From: Emiliania huxleyi CCMP1516 | Taxonomy: Eukaryota | NCBI RefSeq assembly: GCF_000372725.1 | Contig: NW_005201791.1 | Location: forward strand, 1-64,000 | DNA length: 64,000 bases | Direction of reading: 5' to 3' | Part shown: positions 1-64,000 of the stretch, piece by piece | Layout: every line of letters begins with the position of its first letter | Position numbering within the stretch: the stretch's first letter is position 1 | The notes under the pieces: model-generated | The model's database searches: none | What the model was told of the DNA's origin: nothing | Seen by the model: only the letters and a program-made list of their open reading frames with translations | Program-made: the position numbers and the translations under genes

Positions 1-2331
1 GTCGGGTTGAGCGGGATGAGGTTGACGTGGCATTTGAGGCCCCGCAGCAGCTTGCCGAGCCTACTGAAAGAAAACAGTGAAACAAGAAGACCTCGGGGTG
101 CCCCGCAGCAGCTTGCCGCGCCGACGCGCGGTCGCGGCGTCGTCGTTCCGCCCGGCGATCAGCGCCTACAAAAAGAGAAAAAACACAGCGTGCGCAAGCA
201 AGAACAGAGCAAGAAAGCGACGGCGTCGCTCCGCGCGGCGATCGGCGCCCATTCGAACGTGAGGCGCCGGCCGCTGCGCTCCACGTAGTAGTGACACGCG
301 CCTACAAAAAGAAAACACGCCGGCTGAAAAAAGAAAACGCCGCGCTCCACGTAGTAGTGACACGCGCCTACAAAAAGAAAACACGCCGCCTGAAAAAAGA
401 AAACGCTGCGCCCCACGTAGTAGTGGCACGCGCCAATCAGCTCGTCGAGGTCGTGCCTCCGGTTGACGGGCCTACGCGCTGAGTACGCCACCCTCAGGGC
501 GGGAGATATGGGGAGATATGGGGAGATATGGGGAGATATGGGCAGCCTACGCGCTGAGGACGCCACCCTCAGGGCGGGAGATATGGGGAGATATGGGGAG
601 ATATGGGGAGATATGGGCAGCCTACGCGCTGAGGACGCCACCCTCAGGGCGGGAAGAGAGTGTGTTCAGAGCATCGCGTGAATACAACGGAGAAGACACA
701 GCGGAGTGCGCGTCCTCTCGGGCGCTGGTTGGGAGACATGAATCCGTGTTCCGCTTCTAGGTTGACGGGCATGATGGCGGAGCGCGCGACGTCGTCGGCC
801 TCGTGCAGCGAGATTGCGAGCCTGCGGGGAGAGATGGGGAGATGTGGGGAGATATGGGGCCTCGTGCAGCGAGATTGCGAGCCTGCGCGCTGAGTACGCC
901 GACATCAGGGCGGGAGGACGGTACTGCGAAGTGTCTTCAGAGCACCGGGGGAAGACAACGGAGAGGAAGGCAGTGAACACAGGCGGATACGGCGGAATGC
1001 AGCGGAGTGCGTGTCCTCTCGAGTGCTGGTTGGGAGACATGAACACGTATTCCGCTTCTAGGGCCCGAGACATGGGGAGAGGTGGGGAGAGGTGGGGAGA
1101 GGTGGGGAGAGGTGGGGAGAGGTGGGGAGAGGTGGAGGGAGAGATGGGGAGAGGTGGGGAGAGGTGGGGAGAGATGGGGAGAGAGGTCCGCTTCTAGGAT
1201 TGCGAGCCCGACCTCGAGCCCCTCCTCCGCAAACCGCCTAGAGATCGAAGACGGCGAGGCCTCCCGCGTGAAGAAGAAGAAGAAGAAGAAGAAGAAAGGA
1301 GAGAGAGAGGAAGAGGAGAAGGAGAGAGAGATGGAGAAAGAGAAGAAGAAGGAGGAGAAGAAGGAGGGGCTGCAGAGGGGCCGTATCGTTGATCACGGTG
1401 GGAGCGTCTTGGCCACAGCAGACTTAGCCCGCATAAGAGGCTCCCGCCGATCCTAGACCGCGTGTGCACCCCGGCGTGCCAGGGCACACTTAGACCCGCC
1501 AAGCCTCGAGGCTCAGAACTAGAGTAGATTAGAGAATTCGACTGCAGAGGGGGGCAGAGGCTGCCAATCCAACTCCCGATGCAATCTCGGGGAATCTCGG
1601 GGGATCTGCGCCGGATCTGAGGCGCGAGGCCGACCGTCGAGACTGTGACGTGGCGTGCGCCGATCCCAAGCTCGTCCATGATGCGCCTACTCTCGGGGAA
1701 TCTCGGGGAATCTCGAGGGAATCAGCGCGCCGACTCCCGAGCTCGCCCATGATGCGCCGCGCTGCGCCGACGACGGCGTCGTAGTTGCGGAACGGCTCGC
1801 CCATGCCCATGAAGACGACGTTGCTCAGCCGCTCGCCCCGCGCGCGCAGCTCGGAGGAGAAGCGCGCGGCCTGCTCGAAGATCTCCGCCTCGCTGAGGTC
1901 TCGCCGGAAGCCCATCTGCCCGGTCGCGCAGAAGGTGCAGCCCATCGCGCAGCCCACCTGCGACGAGATGCACGCGGTGCGCCTGAAGCAGAAAACGCGC
2001 CGCCTCTAAGAGAGGAACCACGCTGCGAGATTGCGACGAGATGCAGGCGGCGCTCCGCCGGTCGTCATACGGCATCAGCACCGACTCGATGAGCGACCCG
2101 TCGTGGCAGCGCCAGAGGCGCTTCTGCGTCCCGTCCTTGGACTGCTGCTCGAACTCGACCCCCAGTTCGCCCAGCGTGGCGTGCTCCCGCAATCTGGCGC
2201 GCAGCGCCTTTGGCAGCGTGTGCATCGCGTCGATGTCGCCCGCCGGAGCGTCGCCGTAGAGGCAGTCGCGGATCTGCTTGAGGCGGAACTTCGGCTGGCC
2301 CCAGTCCTTGAGCACGGCCTCGAGCTGCTCG
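1..2331 (-). CDS. rlmN: RlmN/Cfr-family radical SAM RNA methyltransferase; multi-exon, 5' end in the gap, 3' end beyond the window
   Basis: Exons give [42 protein letters not shown] (CxxxCxxC), [47 protein letters not shown] and [10 protein letters not shown]. Confidence 0.95.
472..770 (-). mobile_element. Introner-like intron copy A (rlmN)
   Basis: Minus strand reads CTAGAAGCGG...GCGTAG; 10 bp duplication gttgacgggc at 462-471 and 761-770; GC donor; element 3' end repeated three times with gggagatatg repeats. Confidence 0.85.
883..1207 (-). mobile_element. Introner-like intron copy B (rlmN)
   Basis: Same termini and internal motifs (agagcaccg, gtcctctcgag); duplication gattgcgagc at 873-882 and 1198-1207. 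Confidence 0.85.
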
Positions 2332-2432
2332 TNNNNNNNNNNNNNNNNNNNNNNNNNNNNNNNNNNNNNNNNNNNNNNNNNNNNNNNNNNNNNNNNNNNN
2401 NNNNNNNNNNNNNNNNNNNNNNNNNNNNNNNN

Positions 2433-3996
2433 GGCGGCGGCGGCGTGAGCGGTGGCGGCGACACTGTGTGAGAGGTGGAGGGAGGCGGAGGCGCGGGCGA
2501 GGTGGAGGTGGAAGGCGGCGGAGGCGTGGGCGGCGGCGGCGGCGGTGGGAAGAAGGTGGAGGGTAGCGGCGGCGTGGGCAAGGTGGAGGGCGGCGGCGGC
2601 GTGAGCAGCGGTGGCGGCGGTGTGGAGGGGGTGGAGGGCGGCGGCGGCGTGGGCGGTACGGCGGCACGGCGGTAACGGGCGGCAGGGGGGGCGGCGGGCT
2701 AAACGGCAAGGGCGGCGCGGCACGGAGGAAGGAGCGGCACGGCAGGGAGGAGCAAGGACGGCGCGGTAACGGCAGGATCACGGATAGGCGTGGCACGGAT
2801 AGGAGCGAGCGAGCGGCTAGGTGGCGGGAGGGCGAGGCGAGGGCGGCGGCGGGTGGATCACGAGGAGGTAGAAGGTCTGGCGCGAGCGGGGGGGCGAACG
2901 GCGAGCGAGCGGCTAGGCGGCGGGGGTGAGGGTGGCGGCGGTGGATCACGAGGAAGTGGAAGCCGAGCGCGAACGTGCGAGCGAGCGGCGAGCGAGCGGC
3001 TAGGCGGCTGGAGGGCGAGGCGAGGGTGGAGGCGGTGGATCACGAGGAAGTAGGAGGTCGAGCGCAAGCGAGCGAGCGAACGGCGAGATGGATCACGAGG
3101 AAGTAGAAAGTCGGGAGCGGGCGAGCGAACGGCGAACGGCGAGCGAGAGCGGCGAGGCGGCGGGAGGGCGAGGCGAGGGTGGTGGCGGTTCGGATCACGA
3201 GGAAGTAGAAAGTCGGGCGGGCGAGCAAGCGGCGAGCGAGCAGCGAGGCGGCGGGAGGGTGAGGCGAGGGTGGATCACGAGGAAGGAGAGATTCGGGCGA
3301 TCACGAGGAAGTAGAAAGCCAGGCGCGAGCGGGCGAGCGAGCGAGCGGCGGCGGCGTGAGCGACGGCGGCGGCGTGGGCGAGGTGGAGGGCGGCGGCGGC
3401 GTGAGTGGCGGCGGCGGCGGTGTGGGGGAGGTGGAGAGGCGCGGGCGAGGTGGAGGGCGGCGGCGGCGTGAGCGAGGTGGGGGGCGGCGGCGGCCTGAGT
3501 GGCGGCGGCGGCGGTGTGGGGGAGGTGGAGGGTGGCGGCGGCGTGGGTGAGGTGGAGGGCGGCGGCGGCGTGAGCGGCGGCGGCGGCGGTGTGGGAGAGG
3601 TGGAGGGCGGCGGAGGCGCGGGGGAGGTGGAGGGCGGCGGCGTCGTGAGCGGCAACGGCGGCGGTGTGGGAGCGGCAACGGCGGCGGTGTGGGGGAGGTG
3701 GAGGGCGGCGGAGGCGTGGGCGAGGTGGAGGGCGGCGGCGGTGAGCGGCGGCGGCGGTGGTGTGGTGGAGGTGGAGGGCGGCGGCGGCCTGAGTGGCGGC
3801 GGCGGCGGTGTGGGGGAGGTGGAGGCTGGCGGCGGCGTGGGGGAGGTGGAGGCTGGCGGCGGCGTGAGTGGCGGCGGCGGCGGTGTGGGGGAGGTGGATG
3901 GCGGCGGAGGCGCGGGCGAGGTGGAGGGCGGCGGCGTCGTGAGCGGCGGCGGCGGCGGTTTGGGGAAGGTGGAGGTCGGCGGAGGCGCGGGCGAGG
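2433..3996. repeat. GC-rich low-complexity tandem repeats
   Basis: Degenerate ggcggcggcgtg/ggcgaggtggag units, plus ggatcacgaggaagtagaa units at ~2850-3320. Confidence 0.85.
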
Positions 3997-4090
3997 TAAA
4001 TCCATGGTATTGCGCCTCGGCGAGCGTCCGTGCAAAGTGTACTAACCCCCCCCCCCCCCGGAAAAAGAACTAGGTGCTCGCGTGCAGCAA

Positions 4091-6144
4091 ATGCACGACG
4101 AGGTGCACGACGAGCTAGCTAACACCGTGGCGGAGACCGGCGGTCTTCCCCATGCGGTGTGGACAGCGGCCGGGCGAGGCGACGAGGCGGCGCTGCTGTC
4201 GTGGCTCGAAAGCGGCGGGCGGGTCAATGCGACTTGCATGCTACGCGATGTGAGCGGCGTCACCGCGCTGATGCTCGCCGCCCAGGAGGGCCACGAGCGG
4301 GCGGTCGAGCTGCTGCTTCAGCGCGGCGCGGAGGTCAACCTGCAGAAGAGCGACGGCTACACCGCGCTGATGCTCGCCGCCATCGAAGGCCACGAGTGGG
4401 TGGTCGAGCTGCTGCTTCGGCGCGGCGCGGAGGTCAACCTGCAGAACAGCGACGGCTACACCGCGCTGATGCTCGCCGCCATCGAAGGCCACGAGCGGGT
4501 GGTCGAGCTGCTGCTTCGGCGCGGCGCGGAGGTCAACCTGCGGAAGAGCGACGGCTACACCGCGCTGATGGGCGCCGCCATCGAAGGCCGCGAGCGGTTG
4601 GTCGACCTGCTGCTTCGGCGCGGCGCGGAGGTCAACCTGCAGAACAGCGACGGCTACACCGCGCTGATCCTCGCCGCCTTCAACGGCCACGAGCGGGTGG
4701 TCGAGCTGCTGCTTCAGCATGGCTCGGGTGTCAACCTGCAGAACAGTATCGGCTTCACCGCGCTGATGGGCGCCGCCGCCAACGGCCACCGCGCCACCGT
4801 GCTCCGCCTGCTGCGGGCGGGCGCGGATACGAAGCTGCGCTCTGCGAAGGGCGTGTCCGCACTGCAGTACGCCAGGGGGCAGGGCCACAGCGAGTGCGTC
4901 GAGGCCTTCCGGCAGCACATCGCGGAGGTGACTGCGAGCCGGCGCGAGGCGGCGGCGGGCGGCGCGGACGGCGCTTCCTCGGGCGAGGCGGCGGCGGGAG
5001 CGGGGGCCGCGGCCTCTTCCGGCTCACTGGGCAGCCTTCCCAACGAGGCGGTGGCAGCAGCTCTCCAAGGCGACGAGGCGGCGCTGCTGGCGTGGCTCGA
5101 CAGCGGCGGGCGGGTCAATGCGACTTGCCGGGCGGGCGATCTGAGTGGCGTCACCGCGCTGATGTACGCCGCCACCAACGGCCGCGAGCGGGTGGTCGAG
5201 CTGCTGCTTCAGCGCGGCGCGGATGTCAACAAGCAGAACAGCAACGGCAGCACCGCGCTGATCCTCGCCGCCAGCAAAGGCCGCGAGCGGGTGGTCGAGC
5301 TGCTGCTTCAGCGCGGCGCGGATGCCAACCTGCAGAGCAGCATCGGCGACACCGCGCTGATGCGCGCCGCCGCCAACGGCCACCCCGCCATCGTGCTCCG
5401 CCTGCTGCGGGCGGGCGCGGGTACGACGGCGTGCGATGCGCGCGGCAGGACGGCGCTACAGATGGCCAAAAGCAAGGGCCACAGCGAGTGCGTGCGCGCC
5501 CTCGAGAAGCGCACGGCAGCGCATGCAGCGGCGAAGGAGGCAGCGCAGGCAGCGGCGAGGGCGGTGGAGAGTGCGGCGGCAGAGGCGGAGGCGACGCGGC
5601 ATGCCGAGGCGCTGCTGGCGGAGGAGGAGGCGGAGAAGGAGGCGGGGCGCGCCAAGGAGAGCAAGAAGGGGAAGAAGAAGAAGAAAAGGGGAGGGGTGGC
5701 GGCGGAGGCGCTGGGCCGTCGCAGGAGCCCGAGGATGAGGCGGAAGATGCGGGAGAGGGCGAGGCGGCGGCGGCGGTAGAAGAGGCGGAGCTGGCGGCGG
5801 CGCTCGAGGAGAGCGCGAGGCTGGAGGGAGCGAGGCCGGTGGTGGAGGAGCGGACGCTTGTCGCTGCGACCGAGGGCGGCTCGCCGTCGGCTGCAGAGGC
5901 GCCGGCTGCGAAGGAGGAGGAGCCGCCGGCCGACTTCATCTGCCCGATCACGACCGAGATCATGGTCGAGCCAGTCGTGGCGGCCGACGGGCAGTCGTAT
6001 GAGCGGACGGCGATCGAGCGCTGGCTCGCGACCAAGTCGACGAGCCCTCTGACGGGCGGCGAGCTCGAGCATAGCATCTTAATCCCGAACCACAATTTGC
6101 GCCGGACGATTCGAGAGTGGCAGGAGGCGCGGACGGCACTTTGA
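4091..6144 (+). CDS. Ankyrin-repeat U-box E3 ubiquitin ligase, with an apparent 1 nt frameshift near 5685
   Basis: Many G.TALMLAA..GH..VVELLL..GA.VN repeats; C-terminal U-box PPADFICPITTEIMVEPVVAADGQSYERTAIERW..TSPLT..LIPNHNLRRTIREW lies in a different frame. Confidence 0.9.
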
Positions 6145-6816
6145 GCCCCCAGTGAAGATTAGCATCTAGCGCAACGGGGGGCAAGGGACCTAACTACCAA
6201 GCGGTGCCCAAGCCCGCGCCGCGCAGCGCCGGGGAACGCGATCCCTCGCGAGCGTGCTTGATGTGAGACATGTTGCATGTGCAGTTCCTTGGCTTGTTGC
6301 ATGCCAGCGCGGGCTGCCGGGACGCACCGCTCGCGCGTTCGGCACACTCAGTGGACCCCACCGAGTGTGCCGAACCAACTGGAGTGGGTAGGCTCGACGC
6401 CGCGCTCGCTGTGGGGCTGCAGCAAACTCGCCGCCGAGCGTGCCATCGAAGGCGTCCCGGCGGAGGTGATGGAGTGTGAGACCTGAGGCTACGGAGGTGA
6501 CGCCTGAGGTACCGGCCCGTGCACAGCGACTCAGCCGGCTACCGCCACGGGCTCAGACGAGACCTGTCGACGCGTTCCGGCTCAGCTTCACCGTGGTCAT
6601 CGGGCGTCTGTCGACGTCAGGACCACCCATGCAGCTCGCGGGTTTGAGGTCGCAAGAGCCAAGATGGTGGCGTTTGGACATCCCAACCATCACACAAGAC
6701 AGCCTGTAGGTGATGGCGGGACGGCGCAGTGTTTGTGGCACTCGGCAGTAGGCACCCGCGGCACGGCCCCGCTGTCGGCTCTCGCGGGCTGCGGAACCGG
6801 CCCCAGAAGGGGACGG

Positions 6817-7097
6817 TCCGGGCGAGTGTGGCAGCTCCTGCGCTAGTATGGGCACCCTCTATCACAACATTACTGATCCTGGTCATTAGAGCTGCCAGGG
6901 ATAGCGTCAGGAGCCGGTAGGAGTCAAAACCCCTCACATATTTGAGACATCGTGGGGCCTAAGGTAAGGTAAGGTAAGGTAAACTTCTCCACACACACGA
7001 GGTGGTGGGGCAAGGGGGGGCAACCCTCGCGTCTCCACGTCTGACGACAGGAGCCCCACGGCATTCAAAGTGCAAGGCCCAGTGCGCGTGGGTGAGC

Positions 7098-7163
<66 letters not shown>

Positions 7164-7419
7164 ACGTCACTGCATCCTCCGCCGGTTCCTCCCGTCGCCT
7201 CTTCTTTGTTCGAATGTTTTTCAATCCATCCTTCACGAAGCCCTCCCATGTAGCTAGCGTTCTTGGCGAATGTCTCCGGGCGAGTGTGGCAGCTCCTGCG
7301 CTAGTATGGGCACCCTCTATCACAACATTACTGATCCTGGTCATTAGAGCTGCCAGGGATAGCGTCAGGAGCCGGTAGGAGTCAAAACCCCTCACATATT
7401 TGAGACATCGTGGGGCCTA
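6817..7419 (+). repeat. 145 bp direct repeats (6817-6961 and 7275-7419) flanking a retroelement fragment; a related copy lies at ~39685-39810
   Basis: Sequence tccgggcgagtg...cgtggggccta occurs twice, identical by eye. Confidence 0.9.
6962..7274 (-). mobile_element. 5'-truncated non-LTR retroelement/SINE 3' end with (CCTTA)n tail
   Basis: Minus strand reads ...(CA)n...gccttgcactttgaatgccgtggggctcctg...gtgtggagaagtttaccttaccttacc; homologues at ~21741, 23840, 25703, 54072 and 62930. Confidence 0.8.
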
Positions 7420-7424
7420 TATAT

Positions 7425-7714
7425 GGCTAGTTCCAATTCAGAGTCTGACACGCTAATCTTGAAAACGCGTCCAACGGAGCTCCGTGTTGCTCCCAGCGCC
7501 CTCCCCCGAGCTTCCTGCGGCCATGGCCGGTGCTACTAGTATGGGGGGCTACCTGGCTACCGCGAGCGCGACCCAACTCGTCGACATCGTCCGATGATGG
7601 TGCCGCAAAGTCAGCCTCCGGAGGCTATCGTGGGGTCGAGCCGGCAGTAGCCGCGACATGTGGTTCCACCACCCCTCGTAGGCTTTGCGTCTGCTCGCCA
7701 CCGTTCCCATGCTG
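7425..7714 (+). repeat. Dispersed repeat; inverted copy at ~15745-16042
   Basis: agttccaattc...caacggagctccgtgttgctcccagcgccctcccc...ccaccgttccca matches the reverse complement of 15745-16042. Confidence 0.85.
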
Positions 7715-8631
7715 NNNNNNNNNNNNNNNNNNNNNNNNNNNNNNNNNNNNNNNNNNNNNNNNNNNNNNNNNNNNNNNNNNNNNNNNNNNNNNNNNNNNNN
7801 NNNNNNNNNNNNNNNNNNNNNNNNNNNNNNNNNNNNNNNNNNNNNNNNNNNNNNNNNNNNNNNNNNNNNNNNNNNNNNNNNNNNNNNNNNNNNNNNNNNN
7901 NNNNNNNNNNNNNNNNNNNNNNNNNNNNNNNNNNNNNNNNNNNNNNNNNNNNNNNNNNNNNNNNNNNNNNNNNNNNNNNNNNNNNNNNNNNNNNNNNNNN
8001 NNNNNNNNNNNNNNNNNNNNNNNNNNNNNNNNNNNNNNNNNNNNNNNNNNNNNNNNNNNNNNNNNNNNNNNNNNNNNNNNNNNNNNNNNNNNNNNNNNNN
8101 NNNNNNNNNNNNNNNNNNNNNNNNNNNNNNNNNNNNNNNNNNNNNNNNNNNNNNNNNNNNNNNNNNNNNNNNNNNNNNNNNNNNNNNNNNNNNNNNNNNN
8201 NNNNNNNNNNNNNNNNNNNNNNNNNNNNNNNNNNNNNNNNNNNNNNNNNNNNNNNNNNNNNNNNNNNNNNNNNNNNNNNNNNNNNNNNNNNNNNNNNNNN
8301 NNNNNNNNNNNNNNNNNNNNNNNNNNNNNNNNNNNNNNNNNNNNNNNNNNNNNNNNNNNNNNNNNNNNNNNNNNNNNNNNNNNNNNNNNNNNNNNNNNNN
8401 NNNNNNNNNNNNNNNNNNNNNNNNNNNNNNNNNNNNNNNNNNNNNNNNNNNNNNNNNNNNNNNNNNNNNNNNNNNNNNNNNNNNNNNNNNNNNNNNNNNN
8501 NNNNNNNNNNNNNNNNNNNNNNNNNNNNNNNNNNNNNNNNNNNNNNNNNNNNNNNNNNNNNNNNNNNNNNNNNNNNNNNNNNNNNNNNNNNNNNNNNNNN
8601 NNNNNNNNNNNNNNNNNNNNNNNNNNNNNNN

Positions 8632-10859
8632 CCCCTGGCCGCCCAAATGATGACGGCACGCTGCAAAGGCGCGCGCGACGAGAGCCCCAAATCCATCGAC
8701 TTGGCGTGCGTGCACGAGCAGTTGTACGCTGAACGGCCTGAGGGGGGCGGGCGGGGGCGGGGTGCCGAGGGCGGAGGGGGGGGGGGGGCGGGGGGCGGGG
8801 GGCGGCCTGGCGGGTAACCGCAATGTACTGGTCTGGAGCCGCAGCGAAACTTGCCTCGACAATTTGCGACCCACATGCTGCCGTTCGCAGGGTCACACCC
8901 AAAACTGCGCCCGAGCACGCACGGCGCGAAACTCGTCTGCCTCACGAGCTTGCATTGGGCGCGCGACACTCCTGGCGCATCGTGCCCTGGTTTTGCGAGT
9001 CGTTGGGCGCGGCGGGGTCGCCGAGGCGTCCGCACATGCTTGGTCGCGGCCGTCGCCGCCGCCTGCTCCCGCGCCGCCGCCCACGCCGCCGCTCTCCACC
9101 TATCCGTCGCCGCTGCCGCCACCGCAGCGGCCGCCTCCTCCGCCGCCACCTCTGGCGCATGCTCGCAATGGCGCGGGCACTGCTCGGGGGTCGGCTCGAG
9201 CTGCGCGCGACCGTCGCGTCCGACGAAGCAGCCGCCCCAAGCGTGAACAAGCAGCGCATCGCCCGATCCGGTGAGCCGCGCGCGGTCTTGCAAGACGCGC
9301 ACGGCCTGGAAGTTGGAGAGGAACGCGGTAAGAGGCGGCTGTGTGTGTGTGTGTGTGGGTGGGTGGGGGGGAGGAAGAGGCGTGTCTGAGTCACGCACGG
9401 CCTGAAGTTACCTCGAAGTGACGCCGCGCGATTTGAGCACACACAGCCGAGCTGAAGCTCGGGGTAATGCGCAGGACCTGTGGGGAGGAGGGTCTGGTCC
9501 TGTCGATGGTCCCTTCGCGTGGATAAGGGTCCGATCAAGGGTGCCTATACTGCCTGCGGGGTGGGGTGGAGGGAGGTGGAGTGCTGGCGAGGGAGGAGGA
9601 AGAGTGTCGCAAGAGCCTCGTGCACGTGCTGCGCCCACAGAAAGTGGCTCCACTTTCTGCCAATGCCGAGCTCCGCGTTGCGCGCGGCGTACGCGTCCCA
9701 CTCGCTCGCGATGCGACCCCACGAAGCGACGAGCGCCGGCGGCCCTGCCAGCCACCAATCCATCACAAAATACGACCGCTCCACGTCTGCCGCCCTGTAA
9801 CCACCGTGAGCCGTGAGGGGACAGCTCACATGCTTGTACGGTCGCACATTTCACCACGCCGATGGTGGGCGCCAGCGTAATCGGCGACGGCGCAATGCGC
9901 GAGGAGCGGCAGCCGGGGTGTGCCTGTATAATAGCCGAGACTAGGGCCGAAAATAGCTGAGATTTTGCCGAGATGAGGCGGGCGCGGCGCTCCCGCGGCC
10001 GCGCAAGTCGCAGGCGGACTCTTCCGATGCTTGCAGCACCAGTGCGCGAAGGTGACCTACTCACTGGTGTAATTACCGTTGAATTAGTTGGAGAGGCAGC
10101 ACGCGTGCGCGGCGGAGCGACCGTCTCCGCGGGCATCCGGTGCAGGTCTACCGGCGAGGAGAGCACCGCGTCCGTCCGGATCGCCAGCGCGAGGGTGTAC
10201 GTCACGTTCCGCAGCGCTGCAAACTCGCGCATCAGCAAGGCGGCCCGCCCGATGGAAAGGGCCTGCGAGCGCGCCTTGAGCGCCTGGCTGGTGTACTGCG
10301 GCGGCTCGTGCCGGCTGCCCCGCAGCACGACGCCGTACGCCTCGTCGAACCACGGCGCGGCCTCCCGGTTCCAAGAATGTGCGAACACGTCAACTTGCTC
10401 CCCACGAGCGGCCGCGTCAACCACGTACTTGAGGTGACTCGCCGCGCAGTGGCGGAGCAGCATGCGCTTTCCGGCGTGGCCTCCGTCGTGCCACTTGCTG
10501 TGAAAGTCGGACGAGCTCGAGCGGACCTCGGTTCCGAGCATGCCGTGAAGCAGTAGCGCAAACCGGTGCGGCGAATCGCCGCGGCGCTCCTCCGCCTCGC
10601 GCGGGCGAGCGAGCGCCTGGGTCTCCTCGTCCGAAAGCGTCCAGAATGGATCTCCTCGTCCGCTGCCGCAGCTGCAGTTGTACGCTGGTGCGCCCTCCGG
10701 GTAGCCGCAGCGGAACGGGGGCCGTCGGCCGGCACAACGGAATACACCTCGGCAGTTTTGCACCCAGATTGAGCGTGACGTGCCAAGGCAGCCGAAGCTG
10801 ACGCCGCGCTCGCACCTGGCGAAACTGTGCTGCTCCACCAGTGATGCCCCGCAGGGCAT
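8632..10859 (-). CDS. Multi-exon protein with two DUF3011-like Cys modules flanking a putative glycosyltransferase-like domain; runs into the gap
   Basis: Modules LVEQHSFARCERGVSFGC..IWVQNCRGVFRC..CGYP..YNCSC and LVRQTSFAPCVLGRSFGC..MWVANCRGKFRC..CGYP..YNCSC; middle region ALLLHG..VDVFAHSW..SQALSI..YTLALAIRTD. Confidence 0.6.
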
Positions 10860-11059
10860 TCGCGCCAGAGGTGAGACACGAGTTCAGACTGCCCTCCACG
10901 CACAGACGCCTTGCTCTAAAGAACAGCGCTGATGGCTGACCTCGGAATGTGACACAGAATGGCTGTGCTGGCACCTTCACAGCCATCTTACCTACTGTCC
11001 AAGCCTAAAGTCTGGGCAGGTTACTCAGGACACGATCCCGGCGTGAACACAACTAACTG

Positions 11060-11315
11060 ACGGATCCGCTCCTGACAGTCGCACGCGCCGCGCTGCGGGG
11101 CGTGCGACTGTCTTTGTTTGAAGTAAAAAGTCGAATCAGAGCGCCGTCGGCGTTGTCCTGAGTTTTCTCCCCTGGACCGCCCGTCCCGGCACCGCTCCGG
11201 GACGCACGCCGGCGAAGCACCATCAAGCTGCTGTACGGCCCCGGCATCGCCTCCCCTGGCTTAGCTAAAGTGAGAGTTATTGTGCACATGGTTAGTATCT
11301 ACAATATCTCGCTCG
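11060..11315. repeat. Dispersed repeat with an internal hairpin; inverted copy at ~58050-58305 and a fragment at ~49180
   Basis: Hairpin gacagtcgcacgc...gcgtgcgactgtc followed by tttgtttgaagt..aagtcgaatcagagcgccgtcggcg, shared between the copies. Confidence 0.8.
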
Positions 11316-11329
11316 GAAAAAATACCTTC

Positions 11330-11700
11330 GGAACCGCTTTGCCAAGGCGCACAATAGTCACACTGACAGCATTTTCCAGATGCGTCATCCTGGGCCGCTG
11401 GAAAATGCTCTCAACCCCGTACCCTCTGTGACCGTCTGCCGGTCGCCATTTATTTCTGGCTGCCGAGGATGCCACAACTGGAAAACACTGTCAGTCTGAC
11501 TATTGTGCGCCTTGGCGAGGCGGTCCCGCTGGTATTTTTTTCGAGCGCAGTGGAAATCATCGTCGTACTTTAGGGCTGGGGTCGACAGCTGCTCGGCTGA
11601 GCAGCTGTCGACCGCCGGCAGTTGACCGGCAAGATGAAGTCCACTGCGCTCGCAATCGGGATGTCCGGAACCGCCTCGCCAGGCGCACAATAGTCCTCAG
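11330..11700. repeat. MITE-like stretch with direct and inverted internal motifs
   Basis: gaaccgc..gcca(a)ggcgcacaatagtc at ~11331 and ~11668, inverted at ~11497-11526. Confidence 0.55.
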
Positions 11701-11958
11701 TCTGGCGAAGGCCAATTCTGTCATCCTGGAAAGCCCAGAGCGGGACGTCAAGAGGCCATTTCGGCCGAAAAGCAGCACTGTTTTGGGCGGTACTCACTGC
11801 GGTACCTGAGGCACTTGGAGGCGCGACGTTTATTTGTTTAGGGGGTGAGAGGGCATCTACGGCGCCTGTTGTTCACTCGATCTCAGCTCCTCTGTGTTCG
11901 CGCTGACTGACGTAGTTGCGCCGCTGCACACCACCCAAAGGTTCGACACGCCGGAAAA

Positions 11959-12840
11959 ATGTCGGCGCTCACATCGCTCTACAGACCCGCCGAGTCGCAC
12001 ACCATCTATCCGTCGCGCGCCGTGCGGAGCGGCGCGCCGAGGTGGTGCCATCAGCTCATCGAAGCGCAGGAGAATGGGCGCTGCATCTCTCCGTTCACAA
12101 ACATCCCTGCGTCGCTCCGAGTGCCGCTGCACCTGCACCGCGACGCGTACCTCGCCGAGGTGCAGCGGGCCAGTGCGCCGCAGACGAATCTCACGTGGAT
12201 GTCGGGCCAGGGCCAGGATTGGTGGGTCTGGTACAACCACGCGCGCTTCCTCAACCGCAGCGCGACGTACGTCGACCTCGCCGCGAACGACGCGATCTGG
12301 CGCTCGAACACGTACTTCTTCGATGCGTGCCTTCACTGGCAGGGGCTCCTGATCGAGCCCAACCCGGTGCATTACGCGCGTCTCCGCCGCGAGCGAAGCG
12401 GTACGCTTGTGCCGGCGTGCGTCTCCAACACGACGTCGAACGTGAGCTTCCACGAGGGGCTCGGCTGGCGCGGCGGGTCTTCCAAGCTTCTGCCGGGTGC
12501 AGCGCGGCCGGAGGGCCACGGCGTGCGGACGGTGCAGTGCCGCTCGCTGCAGTCCATCATCCTCGAGGGCGGCCACCGCCACATCGACTTCCTCTCGCTC
12601 GACATCGAGGGCCACGAGGTGCAGGCGCTCTCGAGCATCGACCTAAGCAAGGTGCGCATCGACATCATCATCAGCGAGAACCCGCGCGTCGCCGAGCTCC
12701 TCCTGCGCAACGGCTACCGCCTGCAGTCGAGCGCGCACGACAACATCTTGCTGCGCAACCATTTCCAGCCCGCCATCACGCGGCACGGAGGCAAGGTCAC
12801 CGACCGCACGTCGAGCGGTTTTGAGAACAGCTGTGACTAG
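11959..12840 (+). CDS. FkbM-family (Methyltransf_21/Star-like) SAM methyltransferase
   Basis: GQGQDWWV..YVDLAANDA..SNTYFFD..WQGLLIEPNP..IDFLSLDIEGHE..L.SID..IDIIISEN; intronless 293 aa ORF. Confidence 0.9.
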   Translation: MSALTSLYRPAESHTIYPSRAVRSGAPRWCHQLIEAQENGRCISPFTNIPASLRVPLHLHRDAYLAEVQRASAPQTNLTWMSGQGQDWWVWYNHARFLNRSATYVDLAANDAIWRSNTYFFDACLHWQGLLIEPNPVHYARLRRERSGTLVPACVSNTTSNVSFHEGLGWRGGSSKLLPGAARPEGHGVRTVQCRSLQSIILEGGHRHIDFLSLDIEGHEVQALSSIDLSKVRIDIIISENPRVAELLLRNGYRLQSSAHDNILLRNHFQPAITRHGGKVTDRTSSGFENSCD

Positions 12841-13346
12841 GAGGCAGGTTAGCCGTCGAATACCAAATACCTGTACCTGTGCCTGTATATGGCGCCCGGC
12901 CTGAACACTCGCCAGCTCGCCGCTCGATGTCAGTCAGACATGATGTCTTCCGCCAGCTCAGCCTGCTTCACCTACCTAGTGTCCTCCTTGCCCAAAGTGC
13001 GGTCCAAGTAATCCTGCGCCGACCTGACCTCTGTGTCTGAGTGAGCATTGTGTGTCTGACAAGGTGCACTCTGGCGTCTGAGCTGAGGGAGAAAGAAAGG
13101 GAAAGCACGAAAGACTTAACCCCTAAACGGCGTTCCTTTACATATGTAAAGGAACTCATTGTTATTTTATTCCTTTGCAGGACGGCTGGTCGCAGCGACG
13201 GCCGATCCAGCAGTCGTCTGCGACATGGCAGTGGCCCCGGGTCATGTGCAGGGCGGTCTACGCGAAGCCTGCCTTTACACGCGAGCTCAAGCTCCAACGC
13301 TGGCGCAAGCCGGGCGCAGAGCGTGCAGGCGCTCACACAGGACTGC

Positions 13347-14870
13347 TCACATACAGTTGCAACAATCCCCCCCCCGCTGATAGCTGCCACTTCCTTTACC
13401 GGAACGGGTGCTACGGTGGCACTCGCATGTTTCGGGCGGTTTTATTTGGTCGGGTCGAATGTCTGCCAATTGGCAGTCCTCCATCCTGCGAGCCCTCATG
13501 TCTCTTGACGTCCACGACCTCTCATCTTCCGCGGTGATGAGATCGACGATCTCGTCTTCAGACAGCCGACGAATCTGGTCACAATTGCAACCGCAGTCCT
13601 TGTCGCAGCAGTAGCAATGTGATGGAAGCGTGGTGCATGGGAGTTGGCCGTTGCACCCGTGGCTGTGGACGGAGCAATCGTTGCCGTGACCTCGACCTGG
13701 GCTGCCGCGGCATAAGTGCCAACCATACATGCATGACATGTCGTCGCATGTACGTTCCGGAGGCGGCTGCGGACTCGGCGGTGGAGGTCGTGGAGGCGGC
13801 GGCTTCGGCGGCGGCGGCGGCGGCGGCTTCGGCGGCGGCGGCGTTGGGTACGCCTTGCAACTGGCAGTGAACTTCTGACACCCCTCTGCCTGTGATGACG
13901 ACCATACCATCTTTAGTTCGCACGGATCCTGGTTGAGGCCCCACATGCCGTCCGGTGGTGGCGGGGCGCCAGAGCTCGCCATGTTGCAAGCATGGCCATC
14001 ATCACGGCTCACGTAGCACCAATAGTAGTCGGTTTCGCTCCACTTGGCAAGGTGCGGGTGCGATTCCGGGCATTCCCAATCCTGTCTGAGGCAGCTCGAA
14101 TCGGTCTGCCCGCTGTACAGGAAGAACTCCCCGGACTGCCCGCCGGCTGACACTGCCCTCATGAGGTTCTTTGGCTGGTCGTAGTTGACTGCGCTGTGGT
14201 AGACAAGGGTAGCCCCACTGCCGGCCGTATACCCTGTCGTGTGGACGTACAGGCGCTGCTCGACGGCGTCGGGATGCCGTAGGTAGAAGAGATGGCTTTC
14301 GTCGGCGGCGTGGACGACAGCAAACCCCCCCATTGGGTAGTCGCATTGATCTCCATCTCGAGCGCGGCGCATGGTCAGCTCGCTCTTATGAACAGGCACA
14401 GGCTCCCCCACAGTTGGCCCCAGGCACCACTCGGTCCCTTCATACTCAAAGCCTCGTAGCACCATCGCACCGTCGCAAAGCAGGATCGACATGGGGGCAA
14501 AAGGGGGCGAGGGCGGCGGTGGCAATGACGGCGGCGGTGGGGCGGGCGGCGGTGAGGGCGGCGGAGGGTAGGAGGTGCAAACGGCATCAAACAGCTGGCA
14601 CGCTGTAGTCCCTGACAGAGGCTTGCAGCATGGCGCAATCCCGGCGCAGCCTGGAAAGTTGGGATGGATTTCGTCAACCTCCTTCTTGTATGAACCGCTT
14701 TTGCATGCATCGGTGCCTTCCTCGTACGCCTCGCCAGTATAGCCGCCTCCCGGCATCCACTTCGCCAGGCAATTCTCGGGCGCGTTCGAGGCGAGGCAGT
14801 AGTCGGGGTGCTGCGCGCTGAAAAGGTAGAAACGCCCGTGGTCGAGGCTACCAGCCGACACGGCTTTCAT
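13347..14870 (-). CDS. Cys- and Pro-rich probable extracellular protein; 5' end uncertain
   Basis: 507 aa ORF with a repeated NLM.AVSAG...F.L.S module, SPPPP linkers and Cys clusters. Confidence 0.6.
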   Translation of the reverse strand: MKAVSAGSLDHGRFYLFSAQHPDYCLASNAPENCLAKWMPGGGYTGEAYEEGTDACKSGSYKKEVDEIHPNFPGCAGIAPCCKPLSGTTACQLFDAVCTSYPPPPSPPPAPPPPSLPPPPSPPFAPMSILLCDGAMVLRGFEYEGTEWCLGPTVGEPVPVHKSELTMRRARDGDQCDYPMGGFAVVHAADESHLFYLRHPDAVEQRLYVHTTGYTAGSGATLVYHSAVNYDQPKNLMRAVSAGGQSGEFFLYSGQTDSSCLRQDWECPESHPHLAKWSETDYYWCYVSRDDGHACNMASSGAPPPPDGMWGLNQDPCELKMVWSSSQAEGCQKFTASCKAYPTPPPPKPPPPPPPKPPPPRPPPPSPQPPPERTCDDMSCMYGWHLCRGSPGRGHGNDCSVHSHGCNGQLPCTTLPSHCYCCDKDCGCNCDQIRRLSEDEIVDLITAEDERSWTSRDMRARRMEDCQLADIRPDQIKPPETCECHRSTRSGKGSGSYQRGGDCCNCM

Positions 14871-15744
14871 CAGATTCTTCGCATCAGACTTGGCTGCGCT
14901 GTTCCGAGCTCAACGCTTCGCGCGCACGCGAGCAGAGTGAGCGGGAGAGTCAGGCCAGGTTCTTGGGCTTCATGGGCGTCCCCAAGTGATTAGCTCATAG
15001 CACTGCTGGCATGACACGCATAGTGGGTGGGTGCGAGCCAGGTGCGAGCGGCATGGTGGGCTCCGGAATGGGTACCGTGCGGGTGCGGACGGAAGAGAGA
15101 GTGCATGTACGAGAGCTAGCATGCGCATGCTCCGCAGGGGCAGGTGAGTACTGGTCAAAACAACCATTTGCACACTTGTTTGCAACAAAATGCGTTGCAA
15201 ATGCGACATTTTATGGATCTGGAGTGACACTATGGATTTCGGGTGACACAGGTTTATCTAGATATCTAGCATAGAGGCGGCCCAAGTGTCACTAACGTTA
15301 CAAAACCTTGATTGCGCAAAAAGGTACATCTCGGTGCCTTCCAGAGGCAGCTGCGACCCCACTCAGGTAAAAAACGGAACCAAAAGAATAAAGAAAAATT
15401 AATCAAGGCCATAGCGTTAGGTTAGGAGAAAAAAGAATGAGAAACAGCTGCCTCTGCGCGTCCTGGGTATGTACCTTTGTCGCGCGCCGGAGACGACTCG
15501 ACGCCGCTGAGATCGGAGATCAAGCTCTGACAGGTCGCACGTCGCTCCTTTGACGCCGACGTGACTCACCCGTGCAGATCACATCAGGACACGGTCTCGA
15601 CACGCTCGGTACGACGCCTGCGACCCGTCTTGGGTCAGGTGGCACGACGCTCATCGCGCCTACCAGCGCTGCCGTGCAGGTTGCCACGACGAGGTCGAGC
15701 ACGCTTCTATACGCTCGCCCAGCCTTCCTTTCCATCCCGTTAGG

Positions 15745-16042
15745 CAGCCTGGGAACGGTGGCGGTCAGAGGCAAAGCCTGCGAGGGGTGGTGGAACCACA
15801 TGTCACGGCTACCGCCGGCTCGACCCCACGATAGCCTCCGGAGGCTGACTTTGAGGCACAATCATCGGACGACGTCGGCGAGTTGAGTCGCGCTCGCGGT
15901 AGCCAGATGACCTCTCATACTAGTATCATCGGCCATGGCCGCAGGAAGCGCGGGGGAGGGCGCTGGGAGCAACACGGAGCTCCGTTGGACGCGTGTTCAA
16001 GATTAGCGTGTCACGTGTCAGAGAGTGAATTGGAACTGCCTA
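15745..16042 (-). repeat. Dispersed repeat, inverted partner of 7425-7714
   Basis: Direct sequence comparison. Confidence 0.85.
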
Positions 16043-16297
16043 GATAGTAAAATCGCAACCTGTTACACGCCTTACCCAAGAGCGCCAACCACTCTTTGGA
16101 GCGCCGCCACCAGGGTATGTTGAATGTTCGCACCCTCCCCCCGCGGTCGAGGTCATGATGTTAGAGTCGAGAGTGGACAGAAGGGCTGAGCCGTCTGCCA
16201 CGCACCCCCGACTGCGAGAGCTGGGCGTGTGCGCTCCCGCCCCGCGACCCGGACCCGCTCCCAGTCACAGATCTAACGTGGCCGCTCGGACCGACCT

Positions 16298-17759
16298 CTA
16301 CGGGGGCGGGCTTCTTGGTGAGTCAGGCGGGTGCCCGTCGAGACTCCTGCCCTCCTCCCACGCCTTCACCCGCGCCGCCGCCTGCGCCGCCGTGATCTGC
16401 AGGTAGTTGTACACCACGAAGAAGATGAGCGTGATCACGTAGCCGCACGCCTGCGTATGTGTGTAGGAAGGTGAAGAACAGCCAGGCTCGGACTGGACAC
16501 CAGCGCGGTATGGGTGGACGCGAGACAGATGATGACGGCACGCTCGAGCGACACACAGACACAAACAAGCTCACTAGACACGCCTGCAGCGACGGCGGAT
16601 GCAGCGAGGGCGGTAGCGCGGAGGGCGGTGGCAGTGAGGGCGGAGGCGGCGAGGGCGGCAGCGAGGGCGGAGGTGTAGAGCGCAGGGGGCGTGGGGCCGT
16701 CACAGCCTCGCTGGGGGAAGGGAGACGGGGCGTATCTCACGGACCCTCTAGCGCGCCGGGGAGCTCTCGGGGACTCTCGGAGATTCGCGCCTGGATCGGG
16801 CTGATGACCTCGCCGAAGAGCACGACGCCGCTCACGACGACGCCCGCGTTGCGCGAGATGGAGAGCAGCTTCAGCATCACCACGTTTGTGCGCTGGATGA
16901 CCAGGAAAGAGGAGAGGTTGATCAGGCACCCCAGCAGGCAGGTCAGGCCGATGCCGACCCAGAAGGGCTCGATGGGCGGGTTGCGGATGTCCCCGGGCTT
17001 GAAGCGGGGCAGCTCGATGGTGGCGGCGGCGGCCGCGGTGAAGACGAACGTGGCGGGCGAGATGTACAGCAGCGCCTCCACCACGTGCATCTTGTATTGG
17101 CCGAGCAGCTTTTGGGTCAGGATCAGGCGCGTCGCCTCAAAGTACATCGACGAGAAGAAGATGAGAAGGCCGACGGGAGACGCGTGCACCTCGCCCGCAG
17201 AGGCGATGGTCGTGCCGACGCAGCTGGCGAGGACCGCAAGGACGGGCTTACGCTCCGGGTACCCGATCCCGAAGAAGCCCTGCATCATCATCGTCACGAG
17301 CGGCGCGTACCCCTTGAGGATCTCGATAAAGGAGACGGAAAGGTAGAGGTACGCGCTGTTGCCGGCGCAGAGGCAGGTGGCGGCGGCGAAGCCGACGACG
17401 ACTGACGCGCGTATAAGCGTGCCGTCGAACTCTCTCCTCGGCATCTCCCACTCGATGCAGCGCATGCGGGAGAGCAGCGCGGCGGCGACCGCAAAGACGA
17501 CGGTGGCGGCCTGCGTGAGGCTAGTGAGCACGATGGGGTATGGGAATCCGGAGGTGAGGAGGTACTTGTTGTTCAGGATCAGCAGCGGCCCGACCAGCGT
17601 GTACAGCACGCACACACCCACGGTGATGGTGATGTCGACCACGCTGCCACAGCGCCAGCTCTGCTCCTGCGCCATCGAAGCTGGCGGGACGCTGACATCC
17701 TCGCCGCTTGCGTCGGCCTTGCGCAGTGGCTGCACCTCCTCCATGTGGCTATTGCGCAT
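16298..17759 (-). CDS. Triose-phosphate/nucleotide-sugar transporter (DMT/TPT family), two exons
   Basis: LILNNKYLL..FPYPIVLT..GNSAYLYLSVSFIEILK..EATRLILTQKLL; second exon ACGYVITLIFFVVYNY at ~16451-16298. Confidence 0.9.
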
Positions 17760-17824
17760 GCGTGCGCCACCTCCACCATGTGGGCGCTTGCGGGCTTCCT
17801 AAGTTCGAGCTCTCAAAAACAAAG

Positions 17825-18609
17825 TGTTAATGGTTCGATCCTCCCCAGAGTCGAACTGGCAGCCACTCGCACCGAGGAGGCGAGGTGTGGCTACGTGACC
17901 CGAAAAGGCCAGAGTCAGGAGCAACCCTCGAGCTGGGTCGCTCATATACTCAACACGCCCCCACGACGCAGCACGAGGTTGCTGCTGTATCTCCGATACC
18001 GCCGTGTTTCGAGGTAGGGCAGGCGTTCCGGGACGCGAGTTCCCCCGGGTTACCTTGGGCACTATTTTCGATCTTTTTCGTAGCGCACACACGAAGGGAC
18101 TCAAATCTTCGCAGACCGCCGTCGACCTGGGAGATCTCACCGGAGGTACCATGTTAATGGTTCGATCCTCCCCAGAGTCGAACTGGCAGCCACTCGCACC
18201 GAGGAGGCGAGGTGTGGCTACGTGACCCGAAAAGGCCAGAGTCAGGAGCAACCCTCGAGCTGGGTCGCTCATATACTCAACACGCCCCCACGACGCAGCA
18301 CGAGGTTGCTGCTGTATCTCCGATACCGCCGTGTTTCGAGGTAGGGCAGGCGTTCCGGGACGCGAGTTCCCCCGGGTTACCTTGGGCACTATTTTCGATA
18401 TTTTTCGTAGCGCACACACGAAGGGACTCAAATCTTCGCAGACCGCCGTCGACCTGGGAGATCTCACCGGAGGTACCATGTTAATGGTTCGATCCTCCCC
18501 AGAGTCGAACTGGCAGCCACTCGCACCGAGGAGGCGAGGTGTGGCTACGTGACCCGAAAAGCCCAGAGTCAGGAGCAACCCTCGAGCTGGGTCGCTCATA
18601 TACTCAACA
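17825..18609 (-). mobile_element. Tandem TRIM-like non-autonomous LTR element (LTR-int-LTR-int-LTR)
   Basis: 131 bp LTRs at 17825-17955, 18152-18282 and 18479-18609 with TGTT..AACA ends; 5 bp TSD CAAAG at 17820-17824 and 18610-18614; PBS TGGTACCTCCGGTGAGAT; PPT-like GGGGGCG. Confidence 0.92.
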
Positions 18610-18842
18610 CAAAGTTCTTGCCCTCCGGATGGCGGCGTGCCGTCGTGTTCTCGAGGTTCTCGAGGTGGATATCCTTTGGCCGCGTTGGGTAGCGAGGATT
18701 GGTGTAACCCGAGCCACGGAGGCGTGTTTTCTGACGGCCGACCGTCAGTGCACGGAGTTGCCCCTTCTTTCTCCGACTGCCCCGGCTAGTTCCCGAGGGA
18801 GGTCGTCGGGTGTGACCCCTGCGTCCCCCGAGACCTAGCGCG

Positions 18843-18884
<42 letters not shown>

Positions 18885-18886
<2 letters not shown>

Positions 18887-19162
18887 TGGAGGTGGAGACT
18901 GGAGGCAGTGGTGGACCTATATTTGATGGTGAGAACGAGGACTGCGGACTGGGGGTTCAACCGGGAGGCAAAGGGTTCAACTTGGCGACGGAGGATTGTG
19001 CTTTGTGGGCCGTCGCGGGCACTGCATGCATGCATGCATCGCCGGAGGCGAGGCAGGCAGATCCGGATGGTTTCACCCGGCTGGAGGCACCGAGGCGTCT
19101 GGGACGCTCCACTCTACCTTAGGCTTAGCTCCTGAGGGGCGCGTGGTTGTAACCACGTAGTA
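18885..19162. repeat. Dispersed repeat; inverted copy at ~36950-37210
   Basis: Shared gggggttcaaccgggaggca...ggaggcaccgaggcgtctgggacgctccactctacctta...ggttgtaaccacgtagta. Confidence 0.85.
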
Positions 19163-19538
19163 TTAGTACAACACGCAACCATGGCGATTAGTTGTAAAAT
19201 CGGCGCGCCTAAAGAAGACCAGTCGCCCCCACAGCGCACAGGCGCCTGCCTCGTTTTCTTTCTGGCATTGTGCGCTCTCACGCCTCAGAGTCGAGCTCAC
19301 ATGTACGGCTCCACAGTTCTCACAGAGTTGTCTTAATAAATAAATAAACAAAGAGCTGGACAAATACCAAATTCCAACGGACCCACCTCTACTGTGAGAT
19401 GGGTAAAAAGGAACAGGTCCCCGCCCTTGGGGCCTTGTGATCTTCGTGCAGCGGTTTTGTCTCTGCTCTGTCGTCTGTGCTCTCTCATGTCTGTGAACGG
19501 AACAACCTTAATTTAACACAGCAAGAAAAGACATGCAC

Positions 19539-20708
19539 TCACAATAGAGTGCTAGAGCGCGGCTGCCCGGCGCGGCCGCCCGCCTTGCCGCCGCCGCGCG
19601 GCACGGGCAGCGCGACGCAGCGGTCGACGCGGCGAGTGGTGGGGTGGCCGTAGAAGCGGCGCGGCGGCGCGGCGGGCGGCGGCGTGCCCGCCGCCTCCGC
19701 CTCGAGGATTGGCGCGAGCCACTGCGGCGGCGGCTGACGGGTGGCCTCGCGCACGAGCCGGTACACGGCGGCGTCGTCCTCGGCGAGCCGCTTGCTGATG
19801 GGGGAGCCGCCGCGCAGCAGCCGCTCGAGCACCAGCCGCGCGGCCTTCCACGCCCACGGGGTGGCGTAGTAGAGCGCCGTGTCGAGCAGCCGCTTCGGCG
19901 AGAAGCGCTTCGCCGGGAAGGACGCCAGGTCGAGCGTGATGCGCACGTCGAGCCGCGTGCGCGCGCCGCCCTCGTTCCGCGGCGGCAGCGGCGTGAAGCG
20001 GCACTCGGCGCCCCCGAACGGCAGCTTGCGCACCTTGCGCGCCCAGGCGGGCAGCGCCGCGCCCGTGTCGGCGTGCTCCGACGCCGCGCGTGCGTACAGG
20101 CAGCCCTCGGCGGCGTCGGCGAATCGGTCCTCGACAACGACCGAGTAGTGGAGCAGCAGCGACGGCAGCGGCGGCATGCGCAGCCGGCAGAGCGCCTTCG
20201 CCGAGAGCACGCCGTCGGCGCCTCCCCTCGTCTGCAGGTCGAGGAAGCCGCCCTCTGCGGCGAGCGGGTTCCAGGACGGCAGCAGGTCCGCCTCTGCGAA
20301 GAGCGCAAAGACCTCGGCCGCGCCGTGAGGCGCCTCGGCGACCAGCCGGATCTCGTACTCGCAAGAGTCGGCGGCGGCGCGGCCAGCCTCGCCCGGCCGC
20401 TCCCGCACTACGCGCGTGTAGACCTGGAGGTGCGCATCAGTGCCGGCGTCGCACTCCCGCGAGAGAGCCCACCCGTGCGCCTCCGCCTCGGCGCGAGCCG
20501 CGTGCACGGCCGCCTCGTCGAGCGCGGCGACGGCGGCCGAGGCGGCGGTGCTCGGCCGGCGGCGGCGGAGCAGCAGCAGCAGCAGCAGGCCAAGCAGCAG
20601 CGTCGGCAGCGCCGCGGCGAAGAGGGCGGGAAGAGGCGGCGAGGAGGGCGGCGCCGGCGGGAGCTCGCGCGAGGGCCGCCAGGGCCGCCAGAATCGCGAG
20701 CGCAGCAT
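19539..20708 (-). CDS. Membrane-anchored START/SRPBCC-like domain protein
   Basis: N-terminal hydrophobic segment, then EVFALFAEADLLPSWNP, which resembles START domains; intronless ORF. Confidence 0.55.
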   Translation of the reverse strand: MLRSRFWRPWRPSRELPPAPPSSPPLPALFAAALPTLLLGLLLLLLLRRRRPSTAASAAVAALDEAAVHAARAEAEAHGWALSRECDAGTDAHLQVYTRVVRERPGEAGRAAADSCEYEIRLVAEAPHGAAEVFALFAEADLLPSWNPLAAEGGFLDLQTRGGADGVLSAKALCRLRMPPLPSLLLHYSVVVEDRFADAAEGCLYARAASEHADTGAALPAWARKVRKLPFGGAECRFTPLPPRNEGGARTRLDVRITLDLASFPAKRFSPKRLLDTALYYATPWAWKAARLVLERLLRGGSPISKRLAEDDAAVYRLVREATRQPPPQWLAPILEAEAAGTPPPAAPPRRFYGHPTTRRVDRCVALPVPRGGGKAGGRAGQPRSSTLL

Positions 20709-20909
20709 GTCCCGTGAACCCAGGGCCTCCAGGGCTCGCACCTCAACCTCTCACGACCGGCATAGCATGTGAAAATAGAGAAAAACGGATGCGCCAAAAA
20801 GAGGGCTACACACGGCCCTCTACGCTGGGCGCAGAACATTTTTTTGCCCGCTGTGTTGGTCCGTGCCCGACAGTCCGAGCCGAGAGTATATTGACGAGGC
20901 CGCACATTA

Positions 20910-23900
20910 ATGTCTCTCTTCGCCTCGCTCGGCGCCGCCACGCTCGAGTACAGCACGCGCGAGCGTCGCGCCGCGCTCCGCCGGCCGCTCAACCTCTGGG
21001 ACTCGCACTCGCTGAGCGGCTCGAGCGAGGGCTGCCTCTCGCCACAGCATCGCGGCCAGTCCTCTTCCGACCGCGCATCGTCCGAAGACGGCGACGAGGT
21101 GCCGTCCAGCCCCGGAGAACCGCGCTCGTCGGTCGGCGACGTGCTCGGCCTCCTCGCGTCGCTGGAGCCGCTCCTCGCGCTGACGCACGCCCTCGCGCTG
21201 GAGCGGGGCACCACGACGGGGTGGGTCGCGAGCTGCGGCACGAAGCTGGCGCAGGCGGCGGCGACCCGTCGCGCCGTGACGGACGCCGCACTGGCGGCCG
21301 CGCCGGGCGACCACGCCAACCTCGCCGCTCTGCTCAGCCGCTGCCGCACCTCGGCGGACCGCGACGTCGCTGCGGCCAGCAAGGGTTCAACGAGCGCGGC
21401 CGAGGAGGGGGCGGCCTTTGTGGCGACGATGGGCGGGTACAACGCGCTGGCGTACCAGGCGCTGGCGGTGCTCTCCGAGCTCCCCGCGTGCGCCGCCGCC
21501 ACCGCCGTCTCCGAGTTTGCGGCGCTCAAAGAGACGTTTGCGCAGATCCGCGGCTATGTGACGGGGGCGCTGCTGCTGCGCGACGCGGCGCTCGCGGCGG
21601 TGCACGGCCAAGTCAAGGGGAGCCTCGTCATAGCGTTTCACCGCCGCCGCGCGTACGCGCGCTCGATCCGCCACCAGACGCCGCGCCGGCTGCTGCGCCT
21701 GATCGGTGCGGGGCTCGAGCTGCCCGCGGGCTTGGCGCAGGTCACCCACGCGCGCTCCGGGCCTTGCACATTGAATGCCATGGGGGGCTCCTGTCTCTTA
21801 GACGTGGGGTCGCGAGGGGCTTGGAGGGCCGTTTTCGATTTGGTGCTAGCCCTGCTGACAATGGGGGTGTTCCTCGCCACGGCCCTCGCCCCGCCACCTC
21901 GTGTGTGTGGAGAAGTGCGCCTCACCCGGCCTGGCCCCGCGCAGGTCGTGCAGCGCCTCGAGGTGGAGTGCGACCTCGTGGCCCTGCGCGCCACCCTCAA
22001 GCCGCAGCAGTGGTGGGGTCTCGTCACCGCCCACATCGACAGCCTCGAGACAATGCAGCACCTGCTCCTGGGCGCGTGCGCGCGGACGGCGCAGCGACGC
22101 GCCGCCGCCGTCGCGCTCGGCGCCGGCGCGCCCGCCGCGCCGCTCTCCACCGGCCCGCGCGCCGCCTCGCCGCGCCGCCGCCCCTCCCTCCGCCAGCTCA
22201 GCGACGACGAGCCGTCGGCCGGCTCGGTTGGCTCTGTCGGCTCGACGTGCTCGGCGGGTTCGGGCCCGGCGTCGCCGCCCCGCGGCGGCCACCTTCCCCG
22301 CGCAGCCGACTCGTACACGCGCCTCTTTGGAAGCCCGGGCTACACCGACCCGCCCGCGCTGCACCGGCGCCCGAGCGACCCGCTCTGCCGGCCGGCCGGC
22401 GGCAGGCCGGCAGGAGGCGCGTCGGCCGCGCCCGCGACGCTGCTCCAAGCCGCCGCGCTGCTGACGCTCGGCCGCGCGGCGGTGCGCCACGGCGCCGACG
22501 GCGCGAACGAGCTCGCCTCGCGCCTGTCGCAGCTCCCCGCCCGGAGGCTCAAGGAGTCACTCCTCGCGCTGGTCGACGAGCGGATGGCGCGCCACTCCGC
22601 CTCGCCCTCGCCCAACGCGTCGCCCGTGGTGACGCGGCTGCACGGCGCCGCCGGCGCCGAAAACACGCCGCCCGCCTCGCCGCCCGCCTCGCCGCGGAAG
22701 TCGCCTCCGAAGCCGGCGCTGCCCGAGGCGGCGCTGCTGCAGCCGCCCGACGGCGCGCGGCTGATCGGCCTCTCGGAGATCCTCTTTGCGCACCGGATCG
22801 GCGAGGGCGGCGCCGGCGCCACCTACCTGGCGCAGTGGAACGGCGCGACCGTCGCTGTCAAGGTTGCCGGCGGCGTCTGCAAGTGGCTCGAGTCGTGGCG
22901 TGCCGAGGTGGCTGCGCTGACCGAGCTGCGCCACCCGAACGTGGTCGAATTCCTCGGCTGCGTGGTGGAGCCGCCCACGCACTGCCTCGTGCTGCAGTTC
23001 TGCGAGGGCGGAGACCTGTACGAGGCGCTCCGCAGGCCGACGCCCCCGGGGCTCGCCCTCAAGGTGGGGCGCGGCGTCGCGGCGGGGATGCTCTACCTGT
23101 GCCCCCCAGCCGCAGCCGCGTCGGCCACTGCTGGGGACGCGCCCACGACCACGTCTCCGCGGTTGCGTCCTAGGCACAAGAAGAACTACATCCACCGCGA
23201 CCTCAAGTCGTCGAACGTGCTGCTCGACGCCTCGGGCACCGCCAAGCTGATGGATTTTGGGCTCTCTCGCCAGCTCGATGTCGACGCGGAGGCGAGAGGC
23301 CGCGAGAGGCCGCGAGAGGCCGCGAGAGACGCTCGCCCCTCGCCCCTCGCACCGGAGGGGGCCTCCTCACCGCACCCCCCCCTCTCCCCCCTCTCTCTCC
23401 CCCCCCTCTCTCCCCCCTCTCTCCCCCCCGCGACGCAGGAGCAGCTGACAGCCGAGACGGGCACCTACCGCTGGATGGCGCCCGAGGCGCTCTAAATGAA
23501 CTATTGATCAACTACCAATTAACTATTAATTAACCGCTGGATGGCGCCCGAGGCGCTCCCGGCGAGAGCGGGCGTGACGCGCCCCCCCTAGCCACGCCGA
23601 CGTCGGACACGAGCCTCGTCCGCAGGTGATCCGGCACGAGCCCCATATCTCCCCATATCTCCCCACATCTCCCCATATCTCGCCCTCAGGTGATCCGGCA
23701 CGAGCCCTACTCCGCCTCCGCCGACGTCTTCTCGTACGCGATGCTCTGGTTCGAGCTCATCACCCACGAGGTGCCGCGTGTGCGTGTCCCGTGTCCTTCC
23801 GTTGGGGTGGGGGGACCGAGGGGCAGGTAAATCCCTCCCCCACGTGCCCCGGGCTTCGCACGGGGTGTGCTGGGGGGCTCCTGTCTGGGGGGGGGAGATG

Positions 23901-24321
23901 CGAGCCCCCCCCCCCCCCCTGCCCCCCCCCTGTGTGTGTGCGTGGAGAACTTCACCTCACCTTGCCTTAGGTGCCGTATGCCGACCGGCCGCCGCTGCAG
24001 GCGGCCGTCTGCACGGGGCTGCAGGGCTTGCGGCCGCCGCTACCCGCCGCGACGCCGCCCTCGGTCCGCTCGCTCATCGAGCGCTGCTGGGCGGCGCCCG
24101 AGGCGCGGCCCTCGTTCGCCGAGCTGGTGGCGCTGACGGGCGATCTGGAGCCGGCGCTCTCGCAGGAGGAGCGCGCCTGGCTCGACGCGCCGGCGGGGCA
24201 CGCGGTGTCGTACGACGAGATGGCGCCGCCCAGGCCGGAGAACCAGCCGGGCGAGCGGCCGGCCGCTGCTTGCGGGGACGCTGGGGCGGCGTCGGAGGGC
24301 CCGCCGCCGCCGGCCGACTTG
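20910..24321 (+). CDS. NIT (nitrate/nitrite-sensing)-like domain fused to a TKL/Raf-like protein kinase
   Basis: N-terminal LTHALALERGTTTGWVAS..RRAVTD..LKETFAQIRG..WWGLVTAHIDSL; kinase motifs IGEGGAG, VAVK, LRHPNVV, IHRDLKSSN, DFGLS, TAETGTYRWMAPE, DVFSYA and CW..PEARPSF over six exons. Confidence 0.85.
21741..21944 (+). mobile_element. Intron derived from the retroelement 3' end
   Basis: tcacccacgcgc..gggccttgcacattgaatgcc..ccacctcgtgtgtgtggagaag matches the 6962-7100 element; gcgcaggtc is repeated at both junctions. Confidence 0.8.
23771..23970 (+). mobile_element. Intron derived from the retroelement 3' end
   Basis: Ends gtggagaacttcacctcaccttgccttag; aggtgccg is repeated at both junctions. 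Confidence 0.75.
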
Positions 24322-25149
24322 NNNNNNNNNNNNNNNNNNNNNNNNNNNNNNNNNNNNNNNNNNNNNNNNNNNNNNNNNNNNNNNNNNNNNNNNNNNNNNN
24401 NNNNNNNNNNNNNNNNNNNNNNNNNNNNNNNNNNNNNNNNNNNNNNNNNNNNNNNNNNNNNNNNNNNNNNCGCAGGGCAGTGGCACGGGCATTACACGGC
24501 GAGCGCCGCTTGGGGCAGCTTCCGAGGTGCCCAAAGAGCACGTAGGTTCAGGCCTATGATGCCACTCTCGCGGCTTGCAGCGCGTCACTCGCGCATGCTC
24601 TCCAGGAGCTATGGCGGGCGCGTGTGTGGGGCTGTAGCCTGTGTTTGGCCGGTTCTGACCCGTTTACTATCAGTATCATGTCCGGGCCACAAAAAATCGC
24701 ACACGGGTAGCGGCTCAGGGGCCCAGTAAGTCGCGGAATCGCCAAATGTCACAACCTGCGCCACCCAGGGCTGGACCTAGTCCTAAAATCTGAGGATTCA
24801 GGATTGAGGCATCGCTTCAGTGAGGCCAAAGTGAGTTTATGGATGTGTGAGAACGGTACGGGACACGAGGAAGCACGCGGACCGACTCGTCGGCGACTCT
24901 GCTGCACGCCGTTTCAGAATTTTTCTCAGCGTGAGCGAGACGTGGAAGAGTGCCACCGTCGGGTAGGACGGGTCGGCCCGGAGCATCAGAGTAGCCGTCG
25001 TGGTCGTGGCGAGCAGCGCCGGCCACTCCGGCGCCGCGTCGGCAACATGGGAGCATGTCCACCGCCACTTCGCGGTCGCAGCGCTGTTGTCGCCCAAAAC
25101 GCCGCTATGTACCTTTTCGGGCAAACTATCGAGCTGTATGTCGATTTCG

Positions 25150-25196
25150 ACTTGACGGCGGCATGGAGGCATGATGCCTCCATGCCGCCGTCAAGT
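25150..25196. repeat. Perfect palindrome with 23 bp arms and a 1 nt loop
   Basis: acttgacggcggcatggaggcat-g-atgcctccatgccgccgtcaagt. Confidence 0.95.
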
Positions 25197-25515
25197 TGGA
25201 GCCAGTCTGCGGCGACCACAGCGCTCAGAAAGGTACATAGCGAGCTTTTCAGAGTCACGCGATTGTGCGAAATCCCACACTGGTGAATTTTGGGGCGCTG
25301 TGCACCCCCTACTTTCGAGGGCGAGGAGGACGACCTACCTTCCCCGGTTCCCGGACCCTGGCAGTTTATTGGCCCAGGCCCCAATTTCATCGAATTTATT
25401 TCAAAATCTGCAGGCGCGGAGCGCCTGCGAAAATTTTGAAGAAATTTGCAGTCGGGCCTGATTTTCATCAAGATCTTTCAAATTTGCGGTGTGGAGTTGT
25501 TGGGGGGCCGGGGGT

Positions 25516-25703
25516 GGGTTAGGGTTATTAGGGTTAGGGTTAGGGTTAGGGTTAGGGTTAGGGTTAGGGAAGGGCTAGTCTTGTTGTGTCTGTATATGCT
25601 AGCGTTGCAGGGTTCTGCGCTGGGTTCTGGCCCCCAGCGCCGACGACTAAGACTCAGTCCCGCACGCTGACCTAGGGTTAGGGTTAGGGTTATAGGGTTA
25701 GGG
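25516..25703 (+). repeat. Interstitial telomeric (TTAGGG)n, two tracts
   Basis: Tracts at ~25516-25569 and ~25673-25703. Confidence 0.95.
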
Positions 25704-25784
25704 GGGGCAACCCTCGCGTCTCCACGTCTGACGACAGGAGCCCCACGGCATTCAAAGTGCAAGGCCCGTTGCGCGCGGGTGAGC

Positions 25785-25876
<92 letters not shown>

Positions 25877-26690
25877 ACGTCACTGCATCCTCTGCCGGTT
25901 CCTCCCGTCGCCTCTTCTTTGTTCGAATGTATTTCAATCCATCCTTCACGAAGCCCTCCCATGTAGCTAGCGTTCTTTGCGAATGTCTCGAAATGGCCAG
26001 CAGGCGCTGTCTGCTCGCGGTCTGTGCGGGCCGCTCGTCCTCCTCGCCCTTCTTTCGTCCTCCCATCCCTCCCCTCCACTATGGCCTTCTCGGCACTTCT
26101 TTCTCCATCCGCCTCGCCCTGCCTTTTCGTATCGTGCCGTTCGCCCTCCATTTGGTAACCTCCATGGCTGTCCGCCTCCTTTTGGGTGGCGCTCTCGATA
26201 CGGTTGCGTCAACCTCGACGTCGCTGTCGCCCTCCCCGTCCCCTCCGTCGTCCGTGCCTCGGTTCGCGTCATCGGTAGCGTCTCCGTTGTTCCCTCGTGC
26301 CCCGCCGTCGCCCTCTCTGCTCGGGCCGTTCGCGATCTCGCTCCTCCTGCGTGTCGCCCCTCCGGCTCCCCCCCTGCCTTCGTCGTCATCGTCGCTGTCG
26401 CGAAAGCCCTCCGGCCCCTCGATTCCCTCGCCTATCCCCTCCGCTGCGTCGTCCCAGTTTATATCCTCACTAGCAGGTTGGCTCGCTAGTCGCTCGCCGG
26501 CCCGCGCAGCACGCGCGGGCCTTTTTTGTGGTCGGATGTTGGTCGTCTCGAATTTGATCGTGGGCAGGGCGTGAGAAAGCTGGACAGCTCGGTCGATGCG
26601 AGCCACTTGGCCTGTCCGAGGGTTTCCGGCAACCCAGAGGGAAACCAGAGGGTCCCCAGCACTTTGCGTTTCCGGAAGTTTCCAGGGAAA
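25703..26690 (-). mobile_element. Retroelement 3' region fused to telomeric repeats
   Basis: 25703-25990 is nearly identical to 7014-7276. The extension to the gap (including a 175 aa acidic ORF at 26079-26606) is assumed, not shown. Confidence 0.7.
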
Positions 26691-27452
26691 NNNNNNNNNN
26701 NNNNNNNNNNNNNNNNNNNNNNNNNNNNNNNNNNNNNNNNNNNNNNNNNNNNNNNNNNNNNNNNNNNNNNNNNNNNNNNNNNNNNNNNNNCCCTCTCCCT
26801 CTCCCTCTCCCTCTCCCTCTCCCTCTCCCTCTCCCGCTCCCTCTCCCTCTCCCTACAGGACAGGCTGGCATGCCTAGTCCAGGACGTGTCCGAGACATGT
26901 CCCATCTAGGCGCCCTACAAGAAAGCCGCCGTGAGGGCGGGCCGGAGTTGTGCGCGGGTCCGGAATACGCCGCGGATGCGCCCGAGTGGCGCGGGAGGGG
27001 AGCCGCGCCCCCCCCCGAGTGTTTCGTCTTTGTGTGGTCGCTGGAGTGATCTGAGGTTGTACGGACTTTGAAAGACCGATGGGAGCGGCGTGTGGATTTG
27101 AGGTTGTACGGACACACTGGCATGACGCGTGATTGTGATGAACTCCCCTCCCTCCACCCGCGACCCGGCAGCACACCCTGCACGCTCCCATCGGATGGGT
27201 TCCACCCCGCTGATCAGACAGGGCGCGGGGCGAGCCACATCATCACCGGCTCGCGGCAATAAGGACACTCTCGCATCAGCTCGGAGCATGGACCGCAAAC
27301 GCACAAGTGGCTGCACGGCACCGCGAGGTGAGACTTCGGCCGCTCGAAGCATATGATGCACGACGTCTCTCCCCCCATCTGATCGATGTTTTTCCGTTCA
27401 ATACGTCTTTTTACGAAGGGTATAAACCAAAGCGACTCAGCGCTGAGGCGTC

Positions 27453-27642
27453 CTAGAAGCGGGCGCCATCTGCAAGAGAAAATTTTGTTTCATCTGGTTC
27501 CAAATGCGTCGAGTTTTCAATTACATTTTGCGATCTGTGATCTGTAAAGAGTAAACATACTACCGGTACTACTGTTAACGAGATACTGAGGTCGGCCTTG
27601 GACCACTTTTTTCGATATTGGTGTATCTTTTCAGCACACCAG
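27453..27642 (+). mobile_element. Intergenic MITE-like relative of the introner family
   Basis: Starts CTAGAAGCGG and ends gatattggtgtatcttttcagcacaccag, versus introner end gatgttggtgtattcagcacgtag. Confidence 0.6.
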
Positions 27643-27707
27643 CTGACACCAGCAGCGCTTCGAGGACTGAGCAGTGACCGGAGTGACAACAGTGAGAGAC
27701 TCAAAGC

Positions 27708-28886
27708 TCAGTGCGCACGCGCGGCCACCTCCACCCACTTGGGCTCCGCGCCGCGCTCGACGACGAGCGCGTGCTCTGCGAGGTTTACAGTCGGACAGAC
27801 GTGGCGCGGGATGAGGAGCAGCGGCGTGCCGCGCGGCGGTGGCGGCTCGCTGCTCGCCATTGGCAGGTGCTCCTCGCTGGGACCCAGCGCCTCGAGCTGC
27901 GGCACCTCCAACACGCGCGCGACTGGGCTGCCGGCCTCGCAAGCGAGTGCCTTGGAGCCCGCGTCGAGCGTGACGACGCACGGCTGCCCCGGCGCGCTCC
28001 ACGGGCGAGGGTGCGATACCACGCGCGATAGCACGAGCGCCGCGGGCAGGAGGCCCAGCGCCTCGCCGCCCTCCATCTCCTCCGACATGCTGTCGTGGAA
28101 GACGACCGTGCCCGGTGAGATGCGATGCGTCGGCGCCTCGTTGACTTTCTCGCCGTAGTAGCGCAGCGCCTCGAGGCAGGTGGGGGTGCCCGACGTGATC
28201 ACCTCTTCCACGGCGATCCCGCGAGACCTCAGCGTGCCCACCAGCACGTCAAGGGAACCATAGACCTTGTCGGCCTCCGAGCGGCGCTTCTCGGCAGACT
28301 CGTCTGAGAGGTGGCCTTCATAGTAGTGCAGCCCACGGAAGCGAGCTCCAGCAGCCGTCGCGATGGCGGCAATGTCGTCGGTCGCCTCGAAGGGTACACC
28401 GGTGCGATCATAGCCGGGGTTGATGTCGATGAAGATGTCAAGAGAGCCGGGCAGGCGCGGCGCGGCAGCGGCGTCCTCGCAGAGCACCCCGAGCCGCACC
28501 TCCGGAAACTCATCGGCGAGGTCAGCGAGCTGCTTCAGGCTGGGGCCGATGAGCGGGTACGCCAGCAGCACGTCGCCGTCCGTTATGGCGCGCCCTCGCA
28601 GGACACCGCACATGAGGCGCGCCTCCCTCACAGTGGCGCACTTGAAGTGGCGAACCCCGGAGGCGACACACGCTTCGTAGACGGGCGCCATCTTGGTGGT
28701 CTTGAGGTGCGGGCGCCAGCGTGCGGCGTCACCACCGCAGTGTGCGAGCATCGTGGCGAGGTTGTGCTTCACCTGGTCCATAAACACCACGAGCTGAGGC
28801 GAGGGTATCTCGGCGCGGAGCGAGGCGGGTAGCAGCTCCTCGTACGTGCCGCGATCCAGCGCCCCGAAGGGCTCGGCTGACTGCAT
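27708..28886 (-). CDS. Fold-type III PLP enzyme of the D-serine dehydratase/D-threonine aldolase (D-TA) family
   Basis: WRPHLKTTK, FKCATVREA, DINPGYDRTGV, GLHYYEGH, GTPT, LDAGSKA, SEEH and PRHVCPTVNL; intronless. Confidence 0.93.
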   Translation of the reverse strand: MQSAEPFGALDRGTYEELLPASLRAEIPSPQLVVFMDQVKHNLATMLAHCGGDAARWRPHLKTTKMAPVYEACVASGVRHFKCATVREARLMCGVLRGRAITDGDVLLAYPLIGPSLKQLADLADEFPEVRLGVLCEDAAAAPRLPGSLDIFIDINPGYDRTGVPFEATDDIAAIATAAGARFRGLHYYEGHLSDESAEKRRSEADKVYGSLDVLVGTLRSRGIAVEEVITSGTPTCLEALRYYGEKVNEAPTHRISPGTVVFHDSMSEEMEGGEALGLLPAALVLSRVVSHPRPWSAPGQPCVVTLDAGSKALACEAGSPVARVLEVPQLEALGPSEEHLPMASSEPPPPRGTPLLLIPRHVCPTVNLAEHALVVERGAEPKWVEVAARAH

Positions 28887-29071
28887 CGCCACCCGTACCC
28901 CCAAGGCATGTGGCGAGTACAGACACGCCTGCTATTCACAGCACAACGTCTCACTTGGCGGCTTCGGGCAGTGAAAAGCATCCCTTTTCCGGACGGACCC
29001 CCTGGTGTGAAAACGTGAGGCGTGGTCAACAACTCAGCGCTGAGGCGGCACCCGGAGCAGCACACGCTCAC

Positions 29072-29455
29072 CTAGAATCCCTTTCTGGCCCTCTGCGCTC
29101 GCAGCGACTCGTTGCGCCGAGGCGGCTCGCTGCCCTGCGGGCCGCGATTGAGCAAGCGCCGCCGAGTGCCAAAAATCGTGCCGCGGCAGCTGGGGCAATC
29201 CGTGGCGATGTCGCATTGCCCTTGGCGCGTGACGTAGTCCGCCTGCCGCGGCTTGGTCTGAGCGAGGAGGCACGTGTAGTGGAAGATGTTGCGGCAGCAC
29301 ACGCTGTAGCCCCAGCCGTCGTCCGCCGTGTGGTCGCAAAAGAGAGCCCTCGTCAGCAAGCGCTCGTCGTCGACGTCGCTGCCCTCCAAGCAGATCGAGC
29401 AGCGCGCGCCCGCCTCTAGCCACGGCGCGAGCTGCGGCGGCGGTGGCGGCGGTGG
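29072..29455 (-). CDS. RING-finger-like protein, C-terminal fragment (5' part in the gap)
   Basis: CSIC...CRNIFHYTC...CPSCR. Confidence 0.65.
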   Translation of the reverse strand, partial: PPPPPPPQLAPWLEAGARCSICLEGSDVDDERLLTRALFCDHTADDGWGYSVCCRNIFHYTCLLAQTKPRQADYVTRQGQCDIATDCPSCRGTIFGTRRRLLNRGPQGSEPPRRNESLRAQRARKGF

Positions 29456-29676
29456 NNNNNNNNNNNNNNNNNNNNNNNNNNNNNNNNNNNNNNNNNNNNN
29501 NNNNNNNNNNNNNNNNNNNNNNNNNNNNNNNNNNNNNNNNNNNNNNNNNNNNNNNGCTCTCGCTCGTGCCAGAGCCGGCCTCGACACCGAGGGTTGGAGG
29601 AAAGGGCGATCTTGACCCCCGGACTCAGCGATGGCATATCGAAATCTCTCCGTCTTTCTACAGATTGAGAGGAGTG

Positions 29677-31414
29677 ATGATAACCGACGAAGAGCTCAAG
29701 CTGGCCGACTTTGGCTCTTGCCGCGGCATCTACTCGAAGCAGCCCTACACTGAGTACATCTCGACGCGATGGTACCGCGCGCCCGAGTGCCTCCTCACAG
29801 ACGGCTTCTACTCCTACAAGATGGACATGTGGGGGATCGGCTGCGTCTTTTTTGAGGTGCTCTTGCACGTACGCAATACAGACTGCACTCACCCGCGCGC
29901 CGGATGCGGAGTGGGGAGTAGCCCAGCCCTCGCCACACTCGTGGAGACTCGCATACCCGCACACCGTAGGTGCTCTCGCTCTCGCCGCTCTTTCCCGGCA
30001 CAAACGAGCTCGACCAGGTCGCCAAGATCCACAAGATCCTGGGCACGCCGGGGCGAGCGACCTTCGAGAAGCTGAAGAAGCACTCCAATACCCACATCGA
30101 TTTCAACTTCCCGCACAAGGCCCACCCACCGTCACGCCCGCTCGGATGCCCCCCTTCCATTCCACTCCCCAAACCTCGCGCTCGCGCCACCGCCCCGCCG
30201 AGCACCTCCCCCTAGGACGCCCTGCCTGGGCCTCCCGCGCAGGACCCCACGCCGCTGCAGTCGCTCGTGCCCCACGCCCCCGCCGTCGGTGTCGACCTGA
30301 TCTCAAAGCTGCTTGCCTATGACCCCGACGAGCGGATCTCCGCGAGGCAAGCCGTCAAGCACCCGTACTTGCGCGAGCTGCACCTGCGCAGCGACGCGGT
30401 CGTGCAGCCAAACACCAAGCGGACCGAGGTGCCGCAGCACCAGCTGCCGACGGCACCGGGCGGCGGCGCGCCTGGCGAGGGTGGGGACGCGCAACTGCCG
30501 ACGCAACCGGCAAAGCATCGGAGGTCAACCAAGGAGTCTCGCTCCGCCGTGGCCGCGCCCTCCGAGCGCGCACCGGCAGCGGCGGTGGGTCGGACCGACC
30601 CCGCGCTGAGTGCCAGCGGCGGCGAAACCTCCCTCCCTGGCATCATGCGCGTGGCAGCAGCCGGCGGTAGCACAGGGTGCACTGGGACGGGCGGGCGGAG
30701 TGAGCCGGGCAACGCCAGCCCCCGCAGCAGCGGGCTCCTCAGCAGCAGCGGGATAGGCAGCTACGGCGCGTCGAGCAGCTGCGGGGTGACCGGCGTCTAT
30801 GGCGCCGCGGGAAGCTGCGGTGGGTCGGGACGCACAGGACTTCTCGACAAGGACGCCCGCCGATGGAGGTGGTGCGCACATTCCTCACAGTCGTGAGGTC
30901 TCGCAGTAGGGGCCGACCCGTGCCAGTCGAGCTCGTTGCCTCAGGCCTCGAGCAGGCGCCATTCCACTCCCGCGCATCCCCTCGCAGCCTCATCGTACTG
31001 CCTGACAGCTTTGACACCCCGTGCCTGACACCAGCAGCCCCCGTGCCCGACAGTTTTGACACCAGCAGCCTGCCGAGCATGCGCAACACGGTTGCGGTTG
31101 AGGCAGCGTACGAGGGGGGCAGCAACCTCCCCTTGATCGTGTCGGGCGCCGGCGGCGTGGCTGGCCGCGCCGGGCTCAAGATCGATGCCAAAACTTTGCA
31201 CGGGCAAGGGGCTGGCTCACAGACCGGGCGGGCCTCGATGAAGGCGGGTCCGTACAGGAGGGCGGGGGCGGGCGCTCGGAAGGGAGCCAGCCACAGAGCA
31301 GCCGCGGGTCGGTTGGGCCACCAGGTGGCATGCGCTTGGCGGGCAGCAGCCGCCCGACCGTGCCTGAGGATAGTGCTTTGGACCGTAGGAGGCGCTGGAG
31401 CTCGCCGTCGGTGA
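29677..31414 (+). CDS. MOK: MOK/RAGE-like CMGC kinase; C-lobe and tail only, 3' end uncertain
   Basis: LKLADFGSCRGIYSKQPYTEYISTRWYRAPECLLTDG.Y..KMDMW, PLFPGTNELDQV.KIH.ILGTP and LLAYDPDERISARQA..HPY. Confidence 0.85.
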
Positions 31415-32079
31415 CCACTCCACAACCTACCCTGCGCCGCGCGCTCATCATGGCTTGGGCGGGGGCGCAGAGGGCGGACTGGCGCCCACGCCCGCGCCGC
31501 CGGTGTGTGTCCAAAGATGTAGCGCTACAAGTTTTGGGGGACGCATCCGACACACGGGCAGGTTTTCGCGCTTCTATGCTGGCCAACGGTGATGATTACT
31601 CGCAGGCTGCGATCAGTCAGTCGAGACGGACAAAGAACTCGTAGGACGTAGCCCGTCGGTGTGTGTGTGACGACGTCGATCGAGCGGGGCGTGCGACCGT
31701 GCATTCGCGCGGTCTCTCGCCCTGTCGTGTGCGGGCCGATCTCGTCGTCGACTCTCGACTCTCGTGTGTGTGTGTCTGGTGTGTGTCTGGTGTGTGTCTG
31801 GTGTGTGTCTGGTGTGACGGCTTTATGTGCGTGTGTGTCTCAGGTGTCGGGTGTGCCATGACGCATGAGCATGTAAAGTTATGGGCGGGGACCCGCGGCA
31901 TACCCATTGTAGAGCCGAGAGGTGTCTCCTTTCCATTTATTTTAAACCAAAACACACACAACTGTTCGACACAACTGTGACACCACAGACACAAGCTCAC
32001 ACACGTGGTCTCAGCGGGACGATCTTTCCGCAGGCGCGGGAAAATATAACCCCCTTGTGTGGCCCGTCCGAGCCCTCCG

Positions 32080-34229
32080 TCACGCGCGGGAAGGCAGCAC
32101 GCGCGAGGCCCGGCCGCCTCGTCCTCCCCCGCCGCGGCCTCCGAGCCCCCGGCCCGAGCCCCTGCGGCTGCCGCCCGCCCGGCCGCCCCTGCCGCCGCCG
32201 CCGGCCGCCTCGCGGCTCGAGTCGCCCACAAGCCGCGACGGAGGGGGCCCGGGACCGACTTTGTATGTCCGAAAGGTGCCCAAGTCTCGCTCGCGCGGTC
32301 TCCTCGCTGCGATCAGCGCCTCGCACTCGTCCCTGCCTGGCTTGCCACCTGGCCACCCCCCCTTTCGCCGGGCCGGGTACGGGCGCGCGCCGGGCCGCGA
32401 CGCCATGTCCGGCGCGTACCGCATCTTGCGGCCGTACTCGGTGAGCAGGCGGTGCATGTAGCAGCGATGCGCCGCTTCACAGAGGTGCGTGTGCACGAGC
32501 GACGAGGCCGCCTCGGCGACCTTTCGGCTCCGCTCGTCCGCGGCGTCCGCCGCCGCGAGCACCTCGGACAGGTTGGTGCTCACCTTGAGCTGCCGGGGAA
32601 GAGGTGCCGGGAAAAAGTTCCGGGGAAGAAGTTCCGGGGAAGAAAGTGNNNNNNNNNNNNNNNNNNNNNNNNNNNNNNNNNNNNNNNNNNNNNNNNNNNN
32701 NNNNNNNNNNNNNNNNNNNNNNNNNNNNNNNNNNNNNNNNNNNNNNNNNNNNNNNNNNNNNNNNNNNNNNNNNNNNNNNNNNNNNNNNNNNNNNNNNNNN
32801 NNNNNNNNNNNNNNNNNNNNNNNNNNNNNNNNNNNNNNNNNNNNNNNNNNNNNNNNNNNNNNNNNNNNNNNNNNNNNNNNNNNNNNNNNNNNNNNNNNNN
32901 NNNNNNNNNNNNNNNNNNNNNNNNNNNNNNNNNNNNNNNNNNNNNNNNNNNNNNNNNNNNNNNNNNNNNNNNNNNNNNNNNNNNNNNNNNNNNNNNNNNN
33001 NNNNNNNNNNNNNNNNNNNNNNNNNNNNNNNGCCGGGGCCGGGGGTGTCGCTCCTGTGGGGACGATCGGTCGACCCGCACGCCAAACGGGACGTAGTGGA
33101 CGTATGGCTCGAGGAGGTGGTAGTAGAACCTGCGTGCGGGGCGACGCCGAGGGGGCAGAGCGCGGGTCACGACGCGCACCCCGCGGCGCCCGGCATCGGC
33201 CGACGTCTTCGGCAAAGCGCGCTGCGGGGCGGGGTGGCGTGGCATGCCGCCAGCGGTACGGCGTGTTCAAGCCGGCAGGGCGGCCGCCCAGTGGACGCAG
33301 GGGGGTGACCTCGCGTCCTCTCTCCTCTCGGCCAAGCTCGGACGGGGTGGCCGAGCGACAGAGCCTCGGGAGGCACGAGCGGCGTGCGGAAGAATAGGGG
33401 GAGGGGAGCTCCAGTAGGGGAATCTGGCAGCGTGCGTGGGTGAGTTCGGCATCTAGTTTGGCGGGCTCGACGGCGGCGGCGTTGCCCGAAGTCACCCCGT
33501 TGAGAGACTCCTTGACGACGAGCGAGTTGGTCGCGAGCACCTCGAGACGGGACGGGACACGTCGGGGACACGTCAGCGACATGTCGGGCACACGCCGTCG
33601 GCGACACGTCGGGGACACGTCGGGGACACGTGCTGGGCGCGTACGCTCGGTCACTGAGAAGGCAGACATGTGTGTCGCTGGCCTGTCGTGTCTGTGGGAG
33701 AGGCGTGAGTGACGGACGCGAGGGTCGGTCAGCTCCTAGCTAGCTAGCGATCTGCCTGCGTCGGAGCTCACTAGCTAGAGCTCTCACGCATGGAGGCCGG
33801 CATCGCAGTCGCCCCTCCCGCGGCCCAGTGCTGCCTGCTGACTGTCGTCGCCGTCTGTCTGTCCGCGACTGCCTGTGCATGCGCGAGACTGGGCCCGGGG
33901 TTGTGGCGTTTGCGTGGGCAACGACCTTGAGCAGCCGGTGGGCGTACGAGTGGCCGTCGAGCGAGACGAGGTACTTTCGGGAGAGGTGGTCCGCGGGCGT
34001 CGCCTCCTTAAGCAGAGGCAGCGGAGCCTGGGGCGGCGGCGGGGGGGGGGAGGGGGGGCGGTGGCGGCGAGGGCAGCTGGGGGGGGGGGGGGGGTAACCC
34101 CCAAGGCGGCGGGGGCAATGGAACCTGGGGCAGGGCGGAGGCGGCGAAGTCGGCGGGGAGGGCGGAGGCGGGGAAGGAGGAGGCGGGGGACGGCGGGGGC
34201 GGAGGCGGTGATGGTGGTGGTGAAGGCGA

Positions 34230-34262
<33 letters not shown>

Positions 34263-34761
34263 CCGGCTGTGCGCTACTGTGGCGGGGGCGGGGAGGCGCG
34301 CCGGCGAGGCTGATCCGTTCGGGTTGAGGCTGGACCGCGTCTTCATGAACGGGTCGTGCTCCTACGTGCTGCGTACGCCAACCTCGGGGCGGGAGATCTG
34401 GGGAGATCTGGGGAGATATGGGCGGCCTACGTGAGCAACAGCACACCAGCCTCGGGGCGGGAGTACGGTGTCGTGCGGAGTATATGGCCATGCATACGGC
34501 GGTGTGCAGAGTATTAGTGGTGCATATACCAACGTCGGGGCGGCCTACGTGCTGAATACGCCAACCTCGGGGCGAGGAGACGGTGTTGTGCAGAGGGTTC
34601 AGAGCACCGCGTGAATACGAGGGGCTACGTGGTGTGCTTCTGGGGGCGTGGTCCTTCATATACCACACGAGGCCGATGTCGTACTGGGCGCGCTGCGCGG
34701 CGCTCCCCTCAACCGCGAGCCGGCTCAGCGCATACCTTCCCGCAGAGAGAGAGAGAGAGGT

Positions 34762-34793
<32 letters not shown>

Positions 34794-34869
34794 GGGAGAG
34801 AGAGAGAGAGGTGAGAGAGAGAGAGAGAGGTGAGAGGGAGGGAGGGAGGGAGGGAGGGAGGGAGGGAGG

Positions 34870-34939
<70 letters not shown>

Positions 34940-35800
34940 GGACGGGGCGTGTGTGGGTTGCGAGAGGTGCGTGGGTGGGTGGGGAGGCATGCGGGGAAAG
35001 GTGCGAGGGAGAAGGCGCGGGCAGGGGAGGTTGGGCGTACAGGCGAGAGGAGGTGCATAAGGCGAGGCGAGGCGCATCACCGCGAGAGAGTGTGTGAGTT
35101 TGGCCGGCCGCGAAAGTAGGCGGTCGGAGCCTTGCCTGCTCCGAGGGGGACGTGGGGCAGGAGCACTCAGGGATCGCTTCGCTGTGCGCCGGAGGCGGGG
35201 CGGGAGCGGAGCCGAAGGCGGGTGCGTGCGAGCGATCCGCGTGCGCTCCTTCCCAGCGCGAGCGATACAAGGTCTCGTCCGACCATCCGCAGGGAGGAGG
35301 CAGGCCGATGTTTGAGATCCACGGGCCGGCAAAGGAGTAGTGGCCGGCGGGGTAGAGGATGTCGGCGCCTCGCCCGAGCTCCTTCGTGATCGAGAGCAGC
35401 GGCAGCAGTGTCCGGTCCTTGAGTCGCACGCGGCCGTAGTCGTCCGCGTTGATGAGCAGCTCGAGGTCCGGAGGCGTCGGCAGCGCGGGATCGGAGAGGA
35501 TACTGAGGATCATGCGGATCGTGGCCTGCAGCTGTGGGTCGCCGTGTCGCGCCACCTCGCCCGAGCGCAAACGAGGCCGGGGCAGCCACAGCGTGCCGTT
35601 GACGACGGCGAGCGTCGCGAGGATGTCTGACTCGTCCCACCGATGCATGGCGCGGTCGATCATGTCGCGCGTGATGCCGTCCCACTGCGCGAGATCCTCC
35701 CGGATCTGGGCGTACAGCGGCTCGTGATCTGAGCACACGGTGGAGCACTGCGGGCTGGCGGGCTGCATGTTGTGTCGAGCGAAGGTGATGTCAGGCCCCC
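32080..35800 (-). CDS. Glycosyltransferase family 90 (CAP10/KDELC/Rumi-like); multi-exon and spans a gap
   Basis: QIREDL..W.GIT, PDLELLINADD, DILYP, KYLVSLDGHSYAHRL, FYYHLLEPYVHYVPF and CYMHRLLTEY. Confidence 0.85.
34362..34653 (-). mobile_element. Introner-like intron copy C (GT90)
   Basis: CCAGAAGC...CAGCACGTAG; duplication gaccacgccc/gagcacgacc (8 of 10 match); element 3' end triplicated. Confidence 0.75.
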
Positions 35801-36091
35801 TAAACAAATAAAGGGCTCACGCGCACGGCTGTCGGTCAACCCTGCGGCGCATGCGCGCCGCCAAGGCTGCTCGACAGGCGACTGGCATTGTGGCGACGCG
35901 GTCGCCGTTACTCCAACTTTGCTTTGCCGATCAAAAGCGCCCGTCCTTTGCTTTTTCGCCGCCGAAATTTAGCTTGCTGTTTTTTTCTTTATAGGCGTCT
36001 GCCACTTCCAAGCTGCGTATTCTTCTTGTATTATCGTCGAGTAGTGCAGGTACTGCGTGGGGGCGGTACGTATTCCCGTATCACGTATCAC

Positions 36092-36418
36092 TAGCTCCGA
36101 GTAGAGGGGGCGTCCTGCAGTTAAGGGGAAACCTGGTACGCGGGTCCAACCCTCGGAGAGTATTCTTTAGCTCCGAGTAGAGGGGGCGTTCTGCTGCTAG
36201 GGGAAACCTGGAGCGCGGAGCTAACCCTCGGAGACCCGTGTTTACTTTAAGGCCCTTGCCCTGCTTACTTTAAGGCCCTTGCCCTGCGAACGCGCACCCC
36301 CGGGGCTAGGGCTCTCTAGCCCGTAACCCGATGCCAATCATCCGGCCCGCTGGGTGCGCTTCTGAGCTCCCCGGCCCTGGATGTGCGGTTGATGACTGCA
36401 CTCCAAGTGCTCCAAGTG
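36092..36418. repeat. Dispersed repeat with internal tandem duplications; inverted copy at ~58810-58975
   Basis: ctcggagacccgtgtttacttta...gactgcactccaagtgctccaag is shared between the copies. Confidence 0.85.
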
Positions 36419-37303
36419 CTCCGTCCTCCGGTACCGCAGGTTTTGAGCGAGTTTTTCGCCATGCAGCGAGCAGCAAGCCGCCCGCCGCAAACAGCCGGAG
36501 GCCTCGCCGCGGCACTGGCTGCGCCGCGCTCCCGCACCCGTCGGCGCAGCTCCCCCCGCGGAAGACCGCGCGTAGCGACGCCTTGACGATCGAGATGAGC
36601 GTGCCTGAAGCTCGCCCACCTACTGCCCCTGAGAGTTGGTTACGAGTGGGATCGGCTCCCCCCCTTGGGATCAAAGCTTCCACGACCTCGCACCCAACAT
36701 CGCAGGCGGGATCAGAAGGGGACTCCACACCGGACACCGCCCGGGTACAGACCCCCTACCCGTCGGATTGCACAGGGCCCCCTCGGAGCAGCCCATACAC
36801 AATCACGCATCGGCAGAATTAGTGCCTGAGTCAGGCAGACAGCACAGACAAGGAGAGGAGAGAGAGGAGAGAGAGAGAGAGAGGAGAGGGGAGAGGGTGA
36901 GGGTGTGTGCACACGTGTGGAGAGGGAGGGTGTCTGTGGTGGGCTGTAGTCGTACTACGTGGTTACAACCACGCGCCCCTCAGGAGCTTAAGGTAGAGTG
37001 GAGCGTCCCAGACGCCTCGGTGCCTCCCACCGGCGTGAAGACCATCCGGATCAGCCCAGTACGCCCTCCGGGCGAACGGTCCCCGCGATGGCCCACGGTC
37101 CTCCGTCGCCTGGTTGAACCCCCTGCCTCCCGGTTGAACCCCCCCCACTCCTCGTAGTCCATCATGAAATAAACTCAAAGACCCACCACGCCTCCAGCCT
37201 CCACCTCCACCCGCGAGCCACCACCGCCCGCGACGCCGCCCGCCGCGTCAGATTGCCGCGACGCGCGCTTCGAGTCGAGTCGGAGAGCCGCGCCGCACCA
37301 GCA

Positions 37304-38528
37304 CACTGGTCAAACTATTAGCCTCATAATGAGGAAAAGGCTAATAGCGATTTCAAATAGTGCTACTATTAGCTCAGAGGGGCTAATAGCTGAGCTTCAT
37401 AACGTCTGGAGCTATTAGAACACCACTATGAGATGGGCTAATAGCGACTATTAGGGCGCTATTAGGGCACTATGAGAGCCGAATAGTGGCCCTAATAGTG
37501 CCCTAATAGTGCGGTACCCGCGCGACGCGCACTACGCGCGGCGCGGCAAGAGCGATGGCGCCGACTCTCTAGGAGACGGGCTTCCATGAGGCAACCACGG
37601 CGAACGAGAAGGTCACCGTGGAGTCGTTGAACTTGACCGTGGTGACGTCAGGCTTGGTGGTGCTCTTCATCACCTTGACGCACCAGCCGCCGGCGGAGAC
37701 GCCGGGCCACAGCGAGGGCGGCGCGAGCAGGAAGCTGGTCGTGCGGTCCGCACGAGCGCGGGTGTTGCCTGCGCAACAGGGGCACGGGGACGAGCGTCAG
37801 CCCGGCAGCTTGCGGCGGCGCGCGCGCGCGGCGACGGTGCGCACGGCTTGGGAGAGCAGGGAGAGAGAGAGAGAGATAAGGCCGCTGCCGCCGCAGAACG
37901 CAGGATGTGGCTGCGTGCGGGGCGCGGCGGGCGCGGGCGCGCGCTCGGACCTTGCAATTTCAAACTGCGCACGCCCTGATCACGAACAGGATGCGGGCGG
38001 CGCAGAGATCTGCTGCCGCCCGGACCGCCGCCCGGGGATGACCCAGGACCTCGCCGGCGCTGCGCCGGCGAGGGGCCGAAGCCCGGCGGTTGATCACGTT
38101 CTCCACACCCGCGCGCGCTGTGCGGTCGCCGTTCCGCCTCACAAGGCTTCTCGCCGGATCCGCGATCACCGTGGATGGACGCCAAGAAGACCAGCGCTGC
38201 GCCGCACGCCGCCAAACCACCACGCTGGCGCCAGCTCGCAGAGGGTTTCTCGCTGCACGCCAGATGGTCAGCGGGCGCCGATGGCGGCATGGGCGCGACG
38301 AGCTCCGTGGCCGGCATGTCGCTATGAGGCCCAGCTATTAGGCCGCGCCGTGAAGCATGCGGCATGAATCGCGAAATCGCTAAGTGCGCATTATGAGGGT
38401 CCATTATTAGGACATCGGCTATTAGCACACCTAATAATTGCACTATTAGCCCCTCTGAGCTAATAGTAGCACTATTTGAAATCGCTATTAGCCTTTTCCT
38501 CATTATGAGGCTAATAGTTTGACCAGTG
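37304..38528. mobile_element. Non-autonomous TIR DNA transposon with CACTG ends (CACTA/CMC-like)
   Basis: ~85 bp terminal inverted repeats starting cactggtcaaactattagcc; many subterminal ctattag/ctaatag motifs; CAGCA on both flanks. Confidence 0.88.
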
Positions 38529-39880
38529 CAGCAGCATCTGCACCACCAAAGCCAGGCCACACACTCCACGCTGGCCCACAGAGTCCCACTCTAGGGTGCC
38601 CACAGGACCAAAAAAAGAAAGGAAAAAAGAAATGGGGCACTCCCGATCGCAGCACTTCATGTTGGATAGTCGAGATATTGAGAGTGTGACTAGGAGGGCG
38701 GGACGCTGGGGATTCTCAAAGGTATACCCTTGGAATGGCCGGATCCAGCCTTAAAAGTACGAGATCGCGCGCGCTTCGCGCACAGCACCGCCTGTTCTCC
38801 GCGGCTGTGTGACGACGCGTGCCGTGTGCCAGCAGAGTTGGGCGCGCGCGGCGCGACGGCGCCCGCGAGGGAAGGCGCGGGTGCAGCGGCCGCCGGCGGC
38901 CGTACCGCTCGCCAGCCAGCGCAGCAGCGGCCAGCGCAGCGGCCGCCGGCGCAGCAGCAAGATCAGCCGGTGCGCGCCTTGCGAGGCGAGTACTGCCGCC
39001 CGGCAGCCTTGAGGCGGCCGGGCGGCAGTACTCGTTCGAACTTTGCGAGCCGTGCGCGCGCCGAGGCGCCCGCGGCGCGCGCCCGCCCGGCTGCCAGTAG
39101 GAGGCGGCGCAATATGGCCTATAGTACAGCCCTTAGGAGGAGGAAGAGGCTGGCTGGCAGTGCTGTATGCCGCCGAGGGGCAGTTTTGGGGTGCTGTCCC
39201 CATCCCAGGGGGCTGCAGAAGGCGTCCGCAGCCGGGACAACCCGCCCCCCCAGCCGAGGCCGGTCGAAGCCCACTTGAGCACAGCCATGAGGAGTCCTCT
39301 TGGTGCTCCTGGCGGCCGTTGGAATGGCGAGCGCGCGCCGATGGGGGGGGGGGGGGGGTCTTGCTTGCTCCACACCGAGCGCCATCGGTCCGGACCGGCG
39401 TGCTCACCGAGGGGTGGCCTGCACAAGGTCTGAGCCGCGGGCGCTCGGCGCCAAGTGCAGTGTCACGCTCGCACGCGAAGGGGACACAAGGGAAACCCTC
39501 GTTTCCTATGTACTCGGTCCCCCAACGGAAGAGGCCTCGCTCCTATTGGAACAATCCAACATCAGATTTGCCTCGTGCGTCCCTTTTTCAATGTATGTGG
39601 TTTTTGAGCCGAAAAGCTATTTTCTTTTGGGTCCTGTGGGCACCCTACCCACGCTCCCTGGAAGCGATGCGCCGCCTTTTGCTTCTGCGCTAGTATGGGC
39701 AGCCTCTATCACAACACTACTGACCCTGGTCATTAGAGCTGCCAGGGGTAGCGTCAGGGTCAGGAGCCGGTAGGAGTCAAAACCCCCCTCATATTTGAGA
39801 CATCGTGGCCCACATACACTCGTGCATCGAGCCGTACGGTTTACGTAAGGTCGTGCATCGAGCCGTACGGTTTACGTCAC

Positions 39881-39947
39881 TCGGGGCCGCGTCCTCTCCC
39901 CCGATATTATTATTAAAAGGTGTGGAGAAGTTTACCTTACCTTACCC
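39881..39947 (+). mobile_element. Short retroelement 3' terminus with the same (CCTTA)n tail
   Basis: gtgtggagaagtttaccttaccttacc. Confidence 0.65.
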
Positions 39948-40165
39948 CTTGCACCTGTTCATATGAAAGCGGCCGGTACAAAAAGCTCACAACACACAAG
40001 TAATCCCGGGCGGGTCCCGACGATCAAACAGCTGGCCTCGTGCCACAGCGGTGTGCATGACTGACACTCAAATCACACATACCTTCGAGATACGACTGCA
40101 CAGACGCGAGCACACTCAGCACGCGATCTCCCCTGACTGACTCCGTACTCTTCTCTCTGGCTTTC

Positions 40166-40788
40166 TCATTTCGTACGGCTACGTTGCAACGTCGTCATTC
40201 GCCTCCGAAGGGGGCCTCCGCTGACCCGCCACGCGGTCGCTGGCATCGGAACGGCGCGGCGAAACGTAACGCGGCCGCGGCTGCGCGCACACCCGACAGG
40301 TGCGGGCGCTGGGCTTGTTCTGGATGGAGCAAGCGCGGCACTTCCAAAGCGCGTCGCTCCTCCGCGGCGACGCCCGACCCGGAGCAGCCGCGCTGCTGCC
40401 CCCTCCGCCTCCGTCTCCAACGCTGCTGCCTCCGCCGCCGCTTCCGCGACTGCTTCCGCCACCACCTCCGCCTCCGCCGCTTCCGCCGCCGCCTCCGCCG
40501 CCGCCGCTTCCGCCGCCGCCTCCGCCGCTTCCTGCGGCGGCGGTGGGGACGCGTCCTCGCCAAGGCGACGTTGCGCGACGGCGCGGCGACGCGTGGCGAG
40601 GGAGACGGCGTGGTCGCGGGTCGCCGCTCAGGGGACGGGGCGAGAGGACAGCAGCCTCCCCCTACGGTTCAGAGCCGAGGCATGCGTGCTGAAGGCCGCG
40701 TGTGTCTCGCGGCGGCGCGTCGCGAGAGCACAGCCGCCGCGCGCCTCGGGAAGCGCATCCTCCGCCGGCAAGCGCTTGCGGCTCTGCC

Positions 40789-40826
<38 letters not shown>

Positions 40827-43800
40827 TCGGTCCCTGCGTCGCCCGTGCCTGTAGTGGCGCGCGGTGAGCCGCAAGTTGCAAAGCCGGCGAGGCGCGGGTC
40901 GTCGGCCGCAGCAACAGCGAGCGCAGAGCCGCCGATGGCGCCGCCTCCGGCCGTGCCACGTCGCTTAGCGCTGGCTGCGACGCGCGCATCGCCAAAGCCG
41001 CCGGCGGCGGCGCCGGCGGCGGCATTACCACTGCCAACCCCGCCGTTCGCGCCGCGGGCCACCGCCCTCGACTGCGGCCGAGGGGCGCGTGGCGCCGGCT
41101 TCGCGTCCGCGCTTGCCGCGCCGCTCAGCCGCTTGTGGATGAGCGCCACCGCGGCGGCGGCGACGAGGAGGAGGAGCGGCACCTGAAGCGAGAGGAACCA
41201 CGACGAGAGGGCGGTGCCGACACCAACCTCTGACCACTCCTCCTCCCCCTTCCCGCCCGCGAGCATGCCGAGGAAGGCCTCGAGCGGCGTCGCCTGCAGC
41301 GGACCGCGCCGCAGCACGGCCGCGGAGGCGACGGCGAGCAGCGGCGCTCCGGCGGCAACCATCGGCGCGAGGGTCGGCAGGTCAGCGAGGGTGGGGGCCT
41401 GTGCCATGAATCACACCGAGGTCAGGGAGGGAGCATAGCGATGTGCAGAGGACCCGAGCACCGCGGGAAACACGAGGGATGCGAAGGCAGGGAGTACAGC
41501 CGAATGCGGGCCGAGTGCAGCGGAAGACGCGTCCTCTCGAGCGCTGATTGCAATCCAAGAATGCGTCTTCCGCTTCTAGGAGTGGGCCGTCCCGCCGCCG
41601 CCGAGGGCGAGGGTGCAGCCGGCGGCGGCGAGGAGCGCGAGCGGTCCGGCGCTGAGTGCGGCGGCGGCGCCGTCGGGGGAGAGCCACTCGGAGAGGGTGA
41701 GGCGAGTCTTCTGCCCGCCCTGCCCGCCCTGCCCGCCCTGCCCGCCCTGCCCGCCCTGCCCGCCCTCGCCGCCGTCGCCGCCGTCGGTCGCGGCTGGAGG
41801 GGAGCGGAGGGCCGCGCCGAGCAGCGAGGTGTCCCGCCGCGCCAGGAGGAAGCCGCCTGAGGGACGTGTCCTGGACGTGTCCTGAACGTGTCCTGGACGT
41901 GTCCCGCGGCATCAGCAGGAGGCCGCCGAAGAATGCGCGGCTCGACAGGCGCTCGTCCAAGTGGTGGTGCGGCGCGCCGCCGCCCACGCCGAGCAGCGAT
42001 GCGTTGGCGGGGAGGGCGCTTCCCGCGAGGGCGGCGAGCGTCGCGTTGCCGCCCTGCGCCGCCGCCCCGCCCTCGTCGCGCGGCTGCCCCAGGCTGCCGA
42101 GCGTCCGCGAGGACGGGAGCAGCGACGCGTCGAGCGCGCCCAGCGCGGCGGCCAGGCTCAGCACGCACGCGGCGAAGAGGACCCGCTCAGTGCATCCAAG
42201 CCGGCGCACCTCGCCCCCGTCCAGCGCGGCGGGGCGGCCGAGCGCGCGCACCCGCCACAGGGCGAGGGCGAGGCGGAGCTTGAGGAGCAGCTTGAGGCCG
42301 CAGAGCAGCAGCAGCGCCGCCTCGGTGTACACCATCGCCTGCGCCTCGCCCCGCGCGCCAACGTCGCTCGCCGCCCAGCCCGTGAGCCTCTCGTACCCGT
42401 CGACCACGTCCACCGCCACCGCCGCCGGCAGCAGCAGCAGCACGGTGAGCCCGCCGCCCGGCACGCGGTGCGGAGAGCGCGCGAGGAGGGCGAGGGCGAT
42501 GTCCACGTCGAGGCGCACGAGCAGCATGAGCAGCGAGGCAACCTAGACGAGGTGCGGGCGAGGTGCGGGCGAGGTGCGGGCGAGGTGCGGGCGAGGTGCG
42601 GCCGAGGTGCGGCCGAGGCGAGGAGCGGCGCACCAGCAGCGCCCACGCGACAGAGAGGCCCCTCCGAGCGGCCGCCTTGAGGACGTGCAGCCCGTCGGCC
42701 GAGGCGAGCGACGAGATGGCGGCGAGTAGCTGCGTGACGGTCGCGATGGCGAGGCCTGTGCGCACCGGGGGAGGGGGGGCGTGGGAGGGGCGCAGGAGGC
42801 CGTCGGCGGCGCAGGAGGCCGTGGACGAGAAGACGTGGAGGACGACGGACGTGTCTAGGACGTGTCTAGGACGTGTCTAGGGCGTGTCTAGGACGTGTCT
42901 AGGACGTGTCTAGGACGTGTCTAGGACGTGTCTAGGGCGTGTCTAGGACGTGTCTAGGACGTGTCTAGGACGTGTCTAGGACGTGTCTAGGGCGTGTCTA
43001 GGACGTGTCTAGGGCGTGTCTAGGACGTGTCTAGGACGTGTCTAGGGCGTGTCTAGGGCGTGTCTAGGACGTGTCTAGGGCGTGTCTAGGGCGTGTCTAG
43101 GACGTGTCTAGGGCGTGTCTAGGGCGTGTCTAGGGCGTGTCTAGGGCGTGTCTAGGGCGTGTCTAGGGCGTGTCTAGGGCGTGTCTAGGGCGTGTCTAGG
43201 GCGTGTCTAGGGCGTGTCTAGGGCGTGTCTAGGGCGTGTCTAGGCGGTGGCCGTGGACGAGGATTAGCGCGACGACGGTGCAGAGCTGCAGCTTCTCAAA
43301 GAGGGAGAGGTGGGCGAAGCCGCAGCAAGCGGGAGCGTGCGCGAGCTCGGCGGCGTAGAGGGCGAGCGCGGACGAGAGCAGCAGCAGCAGCGTGCAGTGC
43401 AGGTACACGGTCGACCAGAGGAAGCGAGTGCACTTGCGTGGTGACGAGCGGCACGTGCCCGAGTCGCGGAGGCAGCCGAACGCGGCGACCATCGAGAGGA
43501 CAGGGAGCTCGAGCAGCGGCGCGGAGAGGGACGGCGCGATCCCCTCGCTGCCGTAGAGGACGCCGACAGAGCCGAGCAGCAGCGAGAGGAAGCCCAACGC
43601 GAAGAGCGACTTTGAGAGCGCGAGCTGCCGCTCCTCCGCCCTCTGCCGCCGGAACCCCTCGGCGAGCTCCTCCGCCGCGTCCCTCGACAGCGTGTCGCCT
43701 GCGATGGCCGAGCGCGCCTCCGCCTCGTCGACGTCCTCGGCAGCGCCGCCTAGCCGCGAGACTACCCGAGATGGCCCGAGATGACCCGAGGTGGCCCGAG

Positions 43801-46253
43801 ATGGCGCGAGATGGCCCGAGATGACCCGAGGTGGCCCGAGGTGGCGCGAGATGGCCCGAGATGGCCCGAGATGGCCCGAGATGGCCCGAGATGGCGCGAG
43901 ATGACCCGAGATGGCCCGAGATGGCCCGAGATGGCGCGAGATGGCGGCGCACGCCTAGCCGCGCGCTCCTCTGGCGCAGCTTGAAGACTCGCGCCGCCGC
44001 GGCGTGCTCGAGCCGCGCCTCGGGGAAGCGGAACGGCCGCGTGGGTAATCTCGGGTAATCTCGGGTAATCTCGGGTAATCTCGGGTAATCTCGCCGCGCC
44101 TCGGGGAAGCGGAACGGCCGCGTGGGTAATCTCGGGTAATCTCGGGTAATCTCGGGTAATCTCGGGTAATCTCGCCGCGCCTCGAGGAAGCGGAACGGCC
44201 GCGTGGGTAATCTCGGGTAATCTCGGGTAATCTCGGGTAATCTCGGGTAATCTCGGGTAATCTCGGGTAGTCTCGCCGCGCCTCGGGGAAGCGGAATGGC
44301 CGCGTGGGCGCCGCCGGCTGCGAGTAGTTGAGGTAGGTGCCGCTGAGGAGGAGCGCGAGCTTGAGTGGCGCGGCGAGCACCGTGCAGAGCAGCGCGAGCC
44401 GCCCCTGCAGCAGCAGCGACCAGAGGTAGGCAGGGTTCAGCCACGCGACACCCGCGGCTAGCCCCGCGGCGCAAGGCACCCCGGCCAGGGCCGGCCGGCA
44501 GGGCGCGCCGCCCCCCCGCGCTCCTCCGACGCCAAGCCAGTCGGCGTCGACTGCGAGCGCGAGCAGGGCGGTGCCGAGCAGCGCGCGGGAGAAGTACAGC
44601 CGCGACTCGCTCTGCCCGAGCGTGGCGAGGAGCCCGAGCGCGCACGACGCGTCGGCGCGTAGCAGCGAGAGGACGCAGCCCACGAGGAGGAGCGCGCGGC
44701 CCAGGTACTCCTCCAGCGCCGCGCCGAGGTCTTCGCCACCGCAGAGCCCGGCGGCGCCGCTCTCGGCGCCGCCGGTCGGGAGCCCGCCGCCCCGCTTGGC
44801 GTTGCGACCCGCCGCTCGCGCCGCGGCGGCGTCGCGCTGGCCGGTGGCCTTGCGTCCCTCGGTGAGGAGGAAGAGGCAGACTGCCTTGAGCGTGATGATC
44901 GGCAGCAGCAGGAAGAGGAGCGTGAGCGTCTCGTCGTTTGCGCGCATCGAGGCGGCCCACCCGAGCGCTCTCTCCATCAGTGTGTACGGGTCCCTGCCCG
45001 CCGCATCCCCTGCACCCGCCGCGCCGCCGCCGCCGCCGTCCGCGCCGCCGCGCGGGAGGAGCGGGGCGGAGGAGGGGGGCGAGGGCGGGAAGGAGAAGAG
45101 GGATGGGTCGGAGGAGTGCACGCCCGCCACCAGCCACAGGCCGTCGGCCGTGAGCGACGCCTAGGGAACTGTCTAGGAAGTGTCTAGGAAGTGTCTAGGA
45201 AGTGAGCCACAGGCCGTCGGCCGTGAGCGACGCCGCGAGCAGCACGGCGCCAAAGCGGAGGCGCGGGCCCTGCTGCGAGTACGCGGCGGCGATGTTGTAC
45301 ACTGCGGCGGCAAACGTGCCGTCGCGCCGAAGCGGCTGGACCAGCAGGGCGAAGAGCGCGAGCGCGACCAAGTGCGGGATGAGAGACTCTGAGACGAGCT
45401 CGACGGCCTCCTGCGCGCCGCCGAGCCGTACCGAGCGCGAGTTGGCTCGCAGCTCTGCGGTGTGCCTGCGCGAGCGCCGGAGCTTTTGCGAGATGGCCTC
45501 CCGCTCCGCCCTGCGGCGCGCCTCGCGCTGGTAGGGCAGGCACGTGGCGCGGTGCGTCTGCTGCTCCGAGAACCTGTACTTCCTCCCGCACGGGCAGTCG
45601 GCCACCGTCCTACGTGCCGAATACGCCAACCTCGGGGCGGGAATACGGCACTGCGCAGTGTCACCAGAGCACCGCGTGAATACAAGGTCACTACAGTGAA
45701 TACGGCTGAATACGGCCGAGTACAGCTGAACACGTGTCCTCTCGAGCGCTGCTAGGAATGCAAGAACATGTCGCCTCTAGGCCACCGTCCGCAGCTCACA
45801 GGAGAGCACGTGCGAGGCGTAGCTCGCGGGCGTGAGGTTGCGGCCGCACCCAAACGGGCAGGGGCCGGCCGCGTAGGAGCAGCTGCGGTAGTGCTGCGAG
45901 AGCTCGGAGACGCGTCCCTTCCAGCTGCAGCCGTGCGCCTTGTAGATGCAGCACGAGCGCATGCGCGAGAGCAGCTTGGCCGCCATCAGGTTTGGCTGCA
46001 GGTCGCCCTCTTTCAGAGGCGCGAGGCACTCGGCGCAGCTCTCCTCGCCTTCGCGCAGCCGGCCGCGGATGCACGCGCCACAAAAGGTGTGGTGGCACGG
46101 CGTGAAGAGCGGGTCCTTCTCCAGAACCTCCTCGCAGATCGGGCAGGTGAGGTATACCAGCGACTCGGAGAGCTCCGCCTCGTTGAGCGTCTTGAAGATG
46201 GAGCGCGACGAGTGCGACTCGTCGAGGCCCAGCGCCTCGCGCTCGTGGCGCAT
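40166..46253 (-). CDS. RING plus TRAF-type zinc fingers followed by a long multi-pass membrane region; probably one multi-exon gene
   Basis: CPIC..PCHHTFCGAC..CAEC, CIYKAHGCSW..HYRSC and CPFGC..HVLSC; frame continues across intron 45610-45789 into hydrophobic exons; 3' end uncertain. Confidence 0.65.
41399..41587 (-). mobile_element. Introner-like intron copy D
   Basis: CTAGAAGCGG...GGCACAG with gtcctctcgagcgct and gagcaccgcg motifs; degenerate duplication gcccactc/gcccccaccc. Confidence 0.75.
42847..43243. repeat. Intronic 11 bp tandem repeat gg(a/g)cgtgtcta
   Basis: About 36 copies. Confidence 0.95.
43763..44300. repeat. Intronic 10 bp tandem repeats (gagatggccc and ctcgggtaat) with reiterated exon pieces
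   Basis: Seen directly in the sequence. Confidence 0.9.
45610..45789 (-). mobile_element. Introner-like intron copy E (RING gene)
   Basis: CTAGAGGCG...GGCACGTAG; duplication gccaccgtc at 45601-45609 and 45781-45789. Confidence 0.88.
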
Positions 46254-47459
46254 GCGCAACCGAAAGTGGGCGAGTTGGCGAGCGAGGCCACAGAGGGTTG
46301 AGCTCCGGACTGGATAGGGGGCAAACCGCGGTATCGGGCGTGCGAGCCAACGTCGCACAACACTTATAAAATCGCGCGCGACAGTAAATGTTTAATCAAC
46401 TAAACACTGACAGAGAGCTAAGGAGAGCCGCACCGCCCTCAAGAGAAGGCCGCCCTCGATCGTGCGTGGGAGTTTGGTTCTCAGTTTTTAGGATGGAAGG
46501 GTCTAGGAACGGACCACGCTCGAAGCACCACCGCCAGGTGCTTGTCGAGCTCGGCTAGATCTCGCTCGTTCTCGGCTAAATCTCGCTCGTTCTTTTTTTG
46601 GAAAACTGTACCCCATGTCCCCCAATGTACCCAACATTCCGCTGACGGCCTCTATCCCAAGGAAGCCCTCCACTAAGCTCGTCCGCTCGCACATATATCA
46701 CATATGCAGAACAGACATCAAGCCTGGGCTAAACCAGGCGTGATTGATGGAACCACGTCGGTGAAAAACGAAAAATTGCCCCTCCGCGAGACCTCGATAG
46801 AGTAGCGCTGAAGAAGGCGCTCTTTTTGATTGAAAATAGTACCCCACGTTCCCCGACGGCTTTGCCTGACATCCACGAGGCATACCATGCACTTTCCTCG
46901 TCCGCTCGCGCTTGCCGCGCCGCATTGCGCCCGTTTATGCCGCCGCGAGCAGCACGCCTAGACCCCCGCGACGCCTATTGCTCACGGAACCCGCCGCCTC
47001 ACCTCACCACCCCCACCACGCGATGCGCCCTCTCTCGCCGCGCGAGCGGCTGTACCCCCCTCGGCCTCGCACCGCCTGCCTACTCCCGCTCGCAGGTACA
47101 GCCGCTGCCATCGAGGAAGCCGCGAGACGCGTCCGCTGCTGCCCATTCCCCACCCTTGTCCCGCGCGACCGCCCTCCCTCTCTTCTGGCAAGAGAGCGAC
47201 CCGCTCTCGCTTGCTCGCCAATCGCCGCCCGGCTCCAGTCCGAGCGCCGAGGACGCGAGACTCGCCGCCTGTCCATCGCGTCGCCTGCCGTTTGTCGCTC
47301 CACCCCTCCGGCGCCTATGCCGAGCCAAACTTCCCCCCTGTCGGTCACTGATGATGCGCAGACGCTCTCTCTCCCCCCCCCGGCCATCTCTACCAGTCCG
47401 TAGGCTGACACCGCGCTCACGTTTGACGCTGCTGACGCTCATCCGCCGCCGCCTGCAGA

Positions 47460-49115
47460 ATGATGGAAAACAAGCCGTCCCACACGCCGCCCTCACCACC
47501 GGAGTCGCCGCCAGAGGTGGAGCAAGAGACAGTTCGCATCCCCCTCTTCCTTCTCGATCCGGACGTGGACGGAAACGGCGATGTCTCCCACGCCGAGAAG
47601 AAGATCCACGGCTGCCTCCTCGCCGCCGACAAGGACGGGAACGGCTGGCTCTCGACCAAGGAGTTCTACTCCGTCCTCTCGGGCTTTCTGTCGGCGGAGA
47701 AGGGGCGCCTCCTCTACAAGAAGCTGGCCATCTTCTCCTTGGTCGGCTGCGTCATCCTCGCGTGCACCACGCTCGGCACGTCGACTGCGGCGGCGGTGCT
47801 CGCGAAGGAGTCCTTTGTCAGCGAGACACTGATGGTCGACGCGGACGGCAAGGTGGTCGCGGTGGCCAAGGCGGAGACGAGCTTGCCGCTCCTCGTCGCG
47901 CCGGTTCTCTCGCCCGAGCAGCTCGCATCGATCGAGAAGATGACGGTCACCTACAAGAGCGACGGGGCGCCGGACGGCGGCAAAGAGGAGGCCGTGCAGG
48001 CCTCGCTCTACGTCAGCCACGTCAAGCGCTTCTCTAAGACTCGCGTCACCTTCGAGCTTGCCTTCCCGGGAGGGCTTGTGCAGGTCTGGGACGGCGCCGC
48101 GACGTATAGGGACGCGGAGGCCGTTCAGCACAACCTGTGCTTCGCCAAGGTGGGATGCGCGGCCTTCTCTGTTGACGACGCGGGCGAGGCGGAAAAGTTG
48201 GTGGCGGAGGCGGAGGAGGCGCTCGCGGCCGCCGGGCTGGAGGGGCGGCGCTTGGGTACCAGCATTGGCGGCTGCTCGATGCCGATGGGCTCGCCGTCGC
48301 CGGGCGGCTGCTCGATGTCCACGCCGCAGGCGGACTGCACGGTGGCCAACTGCGGTGCCGGTTGGATGTACATGGGCACCATGTGCATGCAGATGTCAAT
48401 GCCGTCTCCGCCGCCCTCGCCTCCTCCGCCGTCGCCGTCGCCGCCGCCGTCGCCGCCGCCCTCGCCTCCTCCGCCCTCTCCGCCGCCGTCGCCGCCGCCC
48501 TCGCCTCTTCCGCAGTCGCCGTCGCCGCCGCCGCCGCCGCCGCCCTCGCCTCCTCCGCCGACGCCGCCGCCGTCTACGCCACCTCTTTGCGGCGATTCAC
48601 CAACATGGGCGGATCTGTGGGGAGACGGTTGCAGGTGGTATGGTGCAAACGATCCGGGCTGTACCACGTACGAGGACTATGGGCAGAGCGCGAATTGCAG
48701 GGCGGCGTGTGGATATTGTGGAGTGCCGCCCTCGCCTCCTCCGCCGACGCCGCCGCCGTCGCCTCCGCCGCCCTTAGTCCCGCCCACGCCCAACTTCCCG
48801 CCCAACTTCCCGCGCACCTGGTGCGATCTCGGCTTCCCCGGCCCCGGCCGCGTCTGCTGTGCCGCTTCGTGCGGCAGATGCGGCGGAATGGGTTGCTCCA
48901 TGCTTGAAGGAGGAAGTTCCAAGTGCTGCCCAGGCCCTATCAAGAAGCTTGAGAGGCTGTGCGAAGACTACGAAGATACCGCGTGCATGATGCCGAATGA
49001 CAGACGGGCCCTGGTCGAGGCGGATGAGCAAGCTGAGATCGACGAGGTGGAGGTGCAAGGCCACGACGACATTCTTTTCTCGACTGGGTGGGTGGGAGGC
49101 GCTCGCGCAAAGTAG
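47460..49115 (+). CDS. EF-hand pair, one TM helix and a Pro/Cys-rich ectodomain
   Basis: [12 protein letters not shown] and [32 protein letters not shown] runs; modules CGD..W.D..GDGC.WY and [15 protein letters not shown]. Confidence 0.8.
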
Positions 49116-50953
49116 CAGGGGGCGGGCGCCGCCGGCCGGGAGCGCTTGTCGGGTCCCTCTCTGTCAAATCTGATATCATAAGTCGAATCAGAGCGGCGTC
49201 GGCGTTGATCTGAGCCGCCGTGTGTGACACATATTGCGGCATCGGCCCGGAGGGCCGGGTAGGAGGGGTCTAGGTTACCTCTACCTCTGAGGGCCTGCGG
49301 CCCTCTTATCGATGCGGCACGTGTGACGTGAGTGTCGGTGAGAGACATATATTGGGGTTTGCGGGGAGAGCCCCGCCCCGGGCCCGGCGCGCGCAGCGCG
49401 CGGGGCGTTTTTTATGCAAACATGCAAACGCGGGACGTCTGCGCAGCCTCTAACTATCAAAATTCAACATTTCCACACCACCCGTATTTGCAACTAGTCC
49501 CATGATGCATGAAGAGTCGGTGGCCTCAAGAACGTAAGAGCCGTCTGCCGCTTGCTTGTTTAAAAAGAGCAGGCAAAGAAAGAGGACGCCACGCTGCGGA
49601 AGATGTAAGAGACGAGAGTGCTTGTGTATGAAGACACTCAGCCAACGTGGCTACCACACATCCTGAGCGGACTCCCTAGTCACCCGCGGCCGGACTCCAT
49701 CCGGCACGCGTCGCTGGGCGCTCAGAGCCGCGTCCCCTGCTCGCCACCCCGACGCTCACAAGGCGCCCGAGTCGAACGACAGGCGGCACGCGAAGACTGG
49801 TTGCAATCCCGCCGACCGCCAGGCCGCGGGATGATGTGTGCGTGGTCTTGTAGTGGGTCTCGGAAGCTCCCCTCTCGGGCTAGGAGCCTACCCCTCTCCC
49901 TTCCAGCTCGTCCGCGTCGCCCGCCGCCGCCCGCCTTGCTGGGGGCACGGTGTGCACCGCCTCCGCCGTCCACGCCTCCCGCAACGCCGCGCCGCGGCCC
50001 TCGCCCAGCCGCTGGAATGCTTGGTCGGTCCGCCACCACCGTTCGCCTTGTCCGCCGCTCGGGCCGCCGCCGTCAGCGCCGCGCCCCCGCCGACGAACAC
50101 GAGCGGATACGTGCCACCGCCACCCTCCGGTCCGCAAGAGCTCCTTATCAGCTGGTCGGCCGCCATGTGGGCCTCCGGGCCTGCCGCGGCGGCGCGGCCG
50201 ATCGAGGCCGGGCTCGGCCCGGCCCGCGACGGCTGGCCGCCGACGAGCGCGCTCGCGCTGCTCGTCAAGATGGCGGCGGTGGCGATTGCGGCGACGGTCG
50301 TTCAGTCGTTCAGCGCTCAGGCGTCTGTCGTCTGTCGTCTGTTGTCGCATTTCGCACACGCGCGCGCCGCGCGACCCGCGCGTCGCTCCGCGAGGGCATG
50401 AGCCTTCCGCGATTCGATTTCGCAGCCAAAAGCTGCTGGCTCGAACCGCGGCCGACTCTGCCACCGCGGCTGCAGCTGTTGAGCCCTCCAGAAAACTGGT
50501 GCCTCATATGCTGCCTCCCTGCGGATGCTGCCGGCAGCCTGGCGGTCCGCTGTACCTCAAGGAAGTGCAGACTCGACCCCCCCCCGCAATCTTCTACCCC
50601 CACGACTCGGAACACGAATGTGACAGGACCATCGGGTCCTTCAGCCACCAATGCGAGATCACCCGAGAGCAGCTGAGTCTGCCTCTGGCCTCGCCTCCCT
50701 CTCCTTCAGGCATTTGTGGCATCCTATGGGTCGTCCAGAGTATCGACCTCTGGCGAGTCAGCCAGCCCCACTTTGAGGGCGCCATGAAGTACAGCGATCA
50801 CCATCTCGCTGGCCTCTCCGCAAGGCCTCCCGACCGCGTCGAACTCATCGGCGCGGGCTCTCTCGGCTACGGGACCGGCCCCAGCTTCGGCTGAGGGCTG
50901 ACAAGCTGCCGAGCCCAAATCACGTGAGAGCCGTGATTTCTTGTTGGTTTTCC

Positions 50954-51051
<98 letters not shown>

Positions 51052-51206
51052 GTGGGTGTCGGTGGGCCTGACGCAATGAGACACGCTCCGCTCCAAAAGC
51101 CTCCCGAACGTTGGATTCGCACCGTAACGTCTATCTAACCGCCCGCCGCGCGGCCTGACTCATCATCACCTCACTACCGACCAACGCAGGCGCATCGTCA
51201 CGCGCC

Positions 51207-51305
51207 GGATGTAGAGCTCTACAGCTCTACAGCACTCTACAGCGCTCCAGAGCGCTCTACGTCTCTACAGCTCTACAGCGCTCTACACTCTACATCCTCT
51301 ACACC
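51207..51305. repeat. Small palindromic ctctaca-repeat element
   Basis: Inverted ends ggatgtagag / ctctacatcc with internal ctctaca repeats. Confidence 0.7.
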
Positions 51306-51455
51306 CTCAGCTCGCACCTCAACCTCTCACAGACCAGCGCACAGCGCCATACGAGGACCGGCCGCAGCACATAAAAGGGTGGGCGGGCAGTGGGCGTGTG
51401 TGCGCGCGCGGTGGTGACTGGTGTGTGTGTCCGGTGTGTGTGTGTGTGTGAGTGA

Positions 51456-51498
<43 letters not shown>

Positions 51499-51870
51499 TG
51501 AGAGTGAGTGAGTGAGTGTATTGTGTGACCGCTGTGTGTGTGTGTGTGGACTGTCGACTGTGAAAGGATACAGGACCATCGGGTTTTGAAACAGAGATGA
51601 AGAAAAATGGCATGGCATGCGTGTAACGTGTAAGTATACAGTAACGCGTACTAGTAGTACAGTGAGTGATCTACACCCTTCCCACTAACTGTACCAATCC
51701 TCGCTCCCACCTTCACTTCCAGCCCTAGCAGTCCGCCTGGTCCATGCTGAGCGGCGGCGCGGGAAGGTTAACGCGCTGCGTCGATCCACAGATACAGATG
51801 CGGCACACGCAACGCGCCAAAAGGAGCAGCGAGGTTGGCGTGCCCCGTGGCCTCGCCCTGTGCCTAGCCG

Positions 51871-52933
51871 CTAGTCGGCGGACGCCGCCCTCTGCAGCTC
51901 GCGCGCAGAGGCGAGGAACTCGTCCAAGCCCATCTCGCGCAACAGCACGAGCGCGTGCGCCTAACGAACGACTCAGTCATCGATGAATGGAGGCCCATCT
52001 CTCGCGCAGCAGCACGAGCGCGTGGCGCCGCGCGCAGCTCGCGGCAGCTGTGCGCCGCAAAAGCGTCGGCGCCGAGCAGCGTGGCGAACTCGGCGTACTG
52101 GCGCGCCTGCGCCATCTGCGCGAGGTGCGAGAAGGGCCCGTCGTACTCCGGCGAGGGGAAGGAGGCGTCGAGCTGCGAGAGGAAGCAGGCAGCGAAGGAG
52201 TCATTGAGCGCCGCGGTGTCGGCCGGAGAGCACGCCACGGCGTGCGTCGCTTCGGCGATGGAGAAGCGGAACCAGACGTTGCGGTAGCCCCACACGCGCA
52301 CCGCCCGCGCAGCCTCGGGGTCGCCCTCCCGCCACAGCCGCAGCGCCTCCGCCACCGCCTGAAGCACCTTGAAGTGCGTGTCTGGGCCGGAGCCCTCCGG
52401 GTCGAACGCCACGGTCACCACATCCGGCCTCGTCTCCTAATTGACTCATTCATCACGAGTGGAGCTATTGACTCTCATTGCAGCCGCCACGTCGAGCCCC
52501 GTCTCCTCGAGGGCGGCGAGGATCGGCCTCGCGTCTCGCCGTGTCGGCTCCTCGGTAAAGCGCTCGCCCTTGTAGAAGCCAAGCCGCAGGTGCGACACCT
52601 GTGCCGTCCAAAGCCGTGGTACGCCCAGATTAGCCGAGATCGGCCGAGATCGAGAGCGGCCGAGTATTGGGCCGAGAGTACACCTCGTTCCGCCCGAAGC
52701 CGTGGTAGGCCCAGAGCAGGTCGGCCTCGAACTCGCGCAAGCCGCCCTTGAGGCGCTGGAGCAGCGGCGCATCCTTTGCGCCGTCGAGCTGAGGTGACAT
52801 GTCTCGGGCATGTCACGGACGTGTCGTGGACATGGAGGTCCGAACGGGGCGGCGAGCGGCTCCTGCGATGCGAAGTAGTGCGCCGCGGCGGAGCACGCAT
52901 CTGCGAGGAGGGCGGGAGAGGCGGAGGGAGAGA

Positions 52934-52967
<34 letters not shown>

Positions 52968-54390
52968 TGCACGCGAGAGTGACGACGCCAGCTGCGGGGC
53001 GAATGCGCCGAGCTCCTCCTCCGCCTGTACTCATCATGAATGATGACTGACTCATGCTTGACTCATCAAGGCGAATGCGCGGCTCCTCCTCCGCCTCTCG
53101 CGCAAGCAGCACCTCTTGAGCACACCGCGCTGTCCGCTGAGCCACCGCCGCCCTCAGCCCCGCCTGGTCGCGCGCTGCGAGGGCGGCCAAGTACCTCCTT
53201 GCGTCCGCGTCGGGGCCGGCCGGGCCTATGATATGAGATCAGATGAGATCAGATGAGATCAGATGAGATGAGATGTTTGTCTGTGTGTTTGCATGTGTGT
53301 GTGCAGAGAGAGACCGAGCCTGCGTCTGGCGCCAGTCCTCCTGCCGCACAGAGTGCCGCGAGGGGGGAGTCCTTGCGTCGGAGCTCGGCGGCGGCTGCCT
53401 CGAGCCGCTCGCGCGCGAAGGCATTTGTGACGGCGTTGAAGCCCGACGTGGCGTAGAGGAAGCGGTGCGTTGCGGTCGGGTCACGCACGAGGCGGCGGAC
53501 CAGTGGCAGGTAGCCTGTTCATGTGAACGACAAGTCACGAGTGATAGTCGCGTTAGAGGCGCGGTGCGCCCAGCGGCGGGTACCGAGCATGATGTCGTCA
53601 TGGTGCGGGGCCGTATGGACGTATGACCGGCCAGGCACGTCGGAAGCGCCCGCCGCCAGCCTCGCCTGCAGTGCTTGCTTCACCGCCGCCGCCGCCGCCG
53701 CCACAGCCTCCCTCTCCATCGCCGTTATGCCACGGCCGCCGCTGCCGCCGCCGTTGCTGCCGCCGCCGCCGCCGCCATCGCCGCCGCTGGCGAGGGCGGC
53801 GGCGCAGCGGGGATGGGACGCAACGTCGTCTGGAGTGAGCTGGTCGAGCCGCTTGCCAAGGCAGAGTGCGAGGTCGCAGAATGCGTCCACCGCGGCAGGC
53901 GGAACGGCGGCGGCGGCGGTGGTGGCGGCGGCGGTGGTGGTGGCGGCGGCGGTGGTGGTGGCGGCGGCGGCGCTCCAGCTGGACAGTGGCGGCGCGGCGC
54001 GGAGGGCGGCGATGGCGTCAATGTCGCGCCGCGCCCCGAGCTTGCTTGCAGCTGAGCGGGTCAGTGCGAGCCTAAGGTAAGGCAAGGCAGGGCAAGCGTC
54101 TCCACACACACGAGGTGGTGGGGCAAGGGCCATGCAACCCCCTCGCGACACGTCTAGACGACAGGAGCCCGCGTAAAACGTGCAAAGCCCGGTGTGCGTG
54201 GATGAGCGGTGTGGTGTGCGTGAGCTTGTGGGCGGTGTGAGTGAGTGAGTCAGTCAGTCAGTGAGTGTGAGCGAGTGTGCGAGTGCGTGCTTGCGCGCGT
54301 GTGCGCGCGTGTGCGTGTGTGCGTGTGTGTGCGTGCGTTGCGCGCGTGTGCGTGCGTGCGTGCGTGCGTGCGTGCGTGTGTGCGTGTGTG

Positions 54391-54466
<76 letters not shown>

Positions 54467-56362
54467 AGTGTGCGTGTGTGTGTGCATGTGTGTGTGTGCA
54501 GAGCCTTGCAGAGGGCAAGCAGCGAAGCGCCGAGCCAGGCACCGCGTCGCTCGCGGGCGCCTCGCACGCTCGCTGCACCACCCGCGCCTTCGCATCGCCC
54601 GCTGCCATGAGGTAGGCGACGCAACGCTCGTTGAAGCAGACCGTGCCGAGGCCGATCGTCACCACCTGGGAGAGGAGAGGGCAGTCGCGGGACCCTCGCG
54701 GGCAGCCGGGAGGTGCAAGCAGCAGGGAGATGCAAGCAAGGAGAGGACGCATATGCTGAGAGGTGCCGAACCCATACTGTGACCTCAGAGCATATGGCCA
54801 GGGGATAGGCGGCAGCGGCGTGGAGAGGGGCAGCGTGGGTGGAGCCCACCGCGCCGCGCCGCGCCGCCTCGATCCCGCCCAAATCTCCCGCCGCCGCCGC
54901 CTGCGTCGCGTAGTTTGTCTTGGTCAGCCGCGTCACGGAGTGCCGCCCCGAGCCTAGTCCACACGCGCGGATGACTCACGAACGAACGACTGGCGCCAAT
55001 CCACACACGCGGAGTACTTATGAATCAATCAGTTGGCCAACCGCGTCGTGGAATCCCCCCCCCCCCCCCCCTCCTCCCCCTCCGGCGGCGGCGGCGGCGG
55101 CGGTACGTCTTGGGTCTGCAAGTAGAAGTAGCCCGCACCGGCGCAGTTGAAGGCGACGTGACCGTCCGGACCGATGCCTGCGGGATAAATCGCACCGATG
55201 AGTCGCACCGATGAGTCCCGCCTCGAGGGCATGGGGTGTGGGGAGTACCAAGAGAGATTGGGGCGGAGCTGTTCCGCCTCTAGGAAGTCCGGGCGGAAGC
55301 GCGGCTCTTGTGCAGAGTAGTCAGAGCACCGCGCGAACACGAGGGAGGCGAATACAGCTGAGTACGGCTGAATACGGTGAAGCGCAGCGGAAGACGCGTC
55401 CTCTCGAGCGCTAGTCTTGGAATGCATGAATATACGCTTTCTTCTAGGGCCCGACGCCGCCCAGGAAGAAGCCGATCCCACCCATGCCTCGCACCTTGGC
55501 CTCGAAGTCGCTGCAGTACTGGTCGACCTACGTGCTGAATACACCAACATCAGGGCGGGAATACGGCACTGCGGAGGGAGAGCACCGCGTGAATACAAGG
55601 GAGGCGACTACAGTGAATACGGCTGAATACGGCCGAACACAGCTGAGTACGTGTCCTCTCGAGCGCTACTTGATATACAAGAATCTGTCCCGCTTCTAGG
55701 CTGGTCGACGGCGGCGAGCGCGCGCTTCTGCGCCGCCTCACGTGCCGTGGCCGCCTGCGCACAAGGCATTGGAGTGGCCGCTGCGAGATCACTGCTCTGC
55801 GCCGCCTCGCGCGGACCGCCTCGCGATCGCGCAGCGTAAGGTCGACGCCGTCAGCGAAGAGCTGCCCGGCGTCGCAGCCGGCGTCGCAGCCGAGCGTCCA
55901 GAGGCCGTCCATCAGCAGCGCCTTGTCTGCGTCCAAGCCGATCGCGTCGATGTAGAGCAAGCGCACGTAGTTTGTGAAGCGGTTCGGGTGGTCAGGGTGC
56001 ATCGGGTAAAAGTCGTCGAGCTGGACGAACCGGAGCGAGGCCATATCGGGGACGCCAGCAGAGAGGCTGATCCCTCCTTCCCGCAACAGCTGCAGCGTCG
56101 ACGGGTCGGCCGACGCCCAGCCACGCAGGAGGCGGCTGGTCCAGGCGATAAAGTGCTCTGGTGTCCGGCCGGTTGGCAGCGCAACCACGCCGTCCGGGTG
56201 GCTCTGCGCCCACTCCAGGAATCGGAAGGCGCATAGGCGGCCGAGCGCGGGGAAGCTGTCCACTTCGATGACACCAATCTTCTCTTCGCCGAGCCGGAGG
56301 GCGGAGCGACCGCTGGCAGCAAGGGCCGCTTCCTCGACGGCGGAGCGATCGCTGGCAGCCAT
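51871..56362 (-). CDS. nagB: Glucosamine-6-phosphate deaminase fused to a PIG-L/LmbE-like deacetylase domain (long NagB type); multi-exon
   Basis: [79 protein letters not shown] and [14 protein letters not shown]. Confidence 0.92.
54072..54504 (-). mobile_element. Intron derived from the retroelement 3' end (nagB)
   Basis: (CA/CACG)n, then ggctcctgtcgtc...ccaccacctcgtgtgtgtggaga...ccttaccttag acceptor; aggctc at both junctions. Confidence 0.82.
55178..55457 (-). mobile_element. Introner-like intron copy F (nagB)
   Basis: CTAGAAG start with family motifs; duplication gcgtcgggcc/gcatcggtcc. Confidence 0.75.
55528..55709 (-). mobile_element. Introner-like intron copy G (nagB)
   Basis: CTAGAAGCGG...TTCAGCACGTAG; duplication ctggtcgac at 55519-55527 and 55701-55709; GT donor comes from the duplication. 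Confidence 0.88.
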
Positions 56363-57168
56363 TCTGTGCCGTCGGGGTTTTTGGCCGAGTCAACCCGGAA
56401 GCCTGGCGAGACTGCGTCATCTGTTCCACAGCACATGGCAGGCTGGAAGTACAGTTGTACCTCGCCAGGGTTGGAGCAGCAGTCCTGAGCACGGCGCCGC
56501 AGGCGCCTGTTGATAGGTCCAGGTGATAGCCCTGGATAGGCAATGCATACGCCTCACTGGACCTCAGATCGCCCGACCGCGTCCCGGTGCTCTGCGGTCT
56601 CGGGCACCGCACCCGTGCTGCCACAAAGCACAATGTGCTGCCACAAAGCACCACTAGCGATTTCGCGCGGAGGGCGTAGTGAAGTGCTGGGGCGCTCACT
56701 GTGTGTTATTCGGGTGGGGATCCATCAGTGGTAAGCGGCTTTAGTCACAGATCCAAGCTCAGACGTCACACCAACACCACAAACACGCTCACTTCGCCGC
56801 TGCTGTAGATGGGCCTCCGGGGGCCCATGCTATGTCGAAGCACAGACCCGATCTCGGCACTCACGGGCTGCCACGCGCCCGCGCGCGGCGCGGGCCGCAC
56901 CTCCCATGCCCCCGGGTCACCAATCCCGCCTCTCGGCCCTCTCGGCCCTCAGGAGCGTGCGGGAGACCGGCGAGGGGCGCGCCGCGCGCCGCCTGCAGAG
57001 CCGCCAGAGGCATTGTCGCCTCCGCTGGCGGGGTTCCCGCGCGCCCGCCCGCGCCCGCGCCCGCCCACGCCGCGCCCGCGGGCTCCGGATGCGCCGCCCT
57101 CCTTCTCCTTCTTCTCGATGGCAGTCCACGCGTGCTTGTCGACGGGTCGGCGGCGTGGTCGAGGGGAA

Positions 57169-57632
57169 GGTCGCCGGCGGCCGCAACTCTGCCGCCGTCG
57201 CTCCGCCGGCTCTGATCGAGTATCGGGCGTTGAGGCGGCGGCGCAAAGCGGGTCTGGCGCATCCATCGCCATGCGCCTCGCGGCCGCGGTCGTGGCACAC
57301 CTGGTGGCGGCTCTCGAGGCCGTCTCTACGGCGCTCGACGCCGTGTGAGGTCGCCGGCGGCCGCAACTCCGTGTCTCCGCCGCCGTCGCTCCGCCGGCTC
57401 TGACCGAGTATCGGGCTTTGAGGCTGGCGGCGCAAAGCGGGTCTGGCGCATCCATCGCCACGAGCCTCGCGGCCGCGGTCGTGGCACACCTGGTGGCGGC
57501 TCTCGAGGCCGTCTCTACGGCGCTCGACGCCGTGTGAGGTCGCCGGCGGCCGCACCTCTGCCGCCGTCGCTCCGCCGGCTCTAACCGAGTATATCGGGCG
57601 TTGAGGGCGGAGGCGCAAAGCGGGTCTGGTGC
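57169..57632. repeat. ~180-190 bp tandem repeat, 2.5 copies
   Basis: Units start ggtcgccggcggccgca at 57169, 57349 and 57538. Confidence 0.9.
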
Positions 57633-59030
57633 GCCACGGCCACCACCCTTGCCACCGCCCTTGCCGCCGCCCTTGCCACCCTTTGCCGCCTTGCCTCCGC
57701 CGCGGGCGGAGGTGGGAGCGGCCTGCTGGGCTAGCATGTTGTCCGTGCTGTGGACGGGCACGTGGAACGTCAATTCATGTTCGAACGGCCTCCGGGATTC
57801 AAACAAAAAATAGCCGGGGCCCTCTCGCAATCCCTCCGACCCCCCGGGACCCGTGGGCGTCGAAGAGGCGCTCTCGGGGGGCCGTTCTGAGTTCATGCTA
57901 CCACGAAGCACACTGTGCTGCGTCAAAGCACCGGCCCCGAGTCCGTCTGCCGTCGGATTTGTGACTCCGCCGCACCGCGCCGCGGCCGGGGGCCCTCCGG
58001 AGGCCGAGGATGGCCGTGGCGGACCGGGACGAGCTCTGGGAGGTAAGGTGTCAGTGAGTATATTGTAGAGACTGTCCATGAGCACAATATCTCTAAGTCT
58101 AGCTAAGCCAGGGGAGGCGATGCCGGGCGGGGCCGTACATACAGCAGCTTGATGGTGCTTCGCCGGCGTGCGTCCCGGAGCGGTCCCGGACGGGCGGTCC
58201 GTGGGAGGAAAACGAGGGACCGCGCCGACGGCGCTCTGATTCGACTTTTAACTTCAAACAAAGACAGTCGCACGCGCCGCAGCGCGGCGCGTGCGACTGT
58301 CAGGAGCGGCTGGTCGGCCGCCATGTGGGCCTCCGGGCCCGCTGCGGCGGGGGACGCCGCAAGCTGTCAGAGAAGGAGCATGACGAAGGCGAACACTGCG
58401 AAGTAATTGACTGCCAGATGATCCGAATCGGCTCGTTGCTCGTTCGCAGCACCGTTGGCTCCGGTCCGCGGTTTGAGGGAGGGGCAGCCGCAGCACGAAG
58501 AGCCATGTCAAGAGAGCCGCAGCGAGTGCCAGCAAGACCAGGCGCCAGGCGCGCATCGCCCAGATGGACTGGCGGATCTGCCCAACACACCCGGCACCAA
58601 GCCCCCACAGCGCGGCAGCGGGCCACAAGGTGAGCCTGCAAAGCCCCAAGAGCAGCCAGTGCGCGACTGGGAAGACGGTGACCTGCCAGAGCGCCGGAAC
58701 TAGGAGGATCCACAGAGTGCCGAACAGAACCACGTGTCTTGGGCCCGCTCCTCTTCGAGACGAGGTAAACCTAGCCAAGCAGGGGAGCGACATGGTCGAA
58801 TCCAAAATCTTGGAGCACTTGGAGTGCAGTCATTAGCCTCACATCCAGGGCCGGGGAGCTCAGAAGCGCACCCAGCGGGCCGGATGATCGGGATCGGGTT
58901 GCGGGCAAGAGAGCCCTAGCCCCGGGGGTGCGCGTTCGCAGGGCAAGGGCTGTAAAGTAAACACGGGTCTCCGAGAATCCGATTTTTTTCTGCCAGCACA
59001 TTGGCACTGCTCGCGGCCATCTCGCGCATT

Positions 59031-61415
59031 ATGCTCCTCGCCACCGCTGCCACCGCGCTCAGCGTGCGCATGTCGGCCGCGCCCGCGCCGGCGAGCGCCT
59101 CTGCCTCCTCGACTTCGGGCGCCGCCGACGCGCCGCTGCTGCTGCGAGCGGCGCGAGGCGAGGTCACCGAGTCGACGCCAGTGTGGATGATGCGGCAGGC
59201 GGGCAGGCACATGCAGGTGTACCGCGACCTGGTGAAGGACTACCCGACGTTTCGCGAGCGCTCCGAGATTCCCGACGTCTCGTATGCCGTCTCGATGCAG
59301 CCGCGCGACGCCTATGGCACCGACGGAGTGATTTTGTTCTCCGACATCCTCACGCCTCTGCCTGCAATGGGCGTCGACTTTGCGATCTCCGAGGGCGGAG
59401 GGATCACGATCGACCCGATCCGCACGCGCGAGGCCTTCGCCAAGATGACCGCCGTCCCCTTCGAGCCCGAGACGAAGATCAGCTTTGTCGGCGACGTGCT
59501 CAAGGCGCGCGCCGCCTTTCTCGACCTCGCCGCCTCTCGTCCCTGCCTTCTCCTCCCCGCACCGCCCCCGCCCCCCCCCTCCCACACTCGACCCCCCGCT
59601 CTCCGCCGCCCACTCCCTTCCGCCGCCCTCTCTCGCCGCCGCCTCCCTCGCCGCCGCCCTCGCCGCCGCCGCCCTCGCCGCCGCCCTCGCCGCCGCCGCC
59701 CTCGCAGCCGCCCTCGCCACCGCCCTCGCCACCGCCCTCGCCTGACCGCGGCTTCGCCTGCGGCTGCAGCGGCTGCGCGCGACGTTGGCCGGCACCGACG
59801 CGACGGTGCTCGGGTTCGTCGGCCTCCCGTTCACGCTGGGCACGTACCTCATCGAGGGCGCCACCGGCACGAAGACAGGCTTCGCCGCGATGAGGCGCCA
59901 CACCTCCCCATACCTCCCCATGCCTCCCCATACCTCCCCATACCTCCCATACCTCCCCATACCTCCCCATACCTCCCATACCTCCCCACATCGCCCCACA
60001 TCGCCCCACATCGCCCCACATCGCCCCACATCTCACATCTACATCTCCCCGCATCTCACATCTACATCTCCCCGCATCTCCCCGCAGGCAGCTCCGAGAG
60101 TCCGACCCGCAACTCGTGGCCGACATGCTCAAGCTGCTCGGTCGCCCCTCCTCTCCCCTCCTCCTCCCCCGTCCTCTCCCCTCCTCTCCCCTCCTCTCCC
60201 CTCCTCCTCCCTCCTCCTCGCCGCCTCCTCGCCCTCCCGCAGCAGATTCCCCTCCCCTCGAGCGCCGCGGAGCCTCCCTGCAGGCGACCGGATCGCGCAG
60301 TACGCAATCTACCAGATCGACTCTGGCGCGCAGGTGCGGAGACACCTCCCCAGACCTCCCCAGACCTCCCCAGACCTCCCCAGACCTCCCCAGACCTCCC
60401 CAGACCTCCCCAGATTTGGGGGGCAGCTCCCCCCCCCCCCCTGTCGTACCCCCACTTGAGGGTCGGCAGCCCCCCCCACCCCCCCCCCCCCCCCTTCACT
60501 CGAGGGTCCGGCGAGGTCAGCCTAACGGAGCTCAGAGCTCTCATCATTGCAGGCAGACAGACACAGACAGACAGGCGCGGGCAGACAGAAGCGGGTGTGG
60601 CCTGCCAGGTGGTCCAAGTCTTCGACTCGTGGGCGGGCCACCTCACGCCGGACGAGTTTGACGAGTGGGCGGCCCCCTTCCAGCGGCAAGTCGTTGGCGC
60701 CATCAAGGCGGCCGCTCTCCTCCTCTCCTCTCCTCTCCGCCTTTCTGCTCCCACCACTCCTCCTCTCCTCTCTCTCCCCTCTCCCTCCTCCTCCCTCTCC
60801 TCCTCTCTCCTCCTGCCCCCTCTCCCTTTCCCCTCCTCCGTCTCCGCTCCGCTCCCCCTGCTCCTCCCTCTCCTCTCCAGCTGAGACAGGCCCACACGTG
60901 CTCCCAGGCTGCGCGGCCCGATACGCCCGTAATCATCTACATGGCCCCCGACACCCACTCCAAGGAGGGGGCGCTTATCACCAAGCTCGCGGCCTCGGGC
61001 GCAAACGTCGTCTCGGTCGACCACACCCTCCCGATCTCCGCGGCGCGCGAGCTGCTCGACGAGGCCGGCTACGAGTCGGTCGGCTTGCAGGGCAACCTCG
61101 ACCCCGCCATCCTCGCCGAGGGGTCGGAGGAGGAGATCGTCGCCGCCGCGCAGGAGTGACTGCTGCTCTGAGTCTCAGCCTGCTTCCTGCGACAGCTAGC
61201 GCCACTCTTGCTGAGCTCAGCAGCGGCGTCAGCATCCGCATCATTCACTCCTATTACTCCTCCAAGTCTTCTCCCTGCTGCCCCGCGCGCAGGACATCCT
61301 CAAGAAGATGGCTGGTCGGCCGCACATCATGAACCTCGGCCACGGCATCGAGCCGACCACCCCCGAGCCGTCGGCCAACCTCTTTGTCAAGACGGTCCAG
61401 GAGTGGCGCAACTGA
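59031..61415 (+). CDS. hemE: Uroporphyrinogen decarboxylase, probably plastid-targeted; multi-exon
   Basis: Signal-like N-terminus; [50 protein letters not shown] and HIMNLGHGI. Confidence 0.96.
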
Positions 61416-61852
61416 GGCGGGTGGCCCCAAGCTCCGCCGCCGCAGCACCACCACGCGACTCCACTTGCTTGGGCCACGCCCACGGCCACGCTCGCTGCAC
61501 ACGCGCGCTGTAGACTGATTCGGCCGCTTGAGACGCTGTGTGCCGCGATGCGGGAACACAAAAAGTTGCAAAAACATCTGTGGCTCCTACACAGCCATCT
61601 TAAAGCCGTACCTAAGGGTGGCTGAGCTGCTGCAGTGCAGCCATACGCAGCAAAACTGGCCCCACCGCCCCCAGGAATTCTCTATTCTGGGCCGAGCGTT
61701 TTTTTGATATCTCGGTGAGTGGGCGCCCGCCCGCCGCACCTCTGACAATCGTGATCGGTCCCGCTATGGATATGCCCAACCCACAAAATGAATACGCATC
61801 GCCTTATGCTCTGGTTTCTGGTGCGTAACCTGGTGCGTAGAGATAGCTACTT

Positions 61853-62734
61853 ATGAAAATACATTTGTGTAACCGCCGATCCATGGCGCGCGTAGCTATG
61901 ACAGGGACCGAGGCCGCGGACCCGGTGGCGGACGGGGCTGGCGCGCAAGCGCCGGCCACCGTCGTACTGCCGGGGATGCGCAGCGGACCCTGGAATCGCT
62001 CCGATCGCGCGCAACTGGAGGACGCGGTGGGTGTCGCACGGTTGTTCGGTGCGTCGTGTGTCAGGCTGATAAGGCCTGGCTACGCGACCATCGAGGTCGA
62101 CCTGAAGCACGAGAAGGCCGCGGGCGACCGCGAGTCGGTGAAGGTGGCGGAGCGCTCGTACATCGAGCGCACCGCGCCGAAGAAGAAGGAGCTCACTGAT
62201 GAGCAGCTTGCGGCTCGAACCGCGTCTCGCAAGGCCAAGAAGATCCGGCAGAAGGAGCGCCGGGCGAAGGAGGCTGGCGAGCGCGCCGCGAACGAGGCCG
62301 AGAACGCGGAGCGCCCGCGCGCGCAGCTGCGCGAGAACATCGAGTACGTGATGGCCGGGCTGCGGTCTGCAGCTGCGCAGGCGCGCAGCCAGGCCGGGTC
62401 CAATATAGGAGTCGAATACTCGCTGCCCCCGGAGAGGGACGACGGGTATCGACGCGGCCCCAGCAAGGTGTACGCCACAGTTCCCCAGGGGACCGTGGCG
62501 ACGACGGTCGCCCCGGACTGGCTCGCGAACGAGCTGGCCGGGCGCGGCAAGATTGATGCGGCATGCCGCGACCGCATGGTCATGCACCTGATGACGGCCG
62601 CCGGCGCCTCGGCGCCGGCCGACGCCGTGTTCAGGTTCACGGCTGGCGAGGCAATGCAGACCGAGGACGACGACGAGGACGCCGACCGCTCCGAGGAGTA
62701 TTCCGACGACGACGGGAGGGCGTCCGACTTGTAG
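61853..62734 (+). CDS. Hypothetical protein (293 aa) with Lys/Arg-rich coiled coil and acidic tail
   Basis: Intronless ORF with GC3-biased codons; no recognised domain. Confidence 0.5.
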   Translation: MKIHLCNRRSMARVAMTGTEAADPVADGAGAQAPATVVLPGMRSGPWNRSDRAQLEDAVGVARLFGASCVRLIRPGYATIEVDLKHEKAAGDRESVKVAERSYIERTAPKKKELTDEQLAARTASRKAKKIRQKERRAKEAGERAANEAENAERPRAQLRENIEYVMAGLRSAAAQARSQAGSNIGVEYSLPPERDDGYRRGPSKVYATVPQGTVATTVAPDWLANELAGRGKIDAACRDRMVMHLMTAAGASAPADAVFRFTAGEAMQTEDDDEDADRSEEYSDDDGRASDL

Positions 62735-62929
62735 CTGGCCTCACCCATATCTTACCCTCTGCCCCCCCCCTCCTGCTACCCCCCAGGCTAGATGGAGTAG
62801 TCACAGATAGCCCCACACAGCCCCTTACCCCGGGTACTACCCCTTCACCCTCGCCTCGCTGTGTTTCTGAACACGTAGACGACCACGCTGTGGGGGTTGT
62901 GTTATAGGAGTAGGAGTGGGGTGCAGGTT

Positions 62930-63077
62930 GCTCACCCACGGCACCGGGCCGGTGCTTGCACTTTGAATGCCGTGGGGCTCCTGCCCGTGTCCGGGCGTGG
63001 AGATGCGAGGGTCGCCCCCCCTTGCCCCACCACTTTGTGTGTGTGGAGACGTTTACCTTACCTTACCTTACCTTAGC
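62930..63077 (+). mobile_element. Retroelement 3' end with (CCTTA)n tail
   Basis: ttgcactttgaatgccgtggggctcctg...gtgtggagacgtttaccttaccttaccttaccttag. Confidence 0.82.
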
Positions 63078-64000
63078 AGATACGAAGTCCGGCACTCGCC
63101 CCGGTCCTGCTCACAGCGCATATTTTCCTTCGAAAACAGCACAGAATACTTCAATGTTGGCCCTGCCCCGCACTTACGCAGCATAATTTTACCAATTCAG
63201 GCACATCGACGACCGCGTTACGCACGACGTATCATGTATCCGCATACGTACCCCTTCCTGGCGCCACAGCCTGGAGGCGCTGACGTACTCGGAACCCCAC
63301 CATCGCTCGCCTACCTTCCGCGTACGGCGACACCCCGAGACGCCACCTCGGCAACACCCCAACATCGGCAGGAAAGATTCACACCACGACGGCGCTATAA
63401 CGCCGCCCCACCCAGACTGGACAGGCCTGCTCTCGGAGAGGGGGGCTAGGGGGCCAAATCCACGGCCACAACCCCCTAGAGGCAATGGAGCTGAGAGAAG
63501 GCGCTCGGCTGCAAGGGTAGCAGAGCACCACTCCTACGCCCACGCCCCCACAAAGACGGCAGAAACAGTCACACGCAATTAGTACATGGCCCAGCTCGCG
63601 CCATCGCCCACACTCGAGCTTTGCAGCGCGCGGGCTCACACTCTACTATAGGCCGCCTCGACGCCCACTTCGAGTTCTACTCAGCTAAGGGCCGCACTTG
63701 ACGCTGTAAGCAGCGCGCGGCGAAGCAGTTTGGCGCTTGTGGTGAAATGTGGGAATCTAGCCCAAGGTCGGAGAGTCGTGTCATAGGAGAGGAGAGAGTG
63801 TGGAGATGTTTTGTGCGGGATCAGGCCCGAGTCCCTAGTGTCGCCGGAGCAGGTAGCTCCCTTTTTGAAAACTGAACAGTTTTTTTTAGGACAGTAGCTC
63901 AAGGCGCCCGCGCCGCACAAACACTGCACTCTGACCACCGCCCAGCACCGCCCCTGCCTTGCGCTGCCTTGCACCACCCTGCCCCGCCCTGCCCCTGCCC

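What the first reader, a model, noticed from the sequence alone, without database searches (positions are those of the whole stretch)
472..55709. Introner family with ~10 bp target duplications: seven homologous introns in four unrelated genes
Seen: introns at 472-770 and 883-1207 (rlmN), 34362-34653 (GT90), 41399-41587 and 45610-45789 (RING-TM), and 55178-55457 and 55528-55709 (nagB) share a core of up to ~180 bp. In transcript orientation it begins CTAGA(A/G)G (CCAGAAG in copy C) and typically ends ..CAGCACGTAG. Each is flanked by a 9-10 bp exon duplication starting with G (gcccgtcaac, gctcgcaatc, gacggtggc, gtcgaccag; degenerate in C, D and F). The upstream duplicate provides the donor (GC, GT or GA) and the element end provides the AG, so splicing restores the frame exactly (IMPVN, GLAISLH, GGIGPDGH). 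All seven are in sense orientation. Known: introners of Micromonas and Aureococcus are non-autonomous DNA transposons that carry one splice site and co-opt the other from the target duplication. Inference: this is a moderately diverged introner family; a 9-10 bp TSD would fit a Mutator-like mobiliser.
Basis: partly seen in the sequence, partly recalled or inferred. Interest (0 to 1): 0.92.

Follow-up and report, generated by a model that had tools for sequence, protein, structure and literature searches.

The report
Intron-making transposon family in Emiliania
Seven introns in this stretch of the bloom-forming alga Emiliania huxleyi are related copies of one 181-base repeat that likely spread as a DNA transposon and is spliced out exactly, which may help explain why this alga's introns so often start with GC or GA instead of GT.

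Summary
Real, with corrections. The seven introns share one element (HMM 70-151 bits; shuffles at most 7.5). RNA contigs skip E, F and G exactly (GA-AG, GC-AG, GT-AG). Transcript-derived proteins confirm A and move B's final acceptor to 822. At 49 further sites from metagenomes, the duplication sits at one fixed offset and spans 8 site-specific bases, not 9-10. The G after the AG closes an imperfect 17-bp inverted repeat (CCTA...TAGG), so it likely belongs to the element. The target is palindromic about that 8-mer, with T2 and A7 enriched. This leans to a hAT-like or unclassified transposase rather than Mutator; no autonomous partner was found. The donor is the target's G plus the first duplicated base: 18 GC, 5 GA, 4 GT, 1 GG of 28. 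The family is old (median 78% identity) and shared with wild populations. The host is Emiliania huxleyi. Its introner families in the two survey supplements searched look different (37-70 nt). Absence in relatives is supported only indirectly. The scan had not noted this sequence before.

The parts
472..770 (-). Intron A in rlmN, GC-AG. Donor G 770, 8-bp duplication 762-769 and 463-470, element from 761 to the terminal G at 471; 3' end present three times with 10-bp minisatellite between
   Evidence: (8 of 8 match); P0003/P0138/P0141 read through
822..1207 (-). Intron B in rlmN, GC-AG, corrected acceptor. Element part 883-1207 (outer 5' end 1198, inner 5' end 1062); 822-882 is a copy of the exon start plus minisatellite plus AG
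   Evidence: 883-1207 alone is out of frame against P0003
34362..34653 (-). Intron C in a GT90-family gene, GA-AG (inferred); 5'-deleted element with three 3' ends; duplication 6 of 8
   Evidence: ungapped alignment to P0124 and P0126 across the junction
41399..41587 (-). Intron D in the RING gene, GC-AG (junction unconfirmed); element 5' end at 41580, spacing 2 nt short
   Evidence: HMM 106.5 bits; homologues uninformative; present in L051 at 99%
45610..45789 (-). Intron E in the RING gene, GA-AG, RNA-confirmed; duplication 8 of 8 (45781-45788, 45601-45608); one terminal C missing
   Evidence: joint of 180 nt in X11 and X12; ungapped at the junction against 8 of 8 homologues
55178..55457 (-). 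Intron F in the nagB-like gene, GC-AG, RNA-confirmed; duplication 6 of 8; second 5' terminus at 55284
   Evidence: joint of 280 nt in X11
55528..55709 (-). Intron G in the nagB-like gene, GT-AG, RNA-confirmed; cleanest copy: element 55527-55700, duplication 55701-55708 and 55519-55526 (8 of 8), donor G 55709
   Evidence: joint of 182 nt in X11

Best explanation
The seven introns are copies of one 181-bp element with short imperfect inverted ends, spliced out exactly, and likely spread long ago as a non-autonomous cut-and-paste DNA transposon. Steps: (1, inferred) a transposase supplied in trans cut a loosely palindromic 8-bp target (T at 2, A at 7 favoured) and duplicated it. (2, shown in sequence) The element runs CCTAG...YAGG, so its acceptor AG lies one base from its end. 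(3, shown by RNA for E, F, G and by proteins for A, B, C) Where a G precedes the target, that G plus the first duplicated base is the donor (GC, GT or GA). The intron removes G + 8 bp + the element except its last G, which stands in for the lost G, and the message is restored. (4, inferred) Selection kept only sense insertions after a G not followed by G. (5, shown as structure, mechanism inferred) Copies later gained end duplications and 10-11-bp minisatellites. Odds on the mobiliser: hAT-like 40%, unclassified DDE transposase 35%, Mutator 20%, other 5%.
For: Homology. Splicing. Duplication at one offset only, 6.02 of 9 matches against 3.46 permuted (maximum 4.04 in 1000), 49 sites. Positions 2-9 match 0.70-0.94 against 0.28-0.53 expected; position 10, 14 of 33 against 0.29. 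End complementarity 39, 44, 40, 30 of 49 at the four outermost positions and 7 of 49 one base further out; consensus ends 13 of 17. Target symmetry r 0.69 at centre 5.5, at most 0.27 at the 19 other centres, P about 1e-4; T 12 of 28, A 12 of 28 against 0.17 and 0.16. Splice filter: G before the target, but its mirror C in only 8 of 28; G as second base in 1 of 49; 22 of 22 neighbouring hits on the anchor's strand. nTnnnnAn and 8 bp are stated for the hAT element Hermes (PMC10368747 passage).
Against: No empty-site allele seen: no DNA joint at E, F or G in X1 or X8. No autonomous element found. No non-intronic copy was identified, so '8 bp plus terminal G' and '9 bp starting with G' cannot be separated directly. 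T2 and A7 occur together in only 3 of 28 sites. CC...GG ends do not match the CAG/TAG starts of the Tisochrysis hATs. Five of six non-element introns in rlmN also start with a copy of the next exon, so junction duplication also arises in other ways here. The AG end of the 49 copies is partly built into the model (seeds were chosen on it). Sixteen of 49 sites did not show the duplication at the standard offset until end rearrangements were allowed for.
Confidence: 0.85

Rival explanations
1. Mutator-like introner with a 9-bp duplication beginning with G; the element ends at AG.
For: Spliced product is the same. Positions 1-9 are identical in A, B, E, G. MULE duplications are 8-11 bp and their inverted repeats can be as short as 14 bp (PMC6446971 passages).
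Against: The G after the AG pairs with the first C in 39 of 49 copies, against 7 of 49 one base further out. Target symmetry is r 0.69 at the even centre 5.5 and -0.36 at centre 5.0. Internal duplicated 3' ends in A, C, L014 and L042 also carry the G.
Confidence: 0.08
2. A repeat was captured at double-strand breaks or pasted into introns that had been made by tandem duplication of exon sequence; the flanking repeat is repair microhomology, not a transposase footprint.
For: Five of six non-element rlmN introns begin with a 22-32-nt copy of the next exon, as do 45161-45233 and 55755-55819. In 5 of 6 copies with a changed first C the new base equals the exon.
Against: One fixed offset and length at 31 of 49 sites, inverted ends in register and a palindromic target are not expected from repair.
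Confidence: 0.04
3. RNA-mediated spread (reverse splicing of an excised intron, or SINE-like retroposition).
For: Strict sense bias (7 of 7; 22 of 22); no intergenic copy recognised.
Against: Reverse splicing would not duplicate 8 site-specific bases inside the intron; inverted ends and target palindrome point to a DNA transposase; no Rfam family at gathering score in four longer copies; no A-rich tail. Sense bias also follows from selection.
Confidence: 0.03

Closest known systems
TIR/TSD introners that carry the acceptor and co-opt the donor (Symbiodinium microadriaticum example, Gozashti et al. 2022, PMC9860276 Fig. 2B; passages read). Micromonas and Aureococcus introners of Huff et al. 2016 (paper not held; known here through PMC9860276 and recall)
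   Same: Non-autonomous, inverted ends, target duplication, acceptor carried, donor from the insertion site, message restored.
   Different: 8-bp rather than 4-bp duplication; donor G lies outside the duplication and the element's last G becomes exonic; copies only about 78% alike; frequent GA donors.
Listed Emiliania huxleyi introner families (PMC9860276 Supplementary Tables 5-6: 653 copies, 5 families; PMC12130899 Dataset S2: 3 families; supplement rows read)
   Same: Same host; one family is typed 'co-opt 5' carry 3''.
   Different: Listed lengths 37-70 nt, no GA donors, duplications of 2-4 bp or not called; none has the 180-190-nt size. Sequences were not compared; files 13 and 14 of PMC12130899 were not searched and the 2022 file was cut when stored.
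hAT superfamily MITEs (Hermes; Tisochrysis lutea Ace and Shanks)
   Same: 8-bp duplication and 10-25-bp inverted repeats (PMC3942097); nTnnnnAn target, imperfect 17-bp ends and subterminal repeats (PMC10368747); hATs occur in haptophytes including E. huxleyi (PMC10138859 section 2.4).
   Different: Ends are CC...GG, whereas Ace starts CAG and Shanks TAG; no transposase linked.
piggyBac
   Same: Ends begin with CC (PMC10813416 passages).
   Different: piggyBac duplicates 4 bp, mostly TTAA; here 8 variable bases.

Membership tests
Introner | Many sequence-similar introns in unrelated genes, similarity reaching both intron ends | tested here: met
   7 in 4 genes; 49 unique full-length sites among 104 loci
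Introner | Spliced out of the RNA at the element's boundaries | tested here: met
   RNA joints for 3 of 3 copies laid (E, F, G); proteins for A, B (corrected), C; D open
Introner | Intron absent at the orthologous position in relatives | tested here: inconclusive
   Homologous proteins on 8-65 kb contigs run through sites A/B, C and E (P0016, P0124, P0132), but their DNA was not seen
TIR DNA transposon (MITE) | Terminal inverted repeats | tested here: met
   13 of 17 in consensus; outer four positions 30-44 of 49 copies
TIR DNA transposon (MITE) | Site-specific target duplication of fixed length | tested here: met
   positions 2-9, permutation-controlled
TIR DNA transposon (MITE) | Autonomous partner with the same ends | not testable with these tools
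   no genome held; none in the window or in viral contigs
hAT | 8-bp duplication | tested here: met
   direct proof needs non-intronic copies
hAT | nTnnnnAn target preference (Hermes type) | tested here: met
   T 22 of 49, A 19 of 49; 12 of 28 each in intact sites, both in 3 of 28: a weak preference
hAT | Ends starting CAG or TAG (seen for Ace and Shanks; general rule recalled) | tested here: not met
   ends are CCTA...TAGG; not filed as hAT
hAT | hAT transposase in an autonomous copy | not testable with these tools
   no autonomous copy in hand
Mutator (MULE) | 8-11-bp duplication | tested here: met
   8 bp is at the low edge (PMC6446971); the 9-10 bp claimed is not met
Mutator (MULE) | Typically long inverted repeats | tested here: not met
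   17 bp, imperfect; short ones exist in the family, so this does not exclude it
piggyBac | 4-bp TTAA duplication | tested here: not met
   8 variable bases

The most novel reading that the evidence does not exclude
This family and its decay products made a large share of Emiliania's introns. The GC/GA donor majority is a fossil of donors taken from exon sequence, and the short introns made of an exon copy plus a 10-11-bp minisatellite are what remains after an element intron's acceptor junction is duplicated and the element is lost. The mobiliser is an undescribed transposase with CC...GG ends and an 8-bp nTnnnnAn target.
Probability: 0.25. Interest if true: 0.88.

Novelty: new variant of a known kind. 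Interest (0 to 1): 0.64.

Why it matters
E. huxleyi has 56-65% GC and about 4% GA donors, which PMC4028052 ascribes to high GC content (passages). Here the donor's second base is simply the first base of a transposon target, giving 18 GC, 5 GA, 4 GT and 1 GG in 28 sites. That offers a testable alternative cause for part of the bias. The family may be abundant: 7 copies in 62 kb here, which would scale to thousands or more per genome if typical (an extrapolation from a selected window). It shows that old introner bursts stay readable at 78% identity and can be missed where gene models mis-call GC and GA donors. The model is also a direct aid to annotation: EMIHUDRAFT_223465 and EMIHUDRAFT_108867 mis-splice these sites.

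Tried and rejected
No whole genome is held, so no genome-wide count. Viral contigs: 0 matches to the core pattern; 5 matches to a 17-nt end motif, none with an HMM hit, read as chance. RNAalifold on 4 copies: no convincing conserved structure, covariation term +0.88, 3 of 37 pairs with a double change. Rfam on 4 longer copies: one match far below gathering score. An upstream GT donor at E was considered and is excluded by the 180-nt joint. A GC donor 6 nt into C would add two residues that homologues lack. A 10-bp duplication (G..C) is rejected: position 10 matches in 14 of 33, and the exon has C there in 10 of 33 against 27 of 33 in the intron. No solo element ends suggesting a long copy in the window, apart from one isolated motif at 27452. 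Runs X13 and X14 did not bridge F, G or E; no conclusion is drawn. Pfam and PDB gave nothing for the first nagB-like exon. Rows dropped: of 135 HMM hits in 104 loci, 58 were full length with flanks and 49 remained after removing repeats of a site; 33 had the duplication at the standard offset, 28 of these with a donor G; 45 of 49 had enough flank. Literature: searches listed no paper describing this family; only listings were seen for most. The 2013 genome paper and Huff 2016 are not held. Repbase and Dfam could not be searched.
Full report
Host and context. The window is 64.5% GC with six N gaps. Two exons are 100% identical to proteins named Emiliania huxleyi CCMP1516 (EMIHUDRAFT_223465; EMIHUDRAFT_108867). 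No whole genome is held. All four genes lie on the - strand. Pfam supports radical SAM, GT90 and RING. The nagB name rests on a recalled motif (negative).

Homology. BLASTN links the seven introns at about 68-90% identity over the shared parts. A scan of metagenome contigs with an internal two-part pattern gave 104 loci, 87 distinct. An HMM of 178 positions from 30 of these, without flanks, hits all seven window introns at 70-151 bits and no other locus of the window at E 0.1; shuffled windows reach 7.5 bits. Among 49 distinct full-length sites, median pairwise identity is 78%, nearest-neighbour median 84%, maximum 93%. The burst is therefore old. Sites D, E, F and G recur in metagenome contigs at 98-99% identity (L024, L038, L048, L051), and run X8 (organism B) holds F unspliced.

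Splicing. One RNA contig (X11 record 1) skips five introns of the nagB-like gene, among them 280 nt at F and 182 nt at G. X11 and X12, two samples of one study, skip 180 nt at E. Enumerating equivalent cuts leaves GC-AG at 55178-55457, GT-AG at 55528-55709 and GA-AG at 45610-45789 (G also allows a CC-AG cut, which is no donor). A spliced walk against transcript-type proteins P0003 and P0141 fixes A at 472-770 and B at 822-1207, each without ties; 883-1207 alone is out of frame. C aligns without a gap to two of three homologues tested and with a gap away from the junction in the third. D is unconfirmed. These are assembled contigs, so splicing efficiency is unknown.

The duplication. With ends set by the HMM alone, the exon after the AG matches the sequence before the element at one offset only: 11 nt before the conserved TAG, 6.02 of 9 bases against 3.46 permuted (maximum 4.04 of 1000); the other 11 offsets are at chance. 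Position by position, with copies selected on the other positions, 2-9 match at 0.70-0.94 against 0.28-0.53 expected. Position 1 is G on both sides (27 of 33, expected 0.80). Position 10 matches in 14 of 33 (expected 0.29, p 0.07) and position 11 at chance. Of the 16 sites set aside, most have shifted spacing or a duplicated end with minisatellite, and several show the duplication at the outer end.

The ends. The consensus with CC before and G after is 181 bp, and its first and last 17 bases are complementary at 13 positions. Per copy, the outer four positions pair in 39, 44, 40 and 30 of 49, and the next base outward in 7 of 49. The motif GTATTC recurs nine times, five of them at about 10-bp spacing, and its complement three times (one mismatch allowed), like subterminal transposase sites (inference). 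The rebuilt target is palindromic about the middle of positions 2-9 (r 0.69; other centres at most 0.27; P about 1e-4), with T at the second and A at the seventh base of the 8-mer enriched. An even centre allows 8 or 10 bp, and position 10 is not duplicated, so 8.

Mechanism. Before: exon-G-N8-exon. After: exon-G-N8-[CCTAG...YAG-G]-N8-exon. The spliceosome cuts before the target's G and after the element's AG, and the element's last G replaces the lost one. Three asymmetries point to selection for splicing rather than target choice. The G before the target has no mirror C (8 of 28). GG donors are nearly absent (1 of 49). All 22 further hits near an anchor copy are on its strand (some are internal duplications or repeats of one locus). 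Splicing is shown; transposition, the mobiliser and selection are inferred.

Later change. Six of 45 copies have the acceptor junction duplicated as exon copy + minisatellite + AG (null mean 0.07, maximum 1), and 8 of 45 have the 5' end duplicated around a CTCCCC repeat. B has both. The same exon-copy architecture makes up five of six non-element introns in rlmN, where all eight mapped donors are GC or GA. Loss of the element from a B-like intron would leave such an intron. This is a hypothesis; those introns may also arise without the element.

Comparison. Introners with this logic are known (PMC9860276 passages and section 15; PMC12130899 passages and section 6). E. huxleyi is listed there with families of 37-70 nt. 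That survey needed annotated introns and similarity starting within ten intronic bases; here similarity starts at base 10, and ab initio models favour GT donors, which may explain a miss. It works like a hAT MITE in duplication length and target, but fails the hAT end motif. It shares CC ends with piggyBac but not the TTAA target. Mutator remains possible. I do not file it in any superfamily. An earlier scan note on another genome found junction repeats that reflected splice consensus; the permutation tests here exclude that for positions 2-9. No look-alike of this sequence was on record.

Verdict. A real, old introner family, apparently undescribed within the searches named, with a corrected geometry. 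Confidence 0.85, interest 0.64.

Noticed in passing
window 61-121, 166-248, 302-433, 1687-1757, 1983-2055 (-): Five of six non-element rlmN introns begin with a 22-32-nt copy of the next exon; donors GC or GA, none GT.
   Followed up: partly
window 45161-45233 and 55755-55819 (-): RNA-supported GC-AG introns of the same type; the first has a perfect 29-nt exon copy, then 11-bp repeats containing CCTAGA, the element's first bases. That repeat draws very many contigs in RNA and DNA runs.
   Followed up: partly
window 42850-43244: 36 copies of an 11-bp unit that reads like the element's first six bases joined to part of its 3' end; possibly derived from element ends.
   Followed up: no
window 54666-54849 and 54954-55138 (-): RNA-defined GT-AG introns of 184 and 185 nt, close to the element-intron size, with no HMM hit; possibly older or different elements.
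   Followed up: no
L019, L072, L074, L033; window C and L014: Longer 3' variants shared between unrelated loci, ending in YAG-G, several with a matching duplication; composite subfamilies were probably mobile. No Rfam match.
   Followed up: partly
L067, L020, L076, L011, L040: In 5 of 6 intact copies whose first C is changed, the new base equals the downstream exon base: a hint of conversion from the spliced junction or of template switching between the duplicated copies.
   Followed up: no
window 25516-25569; L035: Interstitial GGGTTA/TAACCC telomere-like repeats.
   Followed up: no

Follow-up and report, generated by a model that had tools for sequence, protein, structure and literature searches.

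Fusion of a NIT domain with a TKL kinase in the haptophyte Emiliania huxleyi, with altered residues in the predicted nitrate pocket

The window analysed here, the first 64,000 nucleotides of contig NW_005201791.1 of Emiliania huxleyi CCMP1516, is GC-rich eukaryotic DNA by composition and carries an intact, spliced haptophyte gene in which a NIT domain, a linker and a TKL kinase are encoded in one six-exon frame that starts at position 20910 of the forward strand and extends beyond 24321. The gene is a divergent-pocket haptophyte member of a family whose layout has already been published, and the extension of the family range to haptophytes is what is added here. For this soluble kinase there is about an even chance that the NIT domain acts as a cytosolic nitrate/nitrite switch whose sensing is weaker than, or shifted from, that of canonical members; a domain that is ligand-blind or retuned is nearly as likely.

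Gene structure and transcript support

The ATG at 20910 is the first in-frame ATG downstream of an in-frame TGA (20892-20894), and the 5' ends of the RNA contigs lie at 20890-20928. From this ATG the unspliced frame stays open to 23492, crossing introns 1-3, all of which are in frame. With the five introns removed, no stop interrupts the frame for at least 861 codons, up to an N gap (24322-24470) that interrupts the 3' end of the gene and is preceded by no stop codon. The initial annotation, which gave the gene as 20910..24321 with an intron at 21741-21944, was right about the start and that intron, but its end is merely the edge of the gap, contigs from RNA extending 235-313 nt beyond 24321 and staying open for at least 10 codons, and four more introns lie within the kinase.

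All features are on the forward strand. Exon 1 (20910..21740), placed by the ORF start and RNA contigs, encodes the start ATG, an N-terminus rich in Ser (aa 1-84) and the greater part of the NIT domain, and is followed by intron 1 (21741..21944; GT-AG, 204 nt, in frame), which contains a false TM segment. Exon 2 (21945..23098), supported by RNA contigs and motifs, covers the last NIT helices, a Ser/Pro-rich linker and the kinase N-lobe (GEGGAG, VAVK and the alphaC Glu), and is bounded by intron 2 (23099..23173; GT-AG, 75 nt, in frame), which, like intron 1, is skipped in 4/4 runs. Exons 3 to 5 follow from the spliced frame and RNA contigs: exon 3 (23174..23291) encodes the catalytic loop and DFG, exon 4 (23439..23486) the activation segment up to APE, and exon 5 occupies 23690..23770. 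Between them lie intron 3 (23292..23438; GC-AG, 147 nt, in frame), whose removal is directly visible in one of four runs (X1 record 1), a repeat stretch having been passed over in mapping, and intron 4 (23487..23689; GC-AG, 203 nt). Intron 5 (23771..23970; GT-AG, 200 nt) precedes exon 6 (23971..24321), which is read from the spliced frame and encodes the last part of the kinase and a tail of low complexity that is open into the N gap. GC donors thus occur in two of the five introns, which fits Emiliania-type haptophytes, in which they are reported to make up 56% of donors (PMC4028052).

The contigs are assemblies of public runs, not single molecules, and the intron support comes from six different RNA-type runs of five studies, two of them recorded as RNA and four taken as RNA by guess. 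Introns 1, 2, 4 and 5 are absent from contigs in all four runs of a first comparison, and introns 4 and 5 from contigs in three RNA-type runs of a second, so that both are skipped in 6/6 RNA-type runs; in run X15, which was not counted as RNA-type, intron sequence is present and neither of the two is skipped. A 2181 nt contig (X1 record 1) covers 20890-23487 with introns 1-3 spliced out and reads from the NIT domain through the kinase APE, and a spliced contig of run X2 covers 20928-23289. On the X1 contig, which spans the start to APE, two separate genes are rejected, and the two separate transcripts that would have undone the initial annotation are not what is seen.

The 5' part of intron 4 is also retained in contigs of the same six RNA-type runs, and this retention leads to a stop two codons past APE. 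The idea of retention as a special regulated switch is not supported, as isoforms cannot be ranked by the depth of contigs, and retention is widespread in Emiliania huxleyi, having been reported for 89% of 535 introns inspected (PMC4028052). The intron itself consists of three abutting GC/GT-AG units of 66, 73 and 64 nt, with its donor and acceptor junctions duplicated exactly (25 nt and 21 nt), and in an X9 contig units 1-2 are kept and unit 3 is skipped, a form consistent with splicing in steps or with an indel between strains.

Several other features of the window were recorded. A divergent 403-codon frame (19542-20750, minus strand), whose start is some 200 nt away from the ATG of the kinase gene, shows strongly biased codon usage, is hydrophobic over a stretch at its N-terminus, and gave no Pfam match at 1e-3. 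Farther upstream, a unit of about 327 nt is present in roughly three head-to-tail copies at 17800-18690, seen as repeated translations. Just beyond the N gap lies a high-copy repeat (24550-25300; depth 10^4-10^5 in X15) followed by interstitial TTAGGG arrays (25520-25710). A single long frame at 27711-28931 (minus strand) encodes a PLP enzyme of the alanine-racemase-N / D-serine-dehydratase type, a family that is mostly bacterial, and a 642-codon frame at 58956-60881 (plus strand) contains two uroporphyrinogen-decarboxylase-like stretches.

The NIT domain and its anion pocket

The NIT domain (21162..22079, plus strand; spliced aa 85-322, split by intron 1) is identified by Pfam, profile and fold. 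The motifs that had suggested it at the N-terminus are present: HALALERG..G.VAS at aa 93-108 (R99 at 21204), RRAVTD at aa 120-125, KETFAQIRG at aa 207-215 (R214 at 21549) and WWGLVTAHIDSL at aa 300-311. The Pfam NIT profile (PF08376) matches window:21120-22130 with 39.1 bits and an E-value of 1.4e-9, against a cut-off of 24.9. A profile built on 16 family NIT regions reached NasR (4AKK) at E 2.1e-8, the only match below 1e-3 among 15, and aligned both Arg motifs of the window domain; a single-sequence PDB search did not reach NasR. The AF2 model of the domain has a pLDDT of 81 and is low mainly across intron 1, a segment that is a gap in 20/20 aligned relatives and mostly has a pLDDT below 50. 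Compared with 4AKK (VIA), this model gives a Z of 23.9 and an rmsd of 2.7 over 237 aligned residues, the next match having a Z of 11.6; in Foldseek 4AKK is again the top match, with an E-value of 1.8e-3 that misses the 1e-3 line. Taken from AF2, VIA and Foldseek together, the domain has the NasR-like fold of two four-helix bundles, and an Atlas search with the NIT domain of a relative led to bacterial NIT clusters.

The only TM-like 19-mer (KD 2.26) is located in intron 1, and the maximum in the spliced protein is 1.66, in agreement with the initial annotation, which had found no TM segment once that intron was removed. A TM receptor is therefore rejected, the hydrophobic stretch being intron 1, and on the basis of hydropathy the product is likely soluble, without a membrane segment.

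The pocket was numbered through the 4AKK profile alignment, with the offset set by E175/R176 of NasR (PMC7496416), so that A96-x-E98-R99 corresponds to NasR Q47/E49/R50 and K207-E208-x-x-A211-x-I213-R214 to K169/E170/G173/E175/R176. In NasR the anion site has been described as two arginines, one Gly and one Gln (PMC8199190), and the E175A exchange was reported to abolish RNA binding (PMC7496416). Both signature arginines are kept in the window, as first noted, R99 being found in 54/54 and R214 in 53/54 of the relatives that span both NIT halves, and E98, K207, E208, R121 and R146 are also kept. What had been overlooked is that the pocket otherwise departs from the family: the motif-1 Gln, present in 54/54 relatives, is Ala (A96), and the Glu equivalent to NasR E175, present in 47/54, is Ile (I213). 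Position 238, Asp in 50/54 relatives, is Ser here, and position 246, Gln in 49/54, is Arg. The full pocket Q-x-E-R / K-E-x-x-G-x-E-R is thus not found, with Q changed to A, G to A and E to I; the window protein is off at three of the eight NasR-mapped positions, whereas 44/54 relatives match all eight, and it misses six of the 22 best-conserved NIT positions, as many or more being missed by 4/54 relatives. Ala at the G173 position was dropped as a candidate defect, as it is found in 3/3 bacterial NIT-kinase rows and in several algal rows. Given the change of two conserved pocket residues, nitrate binding by the window NIT appears doubtful.

No variant read was found at the codons of A96 and I213 in four runs. 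Strain variants in the CDS comprise 12 synonymous and 8 non-synonymous changes on 714 and 1869 sites, respectively, with four synonymous and one non-synonymous within the NIT domain; these numbers are small.

Kinase, linker and family history

The TKL (MLK/CTR1/Raf-like) Ser/Thr kinase (22776..24138, plus strand; spliced aa 555-800, exons 2-6) is defined by motifs and profile. The unspliced frame scores 83.9 bits with Pfam PK_Tyr_Ser-Thr. In the spliced frame, from which the kinase-region motif TAETGTYRWMAPE was read, HRDLKSSN, DFG, GTYRWMAPE and DVFSYA are present, and every expected element was found, from the Gly loop, VAxK and the alphaC Glu through HRDLKxxN, DFG and GTxxWMAPE to the alphaF Asp and the subdomain-XI Arg, as anticipated for a complete TKL kinase following the NIT domain. 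The catalytic motifs are intact, and from them the kinase would be active. By the family profile the nearest solved kinases are MLK4, MLK1 and CTR1, with ZAK and TAK1 also matched, and the fold of a relative is best matched by CTR1. The kinase domain is thus like those of MLK / CTR1 / Raf-like TKL kinases, while the regulatory region is here a NIT domain.

The linker contains a conserved helical hairpin (aa ~443-492; 22440..22589, plus strand), recognized in a 57-row family alignment by a Lys in 49/56 and a Leu in 42/56 rows, and modelled by AF2 as two helices in a relative. An Atlas search with the hairpin gave no usable match; the hairpin is likely a coupling element. For P0017, a canonical relative, the AF2 model reaches a pTM of 0.83 across 667 aa, which is high for two unlinked domains and is scored here by pTM alone, and hints that the NIT domain and the kinase may be held in a fixed arrangement.

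A search of a representative library found a NIT region, by local profile, in 72 of the best 150 matches, and both the Pfam NIT and kinase cut-offs were passed by 41 of 60 hand-picked matches that were scanned. Organisms named for the 30 clusters that were checked are Isochrysis galbana, which is the nearest, Scyphosphaera apsteinii (two), Fistulifera solaris, Tryblionella compressa and Corethron hystrix, with no Pelagomonas protein named among them. A word-index search with the unspliced NIT region returned no matches and a NIT-profile search of longer proteins eight; about 8000 candidates were scored in each search, and the family ranges are therefore lower bounds. The diatom NIT-kinases (Fistulifera solaris GAX13150.1, deposited as 'MAPKKK 9', Tryblionella and Corethron) share the kinase clade, the NIT motifs and the linker hairpin with the window protein, but most diatom-type members differ from it in having a long insert between the NIT halves and canonical pocket residues. 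A different architecture is seen in the relative P0086 (1152 aa), in which the NIT region (aa 611-908) is preceded by a long N-terminal stretch of uncharacterised sequence.

A quick kinase tree (99 rows) places every one of the 48 NIT-bearing rows within one 68-row clade (SH-aLRT 99), the rest of which consists of 17 rows with a kinase start in the first 200 residues, mostly fragments, and three without a detected NIT domain. More careful trees (39 rows each for NIT and kinase, seven NIT-tree rows being omitted from the latter) recovered largely the same subgroups, and this agreement suggests that the NIT-TKL pairing goes back to one old fusion with co-inheritance of both parts. The window protein belongs to a starred NIT-tree subclade of six rows (support 100/99), in which the E175 position is I, L or M in 6/6, the second Arg is missing in 2/6 and the motif-1 Gln is lacking in the window alone. 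NIT identity to four orthologues is 41-47%, and kinase identity is 76-79% in the three that cover the kinase. The second Arg and the KE pair are absent from the two nearest, Isochrysis-type orthologues (P0001 and P0213), which indicates that the lineage tolerates loss of the site. In both, the second half of the NIT pocket is wholly lost and the kinase looks intact.

The view of the NIT-kinase combination as unprecedented is contradicted by Pelagomonas calceolata, for which two soluble NIT + kinase genes have been described and a phosphorylation-based sensing of internal nitrate/nitrite has been proposed (Guerin et al. 2022, PMC9481584). These NIT + Ser/Thr/Tyr-kinase proteins share with the window gene the domain pair, the lack of a TM segment, the phytoplankter host and the proposed role. 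By contrast, their homologues were reported only from pelagophytes, dictyochophytes and a single putative cryptophyte, with NIT domains noted in various phyla, whereas the window gene is a haptophyte one with diatom relatives and an altered pocket. Among the papers listed in literature searches, no title or abstract opening points to haptophyte or diatom NIT-kinases, and a 2023 paper on NIT domains in eukaryotes (Monteagudo-Cascales et al.) may include some. The design proposed at the outset, in which a phytoplankter has NIT and TKL kinase in one soluble chain, is supported by Pfam, RNA contigs and fold.

Nitrate sensing and competing readings

By analogy with NasR of Klebsiella oxytoca (4AKK), which shares the soluble one-component design, the NIT fold and both pocket arginines, an anion would be bound between R99 on helix 1 and R214 on helix 5, and binding would shift both four-helix bundles. 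The last NIT helix is predicted, from the model of a relative, to extend into the conserved linker hairpin, and this helix and the hairpin would couple the domain to the kinase; binding might release (or impose) autoinhibition of the kinase, release being borrowed from NasR, which is reported to operate in this way (PMC7496416); the putative targets are a MAP2K or regulators of nitrogen assimilation. NasR differs in its output, ANTAR RNA binding rather than a TKL kinase, in Q47 and E175, which correspond to Ala and Ile here, and in overall sequence (16% identity).

Weakened or shifted nitrate/nitrite sensing draws support from the Pfam match, the NasR profile and fold matches, the two retained arginines, the synonymous-leaning variants and the pTM of P0017. 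Published observations also favour it, namely the autoinhibition release of NasR, the binding of nitrate and nitrite at 2-47 uM reported for the NIT domains of PscN and Dd15070 (PMC12358799), and the expression changes of the Pelagomonas genes with nitrogen supply (PMC9481584), described as modest and gene-specific in the later study (Guerin et al. 2025, PMC12054182). It is weakened by A96, I213, the changes at positions 238 and 246 and the Arg loss in P0001/P0213. A further point against it is the lack of any nitrogen-assimilation gene or cluster among 39 of the 77 candidate window frames, those that were scanned. The NIT domain of PA4520, described as binding neither nitrate nor nitrite (PMC6381276), counts against it as well, and indicates that NIT annotation alone is no proof of binding.

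The main competitor, to which a smaller but still considerable probability is assigned, is that the NIT domain of the subclade no longer reads nitrate/nitrite and has become a ligand-blind autoinhibitory or scaffold domain, or one that responds to another small ligand, in a divergent paralogue of real sensors. The aliphatic residue or Met at the E175 position throughout the starred subclade, the loss of the second Arg in two of its six rows and the missing Gln of the window point this way, as does the lower identity of the orthologues in the NIT domain than in the kinase, and PA4520 together with a further non-binding NIT domain (PMC13343842) provides precedent. On the other hand, both arginines and the remaining charged residues listed above are kept in the window, the Ala for Gly is shared with the bacterial and several algal rows, and few amino-acid strain variants occur in the NIT domain.

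A broader interpretation, considered rather unlikely, would make the old NIT-TKL fusion the source of cytosolic nitrate/nitrite receptor kinases shared by haptophytes and diatoms, with the window subclade retuned to another ligand or, itself ligand-blind, modulating the canonical sensors. The retuned pocket that it invokes, with Glu turned aliphatic in all members, Gln turned to Ala in the window and the second Arg lost in Isochrysis, is held just as tentatively.

It is improbable that the signal to which the kinase responds is nitric oxide, or a product of its breakdown, instead of nitrogen stores, in the manner of the guanylyl cyclase NIT-GC1 of Platynereis, which is reported to make cGMP after addition of an NO donor in a way that requires its NIT domain, with nitrite or nitrate not excluded as its ligand by the authors (10.1101/2023.08.02.551600). 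Animal NIT-guanylyl cyclases (placozoans, Platynereis NIT-GC1) resemble the window protein in that a eukaryotic NIT domain controls an enzyme, but they are membrane-anchored, have a cyclase output and are linked to NO signalling, whereas nothing in the present analysis connects the window gene with NO and inspection of the family alignment revealed no haem or metal motif. An artefact (two genes, a membrane receptor or a pseudogene), which the 3' end in a gap, the assembled nature of the contigs and the dead kinase expected from the RNA part retaining intron 4 might suggest, is very remote and already largely refuted by one continuous frame, a spliced contig spanning NIT and kinase, the same fusion in 41/60 scanned relatives, the position of the TM-like stretch in an intron that is removed, and a joint with intron 4 fully spliced in 6/6 RNA-type runs.

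A soluble sensor-kinase is simple to express and assay, and the canonical and altered family members form a ready contrast set for binding tests, in which the window copy would be a useful contrast, being among the weaker candidates for a true sensor. The haptophyte and diatom members widen the hypothesis that has been published for pelagophytes.

What the first reader, a model, noticed from the sequence alone, without database searches (positions are those of the whole stretch)
21741..54504. Introns made from a retroelement 3' end: the (CCTTA)n tail acts as the 3' splice site
Seen: introns 21741-21944 and 23771-23970 (kinase) and 54072-54504 (nagB) consist largely of the same sequence as the intergenic retro 3' ends at 6962, 25703 and 62930. 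All are sense to the host gene. The pyrimidine-rich tail ends at the acceptor (..ccttgccttAG, ..ccttaccttAG; degenerate in 21741-21944), and AG|G-containing duplications (gcgcaggtc, aggtgccg, aggctc) span both junctions. Inference: 5'-truncated insertions at AG|G sites yield immediately spliceable introns, i.e. an RNA-mediated introner, which is far less documented than DNA-transposon introners.
Basis: partly seen in the sequence, partly recalled or inferred. Interest (0 to 1): 0.85.

Follow-up and report, generated by a model that had tools for sequence, protein, structure and literature searches.

The report
Retrotransposon tails become new algal introns
In the bloom-forming alga Emiliania huxleyi, three RNA-confirmed introns consist largely of the shortened back end of a copy-and-paste retroelement, which likely turns into a cleanly spliced new intron when it lands in a gene's own direction at a splice-like site.

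Summary
Confirmed, with a refined mechanism. All three introns are spliced in RNA contigs at the stated ends and retained in DNA contigs. They are homologous to free copies of one retroelement 3' end. A metagenome scan gave 120 more loci: variable 5' truncation, (CCTTA)n tails ending in any phase, variable target-site duplications. One locus carries a parent ORF with RNase H; a relative has a LINE-type RT. Coding sequence directly after the tail is sense in 19 and antisense in 0 of 109 loci. By eye, 14 of 24 inspected loci are whole introns. Corrections: the tail gives the pyrimidine tract and often a branch-like motif, while the AG and the donor come largely from the duplicated target. Free copies show no clear AG|G targeting, so selection likely filters. 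Some copies only extended older introns. Non-LTR introners are already listed (about 5% of classified families, PMC12130899), but none for this species. Intron absence in orthologues was not tested. New variant of a known kind; interest 0.72.

The parts
21741..21944 (+). Intron 1 of the NIT-domain kinase; GT-AG; element homology starts at its second base; degenerate tail; 9-nt repeat across both junctions
   Evidence: 204 nt, no stop if retained
23771..23970 (+). Intron 2 of the kinase; GT-AG; element homology 23836-23969; 8-nt repeat across both junctions
   Evidence: kinase profile positions 177-199 then 204-255 on the two exons
54072..54504 (-). Intron of the nagB-like gene; GC-AG; CA/GCAC microsatellite plus element core 54207-54072; 6-nt repeat across both junctions
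20910..24321 (+). Host gene: NIT domain plus protein kinase, runs into an assembly gap
51870..56390 (-). Host gene: glucosamine-6-phosphate deaminase-like (nagB); ends approximate
6962..7274 (-). Free 5'-truncated copy (type A) with intact (CCTTA)n tail
6817..6961 (.). 145-bp perfect target-site duplication, copy on the tail side
   Evidence: 100% to 7275-7419
7275..7419 (.). 145-bp perfect target-site duplication, copy on the 5' side
25700..26469 (-). Longer type A copy: end of the parent ORF, CA tract and core; 3' end cut, no tail
   Evidence: 91-96% to L073
25672..25700 (-). (CCCTAA)n telomere-type repeats fused to the cut 3' end of the 25703 copy
   Evidence: sequence
61914..63075 (+). Type B element: same 3' end and tail behind a different upstream region; 5' limit not determined
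   Evidence: 89% to L038 over 1.2 kb
61898..62734 (+). 278-aa ORF of the type B element; multi-copy family without a known domain
39920..39946 (+).
   Evidence: 16.7 bits

Best explanation
These introns consist largely of the shortened 3' end of a repeated element whose long form encodes an RNase H domain and is likely a LINE-type retrotransposon, and each likely became an intron when a copy landed in the sense direction in an exon with a target-site duplication containing AG|G. Steps: (1, inferred from anatomy) target-primed reverse transcription starts at the (CCUUA)n tail and usually stops early, often in the CA tract, leaving roughly 25-400 nt between two copies of the target; (2, inferred) insertion is not specific for AG|G; (3, sequence shown, function inferred) where the duplicated target holds AG|G followed by T, C or A, the upstream copy gives the donor and the downstream copy completes the acceptor AG, while the tail gives the pyrimidine tract and often a yTnAy branch-like motif; (4, shown for three introns) splicing removes the element plus one target copy and restores the reading frame; (5, inferred) other exonic insertions are removed by selection, and this host's tolerance of GC and GA donors widens the set of usable sites.
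For: RNA skips at exact ends, DNA retains them. Element lengths from 23 nt to over 4 kb with a shared 3' end. Variable exact flanking repeats in free copies, for example 9, 11, 14, 15 and 145 bp. L073 holds a 1309-aa ORF ending just before the CA tract, with RNase H at E 2.6e-5, just under the Pfam cut-off; relative P0135 has RVT_1 (E 6.6e-6, under the cut-off) whose best solved matches are R2 and L1 ORF2. Of 109 unique loci with enough flank, coding-like sequence directly after the tail is sense in 19, antisense in 0; 14 of 34 AG|G-ended versus 5 of 75 others, Fisher p 3e-5. Pfam hits below 1e-5: 5 of 104 sense frames, all at AG|G ends, 0 of 95 antisense frames. Non-intronic copies are unbiased to nearby coding DNA, 13 sense and 15 antisense of 81. 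14 of 24 inspected loci read as whole introns; exact junction repeats of 11, 12, 7, 8 and 9 nt in L051, L052, L084, L109, L119. L052 exons continue one peptidase M3 profile (79-124, then 127-166) across a GA donor. GC donors 56-65% and GA about 4% in this species (PMC4028052 passages).
Against: No orthologue or strain lacking any of these introns was seen; the DNA runs laid carry them where they give cover. The RT of the parent itself was not recovered (L073 starts after it); the LINE call rests on a relative 35% identical in the RNase H region. No shuffle control of junction-repeat length was run, and AG|G is common at donors here anyway. L076 has only AG|G repeated and L111 lacks AG at the donor. 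9 of 31 intronic tails have no yTnAy motif 10-45 nt from the AG, including intron 3. Four sites are insertions into older introns. The 28-locus intronic class was picked by eye; only the three window introns have RNA support. Intronic copies are mostly an older subfamily (20 of 28 versus 4 of 81), which plain filtering does not fully explain.
Confidence: 0.8

Rival explanations
1. The element inserted into introns that already existed and replaced or extended their 3' end; the intron positions are old.
For: Seen directly in some loci: in L018/L074 the duplicated target is the acceptor of an older intron; L072, L102 and L114 sit just upstream of an older acceptor. Intron 2 and L094 carry 64 and about 130 nt of non-element 5' sequence.
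Against: In intron 1, L084, L093, L052, L078, L051 and L109 the element or its CA tract starts within about 0-15 nt of the donor, and the first intron bases repeat the start of the next exon, leaving no room for an older intron unless it was deleted precisely.
Confidence: 0.1
2. An intron-specialised subfamily spreads on its own: spliced-out intron RNA or pre-mRNA ending in tail-AG is copied by the LINE enzyme into new genes.
For: 19 of 22 intronic cores form one clade (FastTree support 0.962) with only 2 of 21 free cores; marker present in 20 of 28 intronic versus 4 of 81 other copies; L111 has the acceptor AG without AG at its donor.
Against: Intronic copies have variable 5' ends, are more diverged (nearest neighbour 92% versus 97%), and several come from the young free subfamilies (L051, L052, L061, L093). 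An older wave whose free copies were lost fits equally. In several introns the AG is target-derived.
Confidence: 0.07
3. Double-strand-break repair captured element cDNA or DNA as filler, creating the duplications without retrotransposition.
For: The 25703 copy is cut and fused to telomere-type repeats; other introns of the window also begin with a copy of the next exon (noticed in passing); extra 5' sequence in some copies.
Against: Nearly all of 120 loci keep the same 3' end and tail while 5' ends vary, a polarity expected from reverse transcription and not from filler capture (the scan pattern sits near the 3' end, which favours such copies).
Confidence: 0.03

Closest known systems
Non-LTR-derived introners of Gozashti et al. 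2025 (PMC12130899; section 6, passages and supplementary file 8 read)
   Same: Retrotransposon-derived sequences that make up whole introns in unrelated genes; several rows are annotated 'co-opt 5' carry 3'' or 'co-opt both'. 14 rows are classed non-LTR, one in a haptophyte (Pavlovales).
   Different: The main text mentions non-LTR twice and gives no mechanism. E. huxleyi has three families there (6, 5 and 45 copies; Unknown, Unknown, LTR), none non-LTR. Their filter needs matching 5' and 3' ends and drops simple-repeat families, which would miss variably truncated copies. Their family sequences were not seen, so overlap with fam24 or fam11 cannot be excluded.
Transposon insertion at AGGT proto-splice sites (Yenerall and Zhou 2012, PMC3443670, passages)
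   Same: Duplication of an AG|G site gives both donor and acceptor; the coding sequence is restored. The review asks whether any transposon is predisposed by its own sequence.
   Different: Here a pyrimidine-rich tandem tail supplies internal 3' signals in sense orientation and the event recurs across many genes.
Rice CatA SINE intron and Alu intronization (as described in PMC2394776, passages)
   Same: A retroposed element creates a new intron.
   Different: Single or few cases; Alu cases are in 3' UTRs, alternative, and the poly(A) tail works as a pyrimidine tract only in antisense. Here the tail is pyrimidine-rich in sense and the introns are in coding regions.
DNA-transposon introners with TSD-recruited splice sites (PMC9860276, passages)
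   Same: Splice sites partly or wholly recruited from the target-site duplication; non-GT donors.
   Different: No terminal inverted repeats, no fixed length, variable duplication length, one-sided truncation and strict sense orientation.

Membership tests
Introner (intron-generating TE) | Homologous sequence fills introns of unrelated genes | tested here: met
   kinase, nagB, peptidases M3 and M41, kinesin, alkaline phosphatase
Introner (intron-generating TE) | Spliced precisely, frame restored | tested here: met
   3 of 3 window introns; metagenome loci untested by RNA
Introner (intron-generating TE) | Homology reaches both intron boundaries consistently across copies | tested here: inconclusive
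   3' boundary consistent (tail 20-64 nt, median 25); 5' boundary varies by truncation
Introner (intron-generating TE) | Intron position absent in orthologues or empty alleles | not tested
   No eukaryote genomes available; DNA runs X8 and X2 carry the window introns where covered; young introns of the loci were not examined in other strains
Non-LTR retrotransposon (LINE) | Variable 5' truncation with shared 3' end | tested here: met
Non-LTR retrotransposon (LINE) | Simple-repeat 3' tail and variable-length TSD | tested here: met
Non-LTR retrotransposon (LINE) | Non-LTR reverse transcriptase in the same element | tested here: inconclusive
   L073 begins downstream of the RT position; RNase H present; relative P0135 has RT closest to R2 and L1
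Non-LTR retrotransposon (LINE) | APE or restriction-like endonuclease; clade assignment | not testable with these tools
   N-terminal part not recovered; no reference RT set held
TIR/MITE introner | Terminal inverted repeats and fixed length | tested here: not met
   Lengths vary widely, ends are a truncation point and a tandem tail
SINE | Fixed 5' head from a Pol III gene | tested here: not met
   Upstream of the core lies the parent ORF end (type A) or a 278-aa ORF (type B), not a fixed short head; no tRNA or Rfam scan was run

The most novel reading that the evidence does not exclude
E. huxleyi hosts a LINE whose tail is a ready-made 3' splice cassette and which has spawned an intron-specialised subfamily that keeps spreading through RNA; retro-insertions with duplicated exon starts would then be a main source of this alga's introns and of its majority GC donors.
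Probability: 0.2. Interest if true: 0.9.

Novelty: new variant of a known kind. Interest (0 to 1): 0.72.

Why it matters
How new spliceosomal introns arise is a long-standing question, and RNA-based routes are thinly documented. This family shows parent, free copies, young and old intronic copies and RNA-verified splicing in a species with many sequenced strains, so intron birth by retrotransposition can be counted, dated and tested in a minigene. It also suggests why screens that need matching 5' ends undercount LINE-derived introns, and offers a testable reason for the GC-AG majority in E. huxleyi.

Tried and rejected
No whole genome is held, so no genome-wide count. No RT among 393 window reading frames of 90 aa or more. 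The pattern found nothing in viral contigs. Word-index protein searches gave one RT-less relative of the parent and nothing for the nagB exon. The Atlas gave no usable hit for the type B ORF. No convincing TSD for the 62930 copy. Runs X13 and X3 gave no cover at intron 3; that shows nothing. Strict AG|G targeting was rejected: exact tails of free copies end in all five phases (5, 14, 12, 15, 7) with G 16, C 16, A 12, T 9 next. The automatic donor finder often chose the wrong donor, so donors were read by eye. An antisense mode, where the reverse tail reads like a donor, was looked for and not found (0 of 109). Earlier scan notes held nothing. A shuffle control for junction-repeat length and a strain presence/absence test on a young intron were not obtained and stay open.

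Full report
Organism. The window is 66% GC and its ORF at 61898-62731 is 99% identical to a protein named for Emiliania huxleyi CCMP1516. No whole genome is held.

Observation. The three introns match the free copies well above shuffled controls. RNA contigs from two studies skip 204 and 200 nt with GT..AG ends and 9 and 8 ambiguous letters, while two DNA runs do not show those joins. Intron 3 is skipped in RNA run X11 (433 nt) and present in DNA run X8; X8 is near-identical to the window and may not be independent. Retaining introns 2 and 3 gives stops; intron 1 is in frame without a stop, so RNA was needed for it. In X8 and X2 intron 1 is 97 and 114 nt shorter inside (table 8), so it is decaying differently between alleles.

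The family. Five duplicate pairs were reduced to one each and six loci with under 75 nt of flank were dropped, leaving 109. Copies share the 3' end and start anywhere from 23 nt to over 4 kb upstream. Free copies often have short exact flanking repeats of differing length, and the 6962 copy has 145 bp. Two upstream types share the end: type A (6962, 25703, L073) and type B (62930, L038) with a multi-copy 278-aa ORF.

The parent. L073 holds an open frame of 1309 aa that stops just before the CA tract. It has RNase H (E 2.6e-5, 24.8 bits against a cut-off of 25.8) and a weak SET match. A search of 1.84 billion representatives gave 249 relatives. Of 12 long ones scanned, one has RVT_1 upstream of the shared region, two RNase H, one chromo and one SET. 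That RT best matches R2 (E 0.001) and L1 ORF2 among solved structures. The parent's own RT was not seen and its clade is unassigned.

Orientation and splice geometry. A codon model trained on window exons scored the 90 nt after each tail on both strands: above 5 and better than the other strand in 19 loci sense and 0 antisense (two-sided binomial about 4e-6, my arithmetic). 14 of these are among the 34 loci with AG|G at the tail end and 5 among the other 75; three of those five (L072, L085, L114) have AG|G a few bases further on. AG|G at the tail end is 34 of 109 overall against 16% for equal windows of flank. Pfam agrees: 5 strong sense hits, all AG|G-ended, none antisense. Non-intronic copies show no strand bias to nearby coding DNA (13 sense, 15 antisense, 53 uncalled). 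I printed 24 loci chosen as AG|G candidates: 14 read as whole introns with a donor at or near the element's 5' end, 6 lack the 5' flank, 2 are one site at an older acceptor, 1 lies in an older intron and 1 is non-coding. In i1, L052, L084 and L119 the repeat extends upstream of the AG, so the AG is target-derived. L052 uses a GA donor with a continuous peptidase profile across it; GA and GC donors are documented for this species (PMC4028052, passages).

The tail as a 3' cassette. In 31 intronic copies the stretch from core to AG is 20-64 nt (median 25) and 82% pyrimidine; 22 of 31 have a yTnAy motif at 10-45 nt (the branch consensus is recalled, not measured for this species). Intronic tails have drifted: CCTTAC is 22 of 78 units against 208 of 230 in other copies, with CCTGAC and CCTCAC 12 each. 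Whether this is selection or age is open.

Age structure. 19 of 22 intronic cores fall in one clade with 2 of 21 free cores, and they are more diverged (copies with under 95 nt of element were left out). Young subfamilies of both types also give intron-like copies. Loss of old free copies is the simpler reading; an intron-specialised subfamily is not excluded.

Literature. PMC12130899 (section 6, passages, supplementary files 1-12 searched, file 8 rows read; files 13-14 not searched) lists non-LTR introners at about 5% and three E. huxleyi families, none non-LTR. PMC9860276, PMC3443670, PMC2394776, PMC3488318, PMC4028052 and bioRxiv 2020.10.14.339549 were read as passages only. Nine full-text searches showed no description of this element or of a LINE tail acting as an intron 3' cassette; subscription papers and Repbase are not covered.

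Verdict. Real, recurrent and best explained as LINE-derived intron gain through target-site duplication plus a pyrimidine tail, filtered by selection. The missing proof is absence of these introns in orthologues.

Noticed in passing
window 23610-23710 (+): A 10-bp tandem-repeat block lies between two copies of about 21 bp that include an acceptor and the start of the next exon; RNA removes it within one 204-nt intron. It looks like another insertion with a TSD at an existing acceptor.
   Followed up: partly
window 23470-23560 (+): An AT-rich insert of about 40 nt flanked by a duplication of about 26 bp that spans the donor of the same intron.
   Followed up: no
window 55530-55715, 55180-55455 and 41390-41580 (-): A second repeat family opens three introns right after an exact or decayed copy of the next exon's start; possibly another intron-forming element.
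   Followed up: no
window 25520-25700: Two internal (TTAGGG)n tracts; one is fused to the cut 3' end of the element at a C-run, as expected if a telomerase-healed end primed cDNA synthesis.
   Followed up: partly
window 6817-6961 and 39681-39808: The 145-bp target of the 6962 copy is itself a repeat (90% identical at 39681), and a stub of the element lies about 110 bp from that second copy.
   Followed up: no
window 37304-38528: 86-nt perfect inverted repeats 1053 nt apart, like a small DNA transposon.
   Followed up: no
window 53225-53322 (-): The next nagB intron starts with a CA-rich stretch resembling the 5' part of intron 3.
   Followed up: no
L028 and L116: Tandem element 3' ends: two units within one intron (L028) and a head-to-tail run of short tail units (L116).
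   Followed up: partly
L073 1615-5505 (-); P0136, P0138: The parent family carries SET-like and chromo domains beside RNase H, which may bear on insertion-site choice.
   Followed up: partly
window 20910-24321: Host protein joins a nitrate/nitrite-sensing NIT domain to a eukaryotic protein kinase.
   Followed up: no

What the first reader, a model, noticed from the sequence alone, without database searches (positions are those of the whole stretch)
25516..25990. Retroelement apparently primed on a telomeric G-strand
Seen: (TTAGGG)n runs directly into gggggggcaaccctcgcg, the antisense strand of the retroelement. This copy lacks the last ~50 nt including the tail; the join is at the element's C-run (GGG microhomology). 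A ~100 bp unique spacer splits the telomeric tract. Known: endonuclease-independent priming at telomere 3' overhangs occurs for Athena/Penelope-like elements and for L1 at deprotected ends. Inference: a former or healed chromosome end extended by reverse transcription and now internal.
Basis: partly seen in the sequence, partly recalled or inferred. Interest (0 to 1): 0.7.

Follow-up and report, generated by a model that had tools for sequence, protein, structure and literature searches.

The report
LINE fragment patched with telomere repeats
A broken-off tail end of an ordinary, genome-wide jumping gene of a marine alga abuts two short runs of chromosome-end repeats inside a chromosome, most likely as the scar of a single DNA-break repair rather than the work of a telomere-seeking element.

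Summary
The junction is real, with three corrections. The shared sequence is AGGG, not GGG. The element runs 25700-26469, not to 25990. The 103-nt 'unique' spacer is a multi-copy repeat. The element is not Athena/Penelope-like. It is the 3' 770 nt of a dispersed LINE with a (CCUUA)n tail, whose ORF carries RNase H-like, CCHC and SET-like regions; its relatives add APE endonuclease and RT (Dualen-like architecture). The family normally makes target-site duplications (26 of 35 copies; control 17 of 175). None of 111 informative metagenome loci has a telomeric array at its 3' end, and two other sites are cut at the same G-rich motif without telomeric repeats. The join lies at one of only 3 sites in 316 nt with 4 nt of exact telomere microhomology, so it was homology-guided. 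Best reading (0.5): an existing LINE copy lost its tail in a break closed with telomeric filler. Spanning reads and an empty site were not obtained. A one-off example of known processes.

The parts
25516..25569 (+). Interstitial telomeric tract 1, 8 perfect TTAGGG plus one slipped unit, preceded by a G-rich flank
25570..25672 (.). 103-nt 'spacer': piece of an unidentified multi-copy repeat; a variant copy elsewhere also follows TTAGGG, and other copies run on past 25672 into different sequence
   Evidence: tables 2, 4, 5c, 7, 8; no Rfam match; folding not clearly beyond shuffles (z -1.4 and -1.8)
25673..25703 (+). Interstitial telomeric tract 2, 31 nt, 3 perfect TTAGGG plus one slipped unit like that in tract 1
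   Evidence: (family D3)
25700..25703 (+). AGGG shared by the last telomeric unit and the LINE (junction microhomology; 11 of 16 nt imperfect)
25700..26469 (-). 3' fragment (770 nt) of a dispersed LINE: last ~197 codons of the ORF (with an in-frame stop at 26079-26081), 3' UTR with (CA)45; cut at both ends, tail and 53 nt missing
26470..26690 (.). Non-telomeric 5' flank of the LINE copy, up to an assembly gap; not duplicated to the left of the junction
24471..25515 (.). Block of other multi-copy repeats with an internal palindrome (25080-25249), starting at an assembly gap
6960..7276 (-). Reference copy of the same LINE with intact (CCTTA)n tail, flanked by a 145-bp perfect direct repeat (6817-6961, 7275-7419)

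Best explanation
A 770-nt 3' fragment of a dispersed, duplication-making LINE is joined through a shared AGGG to a short internal TTAGGG tract, most likely because an ordinary copy later lost its tail in a DNA break that was closed by telomeric filler and microhomology annealing. Shown: the element's identity, its normal tail and duplications, the 53-nt loss, the microhomology, and the absence of this junction type in other copies. Inferred steps: (1) the LINE inserted by normal target-primed reverse transcription with a tail and a short duplication; (2) a break or deletion removed the tail, the left duplication and the rest of the neighbouring repeat; (3) telomerase added (or a nearby tract supplied) about five TTAGGG units on the left end; (4) that G-rich end annealed to the element's own telomere-like motif and was sealed.
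For: Family behaviour: 107 of the 111 loci with at least 60 nt of tail-side sequence keep the tail (105 by script, plus L080 and L094 on inspection) and 0 of 111 have a telomeric array there (102 distinct flanks among the 109 loci with at least 90 nt). Duplications of 6-15 nt in 26 of 35 copies tested, against 17 of 175 mismatched-flank controls. Where the LINE hit a telomere-like heptamer it kept its tail and made a duplication (L112/L116, one site). Two of the 3 distinct tail-less sites (L011; L038=L102) are cut within about 10 nt of the same motif, with non-telomeric partners. The starting configuration exists: L077 has a same-polarity TTAGGG tract about 1.6 kb from an intact tail. The tail itself matches a telomeric end at 7 of 9 nt, as well as the internal site does, so priming would be expected to keep it (inference). 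Short interstitial tracts inserted at breaks come with deletions in about half of the cases in mammals (PMC2246262, passages), and such tracts are pervasive in a coccolithophore (PMC13518057, passages).
Against: No empty site or allele with the tail was seen, so the order of events is not shown. No remnant of a left duplication or tail was found (it could lie in the 149-N gap at 24322-24470 or be deleted). The tail-like 4-mer in the 5' flank is weak: 7 of 32 tailed copies show one, against 9% of random positions. Polarity, tail loss and lack of duplication are equally what endonuclease-independent insertion gives (PMC4700185, PMC1920257, passages). The tail-less copies L011 and L038 could themselves be internal-priming products. 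The tract-spacer-tract-LINE stack is all in one polarity, as successive extension of one 3' end would give.
Confidence: 0.5

Rival explanations
1. Endonuclease-independent priming: the LINE reverse transcriptase used a TTAGGG 3' overhang, paired to an internal CCCU site of its RNA, copied 770 nt, and the end was then joined to other DNA. The overhang was more likely a freshly telomerase-extended internal break (about 0.25) than a true former chromosome end (about 0.08).
For: Correct polarity; no tail; no duplication; the join is at 1 of 3 sites in 316 nt with 4 nt of exact microhomology, with 11 of 16 nt matching; the copy is as young as open-frame copies (24 differences in 594 nt to each of L051 and L020, which differ from each other by 24). 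L1 does this at unprotected telomeres and gives 3'-truncated copies without duplications (PMC4700185, passages).
Against: 0 of 111 informative loci show it; the same motif is cut with non-telomeric partners; the 5' end is not telomere-capped; genes flank the site closely; the family's relatives carry an APE endonuclease.
Confidence: 0.33
2. Assembly artefact: the 2.2-kb contig between two gaps consists only of repeats and the junction is a chimera.
For: Gaps at 24322-24470 and 26691-26790; no listed run holds half the words; no bridging piece among the 32 of 6520 shown.
Against: Only 4 nt of exact overlap, far too little for an overlap misjoin; contigs drop rare variants of high-copy repeats; a spacer-to-TTAGGG join is seen in an independent marine run (X2 record 23).
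Confidence: 0.07
3. A telomere-targeting retroelement family that inserts regularly into TTAGGG.
For: The tail (CCUUA)n resembles the telomeric C-strand; 2 of 117 loci have a single TTAGGG beside the tail (L002, L111). Contigs tend to break at telomeric arrays, which hides such copies.
Against: 102 distinct, unrelated flanks and no arrays at the junction; five other window copies are dispersed.
Confidence: 0.03

Closest known systems
Short interstitial telomeric sequences inserted at double-strand breaks (PMC2246262)
   Same: Short internal TTAGGG tract, loss of flanking sequence, microhomology, location inside repeats.
   Different: There the empty site was compared between species; here none is available. 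Two tracts bracket a separate repeat. The microhomology shown here is at the 3' side of the tract.
Endonuclease-independent L1 insertion, at telomeres (reviewed in PMC4700185) and in the human genome (PMC1920257)
   Same: 3'-truncated, tail-less copy without target-site duplication, G-strand running into the antisense element.
   Different: Different LINE lineage and host; PMC1920257 required the pre-insertion site to exclude later deletion, which could not be done here.
Athena and Coprina endonuclease-less Penelope-like elements (as described in PMC8557442)
   Same: Junction polarity only.
   Different: This family is dispersed, makes duplications, has a (CCUUA)n tail, no hammerhead match, and relatives with APE endonuclease and RNase H.
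Dualen/RandI LINEs (PMC5029228, PMC9977147)
   Same: One very long ORF with APE, RT, RNase H and CCHC order in relatives; a SET domain (also in cryptophyte Dualen-1_GCr); an occasional very long duplication (145 bp).
   Different: No restriction-like endonuclease recognised after the CCHC motif; the SET-like domain is C-terminal to RNase H, whereas it is listed first in the cryptophyte protein; no RT tree with reference clades was made.

Membership tests
Athena/Coprina EN-minus Penelope-like elements | No endonuclease; not inserted by nicking | tested here: not met
   Duplications in 26 of 35 copies vs 17 of 175 controls; APE matches in 4 relatives (P0001, P0010, P0014, P0016; below Pfam cut-offs). 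The family's own N-terminus was not recovered.
Athena/Coprina EN-minus Penelope-like elements | Reverse-complement telomeric repeats with hammerhead ribozyme near the 3' end | tested here: not met
   Tail is (CCUUA)n; no hammerhead among 8 Rfam matches at E up to 1.
Athena/Coprina EN-minus Penelope-like elements | Confined to chromosome ends | tested here: not met
   102 distinct non-telomeric flanks; six copies in this 64-kb window.
Telomere-targeting LINEs (SART/TRAS, MoTeR; names recalled and) | Recurrent insertion into telomeric repeats | tested here: not met
   0 of 111 informative loci; short-read contigs under-sample telomeric arrays.
Endonuclease-independent (non-classical) LINE insertion | 3' truncation of at least 20 nt, no tail, no target-site duplication | tested here: met
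   53 nt missing; no duplication of 6 nt or more at either tract boundary.
Endonuclease-independent (non-classical) LINE insertion | Pre-insertion site shows the truncation is not a later deletion | not testable with these tools
   No whole genome or orthologous locus was held.
Telomerase-inserted short interstitial telomeric sequence | Short tract with in-register microhomology to the empty site | tested here: inconclusive
   Tract 1 follows a G-rich flank; tract 2 has AGGG at its 3' side; no empty site.
Dualen/RandI LINEs | Single long ORF with APE, RT, RNase H, CCHC | tested here: inconclusive
   Open frame of at least 1289 aa with RNase H-like region and CCHC motif; APE and RT seen only in 31-37% identical relatives.
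Dualen/RandI LINEs | Restriction-like endonuclease at the C-terminus | tested here: inconclusive
   No Pfam match and no motif recognised by eye after the CCHC; a divergent one is not excluded.
Dualen/RandI LINEs | RT groups with Dualen references in a tree | not tested
   No named reference RTs were returned.

The most novel reading that the evidence does not exclude
The site is a relay of reverse transcriptases on one broken end: the 103-nt 'spacer' is the 3' end of an undescribed telomere-seeking retroelement (or read-through of the unidentified haptophyte telomerase RNA) that starts on TTAGGG in tens of places, was re-capped by telomerase, and was then extended by a SET-domain LINE primed inside its RNA. 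The many internal telomeric tracts of coccolithophores would then be patches co-written by telomerase and retroelements.
Probability: 0.15. Interest if true: 0.6.

Novelty: new member of a known kind. Interest (0 to 1): 0.22.

Why it matters
As it stands it is one repair scar, and both candidate routes are documented in other organisms, so it matters little alone. Two leads have more value. First, the spacer family, which follows TTAGGG in at least one other copy and could be a real telomere-associated element or point to a haptophyte telomerase RNA. Second, the LINE family itself, with a SET-like domain, a telomere-like pentamer tail and duplications from 6 to 145 bp. If priming on telomeric ends proved recurrent in long-read genomes, it would be a natural case of a process mostly seen in repair-deficient cell lines.

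Tried and rejected
No whole genome is held for the window, so no genome-wide junction census or synteny test. No RT ORF in the window: Pfam on 112 of the 199 stop-to-stop frames and tblastn with 5 relatives plus the L051 ORF found only this family's C-terminal fragments. The element motif was absent from viral contigs. The spacer motif was absent from viral and prokaryote genome contigs, the spacer from all 117 loci, and its onward sequence from the loci and the window. The left block had no phage match. PDB sequence searches gave nothing useful. My first duplication script (10-nt seed) missed short duplications and was replaced. The idea that the shared slipped unit in both tracts is a target-site duplication is unresolved: it occurs twice in the window and in 0 of 117 loci, but the two copies differ by one base and do not start in register. 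The joint 25692 to 25601 does not prove a tandem array, because tract 1 was skipped and the repeats were laid on tract 2; it shows only that a variant spacer follows TTAGGG. An RTE-clade or Chlamys-type identity (my first guess) was dropped: domain order in relatives and mostly short duplications fit neither better than a Dualen-like LINE. Telomerase healing of the element's own broken 3' end was rejected: wrong strand. Literature searches (listings only) showed no description of this family or of a haptophyte telomerase RNA; Repbase and subscription journals were not searchable, so this is weak. Gladyshev and Arkhipova 2007 and Morrish 2007 were not read; they are cited through PMC8557442 and PMC4700185.

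Full report
What is there. The window is GC-rich eukaryotic DNA with six assembly gaps. I infer a coccolithophore-like haptophyte: GC near 65% (G. huxleyi about 66%, 10.1101/2024.05.26.595999, passages), marine sources, and a Phaeocystis hit in the relatives' RT family. Host genes were not used to test this. TTAGGG is the haptophyte telomere repeat (PMC3622300, passages). The site lies in a 2220-nt contig between gaps. Left to right on the + strand: a block of other repeats (24471-25515), tract 1 (25516-25569), a 103-nt spacer, tract 2 (25673-25703), the element's antisense strand, and a non-telomeric flank.

The element. Self-comparison and alignment found six copies in the window. The copy at 6960-7276 has an intact (CCTTA)n tail and a 145-bp perfect flanking duplication. 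A 26-nt motif starting just inside the junction matched 117 metagenome loci, most from two assemblies. Two long copies, L051 and L020, extend the window copy to 26469 at 96% identity and hold open frames of at least 1289 and 1298 aa. These contain an RNase H-like region (atlas score 0.92-0.93), a CCHC motif and a SET-like region (Pfam E 0.14; atlas 0.95; a relative passes the Pfam cut-off). A 3159-aa relative, 32% identical over 336 aa, has APE, RT and RNase H in that order; further relatives repeat parts of this (244 proteins at E up to 0.001). The family's own APE and RT lie beyond the stretches fetched, so they are inferred. This is a LINE with a Dualen-like layout (PMC5029228, PMC9977147, passages), not a Penelope-like element.

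How the family inserts. Of 117 loci, 111 have at least 60 nt on the tail side; the other 6 were set aside (3 show a tail but no flank, 3 are too short to tell). Of the 111, 107 keep the tail and 4 loci (3 distinct sites) do not; none has a telomeric array at the junction. The motif was chosen so that a junction like the window's would have been caught, but short-read contigs break at telomeric arrays, so such copies are under-sampled. Duplications of 6-15 nt flank 26 of 35 copies with both ends in view, against 17 of 175 controls; at 8 nt or more, 21 of 35 against 3 of 175. The family therefore normally nicks its target. At one site (L112/L116) the duplication is a telomere-like heptamer and the tail is kept.

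The junction. The copy lacks 53 nt. The last telomeric unit and the element share AGGG exactly and 11 of 16 nt imperfectly; only 3 positions in the 316-nt reference copy offer 4 nt of exact match, so the join was homology-guided. The tail offers 7 of 9 matches too. No duplication of the 5' flank exists at either tract boundary. Two of the three other tail-less sites are cut at the same G-rich motif and joined to non-telomeric DNA, so the motif is a general weak point or priming point.

The spacer and the left block. Contigs of four runs from four studies cover the spacer and most of the left block deeply and with variant letters. In one run a variant spacer with 3 differences in 16 nt also follows TTAGGG; in two runs the spacer runs on past 25672 into other sequence; in one marine run it runs into TTAGGG as here. 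It is a repeat family tied to telomeric repeats, of unknown nature. I could not fetch a longer copy. Its first 9 nt look like worn telomeric units, as in L053.

Is the locus real and was it a chromosome end? Not shown. No run held half the words (best 0.49) and no bridging piece was among the 32 of 6520 listed; both are expected for a rare variant of high-copy repeats, and a direct read test of the junction was not obtained. A kinase gene ends near 24320, a RING-like frame lies at 27214-27489 and a D-serine dehydratase-like gene at 27708-28931. Telomere-type tracts occur in 3 of 117 loci (223 kb), and are described as pervasive internally in Calcidiscus (PMC13518057, passages). A short internal tract is thus no sign of a former end.

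Mechanism. Two routes give this scar. In the first, an ordinary copy later loses its tail in a break that is filled with telomeric repeats and closed on microhomology; in mammals about half of such insertions come with deletions (PMC2246262, passages). In the second, the LINE enzyme primes on a TTAGGG 3' end inside its RNA, as L1 does at lesions and unprotected telomeres (PMC4700185, passages). PMC1920257 (passages) notes that later deletion mimics the second route and that only the pre-insertion site separates them. I favour the first (0.5 against 0.33) because the family is a duplication-maker, the junction type does not recur, the same motif is cut without telomeres, and the tail would pair as well as the internal site. 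The uniform polarity of the stack is the best point for the second route and for the novel case.

Verdict. Real junction, known kinds of process, one example, order of events open. Interest 0.22. Supplements of the cited papers were not opened; those of the bioRxiv genome paper are closed and could bear on repeat annotation.

Noticed in passing
window 6817-7419: LINE copy flanked by a 145-bp perfect duplication, ten times the family's usual 6-15 nt; very long duplications are reported for an active Dualen LINE (PMC9977147). The duplicated sequence is itself a repeat (39681-39808, 90%).
   Followed up: partly
L051 3-3872; P0081; P0076: The LINE ORF ends in a SET-like domain and a long acidic tail; one relative has a SET domain above the Pfam cut-off and another a chromodomain, suggesting chromatin modules recur in this lineage.
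   Followed up: partly
window 21742-21910 and 23835-23969: Two older copies of the LINE 3' end lie within the span of the NIT-domain protein kinase gene, probably in introns; the first lies inside long stop-free frames.
   Followed up: no
window 25080-25249: Nested palindrome with a perfect 23-bp hairpin (25150-25196) inside a high-copy repeat.
   Followed up: no
window 37304-38528: About 1.2-kb element with 86-bp perfect terminal inverted repeats, MITE-like.
   Followed up: no
window 17825-18610: 327-bp unit in 2.4 tandem copies at 99% identity.
   Followed up: no
L030 tail side: The LINE 3' end (tail plus about 17 nt) is present three times in tandem, suggesting repeated re-priming.
   Followed up: no
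L077 1-130; L053 1447-1494; L031 5-55: Telomere-type tracts, perfect to degenerate, near other LINE copies; L077 has the same polarity as the window's, about 1.6 kb from an intact tail, and runs to the contig end.
   Followed up: partly
window 4046-6144, 11911-12840, 27708-28931, 58956-60884: Host genes by Pfam: ankyrin repeats with U-box, FkbM methyltransferase, D-serine dehydratase-like, uroporphyrinogen decarboxylase.
   Followed up: no
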